Shown here: positions 1 through 64,000 of the stretch, one piece after another
Layout: each line of letters starts with the position of its first letter
Numbering within the stretch: position 1 is the stretch's first letter
DNA from: Bispira polyomma
Taxonomy: Eukaryota
Direction: 5' to 3'
Length of the DNA stretch: 64,000 bases
Assembly (NCBI GenBank): GCA_965649765.1
Contig: OZ287757.1
Span: 53,258,001-53,322,000 of the forward strand
Position numbers and translations under genes: made by a program
The notes under the pieces: model-generated
Seen by the model: the letters and a program-made list of their open reading frames with translations, nothing else
The model's database searches: none
What the model was told of the DNA's origin: nothing

Positions 1-869
1 GTTATGTATTATCTGATTGTTTCGTCACTGAATCTGGTTTTGAACAAAAATCTTGATGCTATTCATTTTGAAAAAAGCCTCCTCAGCAGGTGTTCAGGGA
101 CTATAGGAGAAACACCATTTTTGAAGTACAATTATTTCTTATGACTCTGTAAATTGATGCAATAACCTAATTTTGTACATTGTAATCACATTTGGGGCCT
201 TCACATATAATTAAGAAAATAAACTGGAAGCGCTAACTTTTTCAATGTTCTGACTCACATGTAAAATTATTTGAATATTCAATTATGTGCTGTCTTACAT
301 TTAATTATTTGTAACTGTCACATTAATTTAATTTATTTATAAAAATTAGCTAAAAGAGATCAACAGTGCTTTGGCACAATAAAAGACAGTAACATCCATG
401 CATTAAAAAAAAATCTAAAGGCATTGTATGAGTACACAATATACAATGTACTCATACAGAAAGTCATACCCTAAGTGTATATGTAGGATGAATAAAGTAT
501 ATGTCTCCTATATATATGGACATTGATCAAAGCGTACTGGAATAATGACCCTAACAGAGCTTATAATGGAAATGTGGGTTAGAAGGGTTAACAGCTCCCA
601 TCATCACAGCCCATTAAGTCCAAGACATCACTGAGAGGTGTTTTTTCTGCATTAGTCCTGAAACACATCTCCTCTGATCCTTTTCCCTGATCCTAAAATC
701 AGGGAATTTATTAGGGGAACCACAATATATTTTTAAAGACATGTAATTTTTCATAATATCTAGTCTGTTACCCAGAGGATATCAGTTAAATGTCCTAGAA
801 TATTACATAGTTACTATTTTAGGGTGTAATAAGAAATAACATATAATAATAAATTTTAAAACAGTACCC

Positions 870-1080
870 CTCACTTGTTGTGAATTGTTGGGATGTCGTA
901 CATTTGGGACGACATGTTGGTTCAAACTATGTTTGTTCCTTCATGTGTGAAAGTTTGTCAGGTAGTTGCCCTACGTCGGTTGCTTACAAAGTGGCGTCAG
1001 CACTGGTTTCCTCTACCGTTGAATCTGATCGTCGGGATATGACCCAAGCAGTTGAAACTGACATAACACCCAACTAATTT
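870..1080 (+). mobile_element. Older SINE relic with a body related to family A
   Basis: ggttcaaact (B-box-like), then atgtgtgaaagtttgtcagg..ctggtttcctctacc..gatatgacc, paralleling family A atgtgggaaagg..gtttcctccagc..aatataacc. Confidence 0.6.
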
Positions 1081-2801
1081 GTAATTCTAATATATGTCTT
1101 ATATATGTTCTTATTGTAGATTTATATGTTTTATTGGTGATTACAATTTGTAGTTGTTGATGCTGTAGTTTCAGTTGTCTCTGTTGCAATGTGTCTTTGG
1201 AGAGAGGGGGGCATGCAATAAGTAGCTGGTTTAAGCTAGAGCTGTAACCTGAGGTTACTTTGGAGATTTGTTTTTCATATACCAGCTAAAGGAAGTATAA
1301 TTGTACTACCTTTAAAATGACTTCATTTTGTTAGCTATATTTGCCCCAACAAACTAAGCGAGTGACTTTTCTTTAATTTAACAAAGCAGTTTAAAACTAG
1401 ACATGACCATACACAAAAGGGATTAATTTTGGGGTTTATCTTTCGCTGGCTATGAAATGGTTACTGGAAGTATATTGAGATATCAGTTGTGCTGCAATAC
1501 TTAAATTAATTAGCACTAAAGATGAGGAAAGTATAGAATCGTACTGGTGCTATAAATATGTCTAAACAATAAAGACCCCCCCCCCCCCACCCCGATAGTA
1601 AAAAAAGATACGACGATAACACATATACTTTAAAACAGTTACAAGATAAACCCTACATGTTAGATTATTTCAGATATAACAATAGTTTTTAAAATGACAC
1701 AGGTGCACAGTGTAAAATACACTAACATTCATACAGCCACTATATATACGCAATATTTTCAAAGAATTATATTTAATTAAGTACTTTTAGGTTGGCCGTA
1801 AGTTATGATATTGTGTACGGCCATTGTGTTAATCAATATACAACCGCAAACAAAATGGAAAGATGATAGTTTTTCCGTTATAAGTGAGGTTACACATTCA
1901 CAACGATTTGCTATAGTAAACAACTCGATCTGTGCCATGCACCAGTCAGTAAATCAGAGCATTGTCGTGGACAAAAACACTCGGTCTACATTCATATGCT
2001 GAACAAAGTGTTAGGTGAAATCTGACCGCATATTTGAATTCAGCGTTGAAACACATATCACAATGCATGATCACACAAGTCTATAGGGTTATACTTCCAT
2101 GTGTACAAAGACTTCCACACACATTCTTCTGTTGAGTCTGAGTTTGAACTAAAATTGTCTTTGAGGACACACCAAAACACAGCCATTCAGAAATGACATA
2201 CATCAGCTGTGTTTAGTCAATGGGTAATTTACAAGTGATATTTCATCTGACACAAAAGAAAAGAAAAAGGGTGAGTTATGAGACGCCAAAATAAGGCTCC
2301 CCCATCAAGAGTCCCATCATCTCAGATGTGATTCCTCATTTTTTTTCTGTTAATGGCTGCCTATTACCTTAAAGGAGAGGGGGTGGGGTAATGGGCATGG
2401 CCCTTTATTGAGGGGGTGGTGTGGTTGATCCTCCATCATAGAAGGAGGTGTTGTTATTATCGCACCTGTGAAAATAAATTACAACCGTGAGAACCAGAAG
2501 AGATTACTCTCAATCTTTATAGCAGGTAGTTGAACCATTTTTTTTTTTTTTTTTTGGGGGGGGGGGGAGGGGGGGGAGGCAGAGGGAGTGCTAACTTGTA
2601 GAAATAGTGTTAGTTTGAATGAGCATTCGTTGTCAAGAAAAGAAATGCAAGCAGTTAATTCGTGGATTTAATGAAACATACACCAAACAGAAAACACAAG
2701 TTCAAAAGTTTGGAGATCACTAGGTTAGGACAAGTTTGTGTACTGTATATACATGTAGTGTAACTAAAAGTAGGAGAGTGTCTTTATGGGATTAATAAAC
2801 T

Positions 2802-3311
2802 ACTGCTTACACGGCACAACACGGCACTACACTACACTACACTACACAACATCGCAATTGGCTTTTAATGGATCTCTAATGAGAAATTGTGGTGTTTTTG
2901 TGTGCATGGTACAGTCTTCATATGGTGTTTAAATATGAGCCATGGTTGAACATCGAATTTATATTGATTATGCAGTGTTGTTTTGTGTTTGATTTACATA
3001 GTACTGTCGTTTAGTAATGTGTCATGCCCTGTAGTGTCACGGAATCAGCGGTTTCTAAAGCCCTTTATAAACCGCTGACTATACGGTACAGGACGACAAC
3101 ACGTCACAGCACAACATTGCTAGGCACATCAAACACAACACACCACTACATATGCTAACCATATAACATATATCGATTTTTATCTGTTTTATAATTTTGC
3201 TACACATATGGAGTAAGCTAACGGCATATCTTTTTAAAATATATTTTTCAAGATTTCTCCATATTTCTCAAATTTAATTGCCATGTTGAGTCGTGTTGTG
3301 TAGGAAGCAGT
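2802..3311. mobile_element. Foldback/MITE-like imperfect palindrome (~510 bp)
   Basis: Ends actgcttacacggcacaac / gtcgtgttgtgtaggaagcagt; centre tcagcggtttctaaag / ctttataaaccgctga at ~3045-3078; tgtgtttgat / atcaaacaca pair internally. Confidence 0.7.
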
Positions 3312-3449
3312 CTCTATGATCTTTCTAGATCATCTAGATTAATGTTGTGTAGTTTTGGTCTGTTTTTTCTAGTTGTTCTAATACCGGAAAATAAATAATA
3401 ATTGAAACATTTATAAAATGATAAGATGATAATAAATTGATGAGAACAT

Positions 3450-3640
3450 CCTCTCAGGTGCTGCAATCCAAAAACAGAAAGTTCAGTGGCAAGCCAAAGA
3501 AAGCATCAACCGAGGCAAAGGTGGCCAAGGAGTGCGAGGACTAGACTGAAAAGGTAAGTTTTTAAATGGCTTGTGAAAGCAGTGATTTTATCCTGTGTTC
3601 TGACAGTGTGTGGGAGTTTGTTCCATTCAACAGGAGCCTC
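3450..3640 (-). mobile_element. L2/CR1-like LINE 3' end relic
   Basis: Minus strand translates APVEWNKLPHTVRTQDKITAFTSHLKTYLF, the usual ORF2 C-terminus of this group. Confidence 0.75.
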
Positions 3641-4676
3641 AACATTATATTTTAGGATTAATGTTATATTTGTCTCATAATTATAGTTAATATATTTATC
3701 TCATATAAATTGACTGATAGTTAGAACTTTATTTCTTAATCGATGCAGAAATACAATGTTTTACATTGAAAAAAGCAGGCACACTTTTTATACTTCTGAG
3801 ATGTTTTCTGGTAAAGTAACATAGCTGACCTAGATTAGAAAGTAGGTCAAATCGCTATGCCAAATGATTACTATTAAAGCCCAGAATGCCACTCGAAAAT
3901 AAAATAGGATGGCAAAATTTGTAGTCAATAATAGACTTACATAAAGCGGCCTTCATCTCCCTCCAATACACCTTTTTTAAAGGCTATTCCTGTTTTTAAC
4001 CTACATATATGATAACAATGAGGTGCCTCTGTCTACGGCAGAAATAAACAAATAATCAATCATATATTAGAATACTAAGCCAGAAGGAAAGTGACCAGTA
4101 ATTACTTTTTTTCGGTAATGTTTTAAAGGCACCATTCATATGACTATTTCTCCAACTGCTTTACAAACTTAAAAATTCACATATATTTATAAGATTGTGG
4201 CATATAAAATGATGGAGATGGAAGGGAAAAAAAGGAAATTTGCTGCATTTGTAGATTGTTGTAAGGAATAAAACCAGGAGAGTGCCAGAGAAAATCCGCA
4301 GTAAAGCTATATAGAACCATTATCTACATCTACATCTTCAAAGTAAAAATTGAATCTTTATGCAATTACTACAGTGACCTTGTACCCACACAAATCCTAC
4401 TATATCTAATCTTTCCAAACAAAATACACTTTAATATAAGATATATTTTGATTTTCACATTGATATTTTAAAATGAAGTACTTAAACTATGGCTACAATA
4501 TTAATATCTCTAGTTCAAGTGCTATTGCTTTATACTCACAACCTTTTTATATCCCAAACGTTACAATGGCAATCACATTTCCGAAGACACTTAAATTTAT
4601 AACAGTTTTACATTAATCTTATTTATATTTCAGTTGTACAGATAAAATCAAGTAATCTTCACCCCATGAGTTTACC

Positions 4677-5963
4677 ATGACACCATCATCAGTAGAGTCC
4701 ACAATGGATCTTATCACAGTGCCAACTGAAGACTTCTCACTTCCAGAAATAAGTAGCAGCAGCAACGAGACCTCTCTGGCTTGGGAGGAAAATGACAGTA
4801 CAATCTTTGTTCAGGATGACCGTCCATATTGGGAGTACGGTTACCCATACAGCAACCCGTCAGTGGCAGACACGTTCCTTGACTACAGTCAGACTGTAGT
4901 CTTAAGCTTTCTTGGCATTATGCTCAATACAATCGCTCTGGTACTCTTGTTCAAGGTCTCAATGAAGGGCAAGACATCTTCTGACATATTTCTAATGTCT
5001 CAGCTCTCATTTGACCTGGGCAGTTCCATCACTGCTTTGTTCTGGGCCATAGGAAAGGCATGGGAACCACAGCTCTTCAACAGGGACATCCCGTTGAAGG
5101 TCCTCTGTATTGTCTGGTATTCGCAGTTCATCCAGTTGTTTTTTTCAAACATGTCCATTCTGAACTGCACCCTGCTCACCCTTGAGAGGTATGCCAAAAT
5201 AGCTTTCCCCATTATGCAGCGTATATGGATGTCTCCCAAAAAGGCCAAACTTGTACTACTGGTACTGGTCTGTTTCGTCATTCTGCATAGAATCATTGTT
5301 GATGTCTTGTTTATCGATCTCAACGGGGGACTGTGCAAATGGAGCCGAACCATGTCCGATGAACTCTCCATGGCACTTCAGCTGTATAACTTCACCATAG
5401 TCACTGTTATCCCCATGGGAATCTTTGTGTGGTGTTACAGTCACATGTTGTTGATCTTGCACAGAAGGCGTAATCAGATTGAGCCGGGGACAAAAGACAC
5501 TGCCATGGCATTTAAACTTTCCGCATCTCAATCGAATCCATCTAGTGGCGATCAGGGGCCAACTAAAGCTAAATGTAACAAATCATTTGGTATCCACCTA
5601 CAGGTACATCCGCAAGGCGGTCATTCTAGTAATCACTCTTCATCCCAAGGAAAACAACTATCCAATCATCGAAGTATACAGAGAGGCAAAGCAACAGCGG
5701 GTAAACTTGCCCATGCTGAGCGAAATCTATTCATTACGGCCTTGCTGGTGAATGTTTCCTTTATAGCCAGCAATGCTCCCATCCGACTTTACTTTTTGTT
5801 TATAACCACTGGCCTTCTTCAAAACCACTACAGGGGAGCAGGCTACAAGTTCATGATTTCACTTATTTACCTGAATTACTGCTTTCACCCAGTCATTTAT
5901 GCTTTTACCTTGAAGAAGGTGAGGGATAAACTCATGTTTTGGAGGAAAAACGCAAGGTGGTAG
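4677..5963 (+). CDS. Rhodopsin-like (class A) 7TM GPCR, copy 1, 428 aa, single coding exon
   Basis: Seven hydrophobic segments; TM3 LTLERY, TM5 IP..CY, TM7 NYCFHPVIY, basic helix 8 (TLKKVRDKL); Cys at top of TM3 and in ECL2; N-glycosylation sequons in the N-terminus (NET, NDS). In-frame TAA at 4653 fixes ATG 4677 as the earliest start. Splice-acceptor-like tatttcag ends at 4633. Confidence 0.93.
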   Translation: MTPSSVESTMDLITVPTEDFSLPEISSSSNETSLAWEENDSTIFVQDDRPYWEYGYPYSNPSVADTFLDYSQTVVLSFLGIMLNTIALVLLFKVSMKGKTSSDIFLMSQLSFDLGSSITALFWAIGKAWEPQLFNRDIPLKVLCIVWYSQFIQLFFSNMSILNCTLLTLERYAKIAFPIMQRIWMSPKKAKLVLLVLVCFVILHRIIVDVLFIDLNGGLCKWSRTMSDELSMALQLYNFTIVTVIPMGIFVWCYSHMLLILHRRRNQIEPGTKDTAMAFKLSASQSNPSSGDQGPTKAKCNKSFGIHLQVHPQGGHSSNHSSSQGKQLSNHRSIQRGKATAGKLAHAERNLFITALLVNVSFIASNAPIRLYFLFITTGLLQNHYRGAGYKFMISLIYLNYCFHPVIYAFTLKKVRDKLMFWRKNARW

Positions 5964-7583
5964 GAAAAAGTACGATAATGTTTGTCTCCAAAAAATCATG
6001 ACATTTTTTTAGTGGGGCCTCAGTAGTTTTTTTCTGCCATGGTCAGATTCGTAGCACCTGGCATGTATGTGCAAAAAGAGTTTGTGGACGTAGTATTGGT
6101 AAAGGGCGGATGGTTTGCGGAGCCAAAAACCATGGAAAACTACAAAACAAAACTGGTTGAAAGTGGGGTTAAACTGAGCTATTGCAGCAGTAAGACATCT
6201 ACAATTGTTATTAGCCGAGCTGTTTCATTTACGAGCCATAAGGAAAGCAGTCAAAGTATAGAGACTATGATCAACGAGCCAAGTTTACTATACAGTGCTC
6301 CAGTTTTACAAAATTCCTTAACAAATTAGGTATTATTCTGCACACCAACAACCTTAGCTCACCCATGGGCGGCTGGAACACTGATTCACAAAAATACACC
6401 TACTTAGCAGAAAAAGACCTACTAAACCTTTTTGATTCTTAAGAAAACTGGTGCTGGGAAATGAAGGAATACATCATTCTATAAAGGCCTAATGTATAAT
6501 TATTTAAAGGAGAGATTCTGCTATACTAACAATTTCCCATTGCAAGGAACTAAAATGAAATATAATGGTAATTTTTTTGTTTATTTACTAGATTGTGGTG
6601 TGTCATATGTGATTTTCCACAGTAAACGCAAAGTATAGGTAAATATATATATATGTAGTTGTCACCAGTAGGCATTTAGTGGGGCTTTGTAAAACAGGGG
6701 CCCAAATACAGGGGTCAAAGGTGTATGGAGTTGGACAAACTCTTATTTTCAGTTAAAATAAGCATTTTATAGTACACAAGAGAGGACTATGGTAATGTCG
6801 AGGTTAATGTTTTACTCTTATCATTCCACAAACAATGACCAGACATCATCATGCCTGGAAAACACTCTGTAAAGAAACATGGAGGTAACAAAAATCTGTA
6901 TGTGCCACGTGTAACATGTATGGGTGGTTTTATGTGTCTTCATGCCATTAATATTAAAACTAGTCTTTACAATGTTATAAATTGTATTGAACATTATATA
7001 TAATATGATAATTTGACATAATCATGATTGTTTCTCTTTTGTATGTGTTTGTGTAGTTTTAATAATATTATAGTAAACAATTAAATTCATAAGAAACTGT
7101 TCAGAACCTATTAATACATGTAAAATATAAGTTTTGTGCAATGTTGTGGTGTACATAATTAGATGTTTAGAATGGTATCAGTTTATGTTTGAAGTTAATT
7201 CCCTAAGATAACAGTTCACTACCTTTTGGTCCTATTGTGTAGTCATTTAGGAAGCTTTATCAGCAAAATAATGAAGTTATAATAAGTGGACAATAAAAGC
7301 AAAACAATCTTGGTGCTACATATTTTAAATGTTGTCACAAAATATGCACCCCTGAGGGAATTTTCCTATTATATACTGCTGACTGTAAATTTATGAAATA
7401 ACCATACATAAAATATTTAAAAATCAGGGGTCGTATTCACAACAAAGTCTTAACTTAATCTCATTTTATCATTTATTTCTCAAATATTTAAGTTAGTAGT
7501 AGTTGTAAGAGCAACGTTAACTATTAGGCACATTAAAAATCTATCGTATCATAATAAATGTATTTTTTTGTCTCTTTCATCTG

Positions 7584-7838
7584 GAGCCACGGTGGCCTAG
7601 TGGTTAGCAGGCATTGCGCTTCACAATCACTGGTTTCCCACCTCTGGGCGGAGTGAGTTCGAATCCTGTCGATGCCTATGTGGGAAAGGTGGTAGTTCCT
7701 TATTGTGGGCCGCTGGTTTCAGTGCAGAACATTCATCAACTGTATGCAGTGTTTCCTCCAGAGTTTCCAACTACCCGTCCCAATATAACCTAAACAGGTA
7801 CTAGAGTGGATGTTAAATATCCAAATTCAATTAAAAAA
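7584..7838 (+). mobile_element. tRNA-derived SINE, family A, full length
   Basis: A box TGGCCTAGTGG, B box GAGTTCGAATC, A-rich tail; 12-bp TSD ctctttcatctg (7572-7583 / 7839-7850). Confidence 0.92.
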
Positions 7839-9146
7839 CTCTTTCATCTGAAATCACATAGCTAGAGACTGACAAGCCTTTGTTCGAAAAATCTGTCTGC
7901 TGTATCATGTCAAACATTAGTAATTTACAAGTAAGTTAGTGCACTGCTTTTATTTATAATCAACTGTTGGTAAAAAAATTAACAATTGCATATCAGGCCT
8001 GAAAAAATTCTACCCGGCAAGAAAATTTTGAGCGTTAAAAACTTTGTATATCCGAGACAGAAATGTCCATCTATAGCTCGGAAGCTTACATTGTGAAAAT
8101 GTCTTGGATGGAGTGGGTTATATTATATCTTCACTGATAAAGGCAAGGTAAGCTAATATGGTGTAATATACAGGGAATATGTGTACACTGTAGATGAGAA
8201 TGAAAGACTTGGTGAAAACAAATCAATGTATGTAGTCAGTGTTTATCTCAGCTAGTAGGCATTGCCTTTTAGCTCATATAATAACGTGGTGGACTTTTAT
8301 GGGACTTTAAGTCCAGTTGATTGCAAGCGAGTTTATTTAAGCTACAGGTTTAGAGAGCTAGGAACAGCTGTCCGAATACTATGCTACTCTGCTTTATAAG
8401 ATCAGTGAGACCAGTCAATGTATCTACCATATTAGTCAGTGTGATTTAGCTGATACAGTGACGTGGTAAACTGTTCTGTGACTAAAGTCCAGTGGAGTAT
8501 AATAGTCTGTAGCAGCTTCCCTTACCTTACATTGCTGTCATTAGGTCACATCAAGACGGTCAGATTCAATGGTGGAAGAAACCAGTACTTGTAAACCACC
8601 GATCAAGTGTTTCCACATCAAGAAACATCGATACAAACACAAAAAAAATGACAGAATAATCTCTATACTTTTTTCAATGTTACTGCTGTGTACTGTCGCT
8701 TTTGGTGTGCAAGCAAGGTATATTTGCTCCAGTATCGCGTCGGCAAGGGCCGTGTCGCGTCGCGCCAGATTCAGTGTGCAATGGGTTTAACACTTAGGAG
8801 ATATTAAGGACACCCTTCATGTTTAAAACACATGTTTAACGTTTTACAATACCGTAACTGCAAAATATGTGTGTGATTATACCTCTACGTTTATAACATA
8901 CGGCAAAGTCAATTCGTTGTAAGAAATCTCTTTTATGTCATTTTGTCCACGTTAGACGGGAATCTCTGATCTTATAACAAACACTAAGTCAGGGATGGTC
9001 ATTTCGATAGGTCATGAATGTGGGACCCAAGCAAAAGTACAAAAGATACATCCTCGATGTTAGTTCACTCTCTCATTACATCTAGGCTGGATCATGCCAG
9101 TTATATTTAGTGTATGCACTTCAGAATCACCTGAGTCAGTATTCAC

Positions 9147-9221
9147 GAAGGGACTTAGCCAAGTCTTAGGCTTAAGTCTAGTACAAAAGTATACTGATTT
9201 AAGACTTGGCTAAGTTCCTTC
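9147..9221. repeat. Near-perfect 22-bp inverted repeat (small MITE-like hairpin)
   Basis: gaagggacttagccaagtctta ... taagacttggctaagttccttc (21/22); absent from the paralogous block near 28960. Confidence 0.8.
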
Positions 9222-9383
9222 CTAAATGAGTTGAACAAGCTCCAAAGAATATTTTGTAAAATGCTGCAAGTATTGTCGCGTTAAGTCCAAAAAAATGTCA
9301 TATATCTCACACTTGCAATGAACTGCACTGGTTGCCTATCAAGCAAATAATGACCTTTCGAAATGTTGTTACTTCCATTTAAA

Positions 9384-9772
9384 AATAGAAAAGTGTTCTT
9401 TGATTATGTTGTTAAAAATGTGGAAGTAAACTTTAATCTTTTGAGTTCGGAAGAAAAATTTATTAATTTCATGTCACTCAAAGATAAACATATTAAAACA
9501 TTTGCAAAATTTTTATGTAAACTATGGGCATATAGGAAATCAAATTTTTTAAAAGAATTGAAGATATAGAAAGTTCAATAAATTGTGAATTTTACCATTT
9601 CTGCAAAATAATAGTTTTATACCTTTATATACACACATTAAATTAGAATATTATATTTAAACTGACTTATAAGCCTTAAGGCTGAGTGTTACAATTAATA
9701 AAATGTGATTTTGTATATTTAAAAATGTATAACACAATGTCAGTATAATAAAAAATTTATCTATCTATCTAT
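9384..9772 (+). mobile_element. 5'-truncated LINE with (TATC)n tail, inserted into an older L2/CR1-like relic
   Basis: ORF2-like C-terminus (..FAKFLCKLWAYRK), AATAAA then tatctatctatc; 8-bp TSD catttaaa (9376-9383 / 9773-9780); host reads LHWLPIKQ..FKAINGVAP across the insertion; empty site at ~29030. Confidence 0.75.
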
Positions 9773-10504
9773 CATTTAAAGCGATCAATGGAGTAGCTCC
9801 AGACTGCATCAGAGACATGCTACCATTATGTATATAGAAGTAATCATCAAATTATATTTTAATGTTAAGAGCTCAACTAATAGAAACACAAGAAATTCTC
9901 CCTGTCCGAAAATAAACAAACATGAAAAAGAAATAAAAACAGTTTTTTACAATAAAAATTAAAAACATGAAAAAGAAATAATATAGTCTTTTACAATAAA
10001 AATGATAAATATATATATAACAACCCCCAAAAATTTGTGCTAGATTTATGACAATGTCTAGACTTAGCCCTTTGGGGCTCCTACTTCCACAAGTGTTAAA
10101 CAAAATGCCCATATTAGCCATAATGTATAAAAATGCAGGCAGTGAAGAATTGACACTGTCACTTGAACACAAATAGGATCATAGTTTAATCGCTGGGTTT
10201 GTATACATAACATGGTCATAATATTCAGTCGAATGATAAATAAATGCCATACCTATTAGCTGAGCAACTAACATTAAAATATGTTGGAAAGTTATAGAAG
10301 TTCAAAGGCCAAAATATGCCTAAATTAGGATCATAATACCCCCTAAAAAACATTGAGATCAACCAATGATTAGCTGCTACAAGTAAAGAATCCATCCACA
10401 AAACAACCGATCATTAAAAAGAAGCAACACAACATAGTAAACATATAAAATTGTGTAATTCAAGCATCATAATGAATCATCTAACTAGCGTATAATAAGG
10501 CCTG

Positions 10505-10686
10505 AAGCCTGAAGTTAACTTCTGGTGACTGCTGACAAATCTTTCAAGTACGTGAAACAGTATATAAAATAAGTAAATTGTGTACGTCAAGTAATACATA
10601 TCAAGTCATGAAGCCTAAGGTTGACTACTGATTGCTGTTGACAAACCTTTCAAGTACCTGAAGGAGTAAAAAGAAGTAAATTGTGT
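10505..10686. repeat. ~105-bp diverged tandem duplication
   Basis: aagcct..tgacaaa.ctttcaagtac.tgaa..aagtaaattgtgt twice. Confidence 0.75.
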
Positions 10687-10904
10687 GAAATGTAAAAGTA
10701 ACTCTGTGCTGAGTGTTCATGACAAATAATTAAATATCGGTAAAAGAAGCAACGGAAGGGTTTTTTATGCTTACTGAAATTAACTTCTATATACAAGCCT
10801 TTACCATTCATCACATTTAACCAGCCCAAACACAAAGCTGAACGTATGGCGGCCATATTGTTACCACAGATTTCCCCCCCCCCCACCTAACTTATAGACA
10901 AGTT

Positions 10905-11110
10905 AGTCAGCTCACACAGGATGACTATTTATCAATGTGACCAAGGATCTTTAATCTGCCACTGAAGATATTACTCAGTGACAGAGGACCACCATTTTAA
11001 GTGGTCATCCGTGTCACAAGGCAAGCTTATGTTCACATCTAACCCAAAGATGTTATCCCACGAAATTACACTAGTGGTCGGTAGTTATGCATCAATGCCA
11101 TGTGTTACAC
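10905..11110 (-). mobile_element. SINE relic with a Deu/Nin-domain-like core
   Basis: Minus strand GGATGACCACTTAAAATGGTGGTCCTCTGTC...GTGGCAGATTAAAGATCCTTGG resembles the recalled Deu/Nin core (GGATGAGACGTxAAACCGAGGTCCCGT...GTGGxxGTAAAAGATCCC). Confidence 0.6.
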
Positions 11111-11787
11111 TGTCTCATTTAGGGGGGGGGGGGGGTGCATTATATGGCTGCCAAATTTACACCGCTAACAATGGCGGATTAAGGGGGGGTGGGTGGGTGG
11201 GGGGGGGGGGGCAAATATAGCTGCTATGTTTTACACCCCGATCATTAAATGTACCCCTTTATATAATGATAAAATAAGTGAAATTCTCTATTGCACTTAA
11301 GTTTAGGGCATTTTTTTTTTACTTCACCTTGGTTATTTAGACCTCATTTACACTCTATTTAAGTAATTGTGTGAAACAAAAAGTCAATGATTTAAAATTA
11401 CATAACCAATTTGTTTTTGCATTTAGTTAAAAACATGATATTTACAATATTATTTTTAACTTTGATTATACAGTATAAAGTGTGATATTTACAATATTCT
11501 TTAACTTTGACAATACAGTATAAAATAAGTACTTTAATATATATTTTTAAAAAAGAAAAAAAACCAGATATAATAATTATATTATTATATATTAATCCAA
11601 TAACCTGAGGTAGTACATTGACAATAGACCTGCTTGATTCCTGTCTTCCTATCAAAGGTCACCCAATACACAAACAAGCTTAAGGTTGAAGGTCAGAATC
11701 GGGAACCTTCTGATCATCAGACTTATTTTATCTAGTGTGGTTTCAATGAACATATTTAGATAGGTGCTGACATCTTAAATACATTAA

Positions 11788-12043
11788 GGGGACCGCGGTG
11801 GCCTAGTTGTTAGCAAGCATTGCACTTCACAATCACTGGTCTCTCACCTCTGGGTGGCCTGAGTTTGACTCCCGTCGATGCCTATGTGACAAAGGTGGTA
11901 GTTCCTTACTATGGACCGCTGGTTTCAGTGCAGAACCTTGATCAACTGTATGCAGTGTTTCCTCTAGCGTTTCCAACTACCCGTCCCAATATAACCTAAA
12001 CAGGTACTAGAGTGGACGTTAAATATCCCAATTCCAAAAAAAA
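11788..12043 (+). mobile_element. tRNA-derived SINE, family A, full length
   Basis: Same family; poly(A) tail; 11-bp TSD aaatacattaa; paralogous site near 29315 is empty. Confidence 0.93.
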
Positions 12044-12344
12044 AAATACATTAATATGTATTGTAAATATAAAAGTGGGTCCACAGAAGCAATGTAAATG
12101 GTATTCTAATGGCTTAAATAGTGAAAGCTCTTGTCTAAAGAAAGGTTTTGAAATGTTATTGATTGAAATGAATTATTTCATTTATAATATATGTTTAATA
12201 CTTTAAATTAAATATTTTTATTTTGGTATAATATAAATGATCATTTAAAATGTAGGAGCATCTCTTTCAGTGGCCATCTGAGCTGCAATGAATCTGTTTG
12301 TATGCGGTTGTCCAAGGCTCAGATCAAAACAAGGGATCTAAGAA

Positions 12345-12845
12345 GGGTTATGCGCTATTTGTCAGCCATTCTCTTTACAGAAGTTTATCCAAGGCTGACA
12401 TCCGTAAGTTGCAATGCATCGAAAACTTATTAGCCAGGCTGGTGGCCAATCATTCCAAGTACTCCTGTTTTACTCCGGTTTTATGAAGTCGCCACTGGTT
12501 ACCCATTGAGTTTAGATGTATGTTCAAAACAGCCACCTTAGTCTACACATTCTTAAATTATGGCCTTTAGTTTAACAATAACTTTGCCCATGATGCTCCA
12601 ACACTTTGGAATGAATTACCTGCCGAAATTCGTTGTGCAACCTCACTTACATCCTTTAGAAAAAACTTAAAACCTACTTATTTGACAAGGCTTTTCCACA
12701 ATAGCGCTAAATTCACCCGCGTCTCCATGGTGCTGACCCATGCTTGTCCAACAGAAATGCAAATTGAATAAGGATACTGTCCTGCGCCTTAGAATCCCCT
12801 AATAAGGAGAGATTAAGCGCTATAAAAGTTAGATTAGATTAGAAT
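12345..12845 (+). mobile_element. 5'-truncated L2/CR1-like LINE with (TTAGA)n tail
   Basis: KLQCIEN..HWLPIEFRCMFK..APTLWNELP..LKTYLFDKAF; tail ttagattagattaga; empty site at ~29655. A reverse copy of the same tail lies at 18541-18605. Confidence 0.85.
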
Positions 12846-13687
12846 AAAATAAGGTTATCATCTTTCCCAATGTGTCATACCTGCTAGGTCCTTTTTTCAG
12901 AAGTCACATAAAAAACTTCTTCAATGTTGATCAAGATTTCCACTGGGCTTTGTAAACAATAACAAATCACGCCAGTTCCCACAATTCTATGGGGCGAATT
13001 TTAGATTCCTAACTTTATAGGCTGTGGGTAAAAAACCCTAATACCTTAGGTTTGTTTATGTAATACACATATATGAACTACATAGTTTATAGATACAATA
13101 TACATTTAAACATAGGATTGGAATAGACTGAATTGTATGTGAAGATAATAAAACAGACATTATTGCATTAAAGTGAGAGGGTGTAAAATACAGCAAAATG
13201 AAGTAAATACAGCAACACTATTGAGTGTAATATAAACTCATCAATTGAACACGAATACATGGGAAAAGTACAAAAACAATACTACATCAGATTTATTTAT
13301 GCCAAATAATGTTGGTGAGAGGTTAGAAAACTAAATTTGTTGGGGGTGGAAAATTGCCCTCCCCGAATTTTTTTTTTTAATAATTATGGAAAATGCTTAC
13401 GTATTTACATCATTACCTACCCATGGTGGTAAACAATTCAAAGGATTCTTCATTGTAACTCTCATAGTTTCTTTAAATCTCTCAATGTTACATTTAATTT
13501 CAAAAACAGCAGTATGTAATTGAACTACACTAAGGACCCATTTTAAATACCTACTCAGGATTGCAAAACCAAAGGTTAAATAATTCCAGGAATTGCCCTA
13601 TTTAATTTACAAATGGTTACATTTCACAAACGGTGAGCCATAAAGCAAACTCTAATTGTCTTCATCTGCAAAACTACAGAACCTTAA

Positions 13688-14305
13688 GTGGTGGTTTCAC
13701 ATCCAAGTTCGATCGGCAAAATGGGCCTGATTTAGAGATCTGGGTTGTCGGGGAGCAAAAGACGGGAAAATGAAACTGTATTGCTACCTTGCAGATCAAA
13801 CTGATTGCGTCCCATTTTGATGGAACACCGAGCACGATCAAACTTAAGGTCCATACTAAAACGTCCCCGGCCTCCCAGGTTAGGATCAAACTTACTGGCG
13901 ATAGAATCTTACGGATCCATATCCCTGACCATAAGGATCGAATGTCTAAAAATCAAAGTCAGGACTATTATGGCAAAATAACTGACAAAATGGGCTTTAT
14001 AAGTGCTATATTCTTCCCGGCCGCCCCATTCACCCCTGACCTATACGTTTGGACAGGCCTGGAGTGAGATGAGACCTATCAGACAGATCGTAATGACAAT
14101 CCGATCGAACTTATTCACCGAAGCCGACCTTACCTTTTATAGAGGTTGGGGAGGTAAGTCAGGGGACTTTTTCAAAATATCAAAGATGTTTGATATCCTT
14201 CCAATCCACCGCGACCACCTCGTTTTCGCCCTCAGACCTATACAGACACGCCCTGGACCACAAATTCAGGAAGGTCGGGAAAAATTGGCATAGTGGAACC
14301 ACCAT
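13688..14305. mobile_element. Non-autonomous TIR DNA transposon (~620 bp), flanked by TTAA
   Basis: ttaa|GTGGTGGTTTCACATCCAA ... TTGGCATAGTGGAACCACCAT|ttaa; interior richer in GC and CpG than the flanks. Superfamily ambiguous (PIF/Harbinger TWA vs Kolobok/piggyBac TTAA). Confidence 0.8.
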
Positions 14306-14635
14306 TTAAGGAGTACATACAGTGGGCAAAAAAAGCTCAATCCGGGTCAATCTGCTTCTTTCTTTGTCATGCTTCTGTGAATGTATCAGTACTGTAAGTG
14401 CAACAGTCTCTTTTGTACTAAATAATTGTTCCTGTATGAAACTCGAAACTGATTTATTTACTTGGACTGTTAAAAGTAGGATATCCTATAGGGTGAGTAT
14501 TGATCCCCAAATAGTTATTTGTAATTCAACTTCTTAAGTTATCTGATACCTCTAAAATAGAAAGTTTCTAATTTGTGTTCTGTCTTTTTTAAATATATTT
14601 TTTAACCTAAAATCATGTAACTAATACCAACAGAT

Positions 14636-14770
14636 GCATAAGTCACAGGCGAAATATTAATTTCGCCCAGGCAAAATCAAAATTTTAATCTTGCCAAAGA
14701 GGATTTAATTTTTATTTTTCCCAGGCAAATTTAAAATACACCTGGAATTTAATTTTGCATGTGACATATA
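14636..14770. mobile_element. Small MITE-like element
   Basis: ataagtcacaggcgaaa ... ttttgcatgtgacatat imperfect inverted ends; internal cccaggcaaa repeats. Confidence 0.45.
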
Positions 14771-14946
14771 TACACTCATTAGTGCCAATCACTGTATGTA
14801 TCATGTGTGTATTTTGTATGGATGTTACTACTATTATGAACTAGGGTTGATATATGTCAGTTTGATAGACTGACTACACAGCATGATTTATGTCCCAAAT
14901 AAAAAGATACCTATTATTTTACCAAAGTTGACACAAAAAACCCCAC

Positions 14947-15467
14947 GGTGTACGTTGATTTTGCCACACTTGACTTTGCCACACATTGATTTTGCCATGA
15001 CAGTTTCACAGGGCTATGATTTATAACAGGGTACATATAGAAAAAGTACATTGTATTTGGGAATCAGTAACCTGAGCAGTTATCTCAGAGAAATAACTCA
15101 ATCAATTGCTATTTGAGAAACAGTTTCCTGAGCAGTTAGTAAATCAAAGGATTTTAAAGAAACATTCATTAGATCTCCATCAAAGGAAGATATAATTTAT
15201 ACACACATGGCTTCTCTATAAGAAACACAATTGTATTGGCTCTAATTAGTTAAAGGGACTATTTATGAAATCTTCATCAAAGGAAATGTAAAAACTTTAG
15301 ACTTTTAGTCTTCCTTAATGTATTTCTTTCAAATTAAAAAAAAACAAAACAACAAACATTTAAAATATAACAGCAACAAATTGTGGCAAAAATCATAGCC
15401 CTCTTAAAAACTGTGGCGAAATCATTGTGTGGCAAAAATCAAGTGTGGCAAAACTACAGAGAATCCA
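14947..15467. mobile_element. MITE with long TIRs built from TTTTGCCACAC sub-repeats
   Basis: Left ttttgccacac-type units then agggctatgattt; right aaatcatagccct then gtgtggcaaaa-type units. No TSD recognised. Confidence 0.75.
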
Positions 15468-17469
15468 TATGGCTCATACAATTAAGCAATCAAGCCCTTT
15501 TCAAACTAAGCATTGTATGTACCAATACACGTACGGACAAGAACAATATTAGATGAATATACACATAGAATCATCCATCGAGTAAATGGGCACACTGGTA
15601 AAAAGTGACAATGTGTATTATGCAGATCCTACGTGGTTGTGTGGTGAATTGATCCCCTGCTGGTATTCACAAAAGAGCTGGCAAGTCCAGACATTATCCC
15701 TGATCGAGCACAGACGTGCACTAGAACTGAGATCAAAGTCATGGACTCGAAGTGACCCCCCTGTACTAAATATCCAATTGTTTTCACCATATATGGCATC
15801 TTGTGATTTTTTTCTTGAGGGGGGGAGGGGGTCAAAGTATTAATAAACAAGTGGCAACACGTCGTTTGCATGCATATATAATTATTGTCATAGGGACAGC
15901 AATTCTAGATAGTTTTAATGTAATGTAAACAAGATATGTGACTATGTGTATGCAAAAAAAGTATATTTACAAAACTGGGATAGAGGAGGAACTTTAGAGG
16001 TAAGATTGTGAGTTGTAATCATGGGTCTGATAAAATTTGTAGCTATAAAACACAAGTAACACGTGTTTACATTTCTACAGTGGTTATATTAGACATGCTA
16101 GTTGGTAAACTAAAGACTACGCTATTATGTCTACGTATGAAAACACATATGTGAACAGACTCGCCAAAAAAAGGATGTTTATCTGTCTGACCTTTGACTC
16201 GCCAAGAACAGCTGGTTTTCATACTTTTAACTTGCATTTCGTCAGGATACATGAATTTATAGGAAGCACTTAGCTGGACCTCACGGAACTTCACGAAAAT
16301 AACATTCATTAAACCAAATATGTGTATATAACCTCGGAGAAAAATTATATCACATCATATTTGCTGTAATAATTGCTTGTAATTTCGTCTGTTTAATAAT
16401 AATATTTTTAATAGATAAGCCCGATTGATAAGGTAAGTTTTAATATATCGGGGACCCGATAGTTAAGTGCATTTCTTTATATATCGGGGACCAATTCTAT
16501 AGCCACTTTGCAATCTGTATGCTGGAGTTCATGGGGTATGGGGTAGCTCCAAAATCGCCTGAATCGTGGGAGGTATAACTATAAAATTAACTCTTATAAA
16601 ATTAACTATCCTCAGTATTGAGTATTTATATTGAGTAACTGAGTATTTATATGGATACAGACATTTAATCATTGGAAATTCTTTAGAATTTTATGCTCTC
16701 GTCGGACGGCCCTGGATCAGGGTGTTTCATTCCGGGGTGTAGTATGTACCAATCTATTATTATATTTATTCTTCATTTAATTAGTGGATTTATAATATAC
16801 ACTCTGGAAGGCTGGGAGTAATCGCCTAATGCAGGATATACACTCTGGGGGAAATCGCCTAATGTGCAATATACAGGGTAATATACAGGCCGGAAATTTA
16901 CTTTTTTGTCCACGTACACGTGTTAATACATCTATATTGTCCGTTTATATGTTTAAGCCTAATTTGTCATCTTTATTCTGTCATCTTCAATGTGTCAGCA
17001 TTAATTACTTTATCCTAAAATCAATCCAATTAGGGGATTATGAGTGTTAATGCAGGGTATACCCTTATAATTGGGTACAACCTATAGTTTTAAAGATAAT
17101 TGCATTTATTTCTGTTTCATGGAATTTCATTGTTTGACTAACAAACATCCACATTAAATAAGTAATGTAAGATTAAATTATCAATTCATGTTTTGACTAA
17201 CATACATATACTTAAAAGAAGTTAGACAACTATCAAATATCCTTTTATGTTAAATTTCATGTCTAATATCGTTGTTTTTTGATTAACAGAATTATACTTA
17301 AAGAAATATCAATTTGCCTTTCATGTTAAAGTGCATGTTATTAATGTAGTTTTATTTGCAGTAATATAGTTCAAATAATATCATATGCTTGGCCACTAAA
17401 ACTACACAATTTACTATTACATAATAATTGGGTAATTTTAATTAACCTCCAAAAATATAGGCCATTTTA

Positions 17470-17560
17470 AAGCTACCTCCCAGGATTTAGTCGATTATAA
17501 AGCCACCTTCCAAGATTTAGGTGATTTTAGCACAACCTTCCAAGATTTAGGTGATTTTAG
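17470..17560. repeat. 30-bp tandem repeat, 3 copies
   Basis: acct(c/t)cca(g/a)gatttag..gatt recurs at 30-bp spacing. Confidence 0.8.
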
Positions 17561-20405
17561 GAGATTTCTCCTAATCCAGTTAGGATGTGGGTGATCGCCT
17601 CCGAGTTTTAGAAGGAACTAAGGAAATTGTATGTGTTCCGGTTTACACCCAAATATGCTATTGAAATTCAACTTAATAAAGCAGTGTCTTGTGACAATTG
17701 GTTTTTGATTATTTTAATATCACAAATATGGTAATAGCAGGAGTGGCAGATGTTGCCAATATGAGTAACACCCTAAAAGGTGAAGTCAAATGTGATGTGT
17801 TTTTTTTGGCATTTTTAGAAGGTAATAAATCTTTACCTCTAAAAGGGTGACAGGAAATAATGAGTTATTACTGTGTATTAGTCGAACTAATATTAGTGGT
17901 ACAACATTAGAGTAGAGTGTCGTGCCAAGTTATAGCGGCAATTTTGGAGTTAGAAGATATAGCACCAATTTCTAGATCCTCAATTTCGTATGCCAATAAT
18001 TATAGATCCACAATTGAATATGGCGTCATAATCTGTCACCTGGAGTATGAGACTGGGTGAGTTAATAGAGGGCTTCAAGTGGAGATACCCATGTTACAGT
18101 CTCTTCCCCCGTCCACTACCCCTCGTTCAAGTAAAAGGTTTGCCTTCTGGTGAACTGTTATAGGGGGTATCAGCATACCGGTCCTTCCTTTAAAAAATAT
18201 GTTTAAGAGAGATTTTCCGAGCATTAAAAAAATCATTGCTGTTGAATCACTGTCAAAGTCCTATAATTTTTATAACATTTTAAGTTTTGTCTAAGACCCA
18301 AAAGTTCTGTGTCTGCCTTTGTCCTTGTCTCTTGGTATCCTCATTGTATACACTCTTAATCAGACAAGTTAATTGCTCCAAGCTGATGTAATAAAACCCT
18401 ATTGTTTATCTTTAAACTTCAAAATCATTTTTTTAGGCCTTTATTCCGATACTAAATATTCTATATAAATATTTGAAAAAAAATTACTATTTTTGTCCTC
18501 ACTGTGTTCATTTAAAAAAAATAGTAGGTGGTATCTTTGTTAATCTAATCTAATCTAACTTTTATAGTACTCATGTCTGTGTTAGCAGATTCTAAGGTGC
18601 ATGAGACTGAAAATCATTTTGACAATTCTATATAGCCATTGGACCTACAGGGGGTTTGACCATCGAGACGCCGTTAATGTTAGTGTGTTTTACAAAATTC
18701 TTCCCATACAGAATTATTAGACCTTTATTGTGATACTAAATATGTAGACCTATAATATTGAAAATACTATGACTTCTCTTTTCTTAAAAATATGTAGAGC
18801 TAATTCAATTAGCAGATACACTACATCCGAAAAACTAGCCGATTTTGCTAGTATTCATGTTAAAAAAAAAGTGAAATCAATGAAATTACTTCCCATCCGT
18901 CAATCGTTGGACCGATTTTTAACATTCGGCTCTTGATTCGGGGGTAAAATCAGCCAGGTGTATCCTACTTTTTTATTTTCATTGATTTCAATTTTTTCGG
19001 AAGACAGAAATAGACGTTGGTTGACGGATTCCAAGGCAAAATCGGATAGGTATATTCACCCTTTTAGAAGTATTCTGGAAGGCATCTGTCCCCCTTGCAC
19101 TTTGACCATCATCTCAATTATCAATATAATCCACTTTGTGGTATCATGTAATCTCATTGTCTTTTAACTGGCATACAAGCTTCAAATCTTTGTAACATCC
19201 TTACTAATGGTATGTTGTTTTACAATTCAAAAACATTCTCGATCAGCATCATCAGTCATTACTTTGATACTAAATATCCTATTAAAATGTGTAAAAAGTA
19301 TATATAATGACTTTTTTTCATCCTCAGACATATGTAGAACGAATTCACTGTTTGAAGACATATATAGTCTTTTTAAATATCTCTTTCCCAACACAGGCTT
19401 GACCAGACAGTCTGATTTACCCCCCTTCCTTGTGCTATCATGTAAATTTCTTTATAATGGTCTGTTTTTCACAATTCAAGTTTGGAGTTCCCATCTTCTT
19501 CATATTTTACAACTATTCGGCCATCATTATTGTATTCATCATACGACTCATTGACAATATAATCCCTTCCTGATTCGTCATCATTATCTCCAATTTCTTC
19601 ATCAAACATTGACTGGCTCTAATTCACCCTTTTTGAACAATTTTGGTTTTGAACATTTTGCAGCATTAAAAAAACAGGCGTTTCCTTCAATTAGGGGTGA
19701 CTGCGAACAGCCGTGTCTGAAGGTAAACGTGAAATACCCATGTAATACCAAGACACAAAGCTCTTTCAAAAGCCTCCTTAATTAAGGTCACGCTCTAAAA
19801 AGTGATCAAACAAAAACAAATGCTTACTGAATTACTAAAATAACTATGGAAAAGTTGGCTTGACTAGTTCACCCTGTCCTGGACAGAGTGAAAAACAAGT
19901 ATTTTTTTTTATCAGCAAATTGTGTAGCTTTGGTTCATGGTAGAATCATTAATGTGTCCTTAATTTCCAACATTGTCCTTAGTATTATTGTTCTCCTTGT
20001 TACAACTGTAATATATCAGTACATACCCACAATTGAGGGTATTGATATTATCCTATAATAGTCAATTAATTTGGGTTTGCTTTTTTTGTCAAGAATAAAT
20101 TAACTGTTTACTCTCAATGCCTTCCCTGTGTCATTACTTTTTTGTGACTGGTTGTTGTGTGACTGGAATATCCAGATATTCAGCAGCACACAATATTATA
20201 AGCGACAAAATAAATGCATAGTGCCAAAATACACCAGACAAATATATAACATTGTTATGTTGTTTCAGATTTCCAGAAGAAAAGTTCCTCGCTACAGATC
20301 AATTGACTGTAATATCAACGCAGCGGTTTCGTTTAACTAGTGGGATTAATTTTCCATGAGGGAACCTTTAATTCTTCAAAAAAAAACCAAAAAAAAACTC
20401 CGAAA

Positions 20406-20742
20406 ATGGCAGCAGGCTGGGGCAAAGTGAAAAACACACTTCTTCGCCCCAAACTACGAAGTGGGCTTCAAGCTGTGTCAGTACTCATCATTCTAGGCAT
20501 TCTAGGCATTCTGATGATGTATACCACGAACACCCAAGTACCAGTAACTAGACTGCGCTATCCCCAGAACAGGAATTCCTTCTATAGCGATCAGAAGGAA
20601 ATATGCCAATATTTTGTGCAACCAATTAAAGTGGACATGAGGATGGGGACCTGGCAGGCCCAGAAAGTCACCACTTCTACTGACAGGGACGACATGGTGT
20701 TTGTTATACACTCCTATTACGATGACAGACCCAGATTACATG
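20406..20742 (+). CDS. Glycosyltransferase family 92 (GALT-1-like) gene, coding exon 1: cytoplasmic tail, signal-anchor and stem
   Basis: ATG in aaaATGG context; basic tail then TM AVSVLIILGILGILMMY; HSYYDDR fits the SAY(Y/F)D.R motif of GT92 proteins; donor G|GTAAGG at 20742/20743 (phase 1); upstream acceptor tgtttcag ends 20268. Confidence 0.85.
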
Positions 20743-21199
20743 GTAAGGAGTAGACTGACTATTTTGTTGCCATATTTTGTGGGTTTTTTTTGACATGGCG
20801 CCTACTACTTGCCTGGCAATTATGGTAATTGCAACAGTTATGGACACCCATAATGTTTAAATCACAAATTTCCTTAATATAATTTCATTAAAATATTTTT
20901 TATCAGTAATAGATCCACCTAGATCAGTATTGAAAGAAAAAACCTTATTATATTATTCAGGATGACCATAAGCGGTACCACCATCCTTAAATATTGCTAG
21001 CCAAACAGTACCACGCCCATAACTTGACCAATCTGACACAGAACCTTTTTACCCACAGGACAGGAAAAAAACAAACCTATTTGTGTGTACCCTTTAAAAA
21101 ATAAACAATGTTGCTTATCGTATCATTTTTGTAAAAAAATAAGTGCACACAGGTGACCTACTAATTGTAAGATTTGTATGGCTAAAGTATTATAATTTT

Positions 21200-22230
21200 C
21201 AAAAACAAACAAATGGTAAGCTGATCATTTTTGTACCAGAAGGAGCCAGTGGCACAGGCCCAGCTTACTGAAAGACTCGCTGTTTGTGAAGTCATTTATA
21301 TCTGATGTTGACTGACTTGCCAGACATCATTTATGCATAATGATGACATTGCTGTGATGTGCAACAGTAGCGGATCTATTAACACTATAATTTATTCTAA
21401 CACATAAGCTGTTTGTCATTTTACAGCGTATTACAGGAACATGGTCAACACCCATTTATACATATATACAACTCATACTAACACCAGGGCCACGTCCTAT
21501 ACACATAAGATTTCTAAAACATTATTGAAAGCAACAGTCACTTTGTTAATAACAGAATTTGTATATTTCATCCACAACTGAGAAGTATAAAAATTACATA
21601 TACAGGATTTAGATAGGTTTGGGTACACAGTGTGTCTATGTTCTGGGACCCTAAATATTATTCCTACAATTTTAGTCTGATTAAACCAAATATAATGGGC
21701 ATCTCCACATTGCTTACATATATTTACTGGCTTTTGTAACCCTTTTATAGATGGGCTGAGTAGAACTATATCATCAGCATACATTATGAGATTTTTTAAA
21801 TGATTACTGATGAAGTAGCCAGCTTGGCAATTGTTTAAGAGACGACTCAATCCATCCATGAATATACAGAACAACAATAGTGATAGAATTCCTCCCTGAT
21901 GTACACTATTTTGAATTTTAAAGTTGCAAGAAGTACAGTTACTCCAGCGAATGAAAACATTCTGCATAGTATACCAATAGTGTATGATATGAATAATAAC
22001 TACTGGGGTACCCCGTTTTTGTAACTTTTTAAATAACTTGTCATATCTCATTCTATCAAAAGCTTTAAAAGCATTCATGAAACAGGAAAAGACTGAGGAG
22101 TTGTGTGTATTGTGAAAACGTACAAGTTCCTTTAATACAACTATAGCCATTTCAGTGGTATGATTGGGTTTAAAACCAAACTGATTATCAGTAGTTTGAA
22201 TACAGTTTAACATCCTATTAGGTAAAATAT
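21200..22230 (-). mobile_element. Decayed non-LTR reverse transcriptase fragment inside the GT92 intron
   Basis: ORF 21497-22213: QFGFK, AFKAFDR, VHQGGILS, MYADD; antisense to the host gene. Confidence 0.9.
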
Positions 22231-23639
22231 TTCACTGTGGCACAATGAATGACTTCTGGGCATAAAAGAACCAGTATTCAACTTTAAGGCAGATATTTCT
22301 TTCCTCATTTTTAACTACCACATTTTCAGTTTTCATATTTCTTTACAATATTGTGGGACGTTAATATGTATAGGTGTGACTAGGCCATTAGAGAGATTTC
22401 GTACTCATACTCCATTACATCAATTTCCGGAATAATGTATAATATGGTACGTAGTGGTCACACTTTTCTATTTTATAAGTGTTTAAGCCATATTATTATA
22501 CAAAGATTGTTTAAGTAAATGGTAAAATATATATATATATATATATATATATAACATCATCTTGCTTAGTTTTAGTTTCTAGTTCTGTGTAGTAGAAATA
22601 CGACAGGCCTGTTGACCACAGAAGGCAAGGTCAAGCATTTCTATGTGTCTGTTTATAGGTCCCACTTTTAGCTGTGTGAATGAACGTACCACAAAACTTC
22701 AACTTCTTTGATGTCTGACTTTTCTCTGCAACATATTTTTTACGGGTACGTTTTGGGTACATGGCATATATATCATGGCAAACGTAGCACAAAAACTCTA
22801 ATATGCAGGATATCAGCAAAAAAAATTCCTTAATCTATGTTAATAAAGTTCAATAATTAGAGCCAAAACATATTAGTATATTTGTATACATCAGCTATGC
22901 ATATCAGATCTGTATGAGTAAATAATCGCTGAACGATAGATTTCATTTATTCCGAACATTATACTAAAAGTTGTACATGTTTGTATTAAAGAAGTCCTTC
23001 AATATGAACATCAACCATTTATGATAGCTTACGTATACACATAAAAATATTCTATTCTATTTTATACCACCTTTTCCAACTCATATGATAAACTAATGAC
23101 AATAACTAAAAGTGTATGCAAGTATAGATGTGTAAAATGCAACCAAGGTGGATGGATGTAATTTGAATTAGATGAAAACCAGTATAGGATGGTTGGCCTA
23201 CAATAAATCTACCCTCAACTTTCCCATGTCTGGGTCGACAGTCAAACCCAGAACTGCAACAAAAGATGCAAGAGTGTTACCCTCATGTGTAGCAAATTGA
23301 AATTGCACATTTTCTGAGTGGACAATAGGGAAAATGTGAACCCTGATTATATATAACAAGGGAGTAGGTCATCACAACAACAAATTATAAGCTTTGAGTC
23401 TATTTTTCAAACAGGATAGTATCGGGATAAAAACTACATTATGGGGTAAGACTCTATTCTTTCAATTTGAACTTTAGAGTGATGGAACTTTTGATGTCTG
23501 TATGTTTTTATATATGTGCAATGTATAGGTTACTACATCCACTTATATATTACTGGAGATGTAGTGAATTATTATAAGTAATAGATGTCACCGATAACAT
23601 CATATTAGTTATATCTTTTTGCTGTGTTTTATGCTCCAG

Positions 23640-24739
23640 GCAACCACTTCTTGAGACTCTTCCTCGTGATGCAGACAAAAAGCTGGCAAGTTTTGAGGAA
23701 AAAAGCTTTTTGTTATTTGTGGACAGAAGGCAGCTCACACCCAGTGATCACTACTTCTGTGTTTAAGAGACTGGATATTCGTAGATTCGAATCTGTTGTC
23801 AACAACAGGACCTACAACAGCATTTTGATGAGCTGCCCGATTCCCATCAAATTGAAATACAGGATCTCACATATTTCCTTCAACACCATCAACTGCAGTG
23901 GTGAACTGACATCGTATTTACCGGTGACATACATTAAGCAGCAAGACACCTTTACTCATACCTTTGGTCAGTGTATCGCCAATGGAATGTCATACGGTTT
24001 CATGGGTGACAAGCAGGCCCGCTGGATGGTGGAGTGGATAGAAATGAACAGGCTGTTTGGTATCACTGAATTCAATTTGTACAATGGCACTATGCAAGTG
24101 AGTGCCAATTACCAGAAGGTCCTAGAGTTTTACCAAGACAAAGGCATCTTAAGGTTATACCATCAGGTGCCCCCTGTAGTAAATCTCGATCCAACACAGT
24201 TATTCACAGCCAAAATTGCCAAGAGAACCGGATATAATGACTGTCTTTACCGCAACATGTACCGCTACCAGTACATTGTCTCCATCGATCTAGATGAAAT
24301 AATTGTTCCTGCAGGGAATTATACCAACTACACACATATATTGCAGCAGCTGGACCTAAAGAATGTGGCAACTATTAAAATTGGAAAACAACGATACCCC
24401 CAGAAAATATTAAATCAAGGACAGAATGTCAGTCACAAATTTGACCTAGTGACAACCAAATTCATTAGGGAAGTGTCAGAAGGAAGAACCAAGCATTTCT
24501 TCAACCCTCGTCTATGCCTTGCAGGCCGCACGCATGGGTGCATGGAAAATTTGGACAATGCTAAGAATATTAACGCCAAGCACACAAGCAGGTTAGCCAA
24601 GTTAAATCATTACAGGGAGGAGTGTGGGAATTGTCAGGAGAAGTGGGAATCAATGACAGAGAACAGAAACATATACAGATTTGCCACGTCACATTTTTAC
24701 AAACAGGTTCAATCTATCTGGAATCAACTTGACATATAA
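23640..24739 (+). CDS. Glycosyltransferase family 92 gene, coding exon 2 (catalytic domain); joined protein 478 aa
   Basis: Acceptor ctccag ends 23639; phase matches exon 1 (G+GC = Gly; 337+1100 nt = 479 codons incl. stop). Motifs EWIEMNRLFG, NDCLYRNMYRYQYIVSIDLDEIIVP (DxD) and LNHYR are typical of GT92/DUF23. AATAAA at 24856. Confidence 0.9.
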
Positions 24740-25689
24740 TTTATTGATTATATATCAATCACTATGTATTATATAATCAATATGTTTGGCATTTTTTCAG
24801 CCTGGGTAACATATTTGTAAGGAACTGCAGCCTAATGTTGTTTAAGTTAGACATCAATAAACTTACATCAAAAGTTTACATGCTTGTAACACAGTGACAA
24901 CTGTGAATTTTTCATTTTATTTTAACGATTAACACAAATAACTTTTTGCTTGGAACACAATGGTAAAATAAGATATTACCACTCTTGGCGATGTGACATT
25001 ATAAAAGAAACATTTATCATTATGATACTTGTGTACATTCATTTAAAAATATGTTAGGACAGTAAAAAGTAAACCCACTTTATTTACTACTTTACTTTTA
25101 CTAACATATCCCTCTCTTTTGTTGTGAATTATGTGGATAAGCAGATTGAGATGTAGGCAGTATGTATTACAGGGGAGATAGTTCTCAACGTATTTAATTT
25201 GGGGATGATGCTGGTGCCACTTTTAAACAAATCTGAGAAAAACCCTTCGGTTGTGACATACGTCTAGTTGTTTCTGTGTTCTAAATATCTAGCTTGAATA
25301 TTTCATCTTACTAGCAATGAAGGTCACTGAAACTGTTAAAACTGACTGGAAAATCAGCTAAAGTTGAGCCCAAAATTACTGAATCACTGTTTGGCACTGT
25401 TGGCAGAAATAGTTTTGTTGCAAAGGAGACCTATGATGTTAAGAACCAATAAGTATAATTCCTGTTTTATCCAGGTTTACGTTCAATTTAGAATGATTTA
25501 TCCATGATCTAATTGATATAAAACAGCCAATGAAATGATTAAGGGTTTGGGAACATTTTCAGGGGTAGTAGATAAAGGTATCATCTGCAAAAAAGAAAAG
25601 GATAGCTGATATTATGGTGCAAGGGAATATTACCGTTCTGGTGCCTTAGCCAATGTGAGAAATCACACAATATTCTTGGATCACTATGC

Positions 25690-26020
25690 TACATAAAGTG
25701 TGAAAAGAAGTATAAAGATTTTACTCCAAAACAAAAGTAACAGTTTCTGGAGAGATGTAAAAAACATTAATGTTTGTAAAACTAAATTACCACACTGTGT
25801 AGATGGTAAAACGGGTGAAGATGAAATAAGTTGTTTTTTTTTGCTGAGAATCAAAGAGCACTTTATGACTCAGTTTGATATAATAAAAAATAAAATGCAT
25901 AATTTGTTGTATGAAATAGATAATGATATCATAAATAAATGTGTCAAAGGCAATTGTTATTGCTCTAATCAGATTAAATGTTTTGATGTTGATAATGCCA
26001 TGAATGACTTGATTAAGGCA
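25690..26020 (+). mobile_element. LINE ORF2 relic (endonuclease-RT linker)
   Basis: FWRDVKNIN..LPHCVDGKTGEDEIS resembles the pre-RT linker of non-LTR ORF2; stops abruptly where the duplicated block begins. Confidence 0.6.
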
Positions 26021-26514
26021 AGGTAAGCTAATATGGTGTAATATACAGGGAATATGTGTACACTGTAGATGAGAATGAAAGACTTGGTGAAAACAAATCA
26101 ATGTATGTAGTTAGTGTTTATCTCAGCTAGTAGGCCTTACCTTTGAGCTCATATGGTAATGTGGTGGACTTTAAAGTCCAGTTTATTACATGGAGAAGAA
26201 CAGTAGTTCGACCCTCTCTCTGCAAGCAAGTTTATTTAAGCCAGAGGTCAACTCGAAATTTAAAGAGAAGGTATGTAATGTACAATGAATATTAGTACAC
26301 TGTAGATGTGAATAGAAGTCTATACTAGTCTGCTTTATAAGATGAATGAGAAAACTCTATGTATCTAGAATATTAGTCAGTGTGATTTGTAACAGTCTGT
26401 GGAAGCCTACCTTACTAAAAACAATATTGGTTTTGAAAAGCAGAGGACTTGGGTTCAATTCCATTAAGGGACAGATATAAGTTGTGTTTTACGACACACT
26501 TTCAACAGCTTAGT

Positions 26515-26700
26515 TTACATCATGACGGTCAGATTTAATGGTGAAAGAAACCAGTGCTGAAGTACCTGTAAACCAACTACCTACGGCAAGTACCTGACAA
26601 GCTTTCCCACGTAAAGGAACAAACACGATACAAACACACATTGGTTAGAGACCAGTAATTATGAAGCTAATGTTTCCAACCGCTAGGCTGCTGCTGGCCA
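26515..26700 (-). mobile_element. Older SINE relic (related pieces at ~8540-8640 and ~27930-28090, both minus)
   Basis: gagaccagtaattatgaagctaatg..aaccgctagg matches the reverse-complemented family A head (cf. 43939-43980); body similar to 870-1080. Confidence 0.65.
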
Positions 26701-27001
26701 TCACATATGGTTAAGTCTCATTATATCAGGCTAGAGTGAATTTAAATCACATCCGACCACATATTTGAATTTAGGCCTGACAGCTCTATTAAAATGAATT
26801 GTCACAAGTATAGGATTATTGCAGCTACACTCACTTTCCGCATAAGCCTTCATTAGCGCCTGAGTTTAAGTTTGAACTTATTGCTTTGTTGACTATAGCT
26901 TACATGTGGATATGTGTGTTACAAAGAACTGTCCCCAGTTTGACCCCAAAGCAAAGCTTTGGTAAATGACCTTGTAAGGAGACACAATAATGAGCAAATA
27001 A

Positions 27002-27032
<31 letters not shown>

Positions 27033-27199
27033 ACATACATGAAATAGATAACTTTATAACCCTTTTGCTCCACATATATTGAAGGTAGAGAAAACACAGA
27101 CAACATTTATTTATTATTATCAAACTGTTTAGCTCTCATAGCTTTGATAATATCAAATCATATAGTATTATTATAGAAGAATTGATATTCTATCGGTAT

Positions 27200-27440
27200 A
27201 AGACATTAGTTGTCCAAATGATTAGTCGGAGGACAGAAATGGGTCTTGACCAGAAGGCCATATGTAAGGAAGATTGGCTAAGGTGGCGGAATAGACCTGT
27301 CGGAACAGATGTGTCTTGAGTTAGATCTTGAATTTATGAGTTATTCCACTCATATGAAACAGCAACTTAATAACTGTGTCTACCCACCTGTCTATGGTCG
27401 AATGCAGGACATGATTAATTGGTGACCACGGCACTAATAT
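27200..27440 (-). mobile_element. L2/CR1-like LINE 3' relic
   Basis: Minus strand gagtggaataac...ctcaagacacatctgttccgacaggtctattcc (EWN..LKTHLFRQ). Confidence 0.6.
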
Positions 27441-28517
27441 GCTCTCCTAAATGGTATCTAAAATTTATAATTGATAACACAGAAACAAAAAGTCAACAAT
27501 AAGTGATCATCAATTGATAACCGGGAGAGGGCTATGGAGGAAAGGTATGTCAAAGTTAATCGTACAAAATCTGGATACTGTCAAGACAACTCCTGATCAA
27601 TCTTTATGTAATCTGATTAATATGCATATTATCATAGTAATGTATTATGTTTGCCTTCTACTGTGTTCTCTTGTTTTGTACTGCTTGTATATTGATATTG
27701 TATGGTATATGTATGTTCATATATATATATATGGAAAAACAACACCAATAAAACAAAATCTTTACGTAGTCTTAACAGTATCTGTTCCTAGTTTTGTAAA
27801 TCTTGAACATTCTTGATATAATCCTAGCGATGTTGCAAATGAATCTTGACCCTAGCTATGTGCCTACTCAGGAGTACTCCTAGAATTTGAATTTTGCATC
27901 GCTTTCGACACCTTACGTCATATTGCATTGGTCAAATTCAATGGGAGAAGAAACATCTACTGTGTCTACCACCTGATTACGGTAAGTACCTGACAAAATT
28001 TTCCACATGGAGGAACAAATGGGATTCCTCAAACTAACATTGTTGAGATGCCATTGTTATGAAGTAGGCACTTCTTACCATTAGTTCAGTTCAGCCCCCA
28101 ACTCCTAAGATATTCCTAAAATTTTTGTATCAAGTACGGATAATAGACAGTTTTCAGAGAATGATTTTCATCGATGCACACCTACGTAAAATATATCACC
28201 CTGTAAAATTTTGGAAATCCCCACGATCATAACGTTAGAACCAGAGAATTCCCATAAAATCTTTAGTAAACTGTGAAGATGGTAACCTTGTTTAAAAGGC
28301 TATCGCTATACCCTATGTTAGGGTGTGTGTGCATTTCTCTTGTTTGATTGGATGACAAGTATATAATATTATTCAATATCAATAGTTTATTACATTTGGT
28401 TCCACTTAGACTGACAAAATCCTAATGGGAAACCTTCACATTAAATATGCATTATAAATGTTTTACAACACCGCAACGTCAAACACTGTCTGTTTATAGC
28501 TCTACGTACCGTAATAT

Positions 28518-28770
28518 GGGGACGCGGTGGCCTAGTGGTTAGCAAGCATTGCGCTTTACAATCACTAGTTTCTCACCTCTTGGTGGCGTGAGTTTAAATC
28601 CCGTCGATGCCTATGTGGGAAAGGTGGTAGTTCCTTACCGTGGGCCGCTGGTTTCAGTGCAGAACCTTGATCAACTGTATGCAGTGTTTCCTCCAGCGTT
28701 TCCAACTAACATTCCCAATATAACCTAAACAGGTACTAGAGTGGATGTTAAATATCCAAATAAAAAAAGA
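28518..28770 (+). mobile_element. tRNA-derived SINE, family A, full length
   Basis: Same family; 14-bp TSD acgtacc(g/a)taatat; paralogous site near 8890 is empty. Confidence 0.93.
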
Positions 28771-31469
28771 ACGTACCATAATATAATAACCGTGTGAGAA
28801 ATCTCTCCAATGTCATCATTTTGTCCATGTTAGACAGGAATCTCTAATCTTACAACAATCAGCAGAGTCAGGGATAGTCATTTTGATTGACCAAGCAAAA
28901 AGACAAAAGATACATGTTCCATGTTACTGCACTCTCTCATTGCATCTAGACTGGATCATGCAAATTAGCTATGGACTACACTGATTGCCTATAAAACAAA
29001 TAATGACCATGCAAAAGTGTTGTTAATAACATTTAAAACCCTAAATGGACTAGCCCCAGAATACATCAAAGACATGCTACCATTATATATATACTAAAAA
29101 GAACATTGAGATCAACCAGTGATTAGCTGGTAAAAGTGAAGAAATGTATCCATAAAACAAATCATGTTTACACAGTCATCCTAAGCTTTAGAACAGCTGA
29201 CCAATTACGATTATAGAGATTAAAAAAATGTCAAGTTTTTAAATCTGAAATTGAAGACTCAATTTTATCTAGTGTGTTGTCAATGAATATGTTTATGTAT
29301 ATGCTGCCATCCTAAACACAGTTTTATTGTATTGTAAACATAAAAATGTGGGTCTACAGAAACAATATAAACGGCATTGTCATGGCTAAAATATGGATTT
29401 CAAGAAAGGTTGAAATGCTATTAACTGAAAAGTATTATTTTATTAATAATATATGTTCAATAATATAAATTATGACAAAATAAATTTGTTGATGCAATAA
29501 ACTGGTTGTTTCTTTTTTTCAACGTTTAAAGTTTTAAATTTTGGTATAACATAAATATTCATTTGAAATATTGGACCATCCGTTTCGGTGTCTATCTGAG
29601 CCGCAATGAGTCTGGTTGTATTTAGTTGTCCAAGGCTCAGATCGAACATAGATGATCTTCTTTTCCTAAAGTGTCACACTAGGCCCTTTTCAGAAGTTAT
29701 GTCACACAAAAGTTCTTCAAATTACTTCAAACATTTCCACTGTAGTTTGTAAAGATTAACAAATCACGCTAGTTCTTTGGATGTATGTATATGATGACAA
29801 AGTTCAAAGTATCTTCATTAGTGTTCTAAAAAGAAACCCAAGATTAAAGAAAACAAGCTGTTTTTTTTTGCTTTTGGTTTGTTTTAAACTGCCATCACAC
29901 TGGCTTATTTCCTCAAATTTCAGATCTAAGACACATATCTGGCTATAAAACCGCACTAAAGATTGCCTTTATTGGAGTCACCCATGCTACAACAACAGTA
30001 ACATTGACAAGAGCGCGATGACCTGTCTAACATGTAGAAATCTGATGTCTGTTCATAAACTAGACATCCAGGGCCCTGTAAATCGACAGATTTGTTAAAA
30101 TGCCAACTAACGAAGATGCAACAACGAAAGTATGAGACTATAACTAAACAACTCTGTGGGTAAATGGAAAGCATTGGTTAGGCTTTCGTTAGTTCAGTCC
30201 AAACGAGGGTCTAACCAATGTGATTGCATGGTATCATAGGATGTGGTTACGATATAAATGTAGAACTTATGCCCCTTTTAACAAAACAAGCTTTGAGATA
30301 TTTTTTACAGAGTTACTGAACAAGAAAGTGTAATAATAAATAAATTTATGTCTCTTATTTATAACTTTGCAACATACATAAAATACAATGGACTGGTATA
30401 CTTACCCTTAATAAAATGATACCAGTGCAATTGGCAAATATAGAGGTGACCTACAATCATAATTATTGATTTTTTGCAGGCTGTATATGGCAATGAAAGT
30501 TAAATGGGTTGTAAGCCTACGCTTCCGTTCAGCATGTTTCTATCGGCTGACGTCGGCCGATTTTTTCCCTCGTTATACAATACTACTAAGTGCTTCCTTT
30601 CAGCAGATTCGATTTTGAAGAAAAAAATGTCTACAAATACACTGTCTTGGGTATATTATTCATCTGATATATACTCAATATTGGTCGGATATTGACTTAT
30701 AAAAATGGCAGGAGAAAGCTTATTATATTGTGATTACTGTGCCTCTTTTTTCGTTCTCATTGGCGTCTTTCCCATTAGACTGGCATAGTCTCCCAGTTGA
30801 GCATAAATCACTAAAAACACTTTCTTTGTTTAGGAGAAAACTTGAAACCCATCTCTTCAGACTCTCTACACCCTCAAATCATTCCACTTACGACCGTGGC
30901 TCACGACTGTGGCTTGATTGGTTAATTGATTCTGCTGTTGTGCTTTAGAATATGTCTTGCATTAATATGGCACGTTAAAAAATGTGAAACATAATTCACT
31001 ACAATTCAAATATCCAATCATAGAGTAGATCCCTAGCGGGCTATATGTAACTTTTCTACACAGACAGAAACCACATTATGTGACCATTCATGTTATTGGT
31101 GCTTGCACCTGCATTAGAAATACCTTGGAGTTAAACTTGGAATCTGAGTTAAGATTAAGAGCCCATATTGTTTAAAACAAATCATGCTAAAAAACTTACA
31201 CTAAAGTTTAGTGTTTAACTAAAATTTAAGGTTGATGTGGACATTCTATGCTATGTAAAAAGTCTTGTTAAAAGTTATTGTATATGTAAATAAACATAAT
31301 ACACGTTGACCAGTCATTCTAAATAGGGTCTTTTTAGTACTCAATTCAAATACATAAAGTCATGGGATAGTTTCACTTCACTCTAGCCAGAAATATATTG
31401 ACACTTGAAGATTTCACCACACACGCCTCTCACCTCTGTTGTCCTGGTTAAAATCGAAGCCGGAGCTTT

Positions 31470-31730
31470 AAGCGAGAAATACCACAATACATCAGGGATA
31501 TGCTAACATTATACAGACTACCAAGGGCCTTACGATCAAGTAGTGATTACCTGATAATGATACCAATATCCCTACAAAAAACCATCGGGGGTCGATCATT
31601 TTCATCCAGTGCTCCTAAGTTATGGAACAGTTTACCAACTGACACCAGGATGGTCAACAAACTTTCAAGTTTGAAATGTGCTATTAAAACAGTTTTGTTC
31701 ATTGAAGCTTACAAAGGTGTAATCTAATCT
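31470..31730 (+). mobile_element. L2/CR1-like LINE 3' relic (a shorter one lies at ~30775-30880)
   Basis: RALRSS..GGRSFSSSAPKLWNSLP..KTVLFIEAY. Confidence 0.8.
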
Positions 31731-31804
31731 ATTGTAGTGTCAGTGATTATGTTTAGATATATATTTGCACATTAAATACTGTTAATATTATTATTATTAT
31801 TATT

Positions 31805-31962
31805 AAACTTGGCAGCTACCTGCCCATGGTCACTGGTTCACTGGTGTAGACTCGCTCCCAACTAGTATAGACTGGTTTTCTCCAGCAATAAAACTGTCCA
31901 TCCTGATATGACCTATACAATGTGTTGACAGCAATGTTGCAACTCAAATAAAAAAAAAAAAA
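31805..31962 (+). mobile_element. 5'-truncated SINE relic with poly(A) tail
   Basis: actggttttctccagcaataaaactgtccatcctgatatgacc, then caaat and an A run; same body plan as the other SINEs. Confidence 0.6.
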
Positions 31963-32800
31963 AATTTCAAATTTCCCATTCTGTGGAGTGGAGCTTGAGG
32001 TCTTGTTTAGAGCAAACGACACCACGGGTATAGAACAGGTAATACATCTTGATGACAGGTGTTTGATCTAGATACAAACCTTGTTGTTAAAAAAACAACA
32101 CTTGGGGGCATACTACAATAGTGGAATGGTGTTAGATTGATAATTGACCTGGCCATTAATACTGCCTGTGATTCCGTTTGGATCACAAAATGCAGAAAAA
32201 TTACAAGTGTAATTATAGAGTCAGGAAATTGGAAATAACTGTTTTCCTTCGAAAACAGCACTTACTGGCTTTCTGCAATTAGCAGTGGTTTTTACCCAGC
32301 TCATTTCACAGGGGCGGTGGGGAGGTGGGTGGCAGGGGGTGGGGGGGGGGGGGTGGTGGGTGTGCAGTATAAAAAGTGTATTCAATGACACAAACCTCTC
32401 TCCTTTGTTGGGGGGATTACCACCAAAGTGTTGTCATCAGAACCTCGGGGGAATCAAAAGCAGTCACAGGCGCAGTTGCAAGACTTCATTTGTCCATAAA
32501 GTGCAGTACAGGTTGGTGCAGTTTAGTGGTTTCTTTTACTAGTAATTAATAATTCAAGGGTCAAATTAATGAAACATCCTCTGAGACACTGGTTCTCCAG
32601 AAGTAGGAGGTAGTTCATTTTTTGACGAAAAAAACAACAACCTTCACTTAACTTGGCGAATGTGGCTATGGACATGACAAGGCTTTTAATTTGACTGATA
32701 CAACTACTTTGTACAAGTACTTTGTAATCTTGTGGGAGTTTCTTACACTCCACTGGTGAAGAGATCATAGGCTACTTACCACTATTTTCTCAATTCATAT

Positions 32801-32991
32801 CCTTTCCACTACCGATGCATAGTTTTGGTCCAATTGGAAATTGTTGCCGGACTTCCAAACCGCAATTTGTGGCCATTTTTTGGTGCTCTGTAATGAGGAC
32901 TAGAAATTATTAGTAAACTGCCGACGTGTAATTTGAGGCACTATTTTTAGCCTTCGTTGGCCCAAAACTATGCATCTGTAGTGTAAAATGG
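32801..32991. mobile_element. MITE (~190 bp) with ~30-bp TIRs
   Basis: tttccactaccgatgcatagttttggtccaa ... ttggcccaaaactatgcatctgtagtgtaaaa. Confidence 0.8.
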
Positions 32992-34689
32992 CCCAAAACA
33001 ACACGTTGGCACTTTAACAGTAATTTCCAGTCAGCGCTTTAAAGCATGTTTCTTGTGGATTCGATAATCTAAACTTTGACATGCTTCTGTGTATAGGGCC
33101 AGACAAAAATATATAATTTTAGTATATATAATATACGTAATTGATCCAATAATAGTTTTATAATATAGTTGAAGCGAATCATTGATTATTTCTTTCATTA
33201 AATTCAAGGACATTGACTGCATATCTTGATTTTTTCTAAAGGAAATGGCAGGGGGATTTGATAACTCATATTTCGGTTGTTAATGGCAACATGGGTAAAC
33301 GCCACCAAAATTGTATATTGACTTTCAAGGCAGTATACCATAATTATATTATGGTACATAAATCTAAATATAGAGTTTGCCATATTTGATTACTGTTTAT
33401 TATAAAGAAACCAAATGTCATATTTTATTACTATCTTTTATAAAATAGTCTGCAAAATCTAAAAACAAACAAACTATATTTCCTTTAATAGCATATACTT
33501 GTTGCTTCTGTCGGTTATTACGTTCATGAGACAGCCACATCAATTGAATTACTTTCCTCAAAATATTTTAAATTATTCAAATTTCTAAAGTACTGATGCT
33601 TTCAACTTCAACTTCCTCAGATATCATGTATTATTTTGTTAAACGAACCAGAACACTTATTGGTCTGGCGTCACAAATATATAATCTAAAATTCTGTATC
33701 ACCTATATTTACTGATATATGATGATTTAGTTTGTGACATCCACTCTAAAAATACTATTTTTAACAATTTTTAGATTAGGGTCCAACTTTAACTAATAAT
33801 CCCCTGATTACCATTTATTGTAATTGTAATTGGTGAAAAATTTAAAATTCTAACAAATTGGACTTTCTACCATGACATTTATATACCATATTTTAAGTAA
33901 ATATCCAACGCGCTGAATCCACCGTCGGTGACGATACATTTTTTTTATTATTATTATAGATTTTTAACGTGCTTTATTGATGCTAGGCATCTTCTAAAGC
34001 GCAACAGCAGAATCACTAGTGTTTTTACTGAAAAAAACACTGAAACATTCTGATTTAATAAAATAAGAAAAGCTATAATAATCCCCTATAAGGGAAACAA
34101 TAATGCTTTCTGGAAGCACAGGTAACTGCATAGTTATGCAAATAAACAGGGATTCAATTAGAACATGGAATGATGGTAATGCATTCATTTTTGTGTGTTT
34201 CTTTTGTTGAAGAAATATTCCAAACACCTGTATTGCTAAGGCTTCTGCAGGATGTACTAGATCAAGTGTCACATGGAAATGTGTAGTCTATTTTCATAAT
34301 ATTGTAAACAACAGAAATAACTTGGCTCTGCTGTATACTTATAAAGGCGCTTGATTCTGCTAGGATTCCATCCTGGGTTGTCATGGATCTTGAGATTAAT
34401 AGACCAGTACACTAACAATTGAGCTAAAGGGAAAACCTCAGAAGCCTGAGTGTTTTATGCACTGATATTACACAGATATTACAATATGCCAATTCAAAAC
34501 ATGTTCACAAAAACCACGGGAATAATGTTATAATTAATAATTTTAATAATACTTGTTGATAACTGTTACCTTACTTTATTTCTGCTCATGCTTAATTATT
34601 TTATTTTTATATTTAACCTTTTCAAAAGGCCTGACAATTATATATTGTAGGACACAAAATATAATTACATAAGAGTATTAGAGTTAGGT

Positions 34690-35335
34690 TACATTTAACC
34701 CAAGAGGGTGCCATTGCGGTGGCAGACGCCCTGGTGTCAAGTCGACTAGATTATTGTAACTCACTGCTATATGGAATTGGAAAGGGCCAAATGAGAAAAC
34801 TACAGAAAATACAAAATAGCCTGTGCAGAATAGTTAACCATGTTGGCCCTCGCACTCACACTGCTCCCCTGCTGAAACGATTGCGTTGGTTGCCTATTGA
34901 GTTTCGTATCAAATTTAAGGTAATTGTCCTCATTTTTAAGACAGTTCATGTACATCAACCTGCCTATTTATCATCTATGCTGTCTCTCAGCAATCTCACC
35001 CGAGGTAACCGTCTCTCCACCTCTGGTTTCCTACCAAAAATACAAGCTGGTTCAAAATCATTCTTAGTTGCAGCACCTGCTGAGTGGAATAGCCTATCTA
35101 CCAGTTGTCGGACTAAGACAAGCATCATGGGTGTCAGAAAAAGACTCAAAACACATCTGTATCAGCTCGCTTTCCCACCTTAGCATGCATCTGATGGTCA
35201 CGACTGATTCTCTGATCACAACCTTTTTCTGTCTACCGGACTATGCTCTTGCACACTTACTAGGATATGCGGCACAGAGGATGCCTGATCATCGATTGTG
35301 GCGCTATAGAAGTAAAAACATTAACATTAGGTTGG
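34690..35335 (+). mobile_element. 5'-truncated L2/CR1-like LINE with an unbroken ORF2 C-terminal frame
   Basis: ALVSSRLDYCNSLL..LRWLPIEFRIKFK..APAEWNSL..LKTHLYQLAFPP; 3' end ggcgctatagaagt plus aacatt repeats. Confidence 0.9.
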
Positions 35336-35389
35336 GAAGGTCATCTTGAGGTCAACTTTAATGGGAATAGAGAAACCAAACTCCTGTGC

Positions 35390-35640
35390 TGGTATCCTCG
35401 AAATAAAGTCAAGCCTGAAACTTATACTCAACTCAATTAAAGGCGAAAATGTGGAAATCTTTGTACATGGAAATAACCAATATGTGTGACCGTTCATTCT
35501 AATAGAGCTGCTTTTAACACTGAATTTAAATATGAAGTCAGAGTTTAGATATGTTTACTGTATCTAGGGGTATAGATAATCAAGATTTAGGTTGGGAAAG
35601 AGTTTAATCTGAGTGTACACTCGAGAATATGAGCCTGGAT
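35390..35640 (-). repeat. Dispersed old repeat; other copies at ~2010-2170 (+) and ~26745-26900 (+)
   Basis: Shared blocks in order: catatttgaatt, cacaagt..tagg.tta, tgagttt.ag; the copy here is reverse-complemented. Confidence 0.6.
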
Positions 35641-35728
35641 GAAAGGGTCAGTCCCAGACGCCAATGTGTATCAAAACGGAGTGGAGCAATCAAAATAAAG
35701 GAACTGGAAACTTTGCTTGAAGGATTAA

Positions 35729-36210
35729 GGGGCTACTGCACAACTTTTATTTTTGTGCCTTAAACTCAATTTTTGGATAACATATTTACATTTTCATGAG
35801 TAGAAATAATAAAAAAACGCATATTTTAATTATATGCTATTTTATATATTTACGGGTGATTTGAATATATATTTTGGGACATATAATACAGTGTCTGTGA
35901 ATTGGAAAAAAATTGGTAAATATTTGCAAATACATGCTTTACAAACGTGACACAAAACACACACAAGAATGAATTAATACTGAAGTATTGTACATCACTA
36001 GAGAAAAGAAAACTTCAGCTATATTTTAAATGATTTATTTTTTCAATTAAAATACAAAAACTGGGGCTATTTTAGAAAACTATATAAGTTACCATTTCCT
36101 AAAAGAAAGAATCTTTTCTATTCTTCTTTTACATAAAATAAGAAAACCTATTTCAAAATGTAACGCATTCAAAATAATATACACATATTTTAAAGTTGTG
36201 TAGTGTATCT
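35729..36210. mobile_element. Possible TTAA-type (Kolobok-like) non-autonomous element
   Basis: ttaa|GGGGCTACTGCACAACTTT at left; aaagttgtgtagt at right is a partial inverted match; right TSD not seen. Confidence 0.35.
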
Positions 36211-36299
36211 ACTGTCTTCAGATATGCTGGATCAATACTTCTATTATGTCACGATAGAAAGGTTTCTCTGCGAGAATTGTTTACAAATATGATGTGCCA

Positions 36300-36440
36300 C
36301 CATGCAATTCGCTTTTCAGGAGTCTCTCAAAGTTTAATTTACGTAAATTACATTGGCTCCCTGTTGAACAGCGTTCAGTGTTTAAGACAGCTACACTTGT
36401 TTAAAAGTTTCTCAACACTGGGTTTCCAAAGTATTTTTAG
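36300..36440 (+). mobile_element. L2/CR1-like ORF2 fragment
   Basis: RKLHWLPVEQRSVFKTATLV*KFLNTGFPKY. Confidence 0.7.
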
Positions 36441-37056
36441 GCAGGCAAAGTGAGTATATGTGCTAAAATATAATTTTGTAAATGCAGCATAATAAACATT
36501 CACAGCCTTTTAAGCAGGCTTCATTCATGTATACACGTAATGTTACCCCATTTATATTTTAACATATCGTATAAAATAGTGTAGCTTCATTTTTATTATT
36601 CTTCATAGAATTAAAATTTACTACAAAATGGCGCGTTTGTCATCTAGATCAGTTGTGTCTCTCACATCACATTCAGGAACAGAATTAGGGAAAATGAATT
36701 AAAAAAGAGCATGTAACATTGTTGTTAAAGGGGAATAAAGGACACATTTTGACAATATTTTTCATGTAAACATAGTTTGCGAAGGTTGGTAACTCTGTAG
36801 ATTGGTAGTGTTGCTTATTATTTTTCTGCGTTTTAGGATACAAATATACAGCTAAAATTCATTTAAATGCATCCTTAAAATGCACTGAGATAATATTGTA
36901 ATACTCAATAACAATCTACATTTTTATTTGTATATTTATTTCAGACTAATGAAAGTTTAAGAAGGCATATCAGAATTAGGAGAGAAAACCGCAACAACGT
37001 TAGTGATATCAAGCATTAACAGTGACCGGAACAGTAGCTGTACCGCTGAATATACA

Positions 37057-38315
37057 ATGGAAATGGACCTGACAACTACGGAGGAGGGTGTTAGAAACAG
37101 CACCATGGATTTTTTAGCAGGTGTCCATTCAAATAAGAATGAGTCCTCCGAAGTAAGGGACAGCTATCAGTATTCCCCAACTATAGAAGAAAAATTAATT
37201 GATTATTCAGCCTCAATGGCCTTAAACTGTACCGCTGCAGTGCTCAACATTATTGGTTTGATACTCTTGCACAAAGCTTCTAAAAAAGGCAAAACCTCGT
37301 CCGAACTGTTTCTGATATCCCAATTGTCTTTCGATCTGGTTAGTTCTTTAATGGTATCCTTGTGGCCTGTAGGAAAGGCTTTTCATCCACAAAGCTTTGA
37401 AGATACCTTTGCAATGGAATTGGTCTGTAGCCTATGGTACTCTCAGTTCATCCGTCTTTTCTTTGCTAATATGTCAATATTCAACTGCACTTTACTGACC
37501 CTTGAAAGGTATGCTAAAATTGTGTTCCCAATTATCCACAGAATGTGGATGTCCCCTGAGAAAGCCAAAATCATTTTATTGTCAGTCATGGGTTTTAGCT
37601 TTTTCAAAGGAATTATCAATAATATTTTACCATCTGGTTTAACTAGTGCTAGGTGCGGTACCCGAGCATTTATGTCAGAATATGGAAAATTAGGGTTGCA
37701 GATGATGAATTTTGTTATTGTCACCGTTATACCCATTGCTACCTTTGTCTTCTGTTATAGTCACATGCTGATTGTTTTGCGCAGGCGTCAACTTAAAATA
37801 GATCCAGGCAAAAAAATCCACAGGTCCAACAAAAGTCAAGGCCCCAAGACAGACCATTTAACTGTTGCGTCAACAAATACGTCCCATACAACAGATATTC
37901 CCTCAGTGGAACAGACCAACCTTACTTCCCTCTCAGTTGCTGGGCACAACTTGGAATCCACTGATAATGTACCCTCAGTAAATATGAGTGAAGGTTATTC
38001 CAGTGCACACACTGACCCAGGCAAAGAGGTCAAAATCAATAAAAAGAAAAACACAAAGAAAATACTGGCTAACGTTGAAAGAAATCTTTTTATCACAGCA
38101 CTGTTGGTTAATATTTCCTTTATTGCCAGCAATGCTCCTGTTCGATTGTACTTCATCTTGAGGACAGTAGGCATCATAAAAAACCACATTAGAGGACCTG
38201 GATTCAAGTTTATGACTGTGCTCATTTACTTGAACTATTGCTTTCACCCAATCATATATGATTCACTTTGAAGAAGGTCAGAGATAAGTTGTACTTCTGG
38301 AGGAAAAAAGTTTGA
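37057..38315 (+). CDS. Class A GPCR, copy 2, with a 1-bp deletion after TM7 (truncated receptor, young pseudogene or assembly error)
   Basis: Paralogous to copies 1 and 3. First in-frame ATG after the TAA at 36958 is 37057 (the ORF-track GTG start is not a likely eukaryotic start). At 38260/38261 'tat g-a ttc act ttg aag' vs copy 3 'tat gcc ttt acc ttg aag' gives a stop at 38271; the ancestral frame continues FTLKKVRDKLYFWRKKV to TGA at 38313-38315. Confidence 0.88.
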
Positions 38316-39734
38316 ACCCTAAGGTCACCTGAGGTCACAAAGTATCCCTTACCACTGGGATTTGTTTGACTTATTTCACATATTTTTGGTGAAATATAAC
38401 TATTTATTATCCACTATTATCCGCTGTGAAATACAGTGATTTGATGGTTGATTCGGGCCGGGTGATACAACAAACTCATTTCACCTGGTGCCCATAAAAA
38501 TGTTTAGGAAAATTGTAGCAGTGACAATAAAGTTTTTAGTGTCAATTTTACGTACTATTTCAGACATAAAGTTGTTAAAAGGTGTGATTCACATATAATA
38601 TAGACCTTAAACAACATAATGGTATATTAAACTCGATTGATAGTACTTTTTAAATACGAGTTTGAATTTAATTATTTGTGGTACCAACTATTGTACTTAT
38701 GTACTTCTTGGCTTTTAGATTTGTGATATCACAATGGAAGGTTTCGAAACATAAACAGACACTATTAGAGTTTTGGGTTGTTTAAATATTGTCACAGTAA
38801 ACAAAATAATCCATGAACTGTTTAAAAGGTTTGACATATACAAAATATAAGCAATATGCAAAGTTATTCCATACAAAATTTGATTTTTAGTTTGATGTAA
38901 GTTTTAATTTAAAGCTAATTCTTTGAGCAAACAAGTCAGTACTTTTTGTTTATATTGACGTGAATTTTTAATAATTTACACCTTCTAAGACTGTTGTTTT
39001 TTAAAAAAATAGTTTGAAATATATTAATTAATATAATGATATTTCATGAGTGAGTAATGAAAGTAAAACATTCCGTGGGGTGTATATTATTAAAAGTTAT
39101 ATGACTTAAGTAGATAAAACTTTTTGTTTCTATTGCCGTGAATTTTTACACATGTTTGTTTAAGTCTTTGTGATGATGGTCATCATTGTAGTACCACTGA
39201 CTGTAAAACCATGGCCTAGTGGAAAGGTTGTGCCCTAAACTCCCTGACAACAAACCATAGAATGCATATACATTTTGTCAGGCAAACTACAGCGCCAAAT
39301 GCCATTAATTTGTGTGTATGTTTGCCTCCATTGGAGAGTAGTATTACATTTGTACATATTGTATTCTATATATGTTCTATATTTGTTAATTCTAGCCAAA
39401 ATTTGTTAAAACATACGTACCTACAGCATATTGGTGATTTCATACAAAGGGTTTTAAAACAGGCATATATTGTTGGATAAATAAAAATACAATAGGTATC
39501 TCTGTTATGTCTCAGTGTTTAAATATACATAACAAAAACAATTGTAAATATGAGCCTGACCTCTGCTGGCAATCAAGACCGATGAATCACGTATTTGAAA
39601 GTGTTTATGTGGAGTTGAGTATTGTTATTTAATTATGGTAACTCCCAAAATAGACTGGTTGATTTTCCTTATTCTTATTACATGTGTCACTGAAATGTAT
39701 CATTATCATTTCATCATTTGTTATCAATATATTA

Positions 39735-40128
39735 GGTTATCACAGGCATCAAAATGAAAATAGAGCCAAACAGCCAATCCTTAAGGTCCGACCAAGGTCA
39801 AGATTACAAGTGGACTATTTAACTGCTGACATGCATCATGTCATAGATGTTCTATCGAGGAAACATACTAAACTTACCTCGATGCACACCAACAAATGTA
39901 AAGGAGTAACATCTTAGCACTGTTGGTTAACATTTCCTTCATGCACAGCAATGCACCTATTCCATTGTATTTCATTTTTCGGATAGTTGGCATTATCAAA
40001 GCCCATATTTGAGGGCCTGGGTTTATGGCAGTGCTGATTTATATAAACTTTTGCTTTTACCCAATCATATATGTTTTTACTTTGAACAAGGTTGGAAATC
40101 AGCTGTATTTTTTGAAGGAACAAATTTA
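39735..40128 (+). pseudogene. GPCR pseudogene, C-terminal half (ICL3, TM6, TM7, helix 8)
   Basis: From ~39917 reads ALLVNISFMHSNAPIPLYFIFRIVGIIKAHI*GPGFMAVLIYINFCFYPIIYVFTLNKVGNQLYF, matching copy 2; TGA at 40010. 39740-39880 aligns loosely with the ICL3 DNA of copy 3 (59122-59268). Not in the ORF track. Confidence 0.88.
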
Positions 40129-40290
40129 ACCCTCCCACACACCTTTGGCCACTTGTTAACTGTTCCCTGAACCCTCCCACACTCCTTTGGCTACTTGTTG
40201 ACTGTTCCCTGAACCCTCCCACACTCCTTTGGCTACTTGTTGACTGTTCCCTGAACCCTCCCACACTCCTTTGGCCACTTGTTCACTGTT
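40128..40290. repeat. 42-bp minisatellite, ~4 copies
   Basis: Unit aaccctcccacactcctttggctacttgttgactgttccctg; explains the repetitive minus-strand ORF 39914-40264. Confidence 0.95.
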
Positions 40291-40436
40291 TCCAAGTTCT
40301 GCTGCTTAAGTAGGGAGTGGATCCATGCCTGCTTATTTTTTATGATTTGAACAATTTTCACAAAAAAATATATTACAATACACAAACAAATAACATAATA
40401 CAATTACTCAATAACGACTGTTACATATAAGGACAT

Positions 40437-41237
40437 TGTTGTATGTCAGTGGAGAACTGGTCTAGTTAATACTGATGTTTCTTACACTCTGTTAAAGTGA
40501 TCTATATTTAGACTTAGGGAAAACCCCTAAGCTTCTAGACGCTAGTTCTATTTTGTTTCTGTTTTTATTGGATTTGTGTTAATCTGTTTACATTTCATTC
40601 TGGAACCTTCTAGCAATTGTTTACATACTCTAGAACATTCTCTAGCTGTAGTATATATAAGGGTTGAAAGCCTGACCACAGACTAGTGTTTATTGAGTTG
40701 GTGTGCTATACGAACTGCTATACTGTGAAACACTTTATTTCTTTTCCTGTAGATATAAACTGATTATTATATACGTTTTGTGGAGAACTCATTGGAGCGA
40801 ACTGGATATAAAGTTGTGGATTTATCTGAGATTGGAATTGCTGCATATTGGATATTGTTTGCATTCTGGATTGGATAGCAGAGTTGTGCAGACTCTCTGA
40901 ATATATACATTTTGTGTTTGTGAACACCGAACGGATAACAGGGTACAGGCATTGTGTGTTAGTGGACACCAAGTGGATCTCAAGAAAGATTGTTGGATAT
41001 AGTGGACAAACTTGTTTGATTGTTATTTGCGTGGACACGGTTGTGGTCAGGTTAGATTGGTTTCATTATTGTATTGTTGTATTATTGTATGGACTATTAA
41101 GAGTATCTCAGTTGACTGTAATTGTGTCATTATTTTAATTATTAAATACATTTGTTAAGTTAAACTTTTTGTCTTTTCCTGTTACAATTTGAAAGCAACC
41201 GGTAATTACTACCGCATTTGCTCCCGTGACCATAACA
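40437..41237 (+). mobile_element. Probable solo LTR (~800 bp)
   Basis: TGTT...AACA termini; flanks ggacat / agacac (shared gaca); TATA box tatatataag ~40652; ATTAAA 41141; GT-rich interior interrupting an AC-rich LINE 3' UTR. Confidence 0.7.
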
Positions 41238-41239
41238 AG

Positions 41240-41930
41240 ACACACACAGTAAACAATACACAAAAAATACCTACACATAATACAGAAAACAAATAAAAAA
41301 ATATTTTTAAGACACTGTGATGTTGAAAATATTTTTTACCATTTATATTTCAGAAATAATCTGCTGTATATTGTGCCATATAACTTTAATTTTTACTTCT
41401 TTTACTTGAACATTGATATCAGCTATACCTTTAAGATAATTTTACAGTCCTTCCAATAGGGTTCTTTAGTATATATTTTACAATCATATATAAACTTCTT
41501 GATGTACAGAATCATACAATTGAATTATTTTTCAAAGCTAATATAATTTTGTTATTTAAGTCCAAAACATAGCATTATATCCTTTTCAGTCAATACTATA
41601 ATTAGTTGCATTACTTAATTGTAAACATCAACAAAATTTAACCAAACATTTTTTACAATAAATCAATACCAACATAAATGTTCAATATCTTGTACCTCTT
41701 TATTAAAAAATTACAAGTATTGGAGTTTGATTTTTTTCATTTTAAATAGTAGTTTTTCTGTTGCAATATGTTTGTATAGTATTTTACGCTGAAATTTTTT
41801 GATAGTATTTTCTACACCAATCACCAAAGGCAATGTGCATAATTTGGGCCAGTCATTTTCTTCCAAGTCATATTTACTTGCATAAAAAAGTTTGGATTTA
41901 CAATTTATGCTACAGCCTGCTTATGCATGT
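41240..41930 (-). mobile_element. L1/Tx1-like LINE 3' relic (its UTR continues at ~40335-40435 beyond the LTR)
   Basis: Minus strand DIEHL(C)W..C zinc-knuckle remnant and ILYIKKFIYDCK; T-rich 3' UTR. Confidence 0.6.
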
Positions 41931-43734
41931 AGGTTTAACCATTATTTCCTATTGGGCGCATTGTATGTACAGTAGAACCTCTATTATACAACCCTCTTTT
42001 ATTATCAGAGTATTCAATTTTACGAACTCAGATTCACTTGTCTTGTTATGTGATTTCACTTCTATGGTACAGACCAAGTTTATGCAAACTAATTCTTACT
42101 CTCCCAAGATGTCTGTAAAACGGAAATTCTACAGTATATCATTGTATCTTTTACAGTTTACAGCCTTTTAGTTTTTCCCATAAATGGAACCACCACATGG
42201 AGGTCACTGTATATAGATTTCCTTGTGCAATAAAACAAAAATATAAACACTTTTAATTATTGTTTTTCTTTACAAAAGTCCCTTTAATTGTTGACACTCC
42301 TGCTATTTTTATTCATGTCATGGCTTACGCATGGCCTCTCAATGCTGATGACTATTGTTTTCCATTTTCATCTGAAATATGACGAAACAAAAAGGGTCTA
42401 CATTAATGTTTTTAAATATTTTAACAGTCCTACACCTCAAAATCCTATCTGTAGAGGCAGGCACAAATCCTTTTTTTATCAACCTTAAATTAACCTTAGA
42501 AAACAAGCAAATACTTTTTATACCACACTCATGAGGCCAGGAAACTTGCAAATGCTTTGAATAAGCACACATACATGCAGTCAAGGTTTATTGTTAAAGA
42601 GAACACCCTCCTCATTGCATGATTGTGATATATTTAAACTACTGAGTTTTTGGAGCATTGATGATCCAGGTTGTTAATATGACTAGGAAATTAATAAGTA
42701 ATTAAAAATGTGTAATATATGTTTAAATATTTTAATCTTAATAACAAATTATAAAATTAATAACTAATCAGGCAATTTAAATGATTAAATCCAATCCAAT
42801 CCATTGTTGAAATATTAGTCAAATGTAAAACTAATGATACAATTAGCTCTAGAATAGCCACACACACACAGCCTCTTGTGCAGAAGCTAAGGGATAATGT
42901 CAAAACCCACAATTCTAAATAGAACCACCCAGAAAACCACCCCGAGCAAGATAAAAATAAAGGGTTCTCCACTAATGAAAGTCAGACAAGGCTTTCTTGT
43001 TACGACAATTTTCACTGGAGAGTTTAACACTGTCAATTCACAGAAAACAACTTTCTCTTACCAAAAAATAACCCAATACTAATAATGATTCTTTTTGCAA
43101 ATATTCTCCTGATACATACTGGGAAATATATTAAACAGTATTGACATAATAATTCATGGTGATGAGACTTCACAAAGTAATGATAGTATTTATAAACCAA
43201 CTCTGACAATGCCTGATATTGATAAAACTTTACCCTTGTAATGATAGTAAATTATTTTGATACTTCCCTAACGTGACAGAAAACCACTTTAAAAATTAAT
43301 AATGCTTGTTGCAGTAAGGGAGTATATTATTCAGCTGATAGCAAAAATTTTAAAGATTCTTATTGACAAACAACAATAATACTGAAACAGTAGTTACTGG
43401 ATCTGAAGGCTGTCTATATTAGACCACATCAGATAATAGGACTTCAGCATCACATCTGTCACACACTGGTGACAAACAGACTGATACTATCACATGCCTA
43501 AATGTAAAAGATCATGCAGCAAATACTACAGACAAGACTTTGAGTTTTTAAGATGCAACTGGTCAAGAGAACACTTGTTCTAATAATGTAAACAATTCCT
43601 TTAAAAAACCCAGTTGGGTCAGCATTGGAGACAGATCTTTGATAAAGTCTGGTGCTGTAGTAGCGTGTCGGACTATTTACACAAAGAGTACACATAATTG
43701 TATGTGTCAGCAAGTCATGGTCTGTACTAATGAA

Positions 43735-43993
43735 TTTGAATTTTTTTGAATTGGGATATTTAACGTCCACTCTAGTACCTGTTTAGGTTATATTGGGACG
43801 GGTAGTTGGAAACGCTAGAGGAAACACTGCATAAAGTCGATCAAGGTTCTGCACTGGAACCAGCGGCCCACAGTGAGGAACTACCACCATTCCCACATAG
43901 GCATCGACGGGATTGGAACTCACACCGCCCAGAGGTGAGAGACCAGTAATTGTGAAGCGCAATGCTTGTTAACCACTAGGCCACCGCGGCCCC
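43735..43993 (-). mobile_element. tRNA-derived SINE, family A, full length, reverse orientation
   Basis: Reverse complement of the family; 13-bp TSD ctgtactaatgaa (43722-43734 / 43994-44006). Confidence 0.93.
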
Positions 43994-44899
43994 CTGTACT
44001 AATGAAATGAAGTCTTACAAGGTGCCCCAATCAGTGGAGAATCAGAAAGTCATTAAGACACCCAAATACTGAAACCCCAGACAAATGAGCCAACACAAAA
44101 GGTTTAGGAAAAAGGTAATGAAAAAGAAATGTAATTAACTGAAGCAATAGAAATGTAAAAAGAGGAATCTACATTACGGTTGACATACCCTCACAGAAAC
44201 TGGTGCATTCATGAATGCCATAAGTGAAGATGCTGTTAAAAACAAAACCCTACCTCAGCAATGGAGAAATCAGCAGTTTCCAAAATTCTACACAAAGGCG
44301 GAAACAGCTTCTGGTGACCGTCATATTATTTCTTTTATCTACTTCACGGACATAAAATTGATCGTAGGAACCTCAGTCAAGCTTTGAGTAATCTGATAAC
44401 AAATTAACTGCCACTCTTTATAATAGTATATATGCCCTAAATAATGTTACCATACAACCAAAGACTCGAACTTTAGTTCACTGTTAACTAAACTGTAAGT
44501 CAAAGATACTAGGAAAATTCATGACAGCAAGCCATTTTTACAAAACATTTGGATATTGCCTGATAAAGTGGTGTGGTCGTTGTAGATTATTCAGCAGATA
44601 CAAAACTCGGTATGGAACAAATACTTCATCACCAGTAACATTCTGACACCTGGTCGCTATACCATTTTAACAGTAACTAAAACACATACAAGACAATTTT
44701 TTTCATTTTAAATAGAAAGATTTTCTGAAACAAACAGTTTCATACAATTACATACCCCCTCTAGCTTCCAGTTGATACATGCACCTTGCCTGATGTGGAT
44801 AGGTGGTGGAGTTGGGTTTTATCTCAAAAGCAAAATTGATTAAAAAAACATCTCCACTCTTGACTACACCACCTTCGAAAACTTTATCTAATCAGTCGG

Positions 44900-46940
44900 T
44901 TCCAGAAAACATATTTTTGCAGCGTGCATCTACTGACGTTCAGAATCATGCATGTCTAGATTTCTGGATGAGTTTCTTGCTTTTGTCGGTTTTCTGTCAT
45001 CTATTTGCTCCTACCTTGTTATTTGTGGCGATGTCAACATTCATGTAGGAAATTAACATAGTGACAGTTGCAAGTTTCATTTTCTCCTTCACACATGCAA
45101 TTTCAGTCAGTTTTAACAGTACATTTTTATGGATATAATTTGGATGTAATTCTGGCTCCCACAGACCTAAAACTAATTTTGAAACATTAGATGCTGATAC
45201 TATATATCTGATCACGTAGTACATTAACATTGGTTTCATGTCAAATCAAACAACACTCTCAAATCATTGTAAAAGTAACCAAATTACTTTTGGACTATTT
45301 TACAAATTAATATGTCTCAGTTTAGAACTGATCTTTCATGCACGTATCCATCTAAGGCTAAATACTGACAGAAGTCTGACAGCAGCCAAGTGTCGTGAGG
45401 GAAAATTGAAAAGGATTTTAAATTATATGTCAAAAATCCAGCTGAACACACCTCTACTCTCCATGAACAGTATATTTTAGACTTTACCATGCTATTAGAT
45501 CCCAGCGCACCAGAAAATAACAGCATGGCATAGAGATGAATTTGTTGTAAACAAAACTAGATTACACAGTTCGGTGGTGTTGCAAACTGTTAAACAAAGC
45601 AAACAGTGATCACTACAAGACTCTACTTGAACAAGATAGTCTACAATACTGTCTACATCCAAAAAGCCCTGGTGAAAATGTGTTTCTTTTTAATGACAAT
45701 ATTAAGTAAATTAGGAATGTGTTATTAGCGGTGACTTCCCCCGTTTCATCTTTTACTACTCCCCCTCTGTCTCTTGTGACATTATAAAAGTGAGTGATAC
45801 AATTTACATTTACCCACTGAATCTTGTTTACTAGACCCTTGGCCTATTTCACTTAATATAGCTTGCATTAAAATCCTTCTTCTGTCAATCACTAAGCTTG
45901 TCGACCTATCGATGGTTAATGATACCTTCCCTGCTGTCTTCAAAATGGCGGGAGAGACACCTCTTATTAAGATGCCATCACTGCAAACGTTTCTGGATTG
46001 AGTTTAATCTAGTATAATCTAAAAAGCTGTTGCTTCATTGTCTAAAGGTGAACACATAGCATTGGTGCGGCATGATTTGCCTGCTGCTTTTGACACAATT
46101 TATCAGACCACAACTCTTTAATGTTTGTCATCGTGGTTTGGTTTTCAAGGTACTATCTTGAAATGTCAAATAGTTTTGAATTTTGCTCATAATTTCACAG
46201 TCAATATTCTGGGACCAATGTTGTACCCTGCTGACACTGACAGGAGTCTAGGTGTCACGTTTGATTCTGATTTCTCACTTGCTAAACATGTCCAACCAGT
46301 TTGTAGGGCTTGTTTTATCTAGTTGAGAGATCTACGATAAGTAAGATGGTATCAGACTATCTGCACTGCAACCATGGTGGCCAATGCCCTTGTCAGTAGA
46401 TTACTGTGACTCTATTTTCAGAGGTCTAGCGACGACTGACCTGCGCATATTGCAGTGCGTCTAAAACAGATGGGCTTGGATAATAATAAGAAAGTCAAAG
46501 TTTACTCATAGTACACCTGTTTTTAAAACCCTCTACTGGTTACCAAACGAATATAGGGCAATATTCAAAACTGCTACCTTAATCTAGAAATACCTTAATT
46601 CAGGTCTCCCTCGGTATTAACTCATATCTCTATACATATAGGCCTGATAAGGCTTTTTTAAGTGTGCTACTTTTGTATAATCTGTTTTTAGGTGAAAAGG
46701 GCATTTCAAAAATAGTTTATCATATGATGCTCCTAAGCTGGGGAATGATCTGCCTCATTTACCTGTCTTAGAATGCAGCTTAAAACCTACCTATTTAGCA
46801 ATGCTTTTCTACATTACCCTTTTTATCATTTCCGGCATACCTGTGGTCAGTCATGACCCCTGCACGTCCAATGGCTTTATAAAATTATGAAAATGAATAG
46901 GCTACCACAAAGATTAAGCACAATGAAAGTTATCTTAGAA
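44900..46940 (+). mobile_element. Heavily deleted L2/CR1-like ORF2 relic (endonuclease to 3' tail)
   Basis: FLDEF..ICGDVNIH (APE), SCLLDPWP, DLPAAFDT (RT), LGVTFDSD, LYWLP, DAPKLGNDLP; tail agattaagcacaatgaaagtta resembles the 12.8 kb element. Confidence 0.8.
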
Positions 46941-47139
46941 TATATTATAAAAATAACCCAACATTCCTGACATTGTTAGATTGAAGCATGAGCTTGTGAC
47001 AATTCAAGCTTGAAAAAGACAAGAAATACACAGCAATTTAAGGCCCCAGGAATAAGTAAGGTTGAGTCACAGACATTAGTTATGGGTGACAAAAATACCA
47101 CACCAACAAATACTAGGCTCGATAATTTAGTCATTAGTC

Positions 47140-47880
47140 ATAGATGCCTTATAGGAGAGTCTGTCCTGTGTTATATCGAAGATGTCCTTCTTTTGCCATC
47201 CACATTTGAGGAACACCTTTAATTAATAGACAAAGTCATCCAGAGGCTGATCAAAGCTATCCTTACTTTAAAACATTCCAAATGTATATTATATAAACCA
47301 TAAATTAATTTCCATTGCTATATCATAAGCCATGAAGGAATAAGACCTGAAATGTACAAAATTAAGACCATAACACAATTTCCTAGTCCCTAGGTCTATG
47401 AAAGAAACCAGACAATAGTAAGGCTTATGTGACTTCTTTAGAAAATGTACAAATCTCCTAACCAAAAATCACAAATTTGACTCGACAGATGAATGTTAAA
47501 TGGCCTTTACAAAATATAAATGTATAATAATTACAGCCCCAATACTACAACTCCAAGACTACAACAAATAGTTTTACCTATTCACAGTTTGCTCTGTCAC
47601 AGCTGTTGGATTCTCCCAAAATCAAAGGGATGATAACAGTAAAATTATGCTCTTGCCTTTGAAAGTAATAAATTAAACAAGCACCAAAGTAACCTGACCA
47701 TTACAGTGCAAGGAATTCATAGCCCTTTGTATGGGAGTAAACAATTTCCGTAATAAAGTAATATTTTGTTGACCACTTGACACCAAAATAGCTTATCGAA
47801 CGATCCCTCCATAGATCTGATTTACATATAATTTACAATCCAGGTCTTACAAAGAATGTGTCTGATGCACTGATTATGAT
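47140..47880 (+). mobile_element. Ty3/Gypsy pol relic (RT to RNase H)
   Basis: VLCYIEDVLLLPSTFEEHL*LIDKVIQRL..LTLKHSKC (degenerate YxDD region) and ITAPILQLQDYNK*FYLFT (RT-RNase H linker). Confidence 0.8.
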
Positions 47881-50249
47881 ATAACCAGTAGCCTTCACAT
47901 TTATATCAGAAAAAAAAACAACACCTGAGGGCATGTTTGACAAACAATGTTTACCACAAACCTTCCACCCCAGAGGTGTCAACAAATACAAAATGACCAA
48001 CTATGTCCTCCGCTCAAACCTATATCGTTCGCGAAATAAGTGGATAAATGAGAGACCTTGCACCAACTGTGGATGAATAAATCATCTAGAACAATTAAAA
48101 ACATTTATCAAACCCATCTTCGACTATATCACCAAAAATAATAATTCTGCACACTTGTGACAAAAATCTAAGGGAAATAATAATATCAATTAATTTTTTC
48201 CACTTCCACCGGACAAGGAAATCATAGTTTTCTGAGTGATATTAAGATTAATGTAATAATTTGTTCATTGTACCACTGTAATTTTGTTTGTATATTTCTT
48301 GTAAAACCTTCATATATCTCCCCCACAAACAAACAAAAAAAAAAAAAAAGTATAGTTATACAAGGAAGGTTATAAAAGTATAGGTATGTGTCTTTATAAC
48401 AGGCTTTGTGGACAAAACAGATAGATACACACCCAATTCCAAAACAACTGATTCTTTGGAATGCAATAGTGGAGTGGATTAAGATGCTGCACAATTGAAT
48501 TAATGTGGCCATAGGATTCCTCTTGACGGTAATTAGGAGTGTTATTGACGAATCAGAAGATCGAAAATGAATGTTTCCTCTGACCACAGCATCACAGACC
48601 TCCTTCAATTAGTAACGCTCTTTTTGATGCAATTAATCACTTGGAAGAAACAGTATATAAGTGTCTTGACTGTCTCACATTTCCGTGTGCAGAGTGTAGG
48701 GATTAAAGAAGTGTTGCCCTATTAACTTGGAGAAAAAAATCAATTACAAGACACTCGCTGGACGTCAGTGCAGGTTAGTGTATTCCAGTGTTCTTAAAAA
48801 TACATAATATTTTAAAAAATTACTTTTAATTTATATATTTTGCACATACATAATACTTACAAATAACATATCAAGATGATAAAGTCCCGAAAAAATGTGT
48901 ATACGTGAACATGAACATTGTATATTATTTTTTTGCTTGAATAATCTTTTTTATGTACTTTGCACACTTACATTTGTCTGAAAATACAGCTTTATCTTTA
49001 ATTGCAATTAATTATCAGGCATTTCAACATTATTACAGGAATTAAGCACAGTTTAGTAAAATTGTAACGTTTGCATTAAAACATGCAAATTTTCGGACAA
49101 TACTGGCATTCTCTCATCTGTTTAAGTTTTAGTTAAAAAACATTTACCAAATAATATTATAATATTTTGTACATAAATAATGACCCTAAGTTTAATTTCA
49201 CTTAAATCAATACCAAACAATATTTCAAATATAGTGTACACTTGTCTACTAATTATATTTATACCTTTGTTCATCTACTTCCGATAATTGCTCCAAAAAA
49301 TATTACTCTGATGGCACAAAAATATATTATTTTTTTTTATAATTTAGTTTATTCCCCCATTTAACAACACAAAATTGAGCCATCAGCTAAGCAAATGGGT
49401 TGTAAAACTCATGATTTTAAAAATATTTAACATCTCGCAGCATATACAATATACCTTTACATTCCTAATTTACTCATAAATACATTAAAATGGGGAAATT
49501 ATTATTTTTTTTACAAAAGGTGAAACACACAATTACTGCACTGATATAATATGGAATTACAAATACGGATCACAATGATATATATATGATAAAGGACCCC
49601 ACTTTTCATGATAAACTTTTAAACTTATTCCATTTCTCTCTTATTAAATTTTTTTCCAATTTTGCATGATCACTTATAATTCTTATAACACCTTCTACTT
49701 GTAGAGAACTTTCTAGCATTTTATTTTATATACATATTTTTTTACTATAATTATAACATGGTTTACAAGCAATGTAAATTTAGGTGATTAATATCCCAGT
49801 AAAATTGTTTGACTATTTAGAATTTTTGAACTTATTAATATATCGAAAATTTTAAAAACTTAAAAGCAAAAAGTTTTAACTACAGCACAAAACCCCAAAA
49901 GGTGTTAAATTGTTTTAGTGCTAACTTTACATAAAAAACATTTTTCAGTTTTTTTTAAATTTTTTTAAAATTTTTTTTTCTGACATATATACAAAATGCA
50001 TACATGTACAAAGGAATAAAAATCTGCAAAAACTTGAAACACATGAGCAGGGATTCAGCATAGAAATAAGTAAAATAAGTTTACACTATGCAAAGCAATC
50101 ATATAAGTCTACAATGATATGTCAAACGTTTCAGTTAATTAATAGATTTAAAAAATGTAAATTAGCTCTCTGTTATTCAAATAAACACATACCAAGTTGC
50201 TTGAAACTTGTCAAGCTGGTAGTTTGTTTTAGTTATAAATTCTTGGTCA

Positions 50250-53200
50250 ATATATATACTTCTGAAATAATTCTGGAAACCAAACATAAGCTTCCTTCCA
50301 AAAGCGTTTTAAATTTCTAGAACATCCAAATATATATTTTTTGGCCACAATAAAAACAACATTGTTGGGGAAAAAATCTCCTTCCATCTCCAATAAAACA
50401 AACCCTGTACTCATTGGATTTAGAGCTAAGTACAAACCAAAGAATTGTTGAAGCTAAGATATTAAGTCTTTCCAGTACACATATTGCAGAAGTAGCAAGA
50501 GGAAATATTACTTACATTGATTTTGTTTAAATAAGCCCTTGTACCCAAAATTGTGTGAATAATTCTGTATTGAAACCAAAATAAAATCATTTCTTCTTAG
50601 GGTTTTAAAACATACTTTGTAAATATTGTTCCAATCTTGTTTACTATTATCAGTATTTAGAGTATCAATCCATCTATTTCTCAATTGATAGTTATCATAT
50701 TGTTGATTCATTAATTCATAAAAATGCCGACTACCTTTATTAGGATTAAGCAATAATTTCAAATATGAAGGAAAGATTGGTCTGTCACAAGGATATTCCT
50801 TTATATCAAATTTAGCTTTTTAAATATTGTTTAATTCTAAAATATTCGAGAAAATTTGTTTTCACTTTATATAATTGGCATATTTGCTCCAACTCCATAA
50901 TGCGACCATCATGCTTTAAAAGATACTTTTTAAACATTGTTTAATTTAAAAATATTCTAGAAAATTTGTTTTCACTTTATATAATTGACATATTTGCTCC
51001 AACTCCACAATGCTACCATCATGATTTAAAAGATCAATGGGGTACATATTCCTGCATCATACCAATGTGGTAGGAATAAAGGTTCAATAGAAATTAGTTA
51101 TACCACATATGATTTGATATAGTATCACCCTGATTAAATGTAATTTACCCAAGTAACTTAGCCCAGGCTAGCAGAACTTCCTTCCAAAATGGGTTGGAAA
51201 TCCTGGTGATAGAAACAAACGTTTCATCCAGGTGAATTTTTGAGACATTATGAAAGATTCTGTATCGATCATTTTTAGTCATCCATGCAAGTAATCATTT
51301 GTAATTTGGTTATGGCTTATTTTATTGGGCTTGTAATCCCACAAAAAGGAGTAACGTAACTGATTTATGCTAGTTATTATTTGCTTATCAGGAGATAGTG
51401 GGAAGCAAATATATGATTTAGGCTACTAATGACAAAAAGTTTTGAGCACAATAATTTTACCAAGTGGTGTCAAATTTCTTCTTTTCCACCTGTTTAAAAT
51501 TTTATTGATTTTATTTAGGATTGGACTAAAATTCATGGTGGCCATTCTATCCAAGTCAACCGAGAATTGTATTCTTAGCAAGTTAAAATCAGTGGAGCCC
51601 CAGTTCAAATTCTCCAAAGTATTGTACTTATCATGACAATGTTTCTTTTTCCCCAGCCATATTATTTTGGTTTTATCAGAGTTCACTTTGAGTCCATATA
51701 GAGAGCCAAAACTTTCTAGAGTGTTCAATGTTGCCAAACGACTGTCCTTACTTCCATCAAGGAATATTGTAGTATCATCAGCAAACTATGTGATTTTATA
51801 ATTATGCTCTTTGATAATAATTCCTTTAATGCTGATGCTATTATCAACCATGAGAAATAAAACCTCAGCACATAGTAAAAATAGATATGGAGCTATAGGG
51901 TCTCCTTGTCGACAACCCCCCTGTAAGTCAAAAAACTTTGACAAGAAACCTGATTGGAGAATTGATGCCTTTACATTATTGTTTAAGGCATTTACCCATT
52001 TACAGAAAATATTCCCGAATTTATAGAAATCAAGTACACTTGAATGAAAAACCCATGAGACTGAGTCAAATGCTTTTTGAAAGTCAACAAGCATAAGTAG
52101 ACCCTGTAAATCGTTCTTCTCAATATAATGCATGATATCATAAACAAGTCTTGCACTCTCCTCAATAAACCTTCCACTAATGAATCTAGTTTGGGATTTT
52201 GATATAAGTTTATTTAGTACCTTCTTTAAATGCAATTGTGGCAGAGGCAAGTTTATATAGAACCGAAAGCAAAGAGATCGGACACCAATTCTTCAAAAAT
52301 TCTTGGGGTTTATCACCTTTTGGTAAACAGCTGATGATATAAGTTCTTGGCGATACTGACATTCCACCACTCATATAGGCATAGTTCAATGCTTTTATTG
52401 ATGAAATATTTTAATTTTCCCCAAAATAAGTCTGGTCAATTTCTTTAATTTCTAATTCTCCCTCAAGAATTATCGATTCCAAACTGGTCAGTTTTCTCAT
52501 ATTTTTCCCTTTGAATATAGCATCGATGTTTGTTCTTCAGAAGAATGACTTTTTTTTAGAGAAAAGTGCTGAACAGAAGTTTTAAACCTCTTCTAAAATT
52601 TCTTTCCAATCAGTAATTTGCCGACCATCCTCAAGTTTAAAACTTTTTATTGTTTTTTCAGTATAGTTATATTTTTGAAAAGGGCAAAAAATATGGAAGG
52701 CTTCTCTCCTTCATTTAGCTATTGTGTTCTGGCTCTGATAGCGATATCAATGATAGATTTTTGTCTGATATTCTCCAATTCTCTTTTCTTGTCTTCTAAT
52801 ATATCTGGTATACCTGTATTGTTATTCTTTTCAAGAAAATCTATTTCACTTATTAATCTATTTTCAAGTTCATTTGCTTGCTTTTTACGATTGGATGCAA
52901 ATTTTATTGTCTCGCCTTTAATTCTTAGCAGTAGCATTTCCACAAATTGGCCGTCATTGATAGTAAAATTAATATCACTGTCCGGAATTGTGTCTAAACA
53001 TTTTAAATTATAAATTGGGAGAGCATATTTATATTTATCATCTTGAATAACAGAATTGATGAGATTAAAGTATTCTTTGTCTTTTAAGAGGCTACAATTA
53101 AATTTCCAAAGTCCCTTTCCTCGTTCAAACATATTCAGTAGTATTTTAATTTAAACACTCAAGTGAATACTTCTACAGCTTGGATTAATACAACAACCAC

Positions 53201-54145
53201 TTACGATATCATGCATGGTATGTGACCTCGTCTTTTGAATTTCAATGTGTGTCTTGTAAGCATATAATACCAGCTTTTGATTTTGTTAAATGATCAAGTA
53301 CATCACATCATTTGTTTTTGTTTTGAAGACCTTGACAGTTTGCTGATAATCGAACACTATTAAAAGTATTTAGGGACTCTCCACAAAGCAACACAGAACT
53401 AGTATTAAAGAAAGTTATTTCAGATTCCTGATATCCAGAATTACTGCAAAAACTACATATTTTACATTCATGGTGCAAGAAAGAAAGTTATTTCAGATAG
53501 CTTGGATTAATACAGCAACCACTTACAATATCATGCATGGTATATGACATTAAAAATAGTCTAGTCTAGCCTGACACAATGGGGGTTTTCTTCTCCAAGT
53601 GTACCTTCTTAAAGAGGGCTGAAGCAGCATCATTTAAATCAGAAATATTCCTAATTTCAAAAAGAAATTGTCGTGACTATGGGGTTATTGATATGTTTGT
53701 ATTGGTCACAATCTTGGATGAGGTCAATTACTAAATTTAAATCCCCACATAATAAGTTCAGTTATTTAATTCCATGATTTATTTATTTTTATTTTTTAAG
53801 AATCTCTGTTAGGAACATACATATTAAGCAGTTTTAACGATATGTCTCCGATATTAAGATCAAGCATTATCATGTTTCCATCTTTGTCTTTAGAGACTCA
53901 ATATTATATTTGAAGTTTGTATTGAACTAAATTGCAATGCCTCTTGTATTAGAGGATTCATCATTTAAAATGCAATCACCCATCTACATAAGCCTTACAA
54001 TGCTTTCATCTTTTGAGGTCCAATGTGTGTCTTGTAAGCATATAATACCAACTTTTGATTTTGGTAAATAATCAAGTACATCGCGTCGTTTGTTTTTGTT
54101 TTGAAGACCCTGACAGTCTGCTGATAACACCAAAAGTTCTTCACC
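50250..54145 (-). mobile_element. Near full-length decayed L1/Tx1-clade LINE ORF2
   Basis: Minus strand: LSADCQGLQNKNKRRDV..CLQDTHW (APE start ~54140), GKGLWKFNCSLL, VDFQKAFDSV, CRQGDPIAPYLF, FADDT, WKRRNLTPLGK; multiple frameshifts. Confidence 0.92.
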
Positions 54146-55169
54146 AAACACCATTAAAAGTATTTAGGGACTCTCCACAAAGCAACATAGAACTAGTATT
54201 AAAGAAAGTTATTTCAGATTCCTGATATCCAGAATTACTGCAAAACCTATATATTTGACATTCAAGGTGCATGTGTAAATTATATTTAACATCACTTTTA
54301 ACGAACAACATAAAAAGTTCCAATAAAGCTGTCCCTGTACAAAAGTTATATATAAAAAATAAGTGTACATGTATGCAAGTGAAAATATCATCAAAGAGAA
54401 GTAATACCTATTAGAACAATCTGCTAGTTCTGGAGGTATTATAAACAGAATGCAGAACAGAAGCTTTTTATCACTGTAATTTTTCCAACTAAGGATAAGT
54501 TATATCTAGTATATACTGTAAAAAGCCTTTAATTTTATTAATTTTTTTGTCATAATTTAGACTTTCTAACACGGAAACATATACCAAGAACAACAAATTT
54601 CTTTACCCACTTCACTCCTAAGTTTTCACATATACATTCTTTCACATTCTTTTACATTCTTTCACATTTTTTCACGTTATTATCATTTGTGATTTTTAGA
54701 GCATCTTCCATTGAATAGGTAGCAGTTATAGTGGGTCATTTAATTTTTACTTTGTTTTGCTCCCCATATTTATTCAAAGAACATTTCATCTATTTTTTGA
54801 AACACATATCCAGAACAATGACATACTGACGGCAGATAGATAACTTGGGACAGAGCTAAAACCATTTTCCTGATGTCTTAAAACTATTTTAATTTACACT
54901 TTTTTTATGTATTGCCCTTGGTAATATTGTTGTCTTGAAATTACAGTTCCCAATAGGAACTACTTCAGTATTGTCCATATCTATTCTGAGGCCAAAACAA
55001 GTAAAACATTTTGCAATGGGAAAACCAGTTCATAGTATAGGACGATAAGATAGAGAAAGTGTACTAAATGTGTCGACAAGCAAATCGCAAAACTTGTATG
55101 GATGGTCTAAAATTTGCATGGAGTCAAGAGTTAATTGTAACACTGATAATCATTCTACAATGGAATGAA

Positions 55170-55640
55170 TGCTACTCAGTGTTATCTTCTAGTTGACATA
55201 TTTTGTATTCTGTCAGCCATAATCTCTGCAATTTATATAAACAAAAGTAGAGAAATTAGACATCCCTGTCTTAAACCCCTACTTAGTTTAAAATACAGAC
55301 ATTGTTCCTGACACATGATGCTATGTGTGACAAGAGTATTTTGATTCATTTAAAAATATTGCTCCCAAGTTAGAAATATATCAAAGATTGAAAAAGAAAT
55401 GGCCATTCAATACTATCAAAAGCTTTGTCAAAATCAATTAGTAAAATGTAACCAGGCAGTTGTTTCAAATCTGCATATGACATAATGTCTTGGATAATTC
55501 TTACATTTTCTCCCATATATCTATTTTTAATGTACCATGCTTGATCAGTGTTTACTAGACTTGGTATTTAACTTTTTAACCTATTGCCTAATTCCTTTGT
55601 CAAATTTGTATGGTCAGTATTTAATTTACTTACTGGTCTC
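55170..55640 (-). mobile_element. Second L1/Tx1-like RT fragment
   Basis: Minus strand IDFDKAFDSIEW and YFKLSRGLRQGCLIS. Confidence 0.8.
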
Positions 55641-56744
55641 TAGTTTTTTTAAATAGCGCTTTTGATCATTTGTCAGTAATTCCATTTGAAGGGAATCTTT
55701 GTAACTATCCAATAATAGGTATTTTATAATAGGAATTTCAAAAATACGTAACAAATTGTTTTTAAGCCATCCAGGCGATTTATCATTATTAATAATACAA
55801 CATAATAATTGTGGGATTTGTGAAGTATTAAATTGATGAAACATCTTTTAAGGTGCTGATTCTTCCACAAAGGGGTAGTCAATTAACAGAAAAAACGACA
55901 AGGTGCTTCAGTCGGGGAAGGCAAGTCTGAAATTGTAGGTTTTGACATTACTTTCTTAAACTAGTTAGGATATGTTATTACCTAACTTATTTTAACAAAA
56001 TAGTTTATTCCACACAGCTAGAGCAGCAACTGTGGAAACTCATTGATGTGAAGTGGTGATTACTAACTTATAGGTTACAACTACTTACCACTATTCTTGT
56101 AATTTACATACATTGTCATCGTGAAATAAGGAAGCGACTATGAGCCTCTGTAAATCAATCAAAACAATGCTTGTGGTAACTCATTATAACTACATTGATA
56201 TGCAAGGAAAATTAAAACAAGGGAGTGAAGGGAAAGTATTAACTTTTGTATGTACTTTTTATTTAAAAATTCTTTCAAACATATTTACTTATTCTTTTAC
56301 TTAATATATTTTTGATTAAGTGTTTCATAAAGATACCATAGTTAAACAATCCTTAATACCAATTCAAAACGTGCCCATGTAAGTCATGTAAATAAGGTTA
56401 CAATTATTTTTTTTAAATACATGTATGTATTTTTTATATGTTTCGATTGCTTGATTATTACAGTAATGTTACTTTTTAAATAATAGTTTCATTTTGATAT
56501 ATAATGTTTAAGTATTTAAACTAGGTATGTTTGTATCAGGCAAACGAGTATATAGGAGTTGTGATAATAAGAATGGCTTGGTACATTTAACCAAAAAACA
56601 ACAACTTTAAAACTGCATAAGTAACCCTGAAAGCAATATTCATGAATTTGACCAGCAATTTTAACCCGGATCTTAACCATTCTTGTAAAATTGTCATTCC
56701 AAAACCTATGCTATAATTTGCAAGTTTCACTCTGAAATATTCGT

Positions 56745-57196
56745 AACTACAGGTTTTACCATGACATATTATTAACTACAGGTTTTGCAATGACATATTA
56801 TTAACTACAGGTTTTACCATGACATATTATTAACTGCAGGTTTTACCATGACATATTATTAACTGCAGGTTTTACCATGACATATTATTAACTGCAGGTT
56901 TTACCATGACATATTATTAACTACAGGTTTTACCATGACATATTATTAACCGCAGGTTTTACCATGACATATTATTAACTACAGGTTTTACCATGACATA
57001 TTGTTAACTACAGGTTTTACCATGACATATCATTAACTGCAGGTTTTACCATGACATATTATTAACTGCAGGTTTTACCATGACATATTATTAACTGCAG
57101 GTTTTACCATGACATATTATCAACTACAGGTTTTACCATGACATATTATTAACTACAGGTTTTACCATGACATATTATTAACTACAGGTTTTACCC
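56745..57196. repeat. 29-bp minisatellite, ~15.5 copies
   Basis: Unit aact(a/g)caggttttaccatgacatattatt, head-to-tail with no spacers. Confidence 0.97.
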
Positions 57197-57419
57197 TGAA
57201 GCACAAGCCATTCCACCAGAGATGTCTTCCAAACCAAATGAGCAAAGATACTGAATTAGTCTAAAAATTAAATTACTCTAAAAGTGCAGGATATCAAGTT
57301 TCTGATTGGCCCAAATTTAGTCTTCCCTAAAACTTTAGAGAAGTAACTTCTTATATCAACATATGGTTCAACGAATCCATGACTACTACAAGTTGATACA
57401 ACAATATAAATATACATTG

Positions 57420-58115
57420 AGAGGAATGTTGCTGAGTATTCTTCAAATATGAACAACATCACCATTGATAGTATTATAAACATAACAATTAATTTTTAAC
57501 AAACATTCTTTTATATCAGGATGACCCCTTTGATTTAAATGACTATTAGTATAACCCTAACTAAATAATAAATTCACAGATTATTCAGCACCATTGATCT
57601 TAAACTGTACTGCTGTAGTGCTAAACATCATTGTACTGGTACTCTTGCACAAAGCTTCCAAAAAAGGCAAAACATCATATGAACTGTTTCCGATATCTCA
57701 ATTGTCTTTATCTTGCCAGTTCTTCATTGGCAGTCATTATGGGCTATAGAGCAATTCACAGAATTTGGATATCACCTGAAAAAGCAAAAGTCATTTTAAT
57801 GTCAATCATGGGTATTAGCATCAATATTATAGTACTTTTAGCGCATTTGTCTAGTTTTTGCTAATATTTAACTGCATTTTATTGATACTTGAAAGGTATA
57901 CTAAAATAGTGTTCCCAATTATCCGCAGAATTTAGATATTACTTAAGAAGGCCAAAATCATTTTAATGTCAGCCATGGGTCTTAGCTTTTGCCAAGGTGT
58001 CATTAATGATGTTTTGCCATTTGGTATCACCAATAGTAGATGCAGCAGCCTACCATTTCTGTCAGAAAATGAAAGTCCAGGGTTGTAGATGTTGATTTTT
58101 TTATATCCCCATGTG
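57420..58115 (+). pseudogene. GPCR pseudogene, N-terminal half (N-terminus to start of TM5), with stops, frameshifts and an internal duplication
   Basis: DNA matches copies 2/3: gattattcagc..ttaaactgtactgctgtagtgctaaacatcattg (TM1), cttgaaaggtatactaaaatagtgttccc (ERY), gggttgtagatgttg (TM5 with stop). Confidence 0.9.
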
Positions 58116-58416
58116 ATGCACTGTGATTAAAATACTACCAGTTGCCTGTAAATATAACAAAGCTATATTGCGTTGCAATAAAATGTACCAGTTGCCACCT
58201 GTGCGTTATTCACATGCTAATACAAACACTTTAAATGCATTGGAATAATATTCTAAAATAATCACCAACAAATTATGTTGTTTTTTTCATTTATTTCAGA
58301 CCACTGATAGTTCAAGAAGGCATTTTAGAATTAAGAGAGAAAACTACAGTTTTTTGGGGACATCAAGCAATTACAGTGACTGTAACAATACATGTGCATC
58401 TGAATATCCTCAAGAA

Positions 58417-59664
58417 ATGGAACCAACAACTACAGAGAATCTTACAAACAGTACCATAGATTTTGTAGAAAATATCCATTCATCTGAGGAAGAGTCCTCC
58501 GACACCTATCAGTATTTCCCAACTGTACAAAGAAAATTCAGTGATTATGCAGATTCAGTGGCTGCAAGCTGTACTGCTGCAGTGCTAAACATTATTGGTC
58601 TGATACTCTTGCTGAAAGCTACTAAAAAGGCCAAAACATCGTCCGATCTGTTTCTGATCTCTCAATTGGGGTTTGATGTGGCCAGTATTGTAATGGTATG
58701 GTTCTGGGCTGTGGGAAATTTTTTCAAACCACGAAGCTTTGAAAATAACTTTGCAATGGAATTGTTGTGTAGCCTATGGTACTCTCAGTTTGTCCAAATA
58801 TTCTTTGTTAATATGTCAATATTTAACTGCACTTTACTGACCCTTGAGAGGTATGCTAAAATTGTGTTCCCAATTATTTACAGAATTTGGATGTCCCCTG
58901 AGAAAGCCAAAGTTATTTTATTGTCAGTCATGATTTTTAACTTTTGCCAAGGTGTCATTGTTAACGTTTTGCCATTTGGGCTCACCAATGGTGGATGTGG
59001 CACCCGAGCATTTATGTCAGAAAATGGACAGGTAGGGTTGCAGATGTTGAATTTTATTATTGTCATAATTATGCCCATTGTCACCTTTGTGTTCTGTTAT
59101 AGTCATATGCTGGTGTTTTTACACAGACGTCAACATAAAGTAAATCCGATTAGCCAAGTTCCAAATTCAAATCAAAATCAAGGCTCCAAGTTGGATCATT
59201 TAAGTGTTGTATCAACAGATACGCGTCATATCAGAGATATCCCCTCTGGAGAACAGACTAAACTTACCACACTATCAGTTGCTGGCCAAGAATTATCCAC
59301 TGATAATGTGCCCTCAGTTCAAACGAGCGAAGGTTATTCTAGTGCATACACAGTGCAAACTGACAGAAGCAAAGTAGCCAGGAATACTAAAACGAAAAAC
59401 ACCAACAAAACAATGGCTAATGTTGAACGAAATCTGTTGATTACAGCACTGTTAATAAATATTTCATTTATTGCCAGCAATGCTCCTATTCGTTTGTACT
59501 TTATCTTTAGATTAGTTGGTGTTATAAAAACCTATATTAGTGTACCTGTATACAGGGTTATGACCATGCTCATGTACTTGAACTATTGCTTTCACCCAAT
59601 CATATATGCCTTTACCTTGAAGAAGGTCAGAGATAAGCTGTTCTTTTGTAAGAAAAGAGTTTGA
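58417..59664 (+). CDS. Class A GPCR, copy 3, intact (415 aa from first ATG; frame open back to the splice acceptor at 58299)
   Basis: Same motifs (LTLERY, SNAP in TM6, NYCFHPIIY, TLKKVRDKL); closest to copy 2 including flanks. Acceptor ttatttcag ends 58299 and no stop occurs between 58300 and 59661. Confidence 0.92.
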   Translation: MEPTTTENLTNSTIDFVENIHSSEEESSDTYQYFPTVQRKFSDYADSVAASCTAAVLNIIGLILLLKATKKAKTSSDLFLISQLGFDVASIVMVWFWAVGNFFKPRSFENNFAMELLCSLWYSQFVQIFFVNMSIFNCTLLTLERYAKIVFPIIYRIWMSPEKAKVILLSVMIFNFCQGVIVNVLPFGLTNGGCGTRAFMSENGQVGLQMLNFIIVIIMPIVTFVFCYSHMLVFLHRRQHKVNPISQVPNSNQNQGSKLDHLSVVSTDTRHIRDIPSGEQTKLTTLSVAGQELSTDNVPSVQTSEGYSSAYTVQTDRSKVARNTKTKNTNKTMANVERNLLITALLINISFIASNAPIRLYFIFRLVGVIKTYISVPVYRVMTMLMYLNYCFHPIIYAFTLKKVRDKLFFCKKRV

Positions 59665-61871
59665 ACGGTAAGGTCACCTGAGGTTACAAAGTATATCTTA
59701 CCATTGTGATATGTTTGACCTATTTCACATCTTTATGTGGAATATAATTATGTACTAAATATAGTAAAGACAATGATGATTACTTATCAATAGGAATGCT
59801 ATAACATTCATTTGTGTACAGATGTTTGTCTAAGTCAGTGTGATGGTGTTAAACATTGTAGCACTTCTTTACAACTATGGGCCAGTCAGAATATGACTCA
59901 GAATGCAAATACCTTGGGGATACTAAGCGAACTACAGGACCAAGCTTCATTAATTTGTATGTTTACATGCATGGAAGAGTAGTATCACATGTACATTTAT
60001 AGTTATATCTGTGTAAATTTATATGTATATATGTATGTTTCATAGGTTAAACTCTGTATAACATGTACATAGACAGATTATTTGTTATTCCATATAACAG
60101 GTTTCATCTGCATAAATTCTATATAAATTTGATAACAATATTTATTATTCATATTGGTCAGTGTTGACTATTGATTAATACATAAGATTTGAGACTTACT
60201 GAGACTCTTAAAAGCCCGGAAATCCAAAGTTTAAAATAAATATGTTTTGGCGTTTTTAAAATAGTACAATGTGAATGTTAACTCCCAAAATAGGCTGTAT
60301 TTTCTACCTTATTGTAATTTAATAAATATTATTATCTTTATTATCATGAATTTTTAACTATATTAAATAACACATTAATAATTCTTAAAGGATATTTCAT
60401 AGCTTTATCTGAAGTAGTCCTTATTGTTTCAAATTGAACTTGGAATTGGAATACCATGGACACTGTCTTGTAGAACATCAAAGACTGTAATCAAATATAT
60501 AACAAAATATAGGATTTCTAACAGTGGTAGACATACTACCCACTTTATCAAATGGAAACATTTATTTTCATATATGCATATACACATGTGTATAATTAGC
60601 AGGATCATTAACATAATGCATATGTAATGTTGGTTTATTACTTTCAGAGGCATTTGTTTTAATCCTCTTTGCAATAAATTGATAACAGTAAAACCTACGT
60701 TAAAAGCAATTTATAATATATTTAATGAAACTCATCTGAACATAAATTATGAGACACATCTGATTATTGCTAATTTTCTCAGTATTCTGTATAAAAGACT
60801 CTGGCCTGCAGAATAACCGCCATTGTCCACAAGTCCTGCACATCATGTTCCAGTTAAATTCAATTTAAATGCTGTACATTTTATGATGACATATCATCAT
60901 CGAAGGGTATCTAAGGTTCTCAACTCAGTTAACATTGGGTAAAAATTAGGTCAATCCATTTTCAATTTTAGGGAGTATAAACTATTGGAACAACCCCACA
61001 GAGCACTATTTTGTTCTACTCTCCTGAAATTGTTTTCAAGTGAAAAGATGTTACTTATCTTTACTTAGCTGCATGTGTAAACATTGTTTTGTAATAATAA
61101 AATAATATGCCAAAACATGTAATGAGCGGTTAATGTATGTCAGGTGTTTTATTAAGATAAATTAATACCAAAAATGATCAGATATTTTAGTAGGTGTTAC
61201 AATTGTGATTTTTGTTGTATTAGTGTTAACATATATATAGTACATAATAATTACCTGTTATATATACATACTTATATAAAAGTACAATCATTTGATATTT
61301 ATTTAATGTCTGATACAATGTGCATATTGTCTAAATCTTATTATGATCAAATAAACAGCACACTATTGTATTGTTTGATTTATTTGTGCCTGGTTGTGTT
61401 AATTTTACGAATAAAATCATTGAACCGTGTAACTAATACAATAAAGCCTAATTTAAAATATCTTAATTTAATATCTAGAAGTTCTTAGATTTTATTGTCA
61501 TGTATGTATGTACTGTGTAAATTTTCCCAATTTGTTATGTAAAATGAGTGTATCTTCAATTGATTGTAATAAACATTACAGAAATATTTAATGTAATTTT
61601 GGTCATGTCTTGTCACACTTTGACATTTAACTAAAATATAAGTCTAGAAGGCTTTGTTTATTTTTCATTGATCTGTGGTGTAGGATTTTATTCAATAGGG
61701 CCGTGGTACAAAAAAGAGTAACAAAGAGTAAGTACATCCCTACTACCACCATCCTCGTACTCTCGCTTCCTGCCTCTAGTTGTCTCTGGACCCCCTAACG
61801 TATAATGACATCTCTGTGTAACACCTTTGACTAATAAAAATACAATGTATACACACATATATATATATATA

Positions 61872-62130
61872 TGGCCTTGGGCCCCTCTCTTTCAAATTCA
61901 GTCTTGGTCAAACTTAAAAGTGCCTATATCTCCCTTATTATTGGTCGTAGAGGTTTAGGATGTGAAACCAAACTATAGGAAATCATGTGCTGGTAATCTT
62001 TTGCCTGGGTCAGATTTGACCTTGGACCACTTGTGCAAGGTCAAACGGGTAGGCCAAACTTTAAAGTGCCTGTCTCACACTTGTTATTGCAATGTGAAAC
62101 CCACTTGTGCCATTTAGGAAATCATAGGCT
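61872..62130. repeat. ~150-bp tandem unit (about 1.7 copies) with TGACCTT / AAGGTCA inverted motif
   Basis: caaact(t)taaagtgcct, tgtgaaacc and taggaaatcat each recur; tttgaccttg...caaggtcaaa forms a hairpin. Confidence 0.65.
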
Positions 62131-62268
62131 TCTTTCTTGGGTGCTACCTGGGGTGCTTGCTACCTAGGGTGCTTTGTCTTTCTGGTGAATACAAATATGT
62201 ATCGGTTCTAGTTTACAGTTTCTCAGCCATAATTTTATTAATATGTAATAACATTAATATGTATAATC

Positions 62269-62791
62269 GGTGGACTCAAATGGTAGCAAATATGCTTGAT
62301 CATCGGCCTTTGGGGGACATCCATTGGAGACATTGTCAAAATAACTAATTTATTCTTAAAATATTTTTATCAAATGACTACACTACACCCTAAATAGTAT
62401 AACAAACAATATTATTAACTTTCAATTCAAAATATTAAATCATGCCAATTAAATAAGCATGTCCCCCAAAGGTTGGTTTATATATTCCGGTGTCCCAAAA
62501 GGTTGCATCCATGCTGGTGGACCCAAAAGGTAGCAAATATGCTTGAATGTAGGCCTTTGGCAGACACACCGGCATGCTTAACTTTTCGGGGACATCCATT
62601 GGGGTACATTGTCAAAATAACTACTTTATTCTTAAAATAATCTTACAAACTGACTAGACTACACCCTAAAGAGTATAACAAACAATCTTATTAAATTTTT
62701 AGTCATAATATTAAATCATGCCAATTTTATAAGCATGTCCCCCAAAGGTTGGTTTATATTCCCCGGTGTCCCGAAAGGCTGCATCCATGCT
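62269..62791. repeat. Tandem duplication of a ~250-275 bp unit (2 copies)
   Basis: ggtagcaaatatgcttga..gggacatccattgg..acaccctaaa..ccaaaggttggttt..gcatccatgct occurs at 62269-62514 and 62517-62791. Confidence 0.9.
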
Positions 62792-63169
62792 TATATATTA
62801 TACATATGTGTGATGATATACAGCAGTCAAACCTGTAGTAGCTGTCAACCTCAAAGTAGAGCCACTTGTGAATTGTAGATTATTAAGTTAAAAATGACCT
62901 TAAAAAGATGATTACTCACAAGTTCTGACCAACCACTATGATAATAAAAAGAATTAATAATTATAAAATTATTTATTTGATATAACACAATATCAACAAC
63001 ACTGTTATCTAATGCACTTATGACATTATTTCCCCAGCCTGGGTTCATCAACTTGTTAACCATCAGCTTAGCACTGCCTTCTTTGTTTTACAAAGTCACT
63101 ATCGCAAAGTAACCCATACCTACCGAAATGTTAACCCATGGGTCTTTATGCTTTTAATATTGACAGGAG

Positions 63170-64000
63170 CAGTCTATCAAATCTTAATGTGTTTCGTAAA
63201 CGTCAGATTGATTAGAAGCAAGGGTGCTGCTTTTTGCGACTTTGTCCAAACTAACAAGCTGAATGTTGTCGCTGTTACCAAGACATGGCTCAGACACTGA
63301 AAATTTCATTAGTGAAATTAACCCCCCCTGGTTTAAATTTTACCCACCTTCCACGAACTAAATAGAGGGGCGGGGGAGTGGAATTTTTCATACGAAAAGA
63401 TTTTAACTGTAAAACAACCTCCTTTGACACTTTTTCAACACCTGTGAAAATATCCATTGAAAATTGTCAGGACCTAAGTTTCTATGTTTTCTACAGACCC
63501 CCAGTACTTCAAAAGCCAGTTTTTGAGGAGTTCACTGTCTTTATGGAGGCTGCTGCTCTATCGAGTCATGAAAATGTCATCTGCGGTGGTATTAATATTC
63601 ATCTGGATTCATCTGATACGTGGTCCACAAAATTTTACTAATAGCTTATCTCAGTTCGATTACACACAGCTTATTGATGAGCTCACCCACATACATGGCC
63701 ACACCTTGGATGTGCTGTGTGTCAGTAAGTCTTTCTCATATGCCATCAGTCTCCATGTCATTAGTGGTTTATCAAATCACCTCGCAATAGTTCTAACTGT
63801 AGATTTTCCCTTTAAAGTTCCATGTAACTACAGATATTTTAAAAGCTAAACAATATAAATGCTCAGTATTTCAAAGCTGACATTATAAATTCTGACCTCA
63901 TATAGGACCCACGTAAAACTGCCAGTCTACTCAGTCATCAGTAATTTAATACCCCTCAGAAGCCTGCTCAACAATCACGCTGAAGCAAACAAAAGAAAAA
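63170..64000 (+). mobile_element. L2/CR1-like ORF2, APE endonuclease region, running off the window
   Basis: NVRLIRSK..VVAVTKTWL, RGAGVEF, YRPP, ICGGINIH, THIHGHTLDV, SNH; frameshifted. Confidence 0.85.

Follow-up and report, generated by a model that had tools for sequence, protein, structure and literature searches.

An asparagine-6.48 subfamily of class A GPCRs in a tandem gene array of Bispira polyomma

The window analysed here, a stretch of 64,000 nt from Bispira polyomma (GCA_965649765.1; contig OZ287757.1, positions 53,258,001 to 53,322,000), contains three long open reading frames (ORFs) that match the Pfam 7tm_1 profile, all of them on the + strand. Copy A (4677..5963) is an intact class A GPCR gene with a single coding exon, as judged from its ORF, the Pfam match and a structural model; its 428 amino acids comprise seven transmembrane (TM) helices and helix 8, and an alternative start methionine is possible at 4704. 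Copy C (58417..59664) is an intact gene of the same single-coding-exon type, with 415 amino acids counted from the first methionine. Copy B (37057..38315), delineated by its ORF and by tblastn and blastn matches, encodes the seven-helix region up to Y7.53 and is then frameshifted. Two decayed fragments lie on the same strand. One spans TM6 to helix 8 (about 39872-40133; tblastn, blastn), carries one in-frame stop and a two-codon deletion, and has identities of 54-73% in tblastn and of 77% to copy B in blastn; the other reaches from TM1 to the start of TM5 (about 57543-58104), contains several stops and frameshifts, and has a DNA identity of 72% to copy B. A pyrimidine-rich tract with a TTTCAG end (4614..4633, + strand), 43 nt upstream of the copy A ATG, is likely the splice acceptor of an intron in the 5' UTR. 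The TTTCAG sites 112 nt upstream of the copy B ATG (36925..36944, +) and 117 nt upstream of that of copy C (58280..58299, +) are likely acceptors as well, and the same type of signal is found at the paralogs L002 and L003. Since the frame of copy C is open across its TTTCAG site, this gene may possess a short upstream coding exon.

The reading frame of copy B breaks between 38260 and 38261, where 1 nt has been deleted; the ORF stops at 38271 with the terminal residues YDSL, and helix 8 is encoded in a different frame that runs to a stop at 38313-38315. The contigs of three DNA runs, possibly with the assembled sample among them, cover intergenic DNA in 3/3 cases and all contain the identical letters at this site, with neither a gap nor an indel row, and have 30 letters to its left, one short of the bridging rule. 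They break 30 nt before the deletion because copies B and C have 34 nt in common. With the same letters in 3/3 runs, an assembly error is not favoured as the source of the frameshift; copy B is probably a recent pseudogene or null allele.

The class A assignment made in the earlier note was borne out by 7tm_1 scores of 72.4, 71.9 and 69.4 bits for the three long ORFs (cut-off 30.5). Membership of the Srx or Srw families was rejected, as the Srx scores of 15.6 and 16.3 bits fall below the cut-off of 23.8, copy C gave no Srx match, and Srw yielded no match at E ≤ 0.1 among the Pfam results for the three copies. The AlphaFold model of copy A (mean pLDDT 70.6) contains seven TM helices and helix 8, and Foldseek aligned it with opioid, somatostatin and CCK receptors at TM-scores (by target) of about 0.7-0.8 and identities of 14-19%; peptide receptors are the closest solved structures, and the matches to the PDB are weak (E about 1e-7). 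The TM3-ECL2 cysteines (C144 and C220) are invariant in 26/26 family sequences, and the anchors N1.50, D2.50, R3.50, P5.50 and P7.50 are each present in 25/25 members, with P6.50 in 24/25.

The earlier note had described class A micro-switches as replaced in every copy. The motifs that it listed (ERY, the TM3 and ECL2 cysteines, SQLxFD, a TM4 devoid of tryptophan, FIASNAP and HP(V/I)IY) indeed occur in all three copies, and W6.48 and N7.49 are changed; most switch residues, however, are canonical in all three, namely D2.50, S3.39, I3.40, E3.49-R3.50-Y3.51, P5.50, Y5.58, E6.30, F6.44, P6.50, N7.45, P7.50 and Y7.53. The true departures are W6.48N, C6.47S, N7.49H, the loss of W4.50, and L2.46Q/A2.47L, to which we add two that had been overlooked: L3.43C and a C3.25-R3.50 span longer by two residues. 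When 25 members from the genome of the window and from other assemblies are compared, N6.48 is universal (25/25, against 0/25 for W6.48), W4.50 is absent from the aligned column (0/25), and the kept switches include F6.44 (24/25), Y5.58 (23/25), Y7.53 (21/25) and S3.39 (20/25). Position 7.49 is occupied by histidine in 18, aspartate in 4 and asparagine in 3 members, so that HPxxY is not fixed and could not be upheld as a family-wide trait; SNAP is limited to the subclade of the window copies. Of the sodium-site residues, D2.50, S3.39 and N7.45 are mostly kept. R6.52 is near-invariant (22/26 sequences). Among the three copies, identity is high in TM3 (0.81), ICL2 (0.75), TM6 (0.75), TM7 (0.72) and helix 8 (0.73, effectively copy A versus copy C), and low in the N-terminus (0.39), TM4 (0.46), ECL2 (0.44) and ICL3 (0.31). 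The divergence noted earlier for these latter regions is therefore real; the description of the intracellular parts as nearly invariant was too strong for identities of 70-80% among the three copies and of 0.46-0.51 for ICL2, TM6 and helix 8 over 15 members.

Phylogenetically, the family is one clade nested within a widespread group of invertebrate orphan receptors for which we coined the label NQSxxD. Tree support is 100/99 for the family, 100/99 for the family together with the NQSxxD group, and 94/93 for the position of the family inside it; two other trees gave the same topology. In agreement with the orphan status proposed earlier, there was no grouping with canonical amine or peptide receptors in trees containing 7 and 13 of them, sampled from 30 fetched from the same genome and covering part of the receptor types. 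The NQSxxD group takes in sea-urchin proteins automatically named 'kiSS-1 receptor-like', 'GPR54-like' and 'galanin receptor 2b-like', and probably overlaps the echinoderm surreal-GPCR/OR-like sets. Family and group have in common Q2.46 (20/25 members; 148/152 outside matches), N3.42 (23/25 members), the T/ERYxxIxxP motif, and a cysteine-to-R3.50 span of 27 (25/25 members; 146/154 outside matches), which is 25 in 30/30 canonical receptors; Q2.46 was thus inherited from a large, older group. In contrast, the NQSxxD proteins keep W4.50 (141/154), W6.48 (129/150), N7.49 (135/147) and L3.43 (134/154) and mostly carry glutamine at 6.52, whereas the family lacks W4.50 and has N6.48, H/D/N7.49, C3.43 (21/25) and R6.52. 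As W4.50, W6.48 and N7.49 persist in the ancestral group, the changes at the switches can be assigned to a single branch.

As the earlier note had anticipated, the genome holds further paralogs and pseudogenes: at least 24 family loci, of which 11 look intact and 13 are doubtful or broken. Twelve lie in tandem, with broken copies among them, within 480 kb of C10 (53.15-53.63 Mb). A large segmental duplication between C8 and C10 was considered and not seen, the matches being gene-sized or repeats. Eight lineages are older than the split from another organism, their partners, 41-58% identical, coming from other assemblies that may lie inside or outside the lineage; four of the eight are apparently still clustered. 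After these partners, the next matches in the protein library score 163 rather than 210 bits and belong to the NQSxxD group. With these eight lineages, much of the family is old and stable, and the earlier portrayal as expanding does not hold for this part.

Mean entropy over 26 sequences was 2.31 bits at 27 pocket positions, which were assigned by generic numbering rather than from model coordinates and are uncertain in upper TM3 because of a two-residue insertion, against 0.79 bits at 20 G-protein-facing positions. Of 11 duplicate pairs tested, leaving L009/L011 aside, nine were unsaturated, with dN/dS values of 0.27-0.47; the pair L001/L004 was saturated. Three independent pairs gave 0.32 for the pocket, 0.12 for the G-protein face and 0.26 for the remaining TM positions. 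Later duplicates are under purifying selection in every region, most visibly at the G-protein face, and the pocket value of 0.32 gives no sign of positive selection in these crude counts (three pairs, no site model). A dN/dS of 2.5 for L009/L011 was not accepted as positive selection, as L011 is truncated at its 5' end, lacks a start methionine and yields small counts. Pocket identity is 0.38-0.81 between recent duplicates. Relative to the remainder of the TM region, the pocket is better kept in two of seven ortholog pairs (0.77 and 0.80 versus 0.68 and 0.73), equal in one and lower in four.

We consider it rather probable that these proteins are G-protein-coupled chemosensory receptors that are activated without a tryptophan toggle and whose lineages respond to different ligands; both the chemosensory role and the altered activation mechanism we infer from sequence. 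The conserved cytoplasmic face suggests that the receptors couple to G proteins. The ligand would bind in an extracellular pocket, where R6.52 would likely serve as its anchor and would suit an anionic group, by analogy with R244(6.51) of GPR139, whose role itself stems from a docking model (PMC5430874). A polar network of N6.48, N7.45 and (H/D/N)7.49, replacing the tryptophan, would relay the push to F6.44, I3.40 and P5.50; TM6 would then swing outward, and Y5.58, Y7.53 and R3.50 would lock the active state. Paralogous lineages would read different ligands while having one G-protein type in common. MrgD offers a precedent, since it signals without W6.48 via a polar 6.48-7.45 bond that also supports basal activity (PMC9287403). 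Three points speak against this chemosensory reading: the family is small, with about 24 loci as opposed to hundreds in published expansions, signs of positive selection did not emerge, and the retention of eight lineages, with a pocket kept better than its TM surroundings in two of seven pairs, fits fixed endogenous ligands too.

Receptors for endogenous signals such as lineage-specific peptides, lipids or internal pheromones, with old lineages tied to fixed ligands and a few branches duplicating and dying, are indeed a possible but less probable reading. It would account for the eight two-organism lineages, for the purifying selection and for pocket identities of up to 0.80 between orthologs, and the long ICL3, the two to three glycosylation sequons per intact copy and the proximity to solved peptide receptors are in line with it. 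However, these structural matches mirror what has been solved, orthology with the sampled canonical receptors is lacking, 13/24 loci are doubtful or broken, and the pocket diverges between recent duplicates. That the genes are non-signalling or decaying, their motif changes reflecting loss of function, is very improbable: the broken loci would agree with it, but not the low dN/dS of the G-protein face or the retention of N6.48 and of the DRY and tyrosine switches across lineages and organisms.

Nor is it likely that the receptors are largely ligand-independent or gated by ions or protons, the loss of W6.48, of W4.50 and of L3.43, the inactive-state lock, weakening the inactive state and a histidine beside D2.50 conferring pH or sodium dependence. 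The fixation of N6.48, the prevalence of C3.43 where outside matches have leucine, and that of H7.49 would fit, as would the basal activity of MrgD. Yet histidine, aspartate and asparagine all occur at 7.49, D2.50, S3.39, N7.45 and E6.30 are kept, the diversified pocket suggests that ligands matter, and the oyster CCKR2, which carries HPXXY, is an ordinary peptide-activated receptor (PMC6219549). Also improbable is a rebuilt switch in which Asn6.48, His7.49 and Asp2.50 would form a proton- or sodium-sensitive relay that, with a lock weakened by Cys3.43 and an anchor for anionic cues at Arg6.52, would yield pH-tuned marine chemosensors of high basal activity.

Literature searches on HPxxY or N6.48 in GPCRs returned nothing on such a family, and the clusters returned by the Atlas were all of a generic 7tm_1 kind, with members from mixed phyla. 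In its array structure, and in favour of a chemosensory role, the family resembles the lineage-specific class A expansions of Lophotrochozoa (Capitella, PMC4085046; Nath et al. 2025, PMC11886862), candidate chemoreceptors encoded by tandem 7tm_1 genes with full-length, truncated and pseudogenised copies, variable extracellular halves and no orthology with canonical receptors; echinoderm candidate chemoreceptors exhibit the same tandem, variable pattern, likewise with pseudogenes (PMC7042368). In PMC11886862, DRY and NPxxY are reported as the sole motifs in common and the TM3-ECL2 disulfide as often lost, whereas our family keeps both cysteines, has a changed N7.49 and possesses cross-species orthologs. 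HPIIY, SNAP, CNAP and NQS are absent from one supplement of that study, whose figures and Zenodo sets may include the family.

The biology is ordinary: invertebrate genomes often carry arrays of this kind, and for each type of substitution there is a precedent. Of the class A receptors, 68% have W6.48, and the Y1R variant W276A still signals (PMC12814323). A non-tryptophan, often polar residue at 6.48 occurs in the functional receptors CCR6/7/9/10 and CXCR6 (Q6.48), MrgD (S6.48) and the purinergic group (F6.48, D7.49) (PMC9287403, PMC6037435); all of these are unrelated to the family by descent, and MrgD has lost the sodium site, the P5.50 contact and the acidic 3.49, all three of which the family keeps. 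H7.49 is found in the peptide-activated lophotrochozoan CCK/sulfakinin receptor Cragi-CCKR2 of oyster and in Aplysia CCKR candidates (PMC6219549, PMC12535377), but Cragi-CCKR2 is a conserved neuropeptide receptor whose orthology with the family is unsupported, in a tree without a CCKR sequence. The family is a clearly bounded, unnamed receptor subfamily, and its natural H/D/N variants at 7.49 over a fixed N6.48 provide a test set for activation without a tryptophan toggle.

The receptor genes of the window belong to a genuine, as yet unnamed subfamily; gene arrays of its kind are well known, and the motif set of this subfamily is distinctive, yet has precedents. Three long class A copies, A (4677-5963), B (37057-38271) and C (58417-59664), lie on the forward strand; all three open reading frames pass a check against Pfam 7tm_1, and the motifs that the earlier note had read from them are present in each one. 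B and C are 66% identical, and A shares 46-49% with both. Copy B has lost one nucleotide between 38260 and 38261, directly past Y7.53, which puts its helix 8 out of frame; the site has identical letters in contigs of three out of three DNA runs, with a left flank of 30 bases, one short of the bridging rule. Upstream of A, B, C and the paralogs L002 and L003, a pyrimidine tract with a CAG end suggests a spliced 5' UTR followed by a single coding exon. The start codon of L002 and L003 is gone in B (36990-37000) and C (58345-58355), which start about 22 codons downstream of that position; copy A has a four-codon upstream ORF (4666-4680), whose stop overlaps its ATG, and a second in-frame Met at 4704. 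Two decayed receptor fragments (~39872-40133 and ~57543-58104) are adjoined by tandem repeats (40128-40290, 42 bp x 4, and 56733-57199, 29 bp x 16, respectively).

Searches of the B. polyomma genome (1.035 Gb, 75 contigs) with copy A and with a divergent paralog, together with a tblastn scan that covered the window plus 360 kb of retrieved sequence, bore out the anticipated paralogs with at least 24 family loci, a lower bound, as it comprises the best-scoring candidates only and C10 (OZ287757.1) 53.43-53.63 Mb lay outside the tblastn scan. Eleven loci look intact (A, C, L002, L003, L006-L010, L012, L015), three are doubtful (B, and L013 and L011, which are without a usable start Met), and the remaining ten are broken or only partly present. 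Of the at least 24 loci, twelve are located on C10 at 53.15-53.63 Mb; the remainder occupy other parts of C10 (four) and contigs C8 (three), C11 (two), C5 (two) and C3 (one).

A 15-member profile run against 1.84 billion representatives retrieved 11 full-length family members from outside this genome (210-554 bits; next match down, 163 bits); the short member-like fragments P0030 and P0034 were excluded from the counts. These ENA proteins are 28-58% identical to their best B. polyomma match. P0001, P0020, P0168 (cluster mate of P0019) and P0169 (cluster mate of P0022) have one and the same value for the longest contig, and their B. polyomma partners lie within 370 kb; the receptor cluster has thus probably been retained in another organism. 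The 154 non-family outside hits (137 from the profile search, 17 from another) are overwhelmingly receptors of the NQSxxD (NQS) type, our label for a widespread invertebrate orphan group; four of these carry names, all of them sea-urchin 'kiSS-1/GPR54/galanin receptor-like' entries. An IQ-TREE phylogeny under a mixture model (46 rows: 27 family, 12 of 164 NQS-type and 7 of the 30 canonical amine/peptide receptors of this genome) recovered the family as a single clade (100/99), with family plus NQS at 100/99 and the family within NQS at 94/93; a 70-row quick tree had the same outcome. Eight B. polyomma lineages pair with outside proteins and several duplications are private to this genome (L002-L005, i.e., B, C and two more; L006/L007/L013; L009/L011; L015/L017), and the family is thus an old set of lineages on which local birth and death is superimposed. 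Separate tandem arrays of NQSxxD receptors on C11 (L025-L027, L050; 53.65-53.73 Mb) and C3 (L055-L060; 70.08-70.20 Mb) retain W6.48 and have lost P6.50 (CWVWNQ, CWVCNQ); the C3 array has VKY instead of ERY.

Residue numbers and position sets follow generic numbering and were checked by alignment with canonical receptors rather than against model coordinates. Among 25 members (14 from B. polyomma, 11 outside), N1.50, D2.50, R3.50, E/D3.49, P5.50 and P7.50 are invariably kept, as mostly are F6.44 and P6.50 (24 each), Y5.58 (23), Y7.53 (21; F in 4), S3.39 (20) and N7.45 (16; D in 6). Changes on the family stem comprise N6.48 (25/25; W in 129/150 outside hits and 30/30 canonical receptors), the missing W4.50, C3.43 (21/25; L in 134/154 outside hits), L1.49 (24/25) and R6.52 (22/25; Q in 102/150 outside hits). 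Position 7.49 varies (H 18, D 4, N 3), as does 6.47 (C 13, S 6, T 4, G 2). Two features are inherited: Q2.46, present in 20/25 members and 148/152 outside hits where 30/30 canonical receptors have L, and the 27-residue span from the Cys to R3.50 (25/25; 146/154 outside), which measures 25 residues in 30/30 canonical receptors. In the paralogs L007 and L013 neither tyrosine switch survives (N5.58, F7.53), and N7.49 has been regained. An AlphaFold model of copy A displays seven helices plus helix 8, a hairpin in ECL2, a disordered N-terminus and ICL3, and a TM3 break at residues 149-150 whose position fits the insertion; Foldseek ranks opioid, somatostatin and CCK receptors highest (14-19% identity).

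Selection on the family is purifying, with the extracellular side freer. Over TM1-TM7, nine of 11 pairs have a Nei-Gojobori dN/dS of 0.27-0.47; of the other two, one is saturated, and L009/L011 (2.5) involves a truncated copy. In three independent pairs, regional values are 0.15 (TM3), 0.23 (TM5), 0.27 (TM6), 0.46 (ECL2), 0.49 (ECL1), 0.52 (N-terminus) and 0.58 (ICL3), and the pocket stands at 0.32 whereas the G-protein face is at 0.12 (entropy 2.31 versus 0.79 bits). No positive selection was seen at the resolution of these counts by pair and region; that the receptors are non-functional is very improbable.

We consider ligand-activated, G-protein-coupled chemoreceptors to be the most likely reading, one that we hold with some confidence. 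R6.52 may anchor an anionic group of the ligand, by analogy with R244(6.51) of GPR139, whose role is described from docking (PMC5430874). A polar N6.48-7.45-7.49 network could stand in for the Trp and relay the signal to the P5.50-I3.40-F6.44 and tyrosine switches, which are intact; the proposed relay resembles S6.48-S7.45 of MrgD (PMC9287403). Receptors for endogenous ligands are a possible, clearly less probable alternative. Many of the canonical receptors L061-L090 are likewise single-exon, and missing introns are therefore weak evidence for chemoreception in this genome. Gating by ions or protons with high basal activity appears unlikely.

Nath et al. 2025 report tandem, partly pseudogenised class A expansions in 238 lophotrochozoan genomes, with an annelid mean of 245 genes (PMC11886862), and Simakov et al. 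count 372 peptide-receptor-like GPCRs, for the most part in tandem, in Capitella (PMC4085046); echinoderm surreal/OR-like sets are tandem, single-exon and under purifying selection (PMC5442662, PMC7042368). A non-Trp 6.48 is common (Trp conservation 68%; PMC12814323), e.g., Q6.48 in CCR6/7/9/10 and CXCR6 and F6.48 together with D7.49 in purinergic receptors (PMC6037435), and both oyster CCKR2 and candidate receptors from Aplysia have HPXXY (PMC6219549, PMC12535377). PMC8557429 has no bearing on the family. Literature searches brought up no account of the subfamily; the figures and Zenodo sequence data of PMC11886862 may include it.

Inside the receptor cluster lies a likely two-exon glycosyltransferase family 92 gene (20406-20742 and 23640-24739, forward strand): exon 1 encodes a type II membrane anchor, exon 2 matches PF01697 with 91 bits (nearest relatives 52%), and the phase-1 splice sites are compatible. 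Decayed LINE-type retrotransposon fragments were identified by RVT_1 matches on the reverse strand (21497-22231, 51786-53150) and judged by eye on the forward strand (34665-35183, 63478-63849). An interspersed repeat of 250-270 bp is present in four copies about 90% alike (7580-7840, 11785-12057, 28514-28784, 43725-43995).
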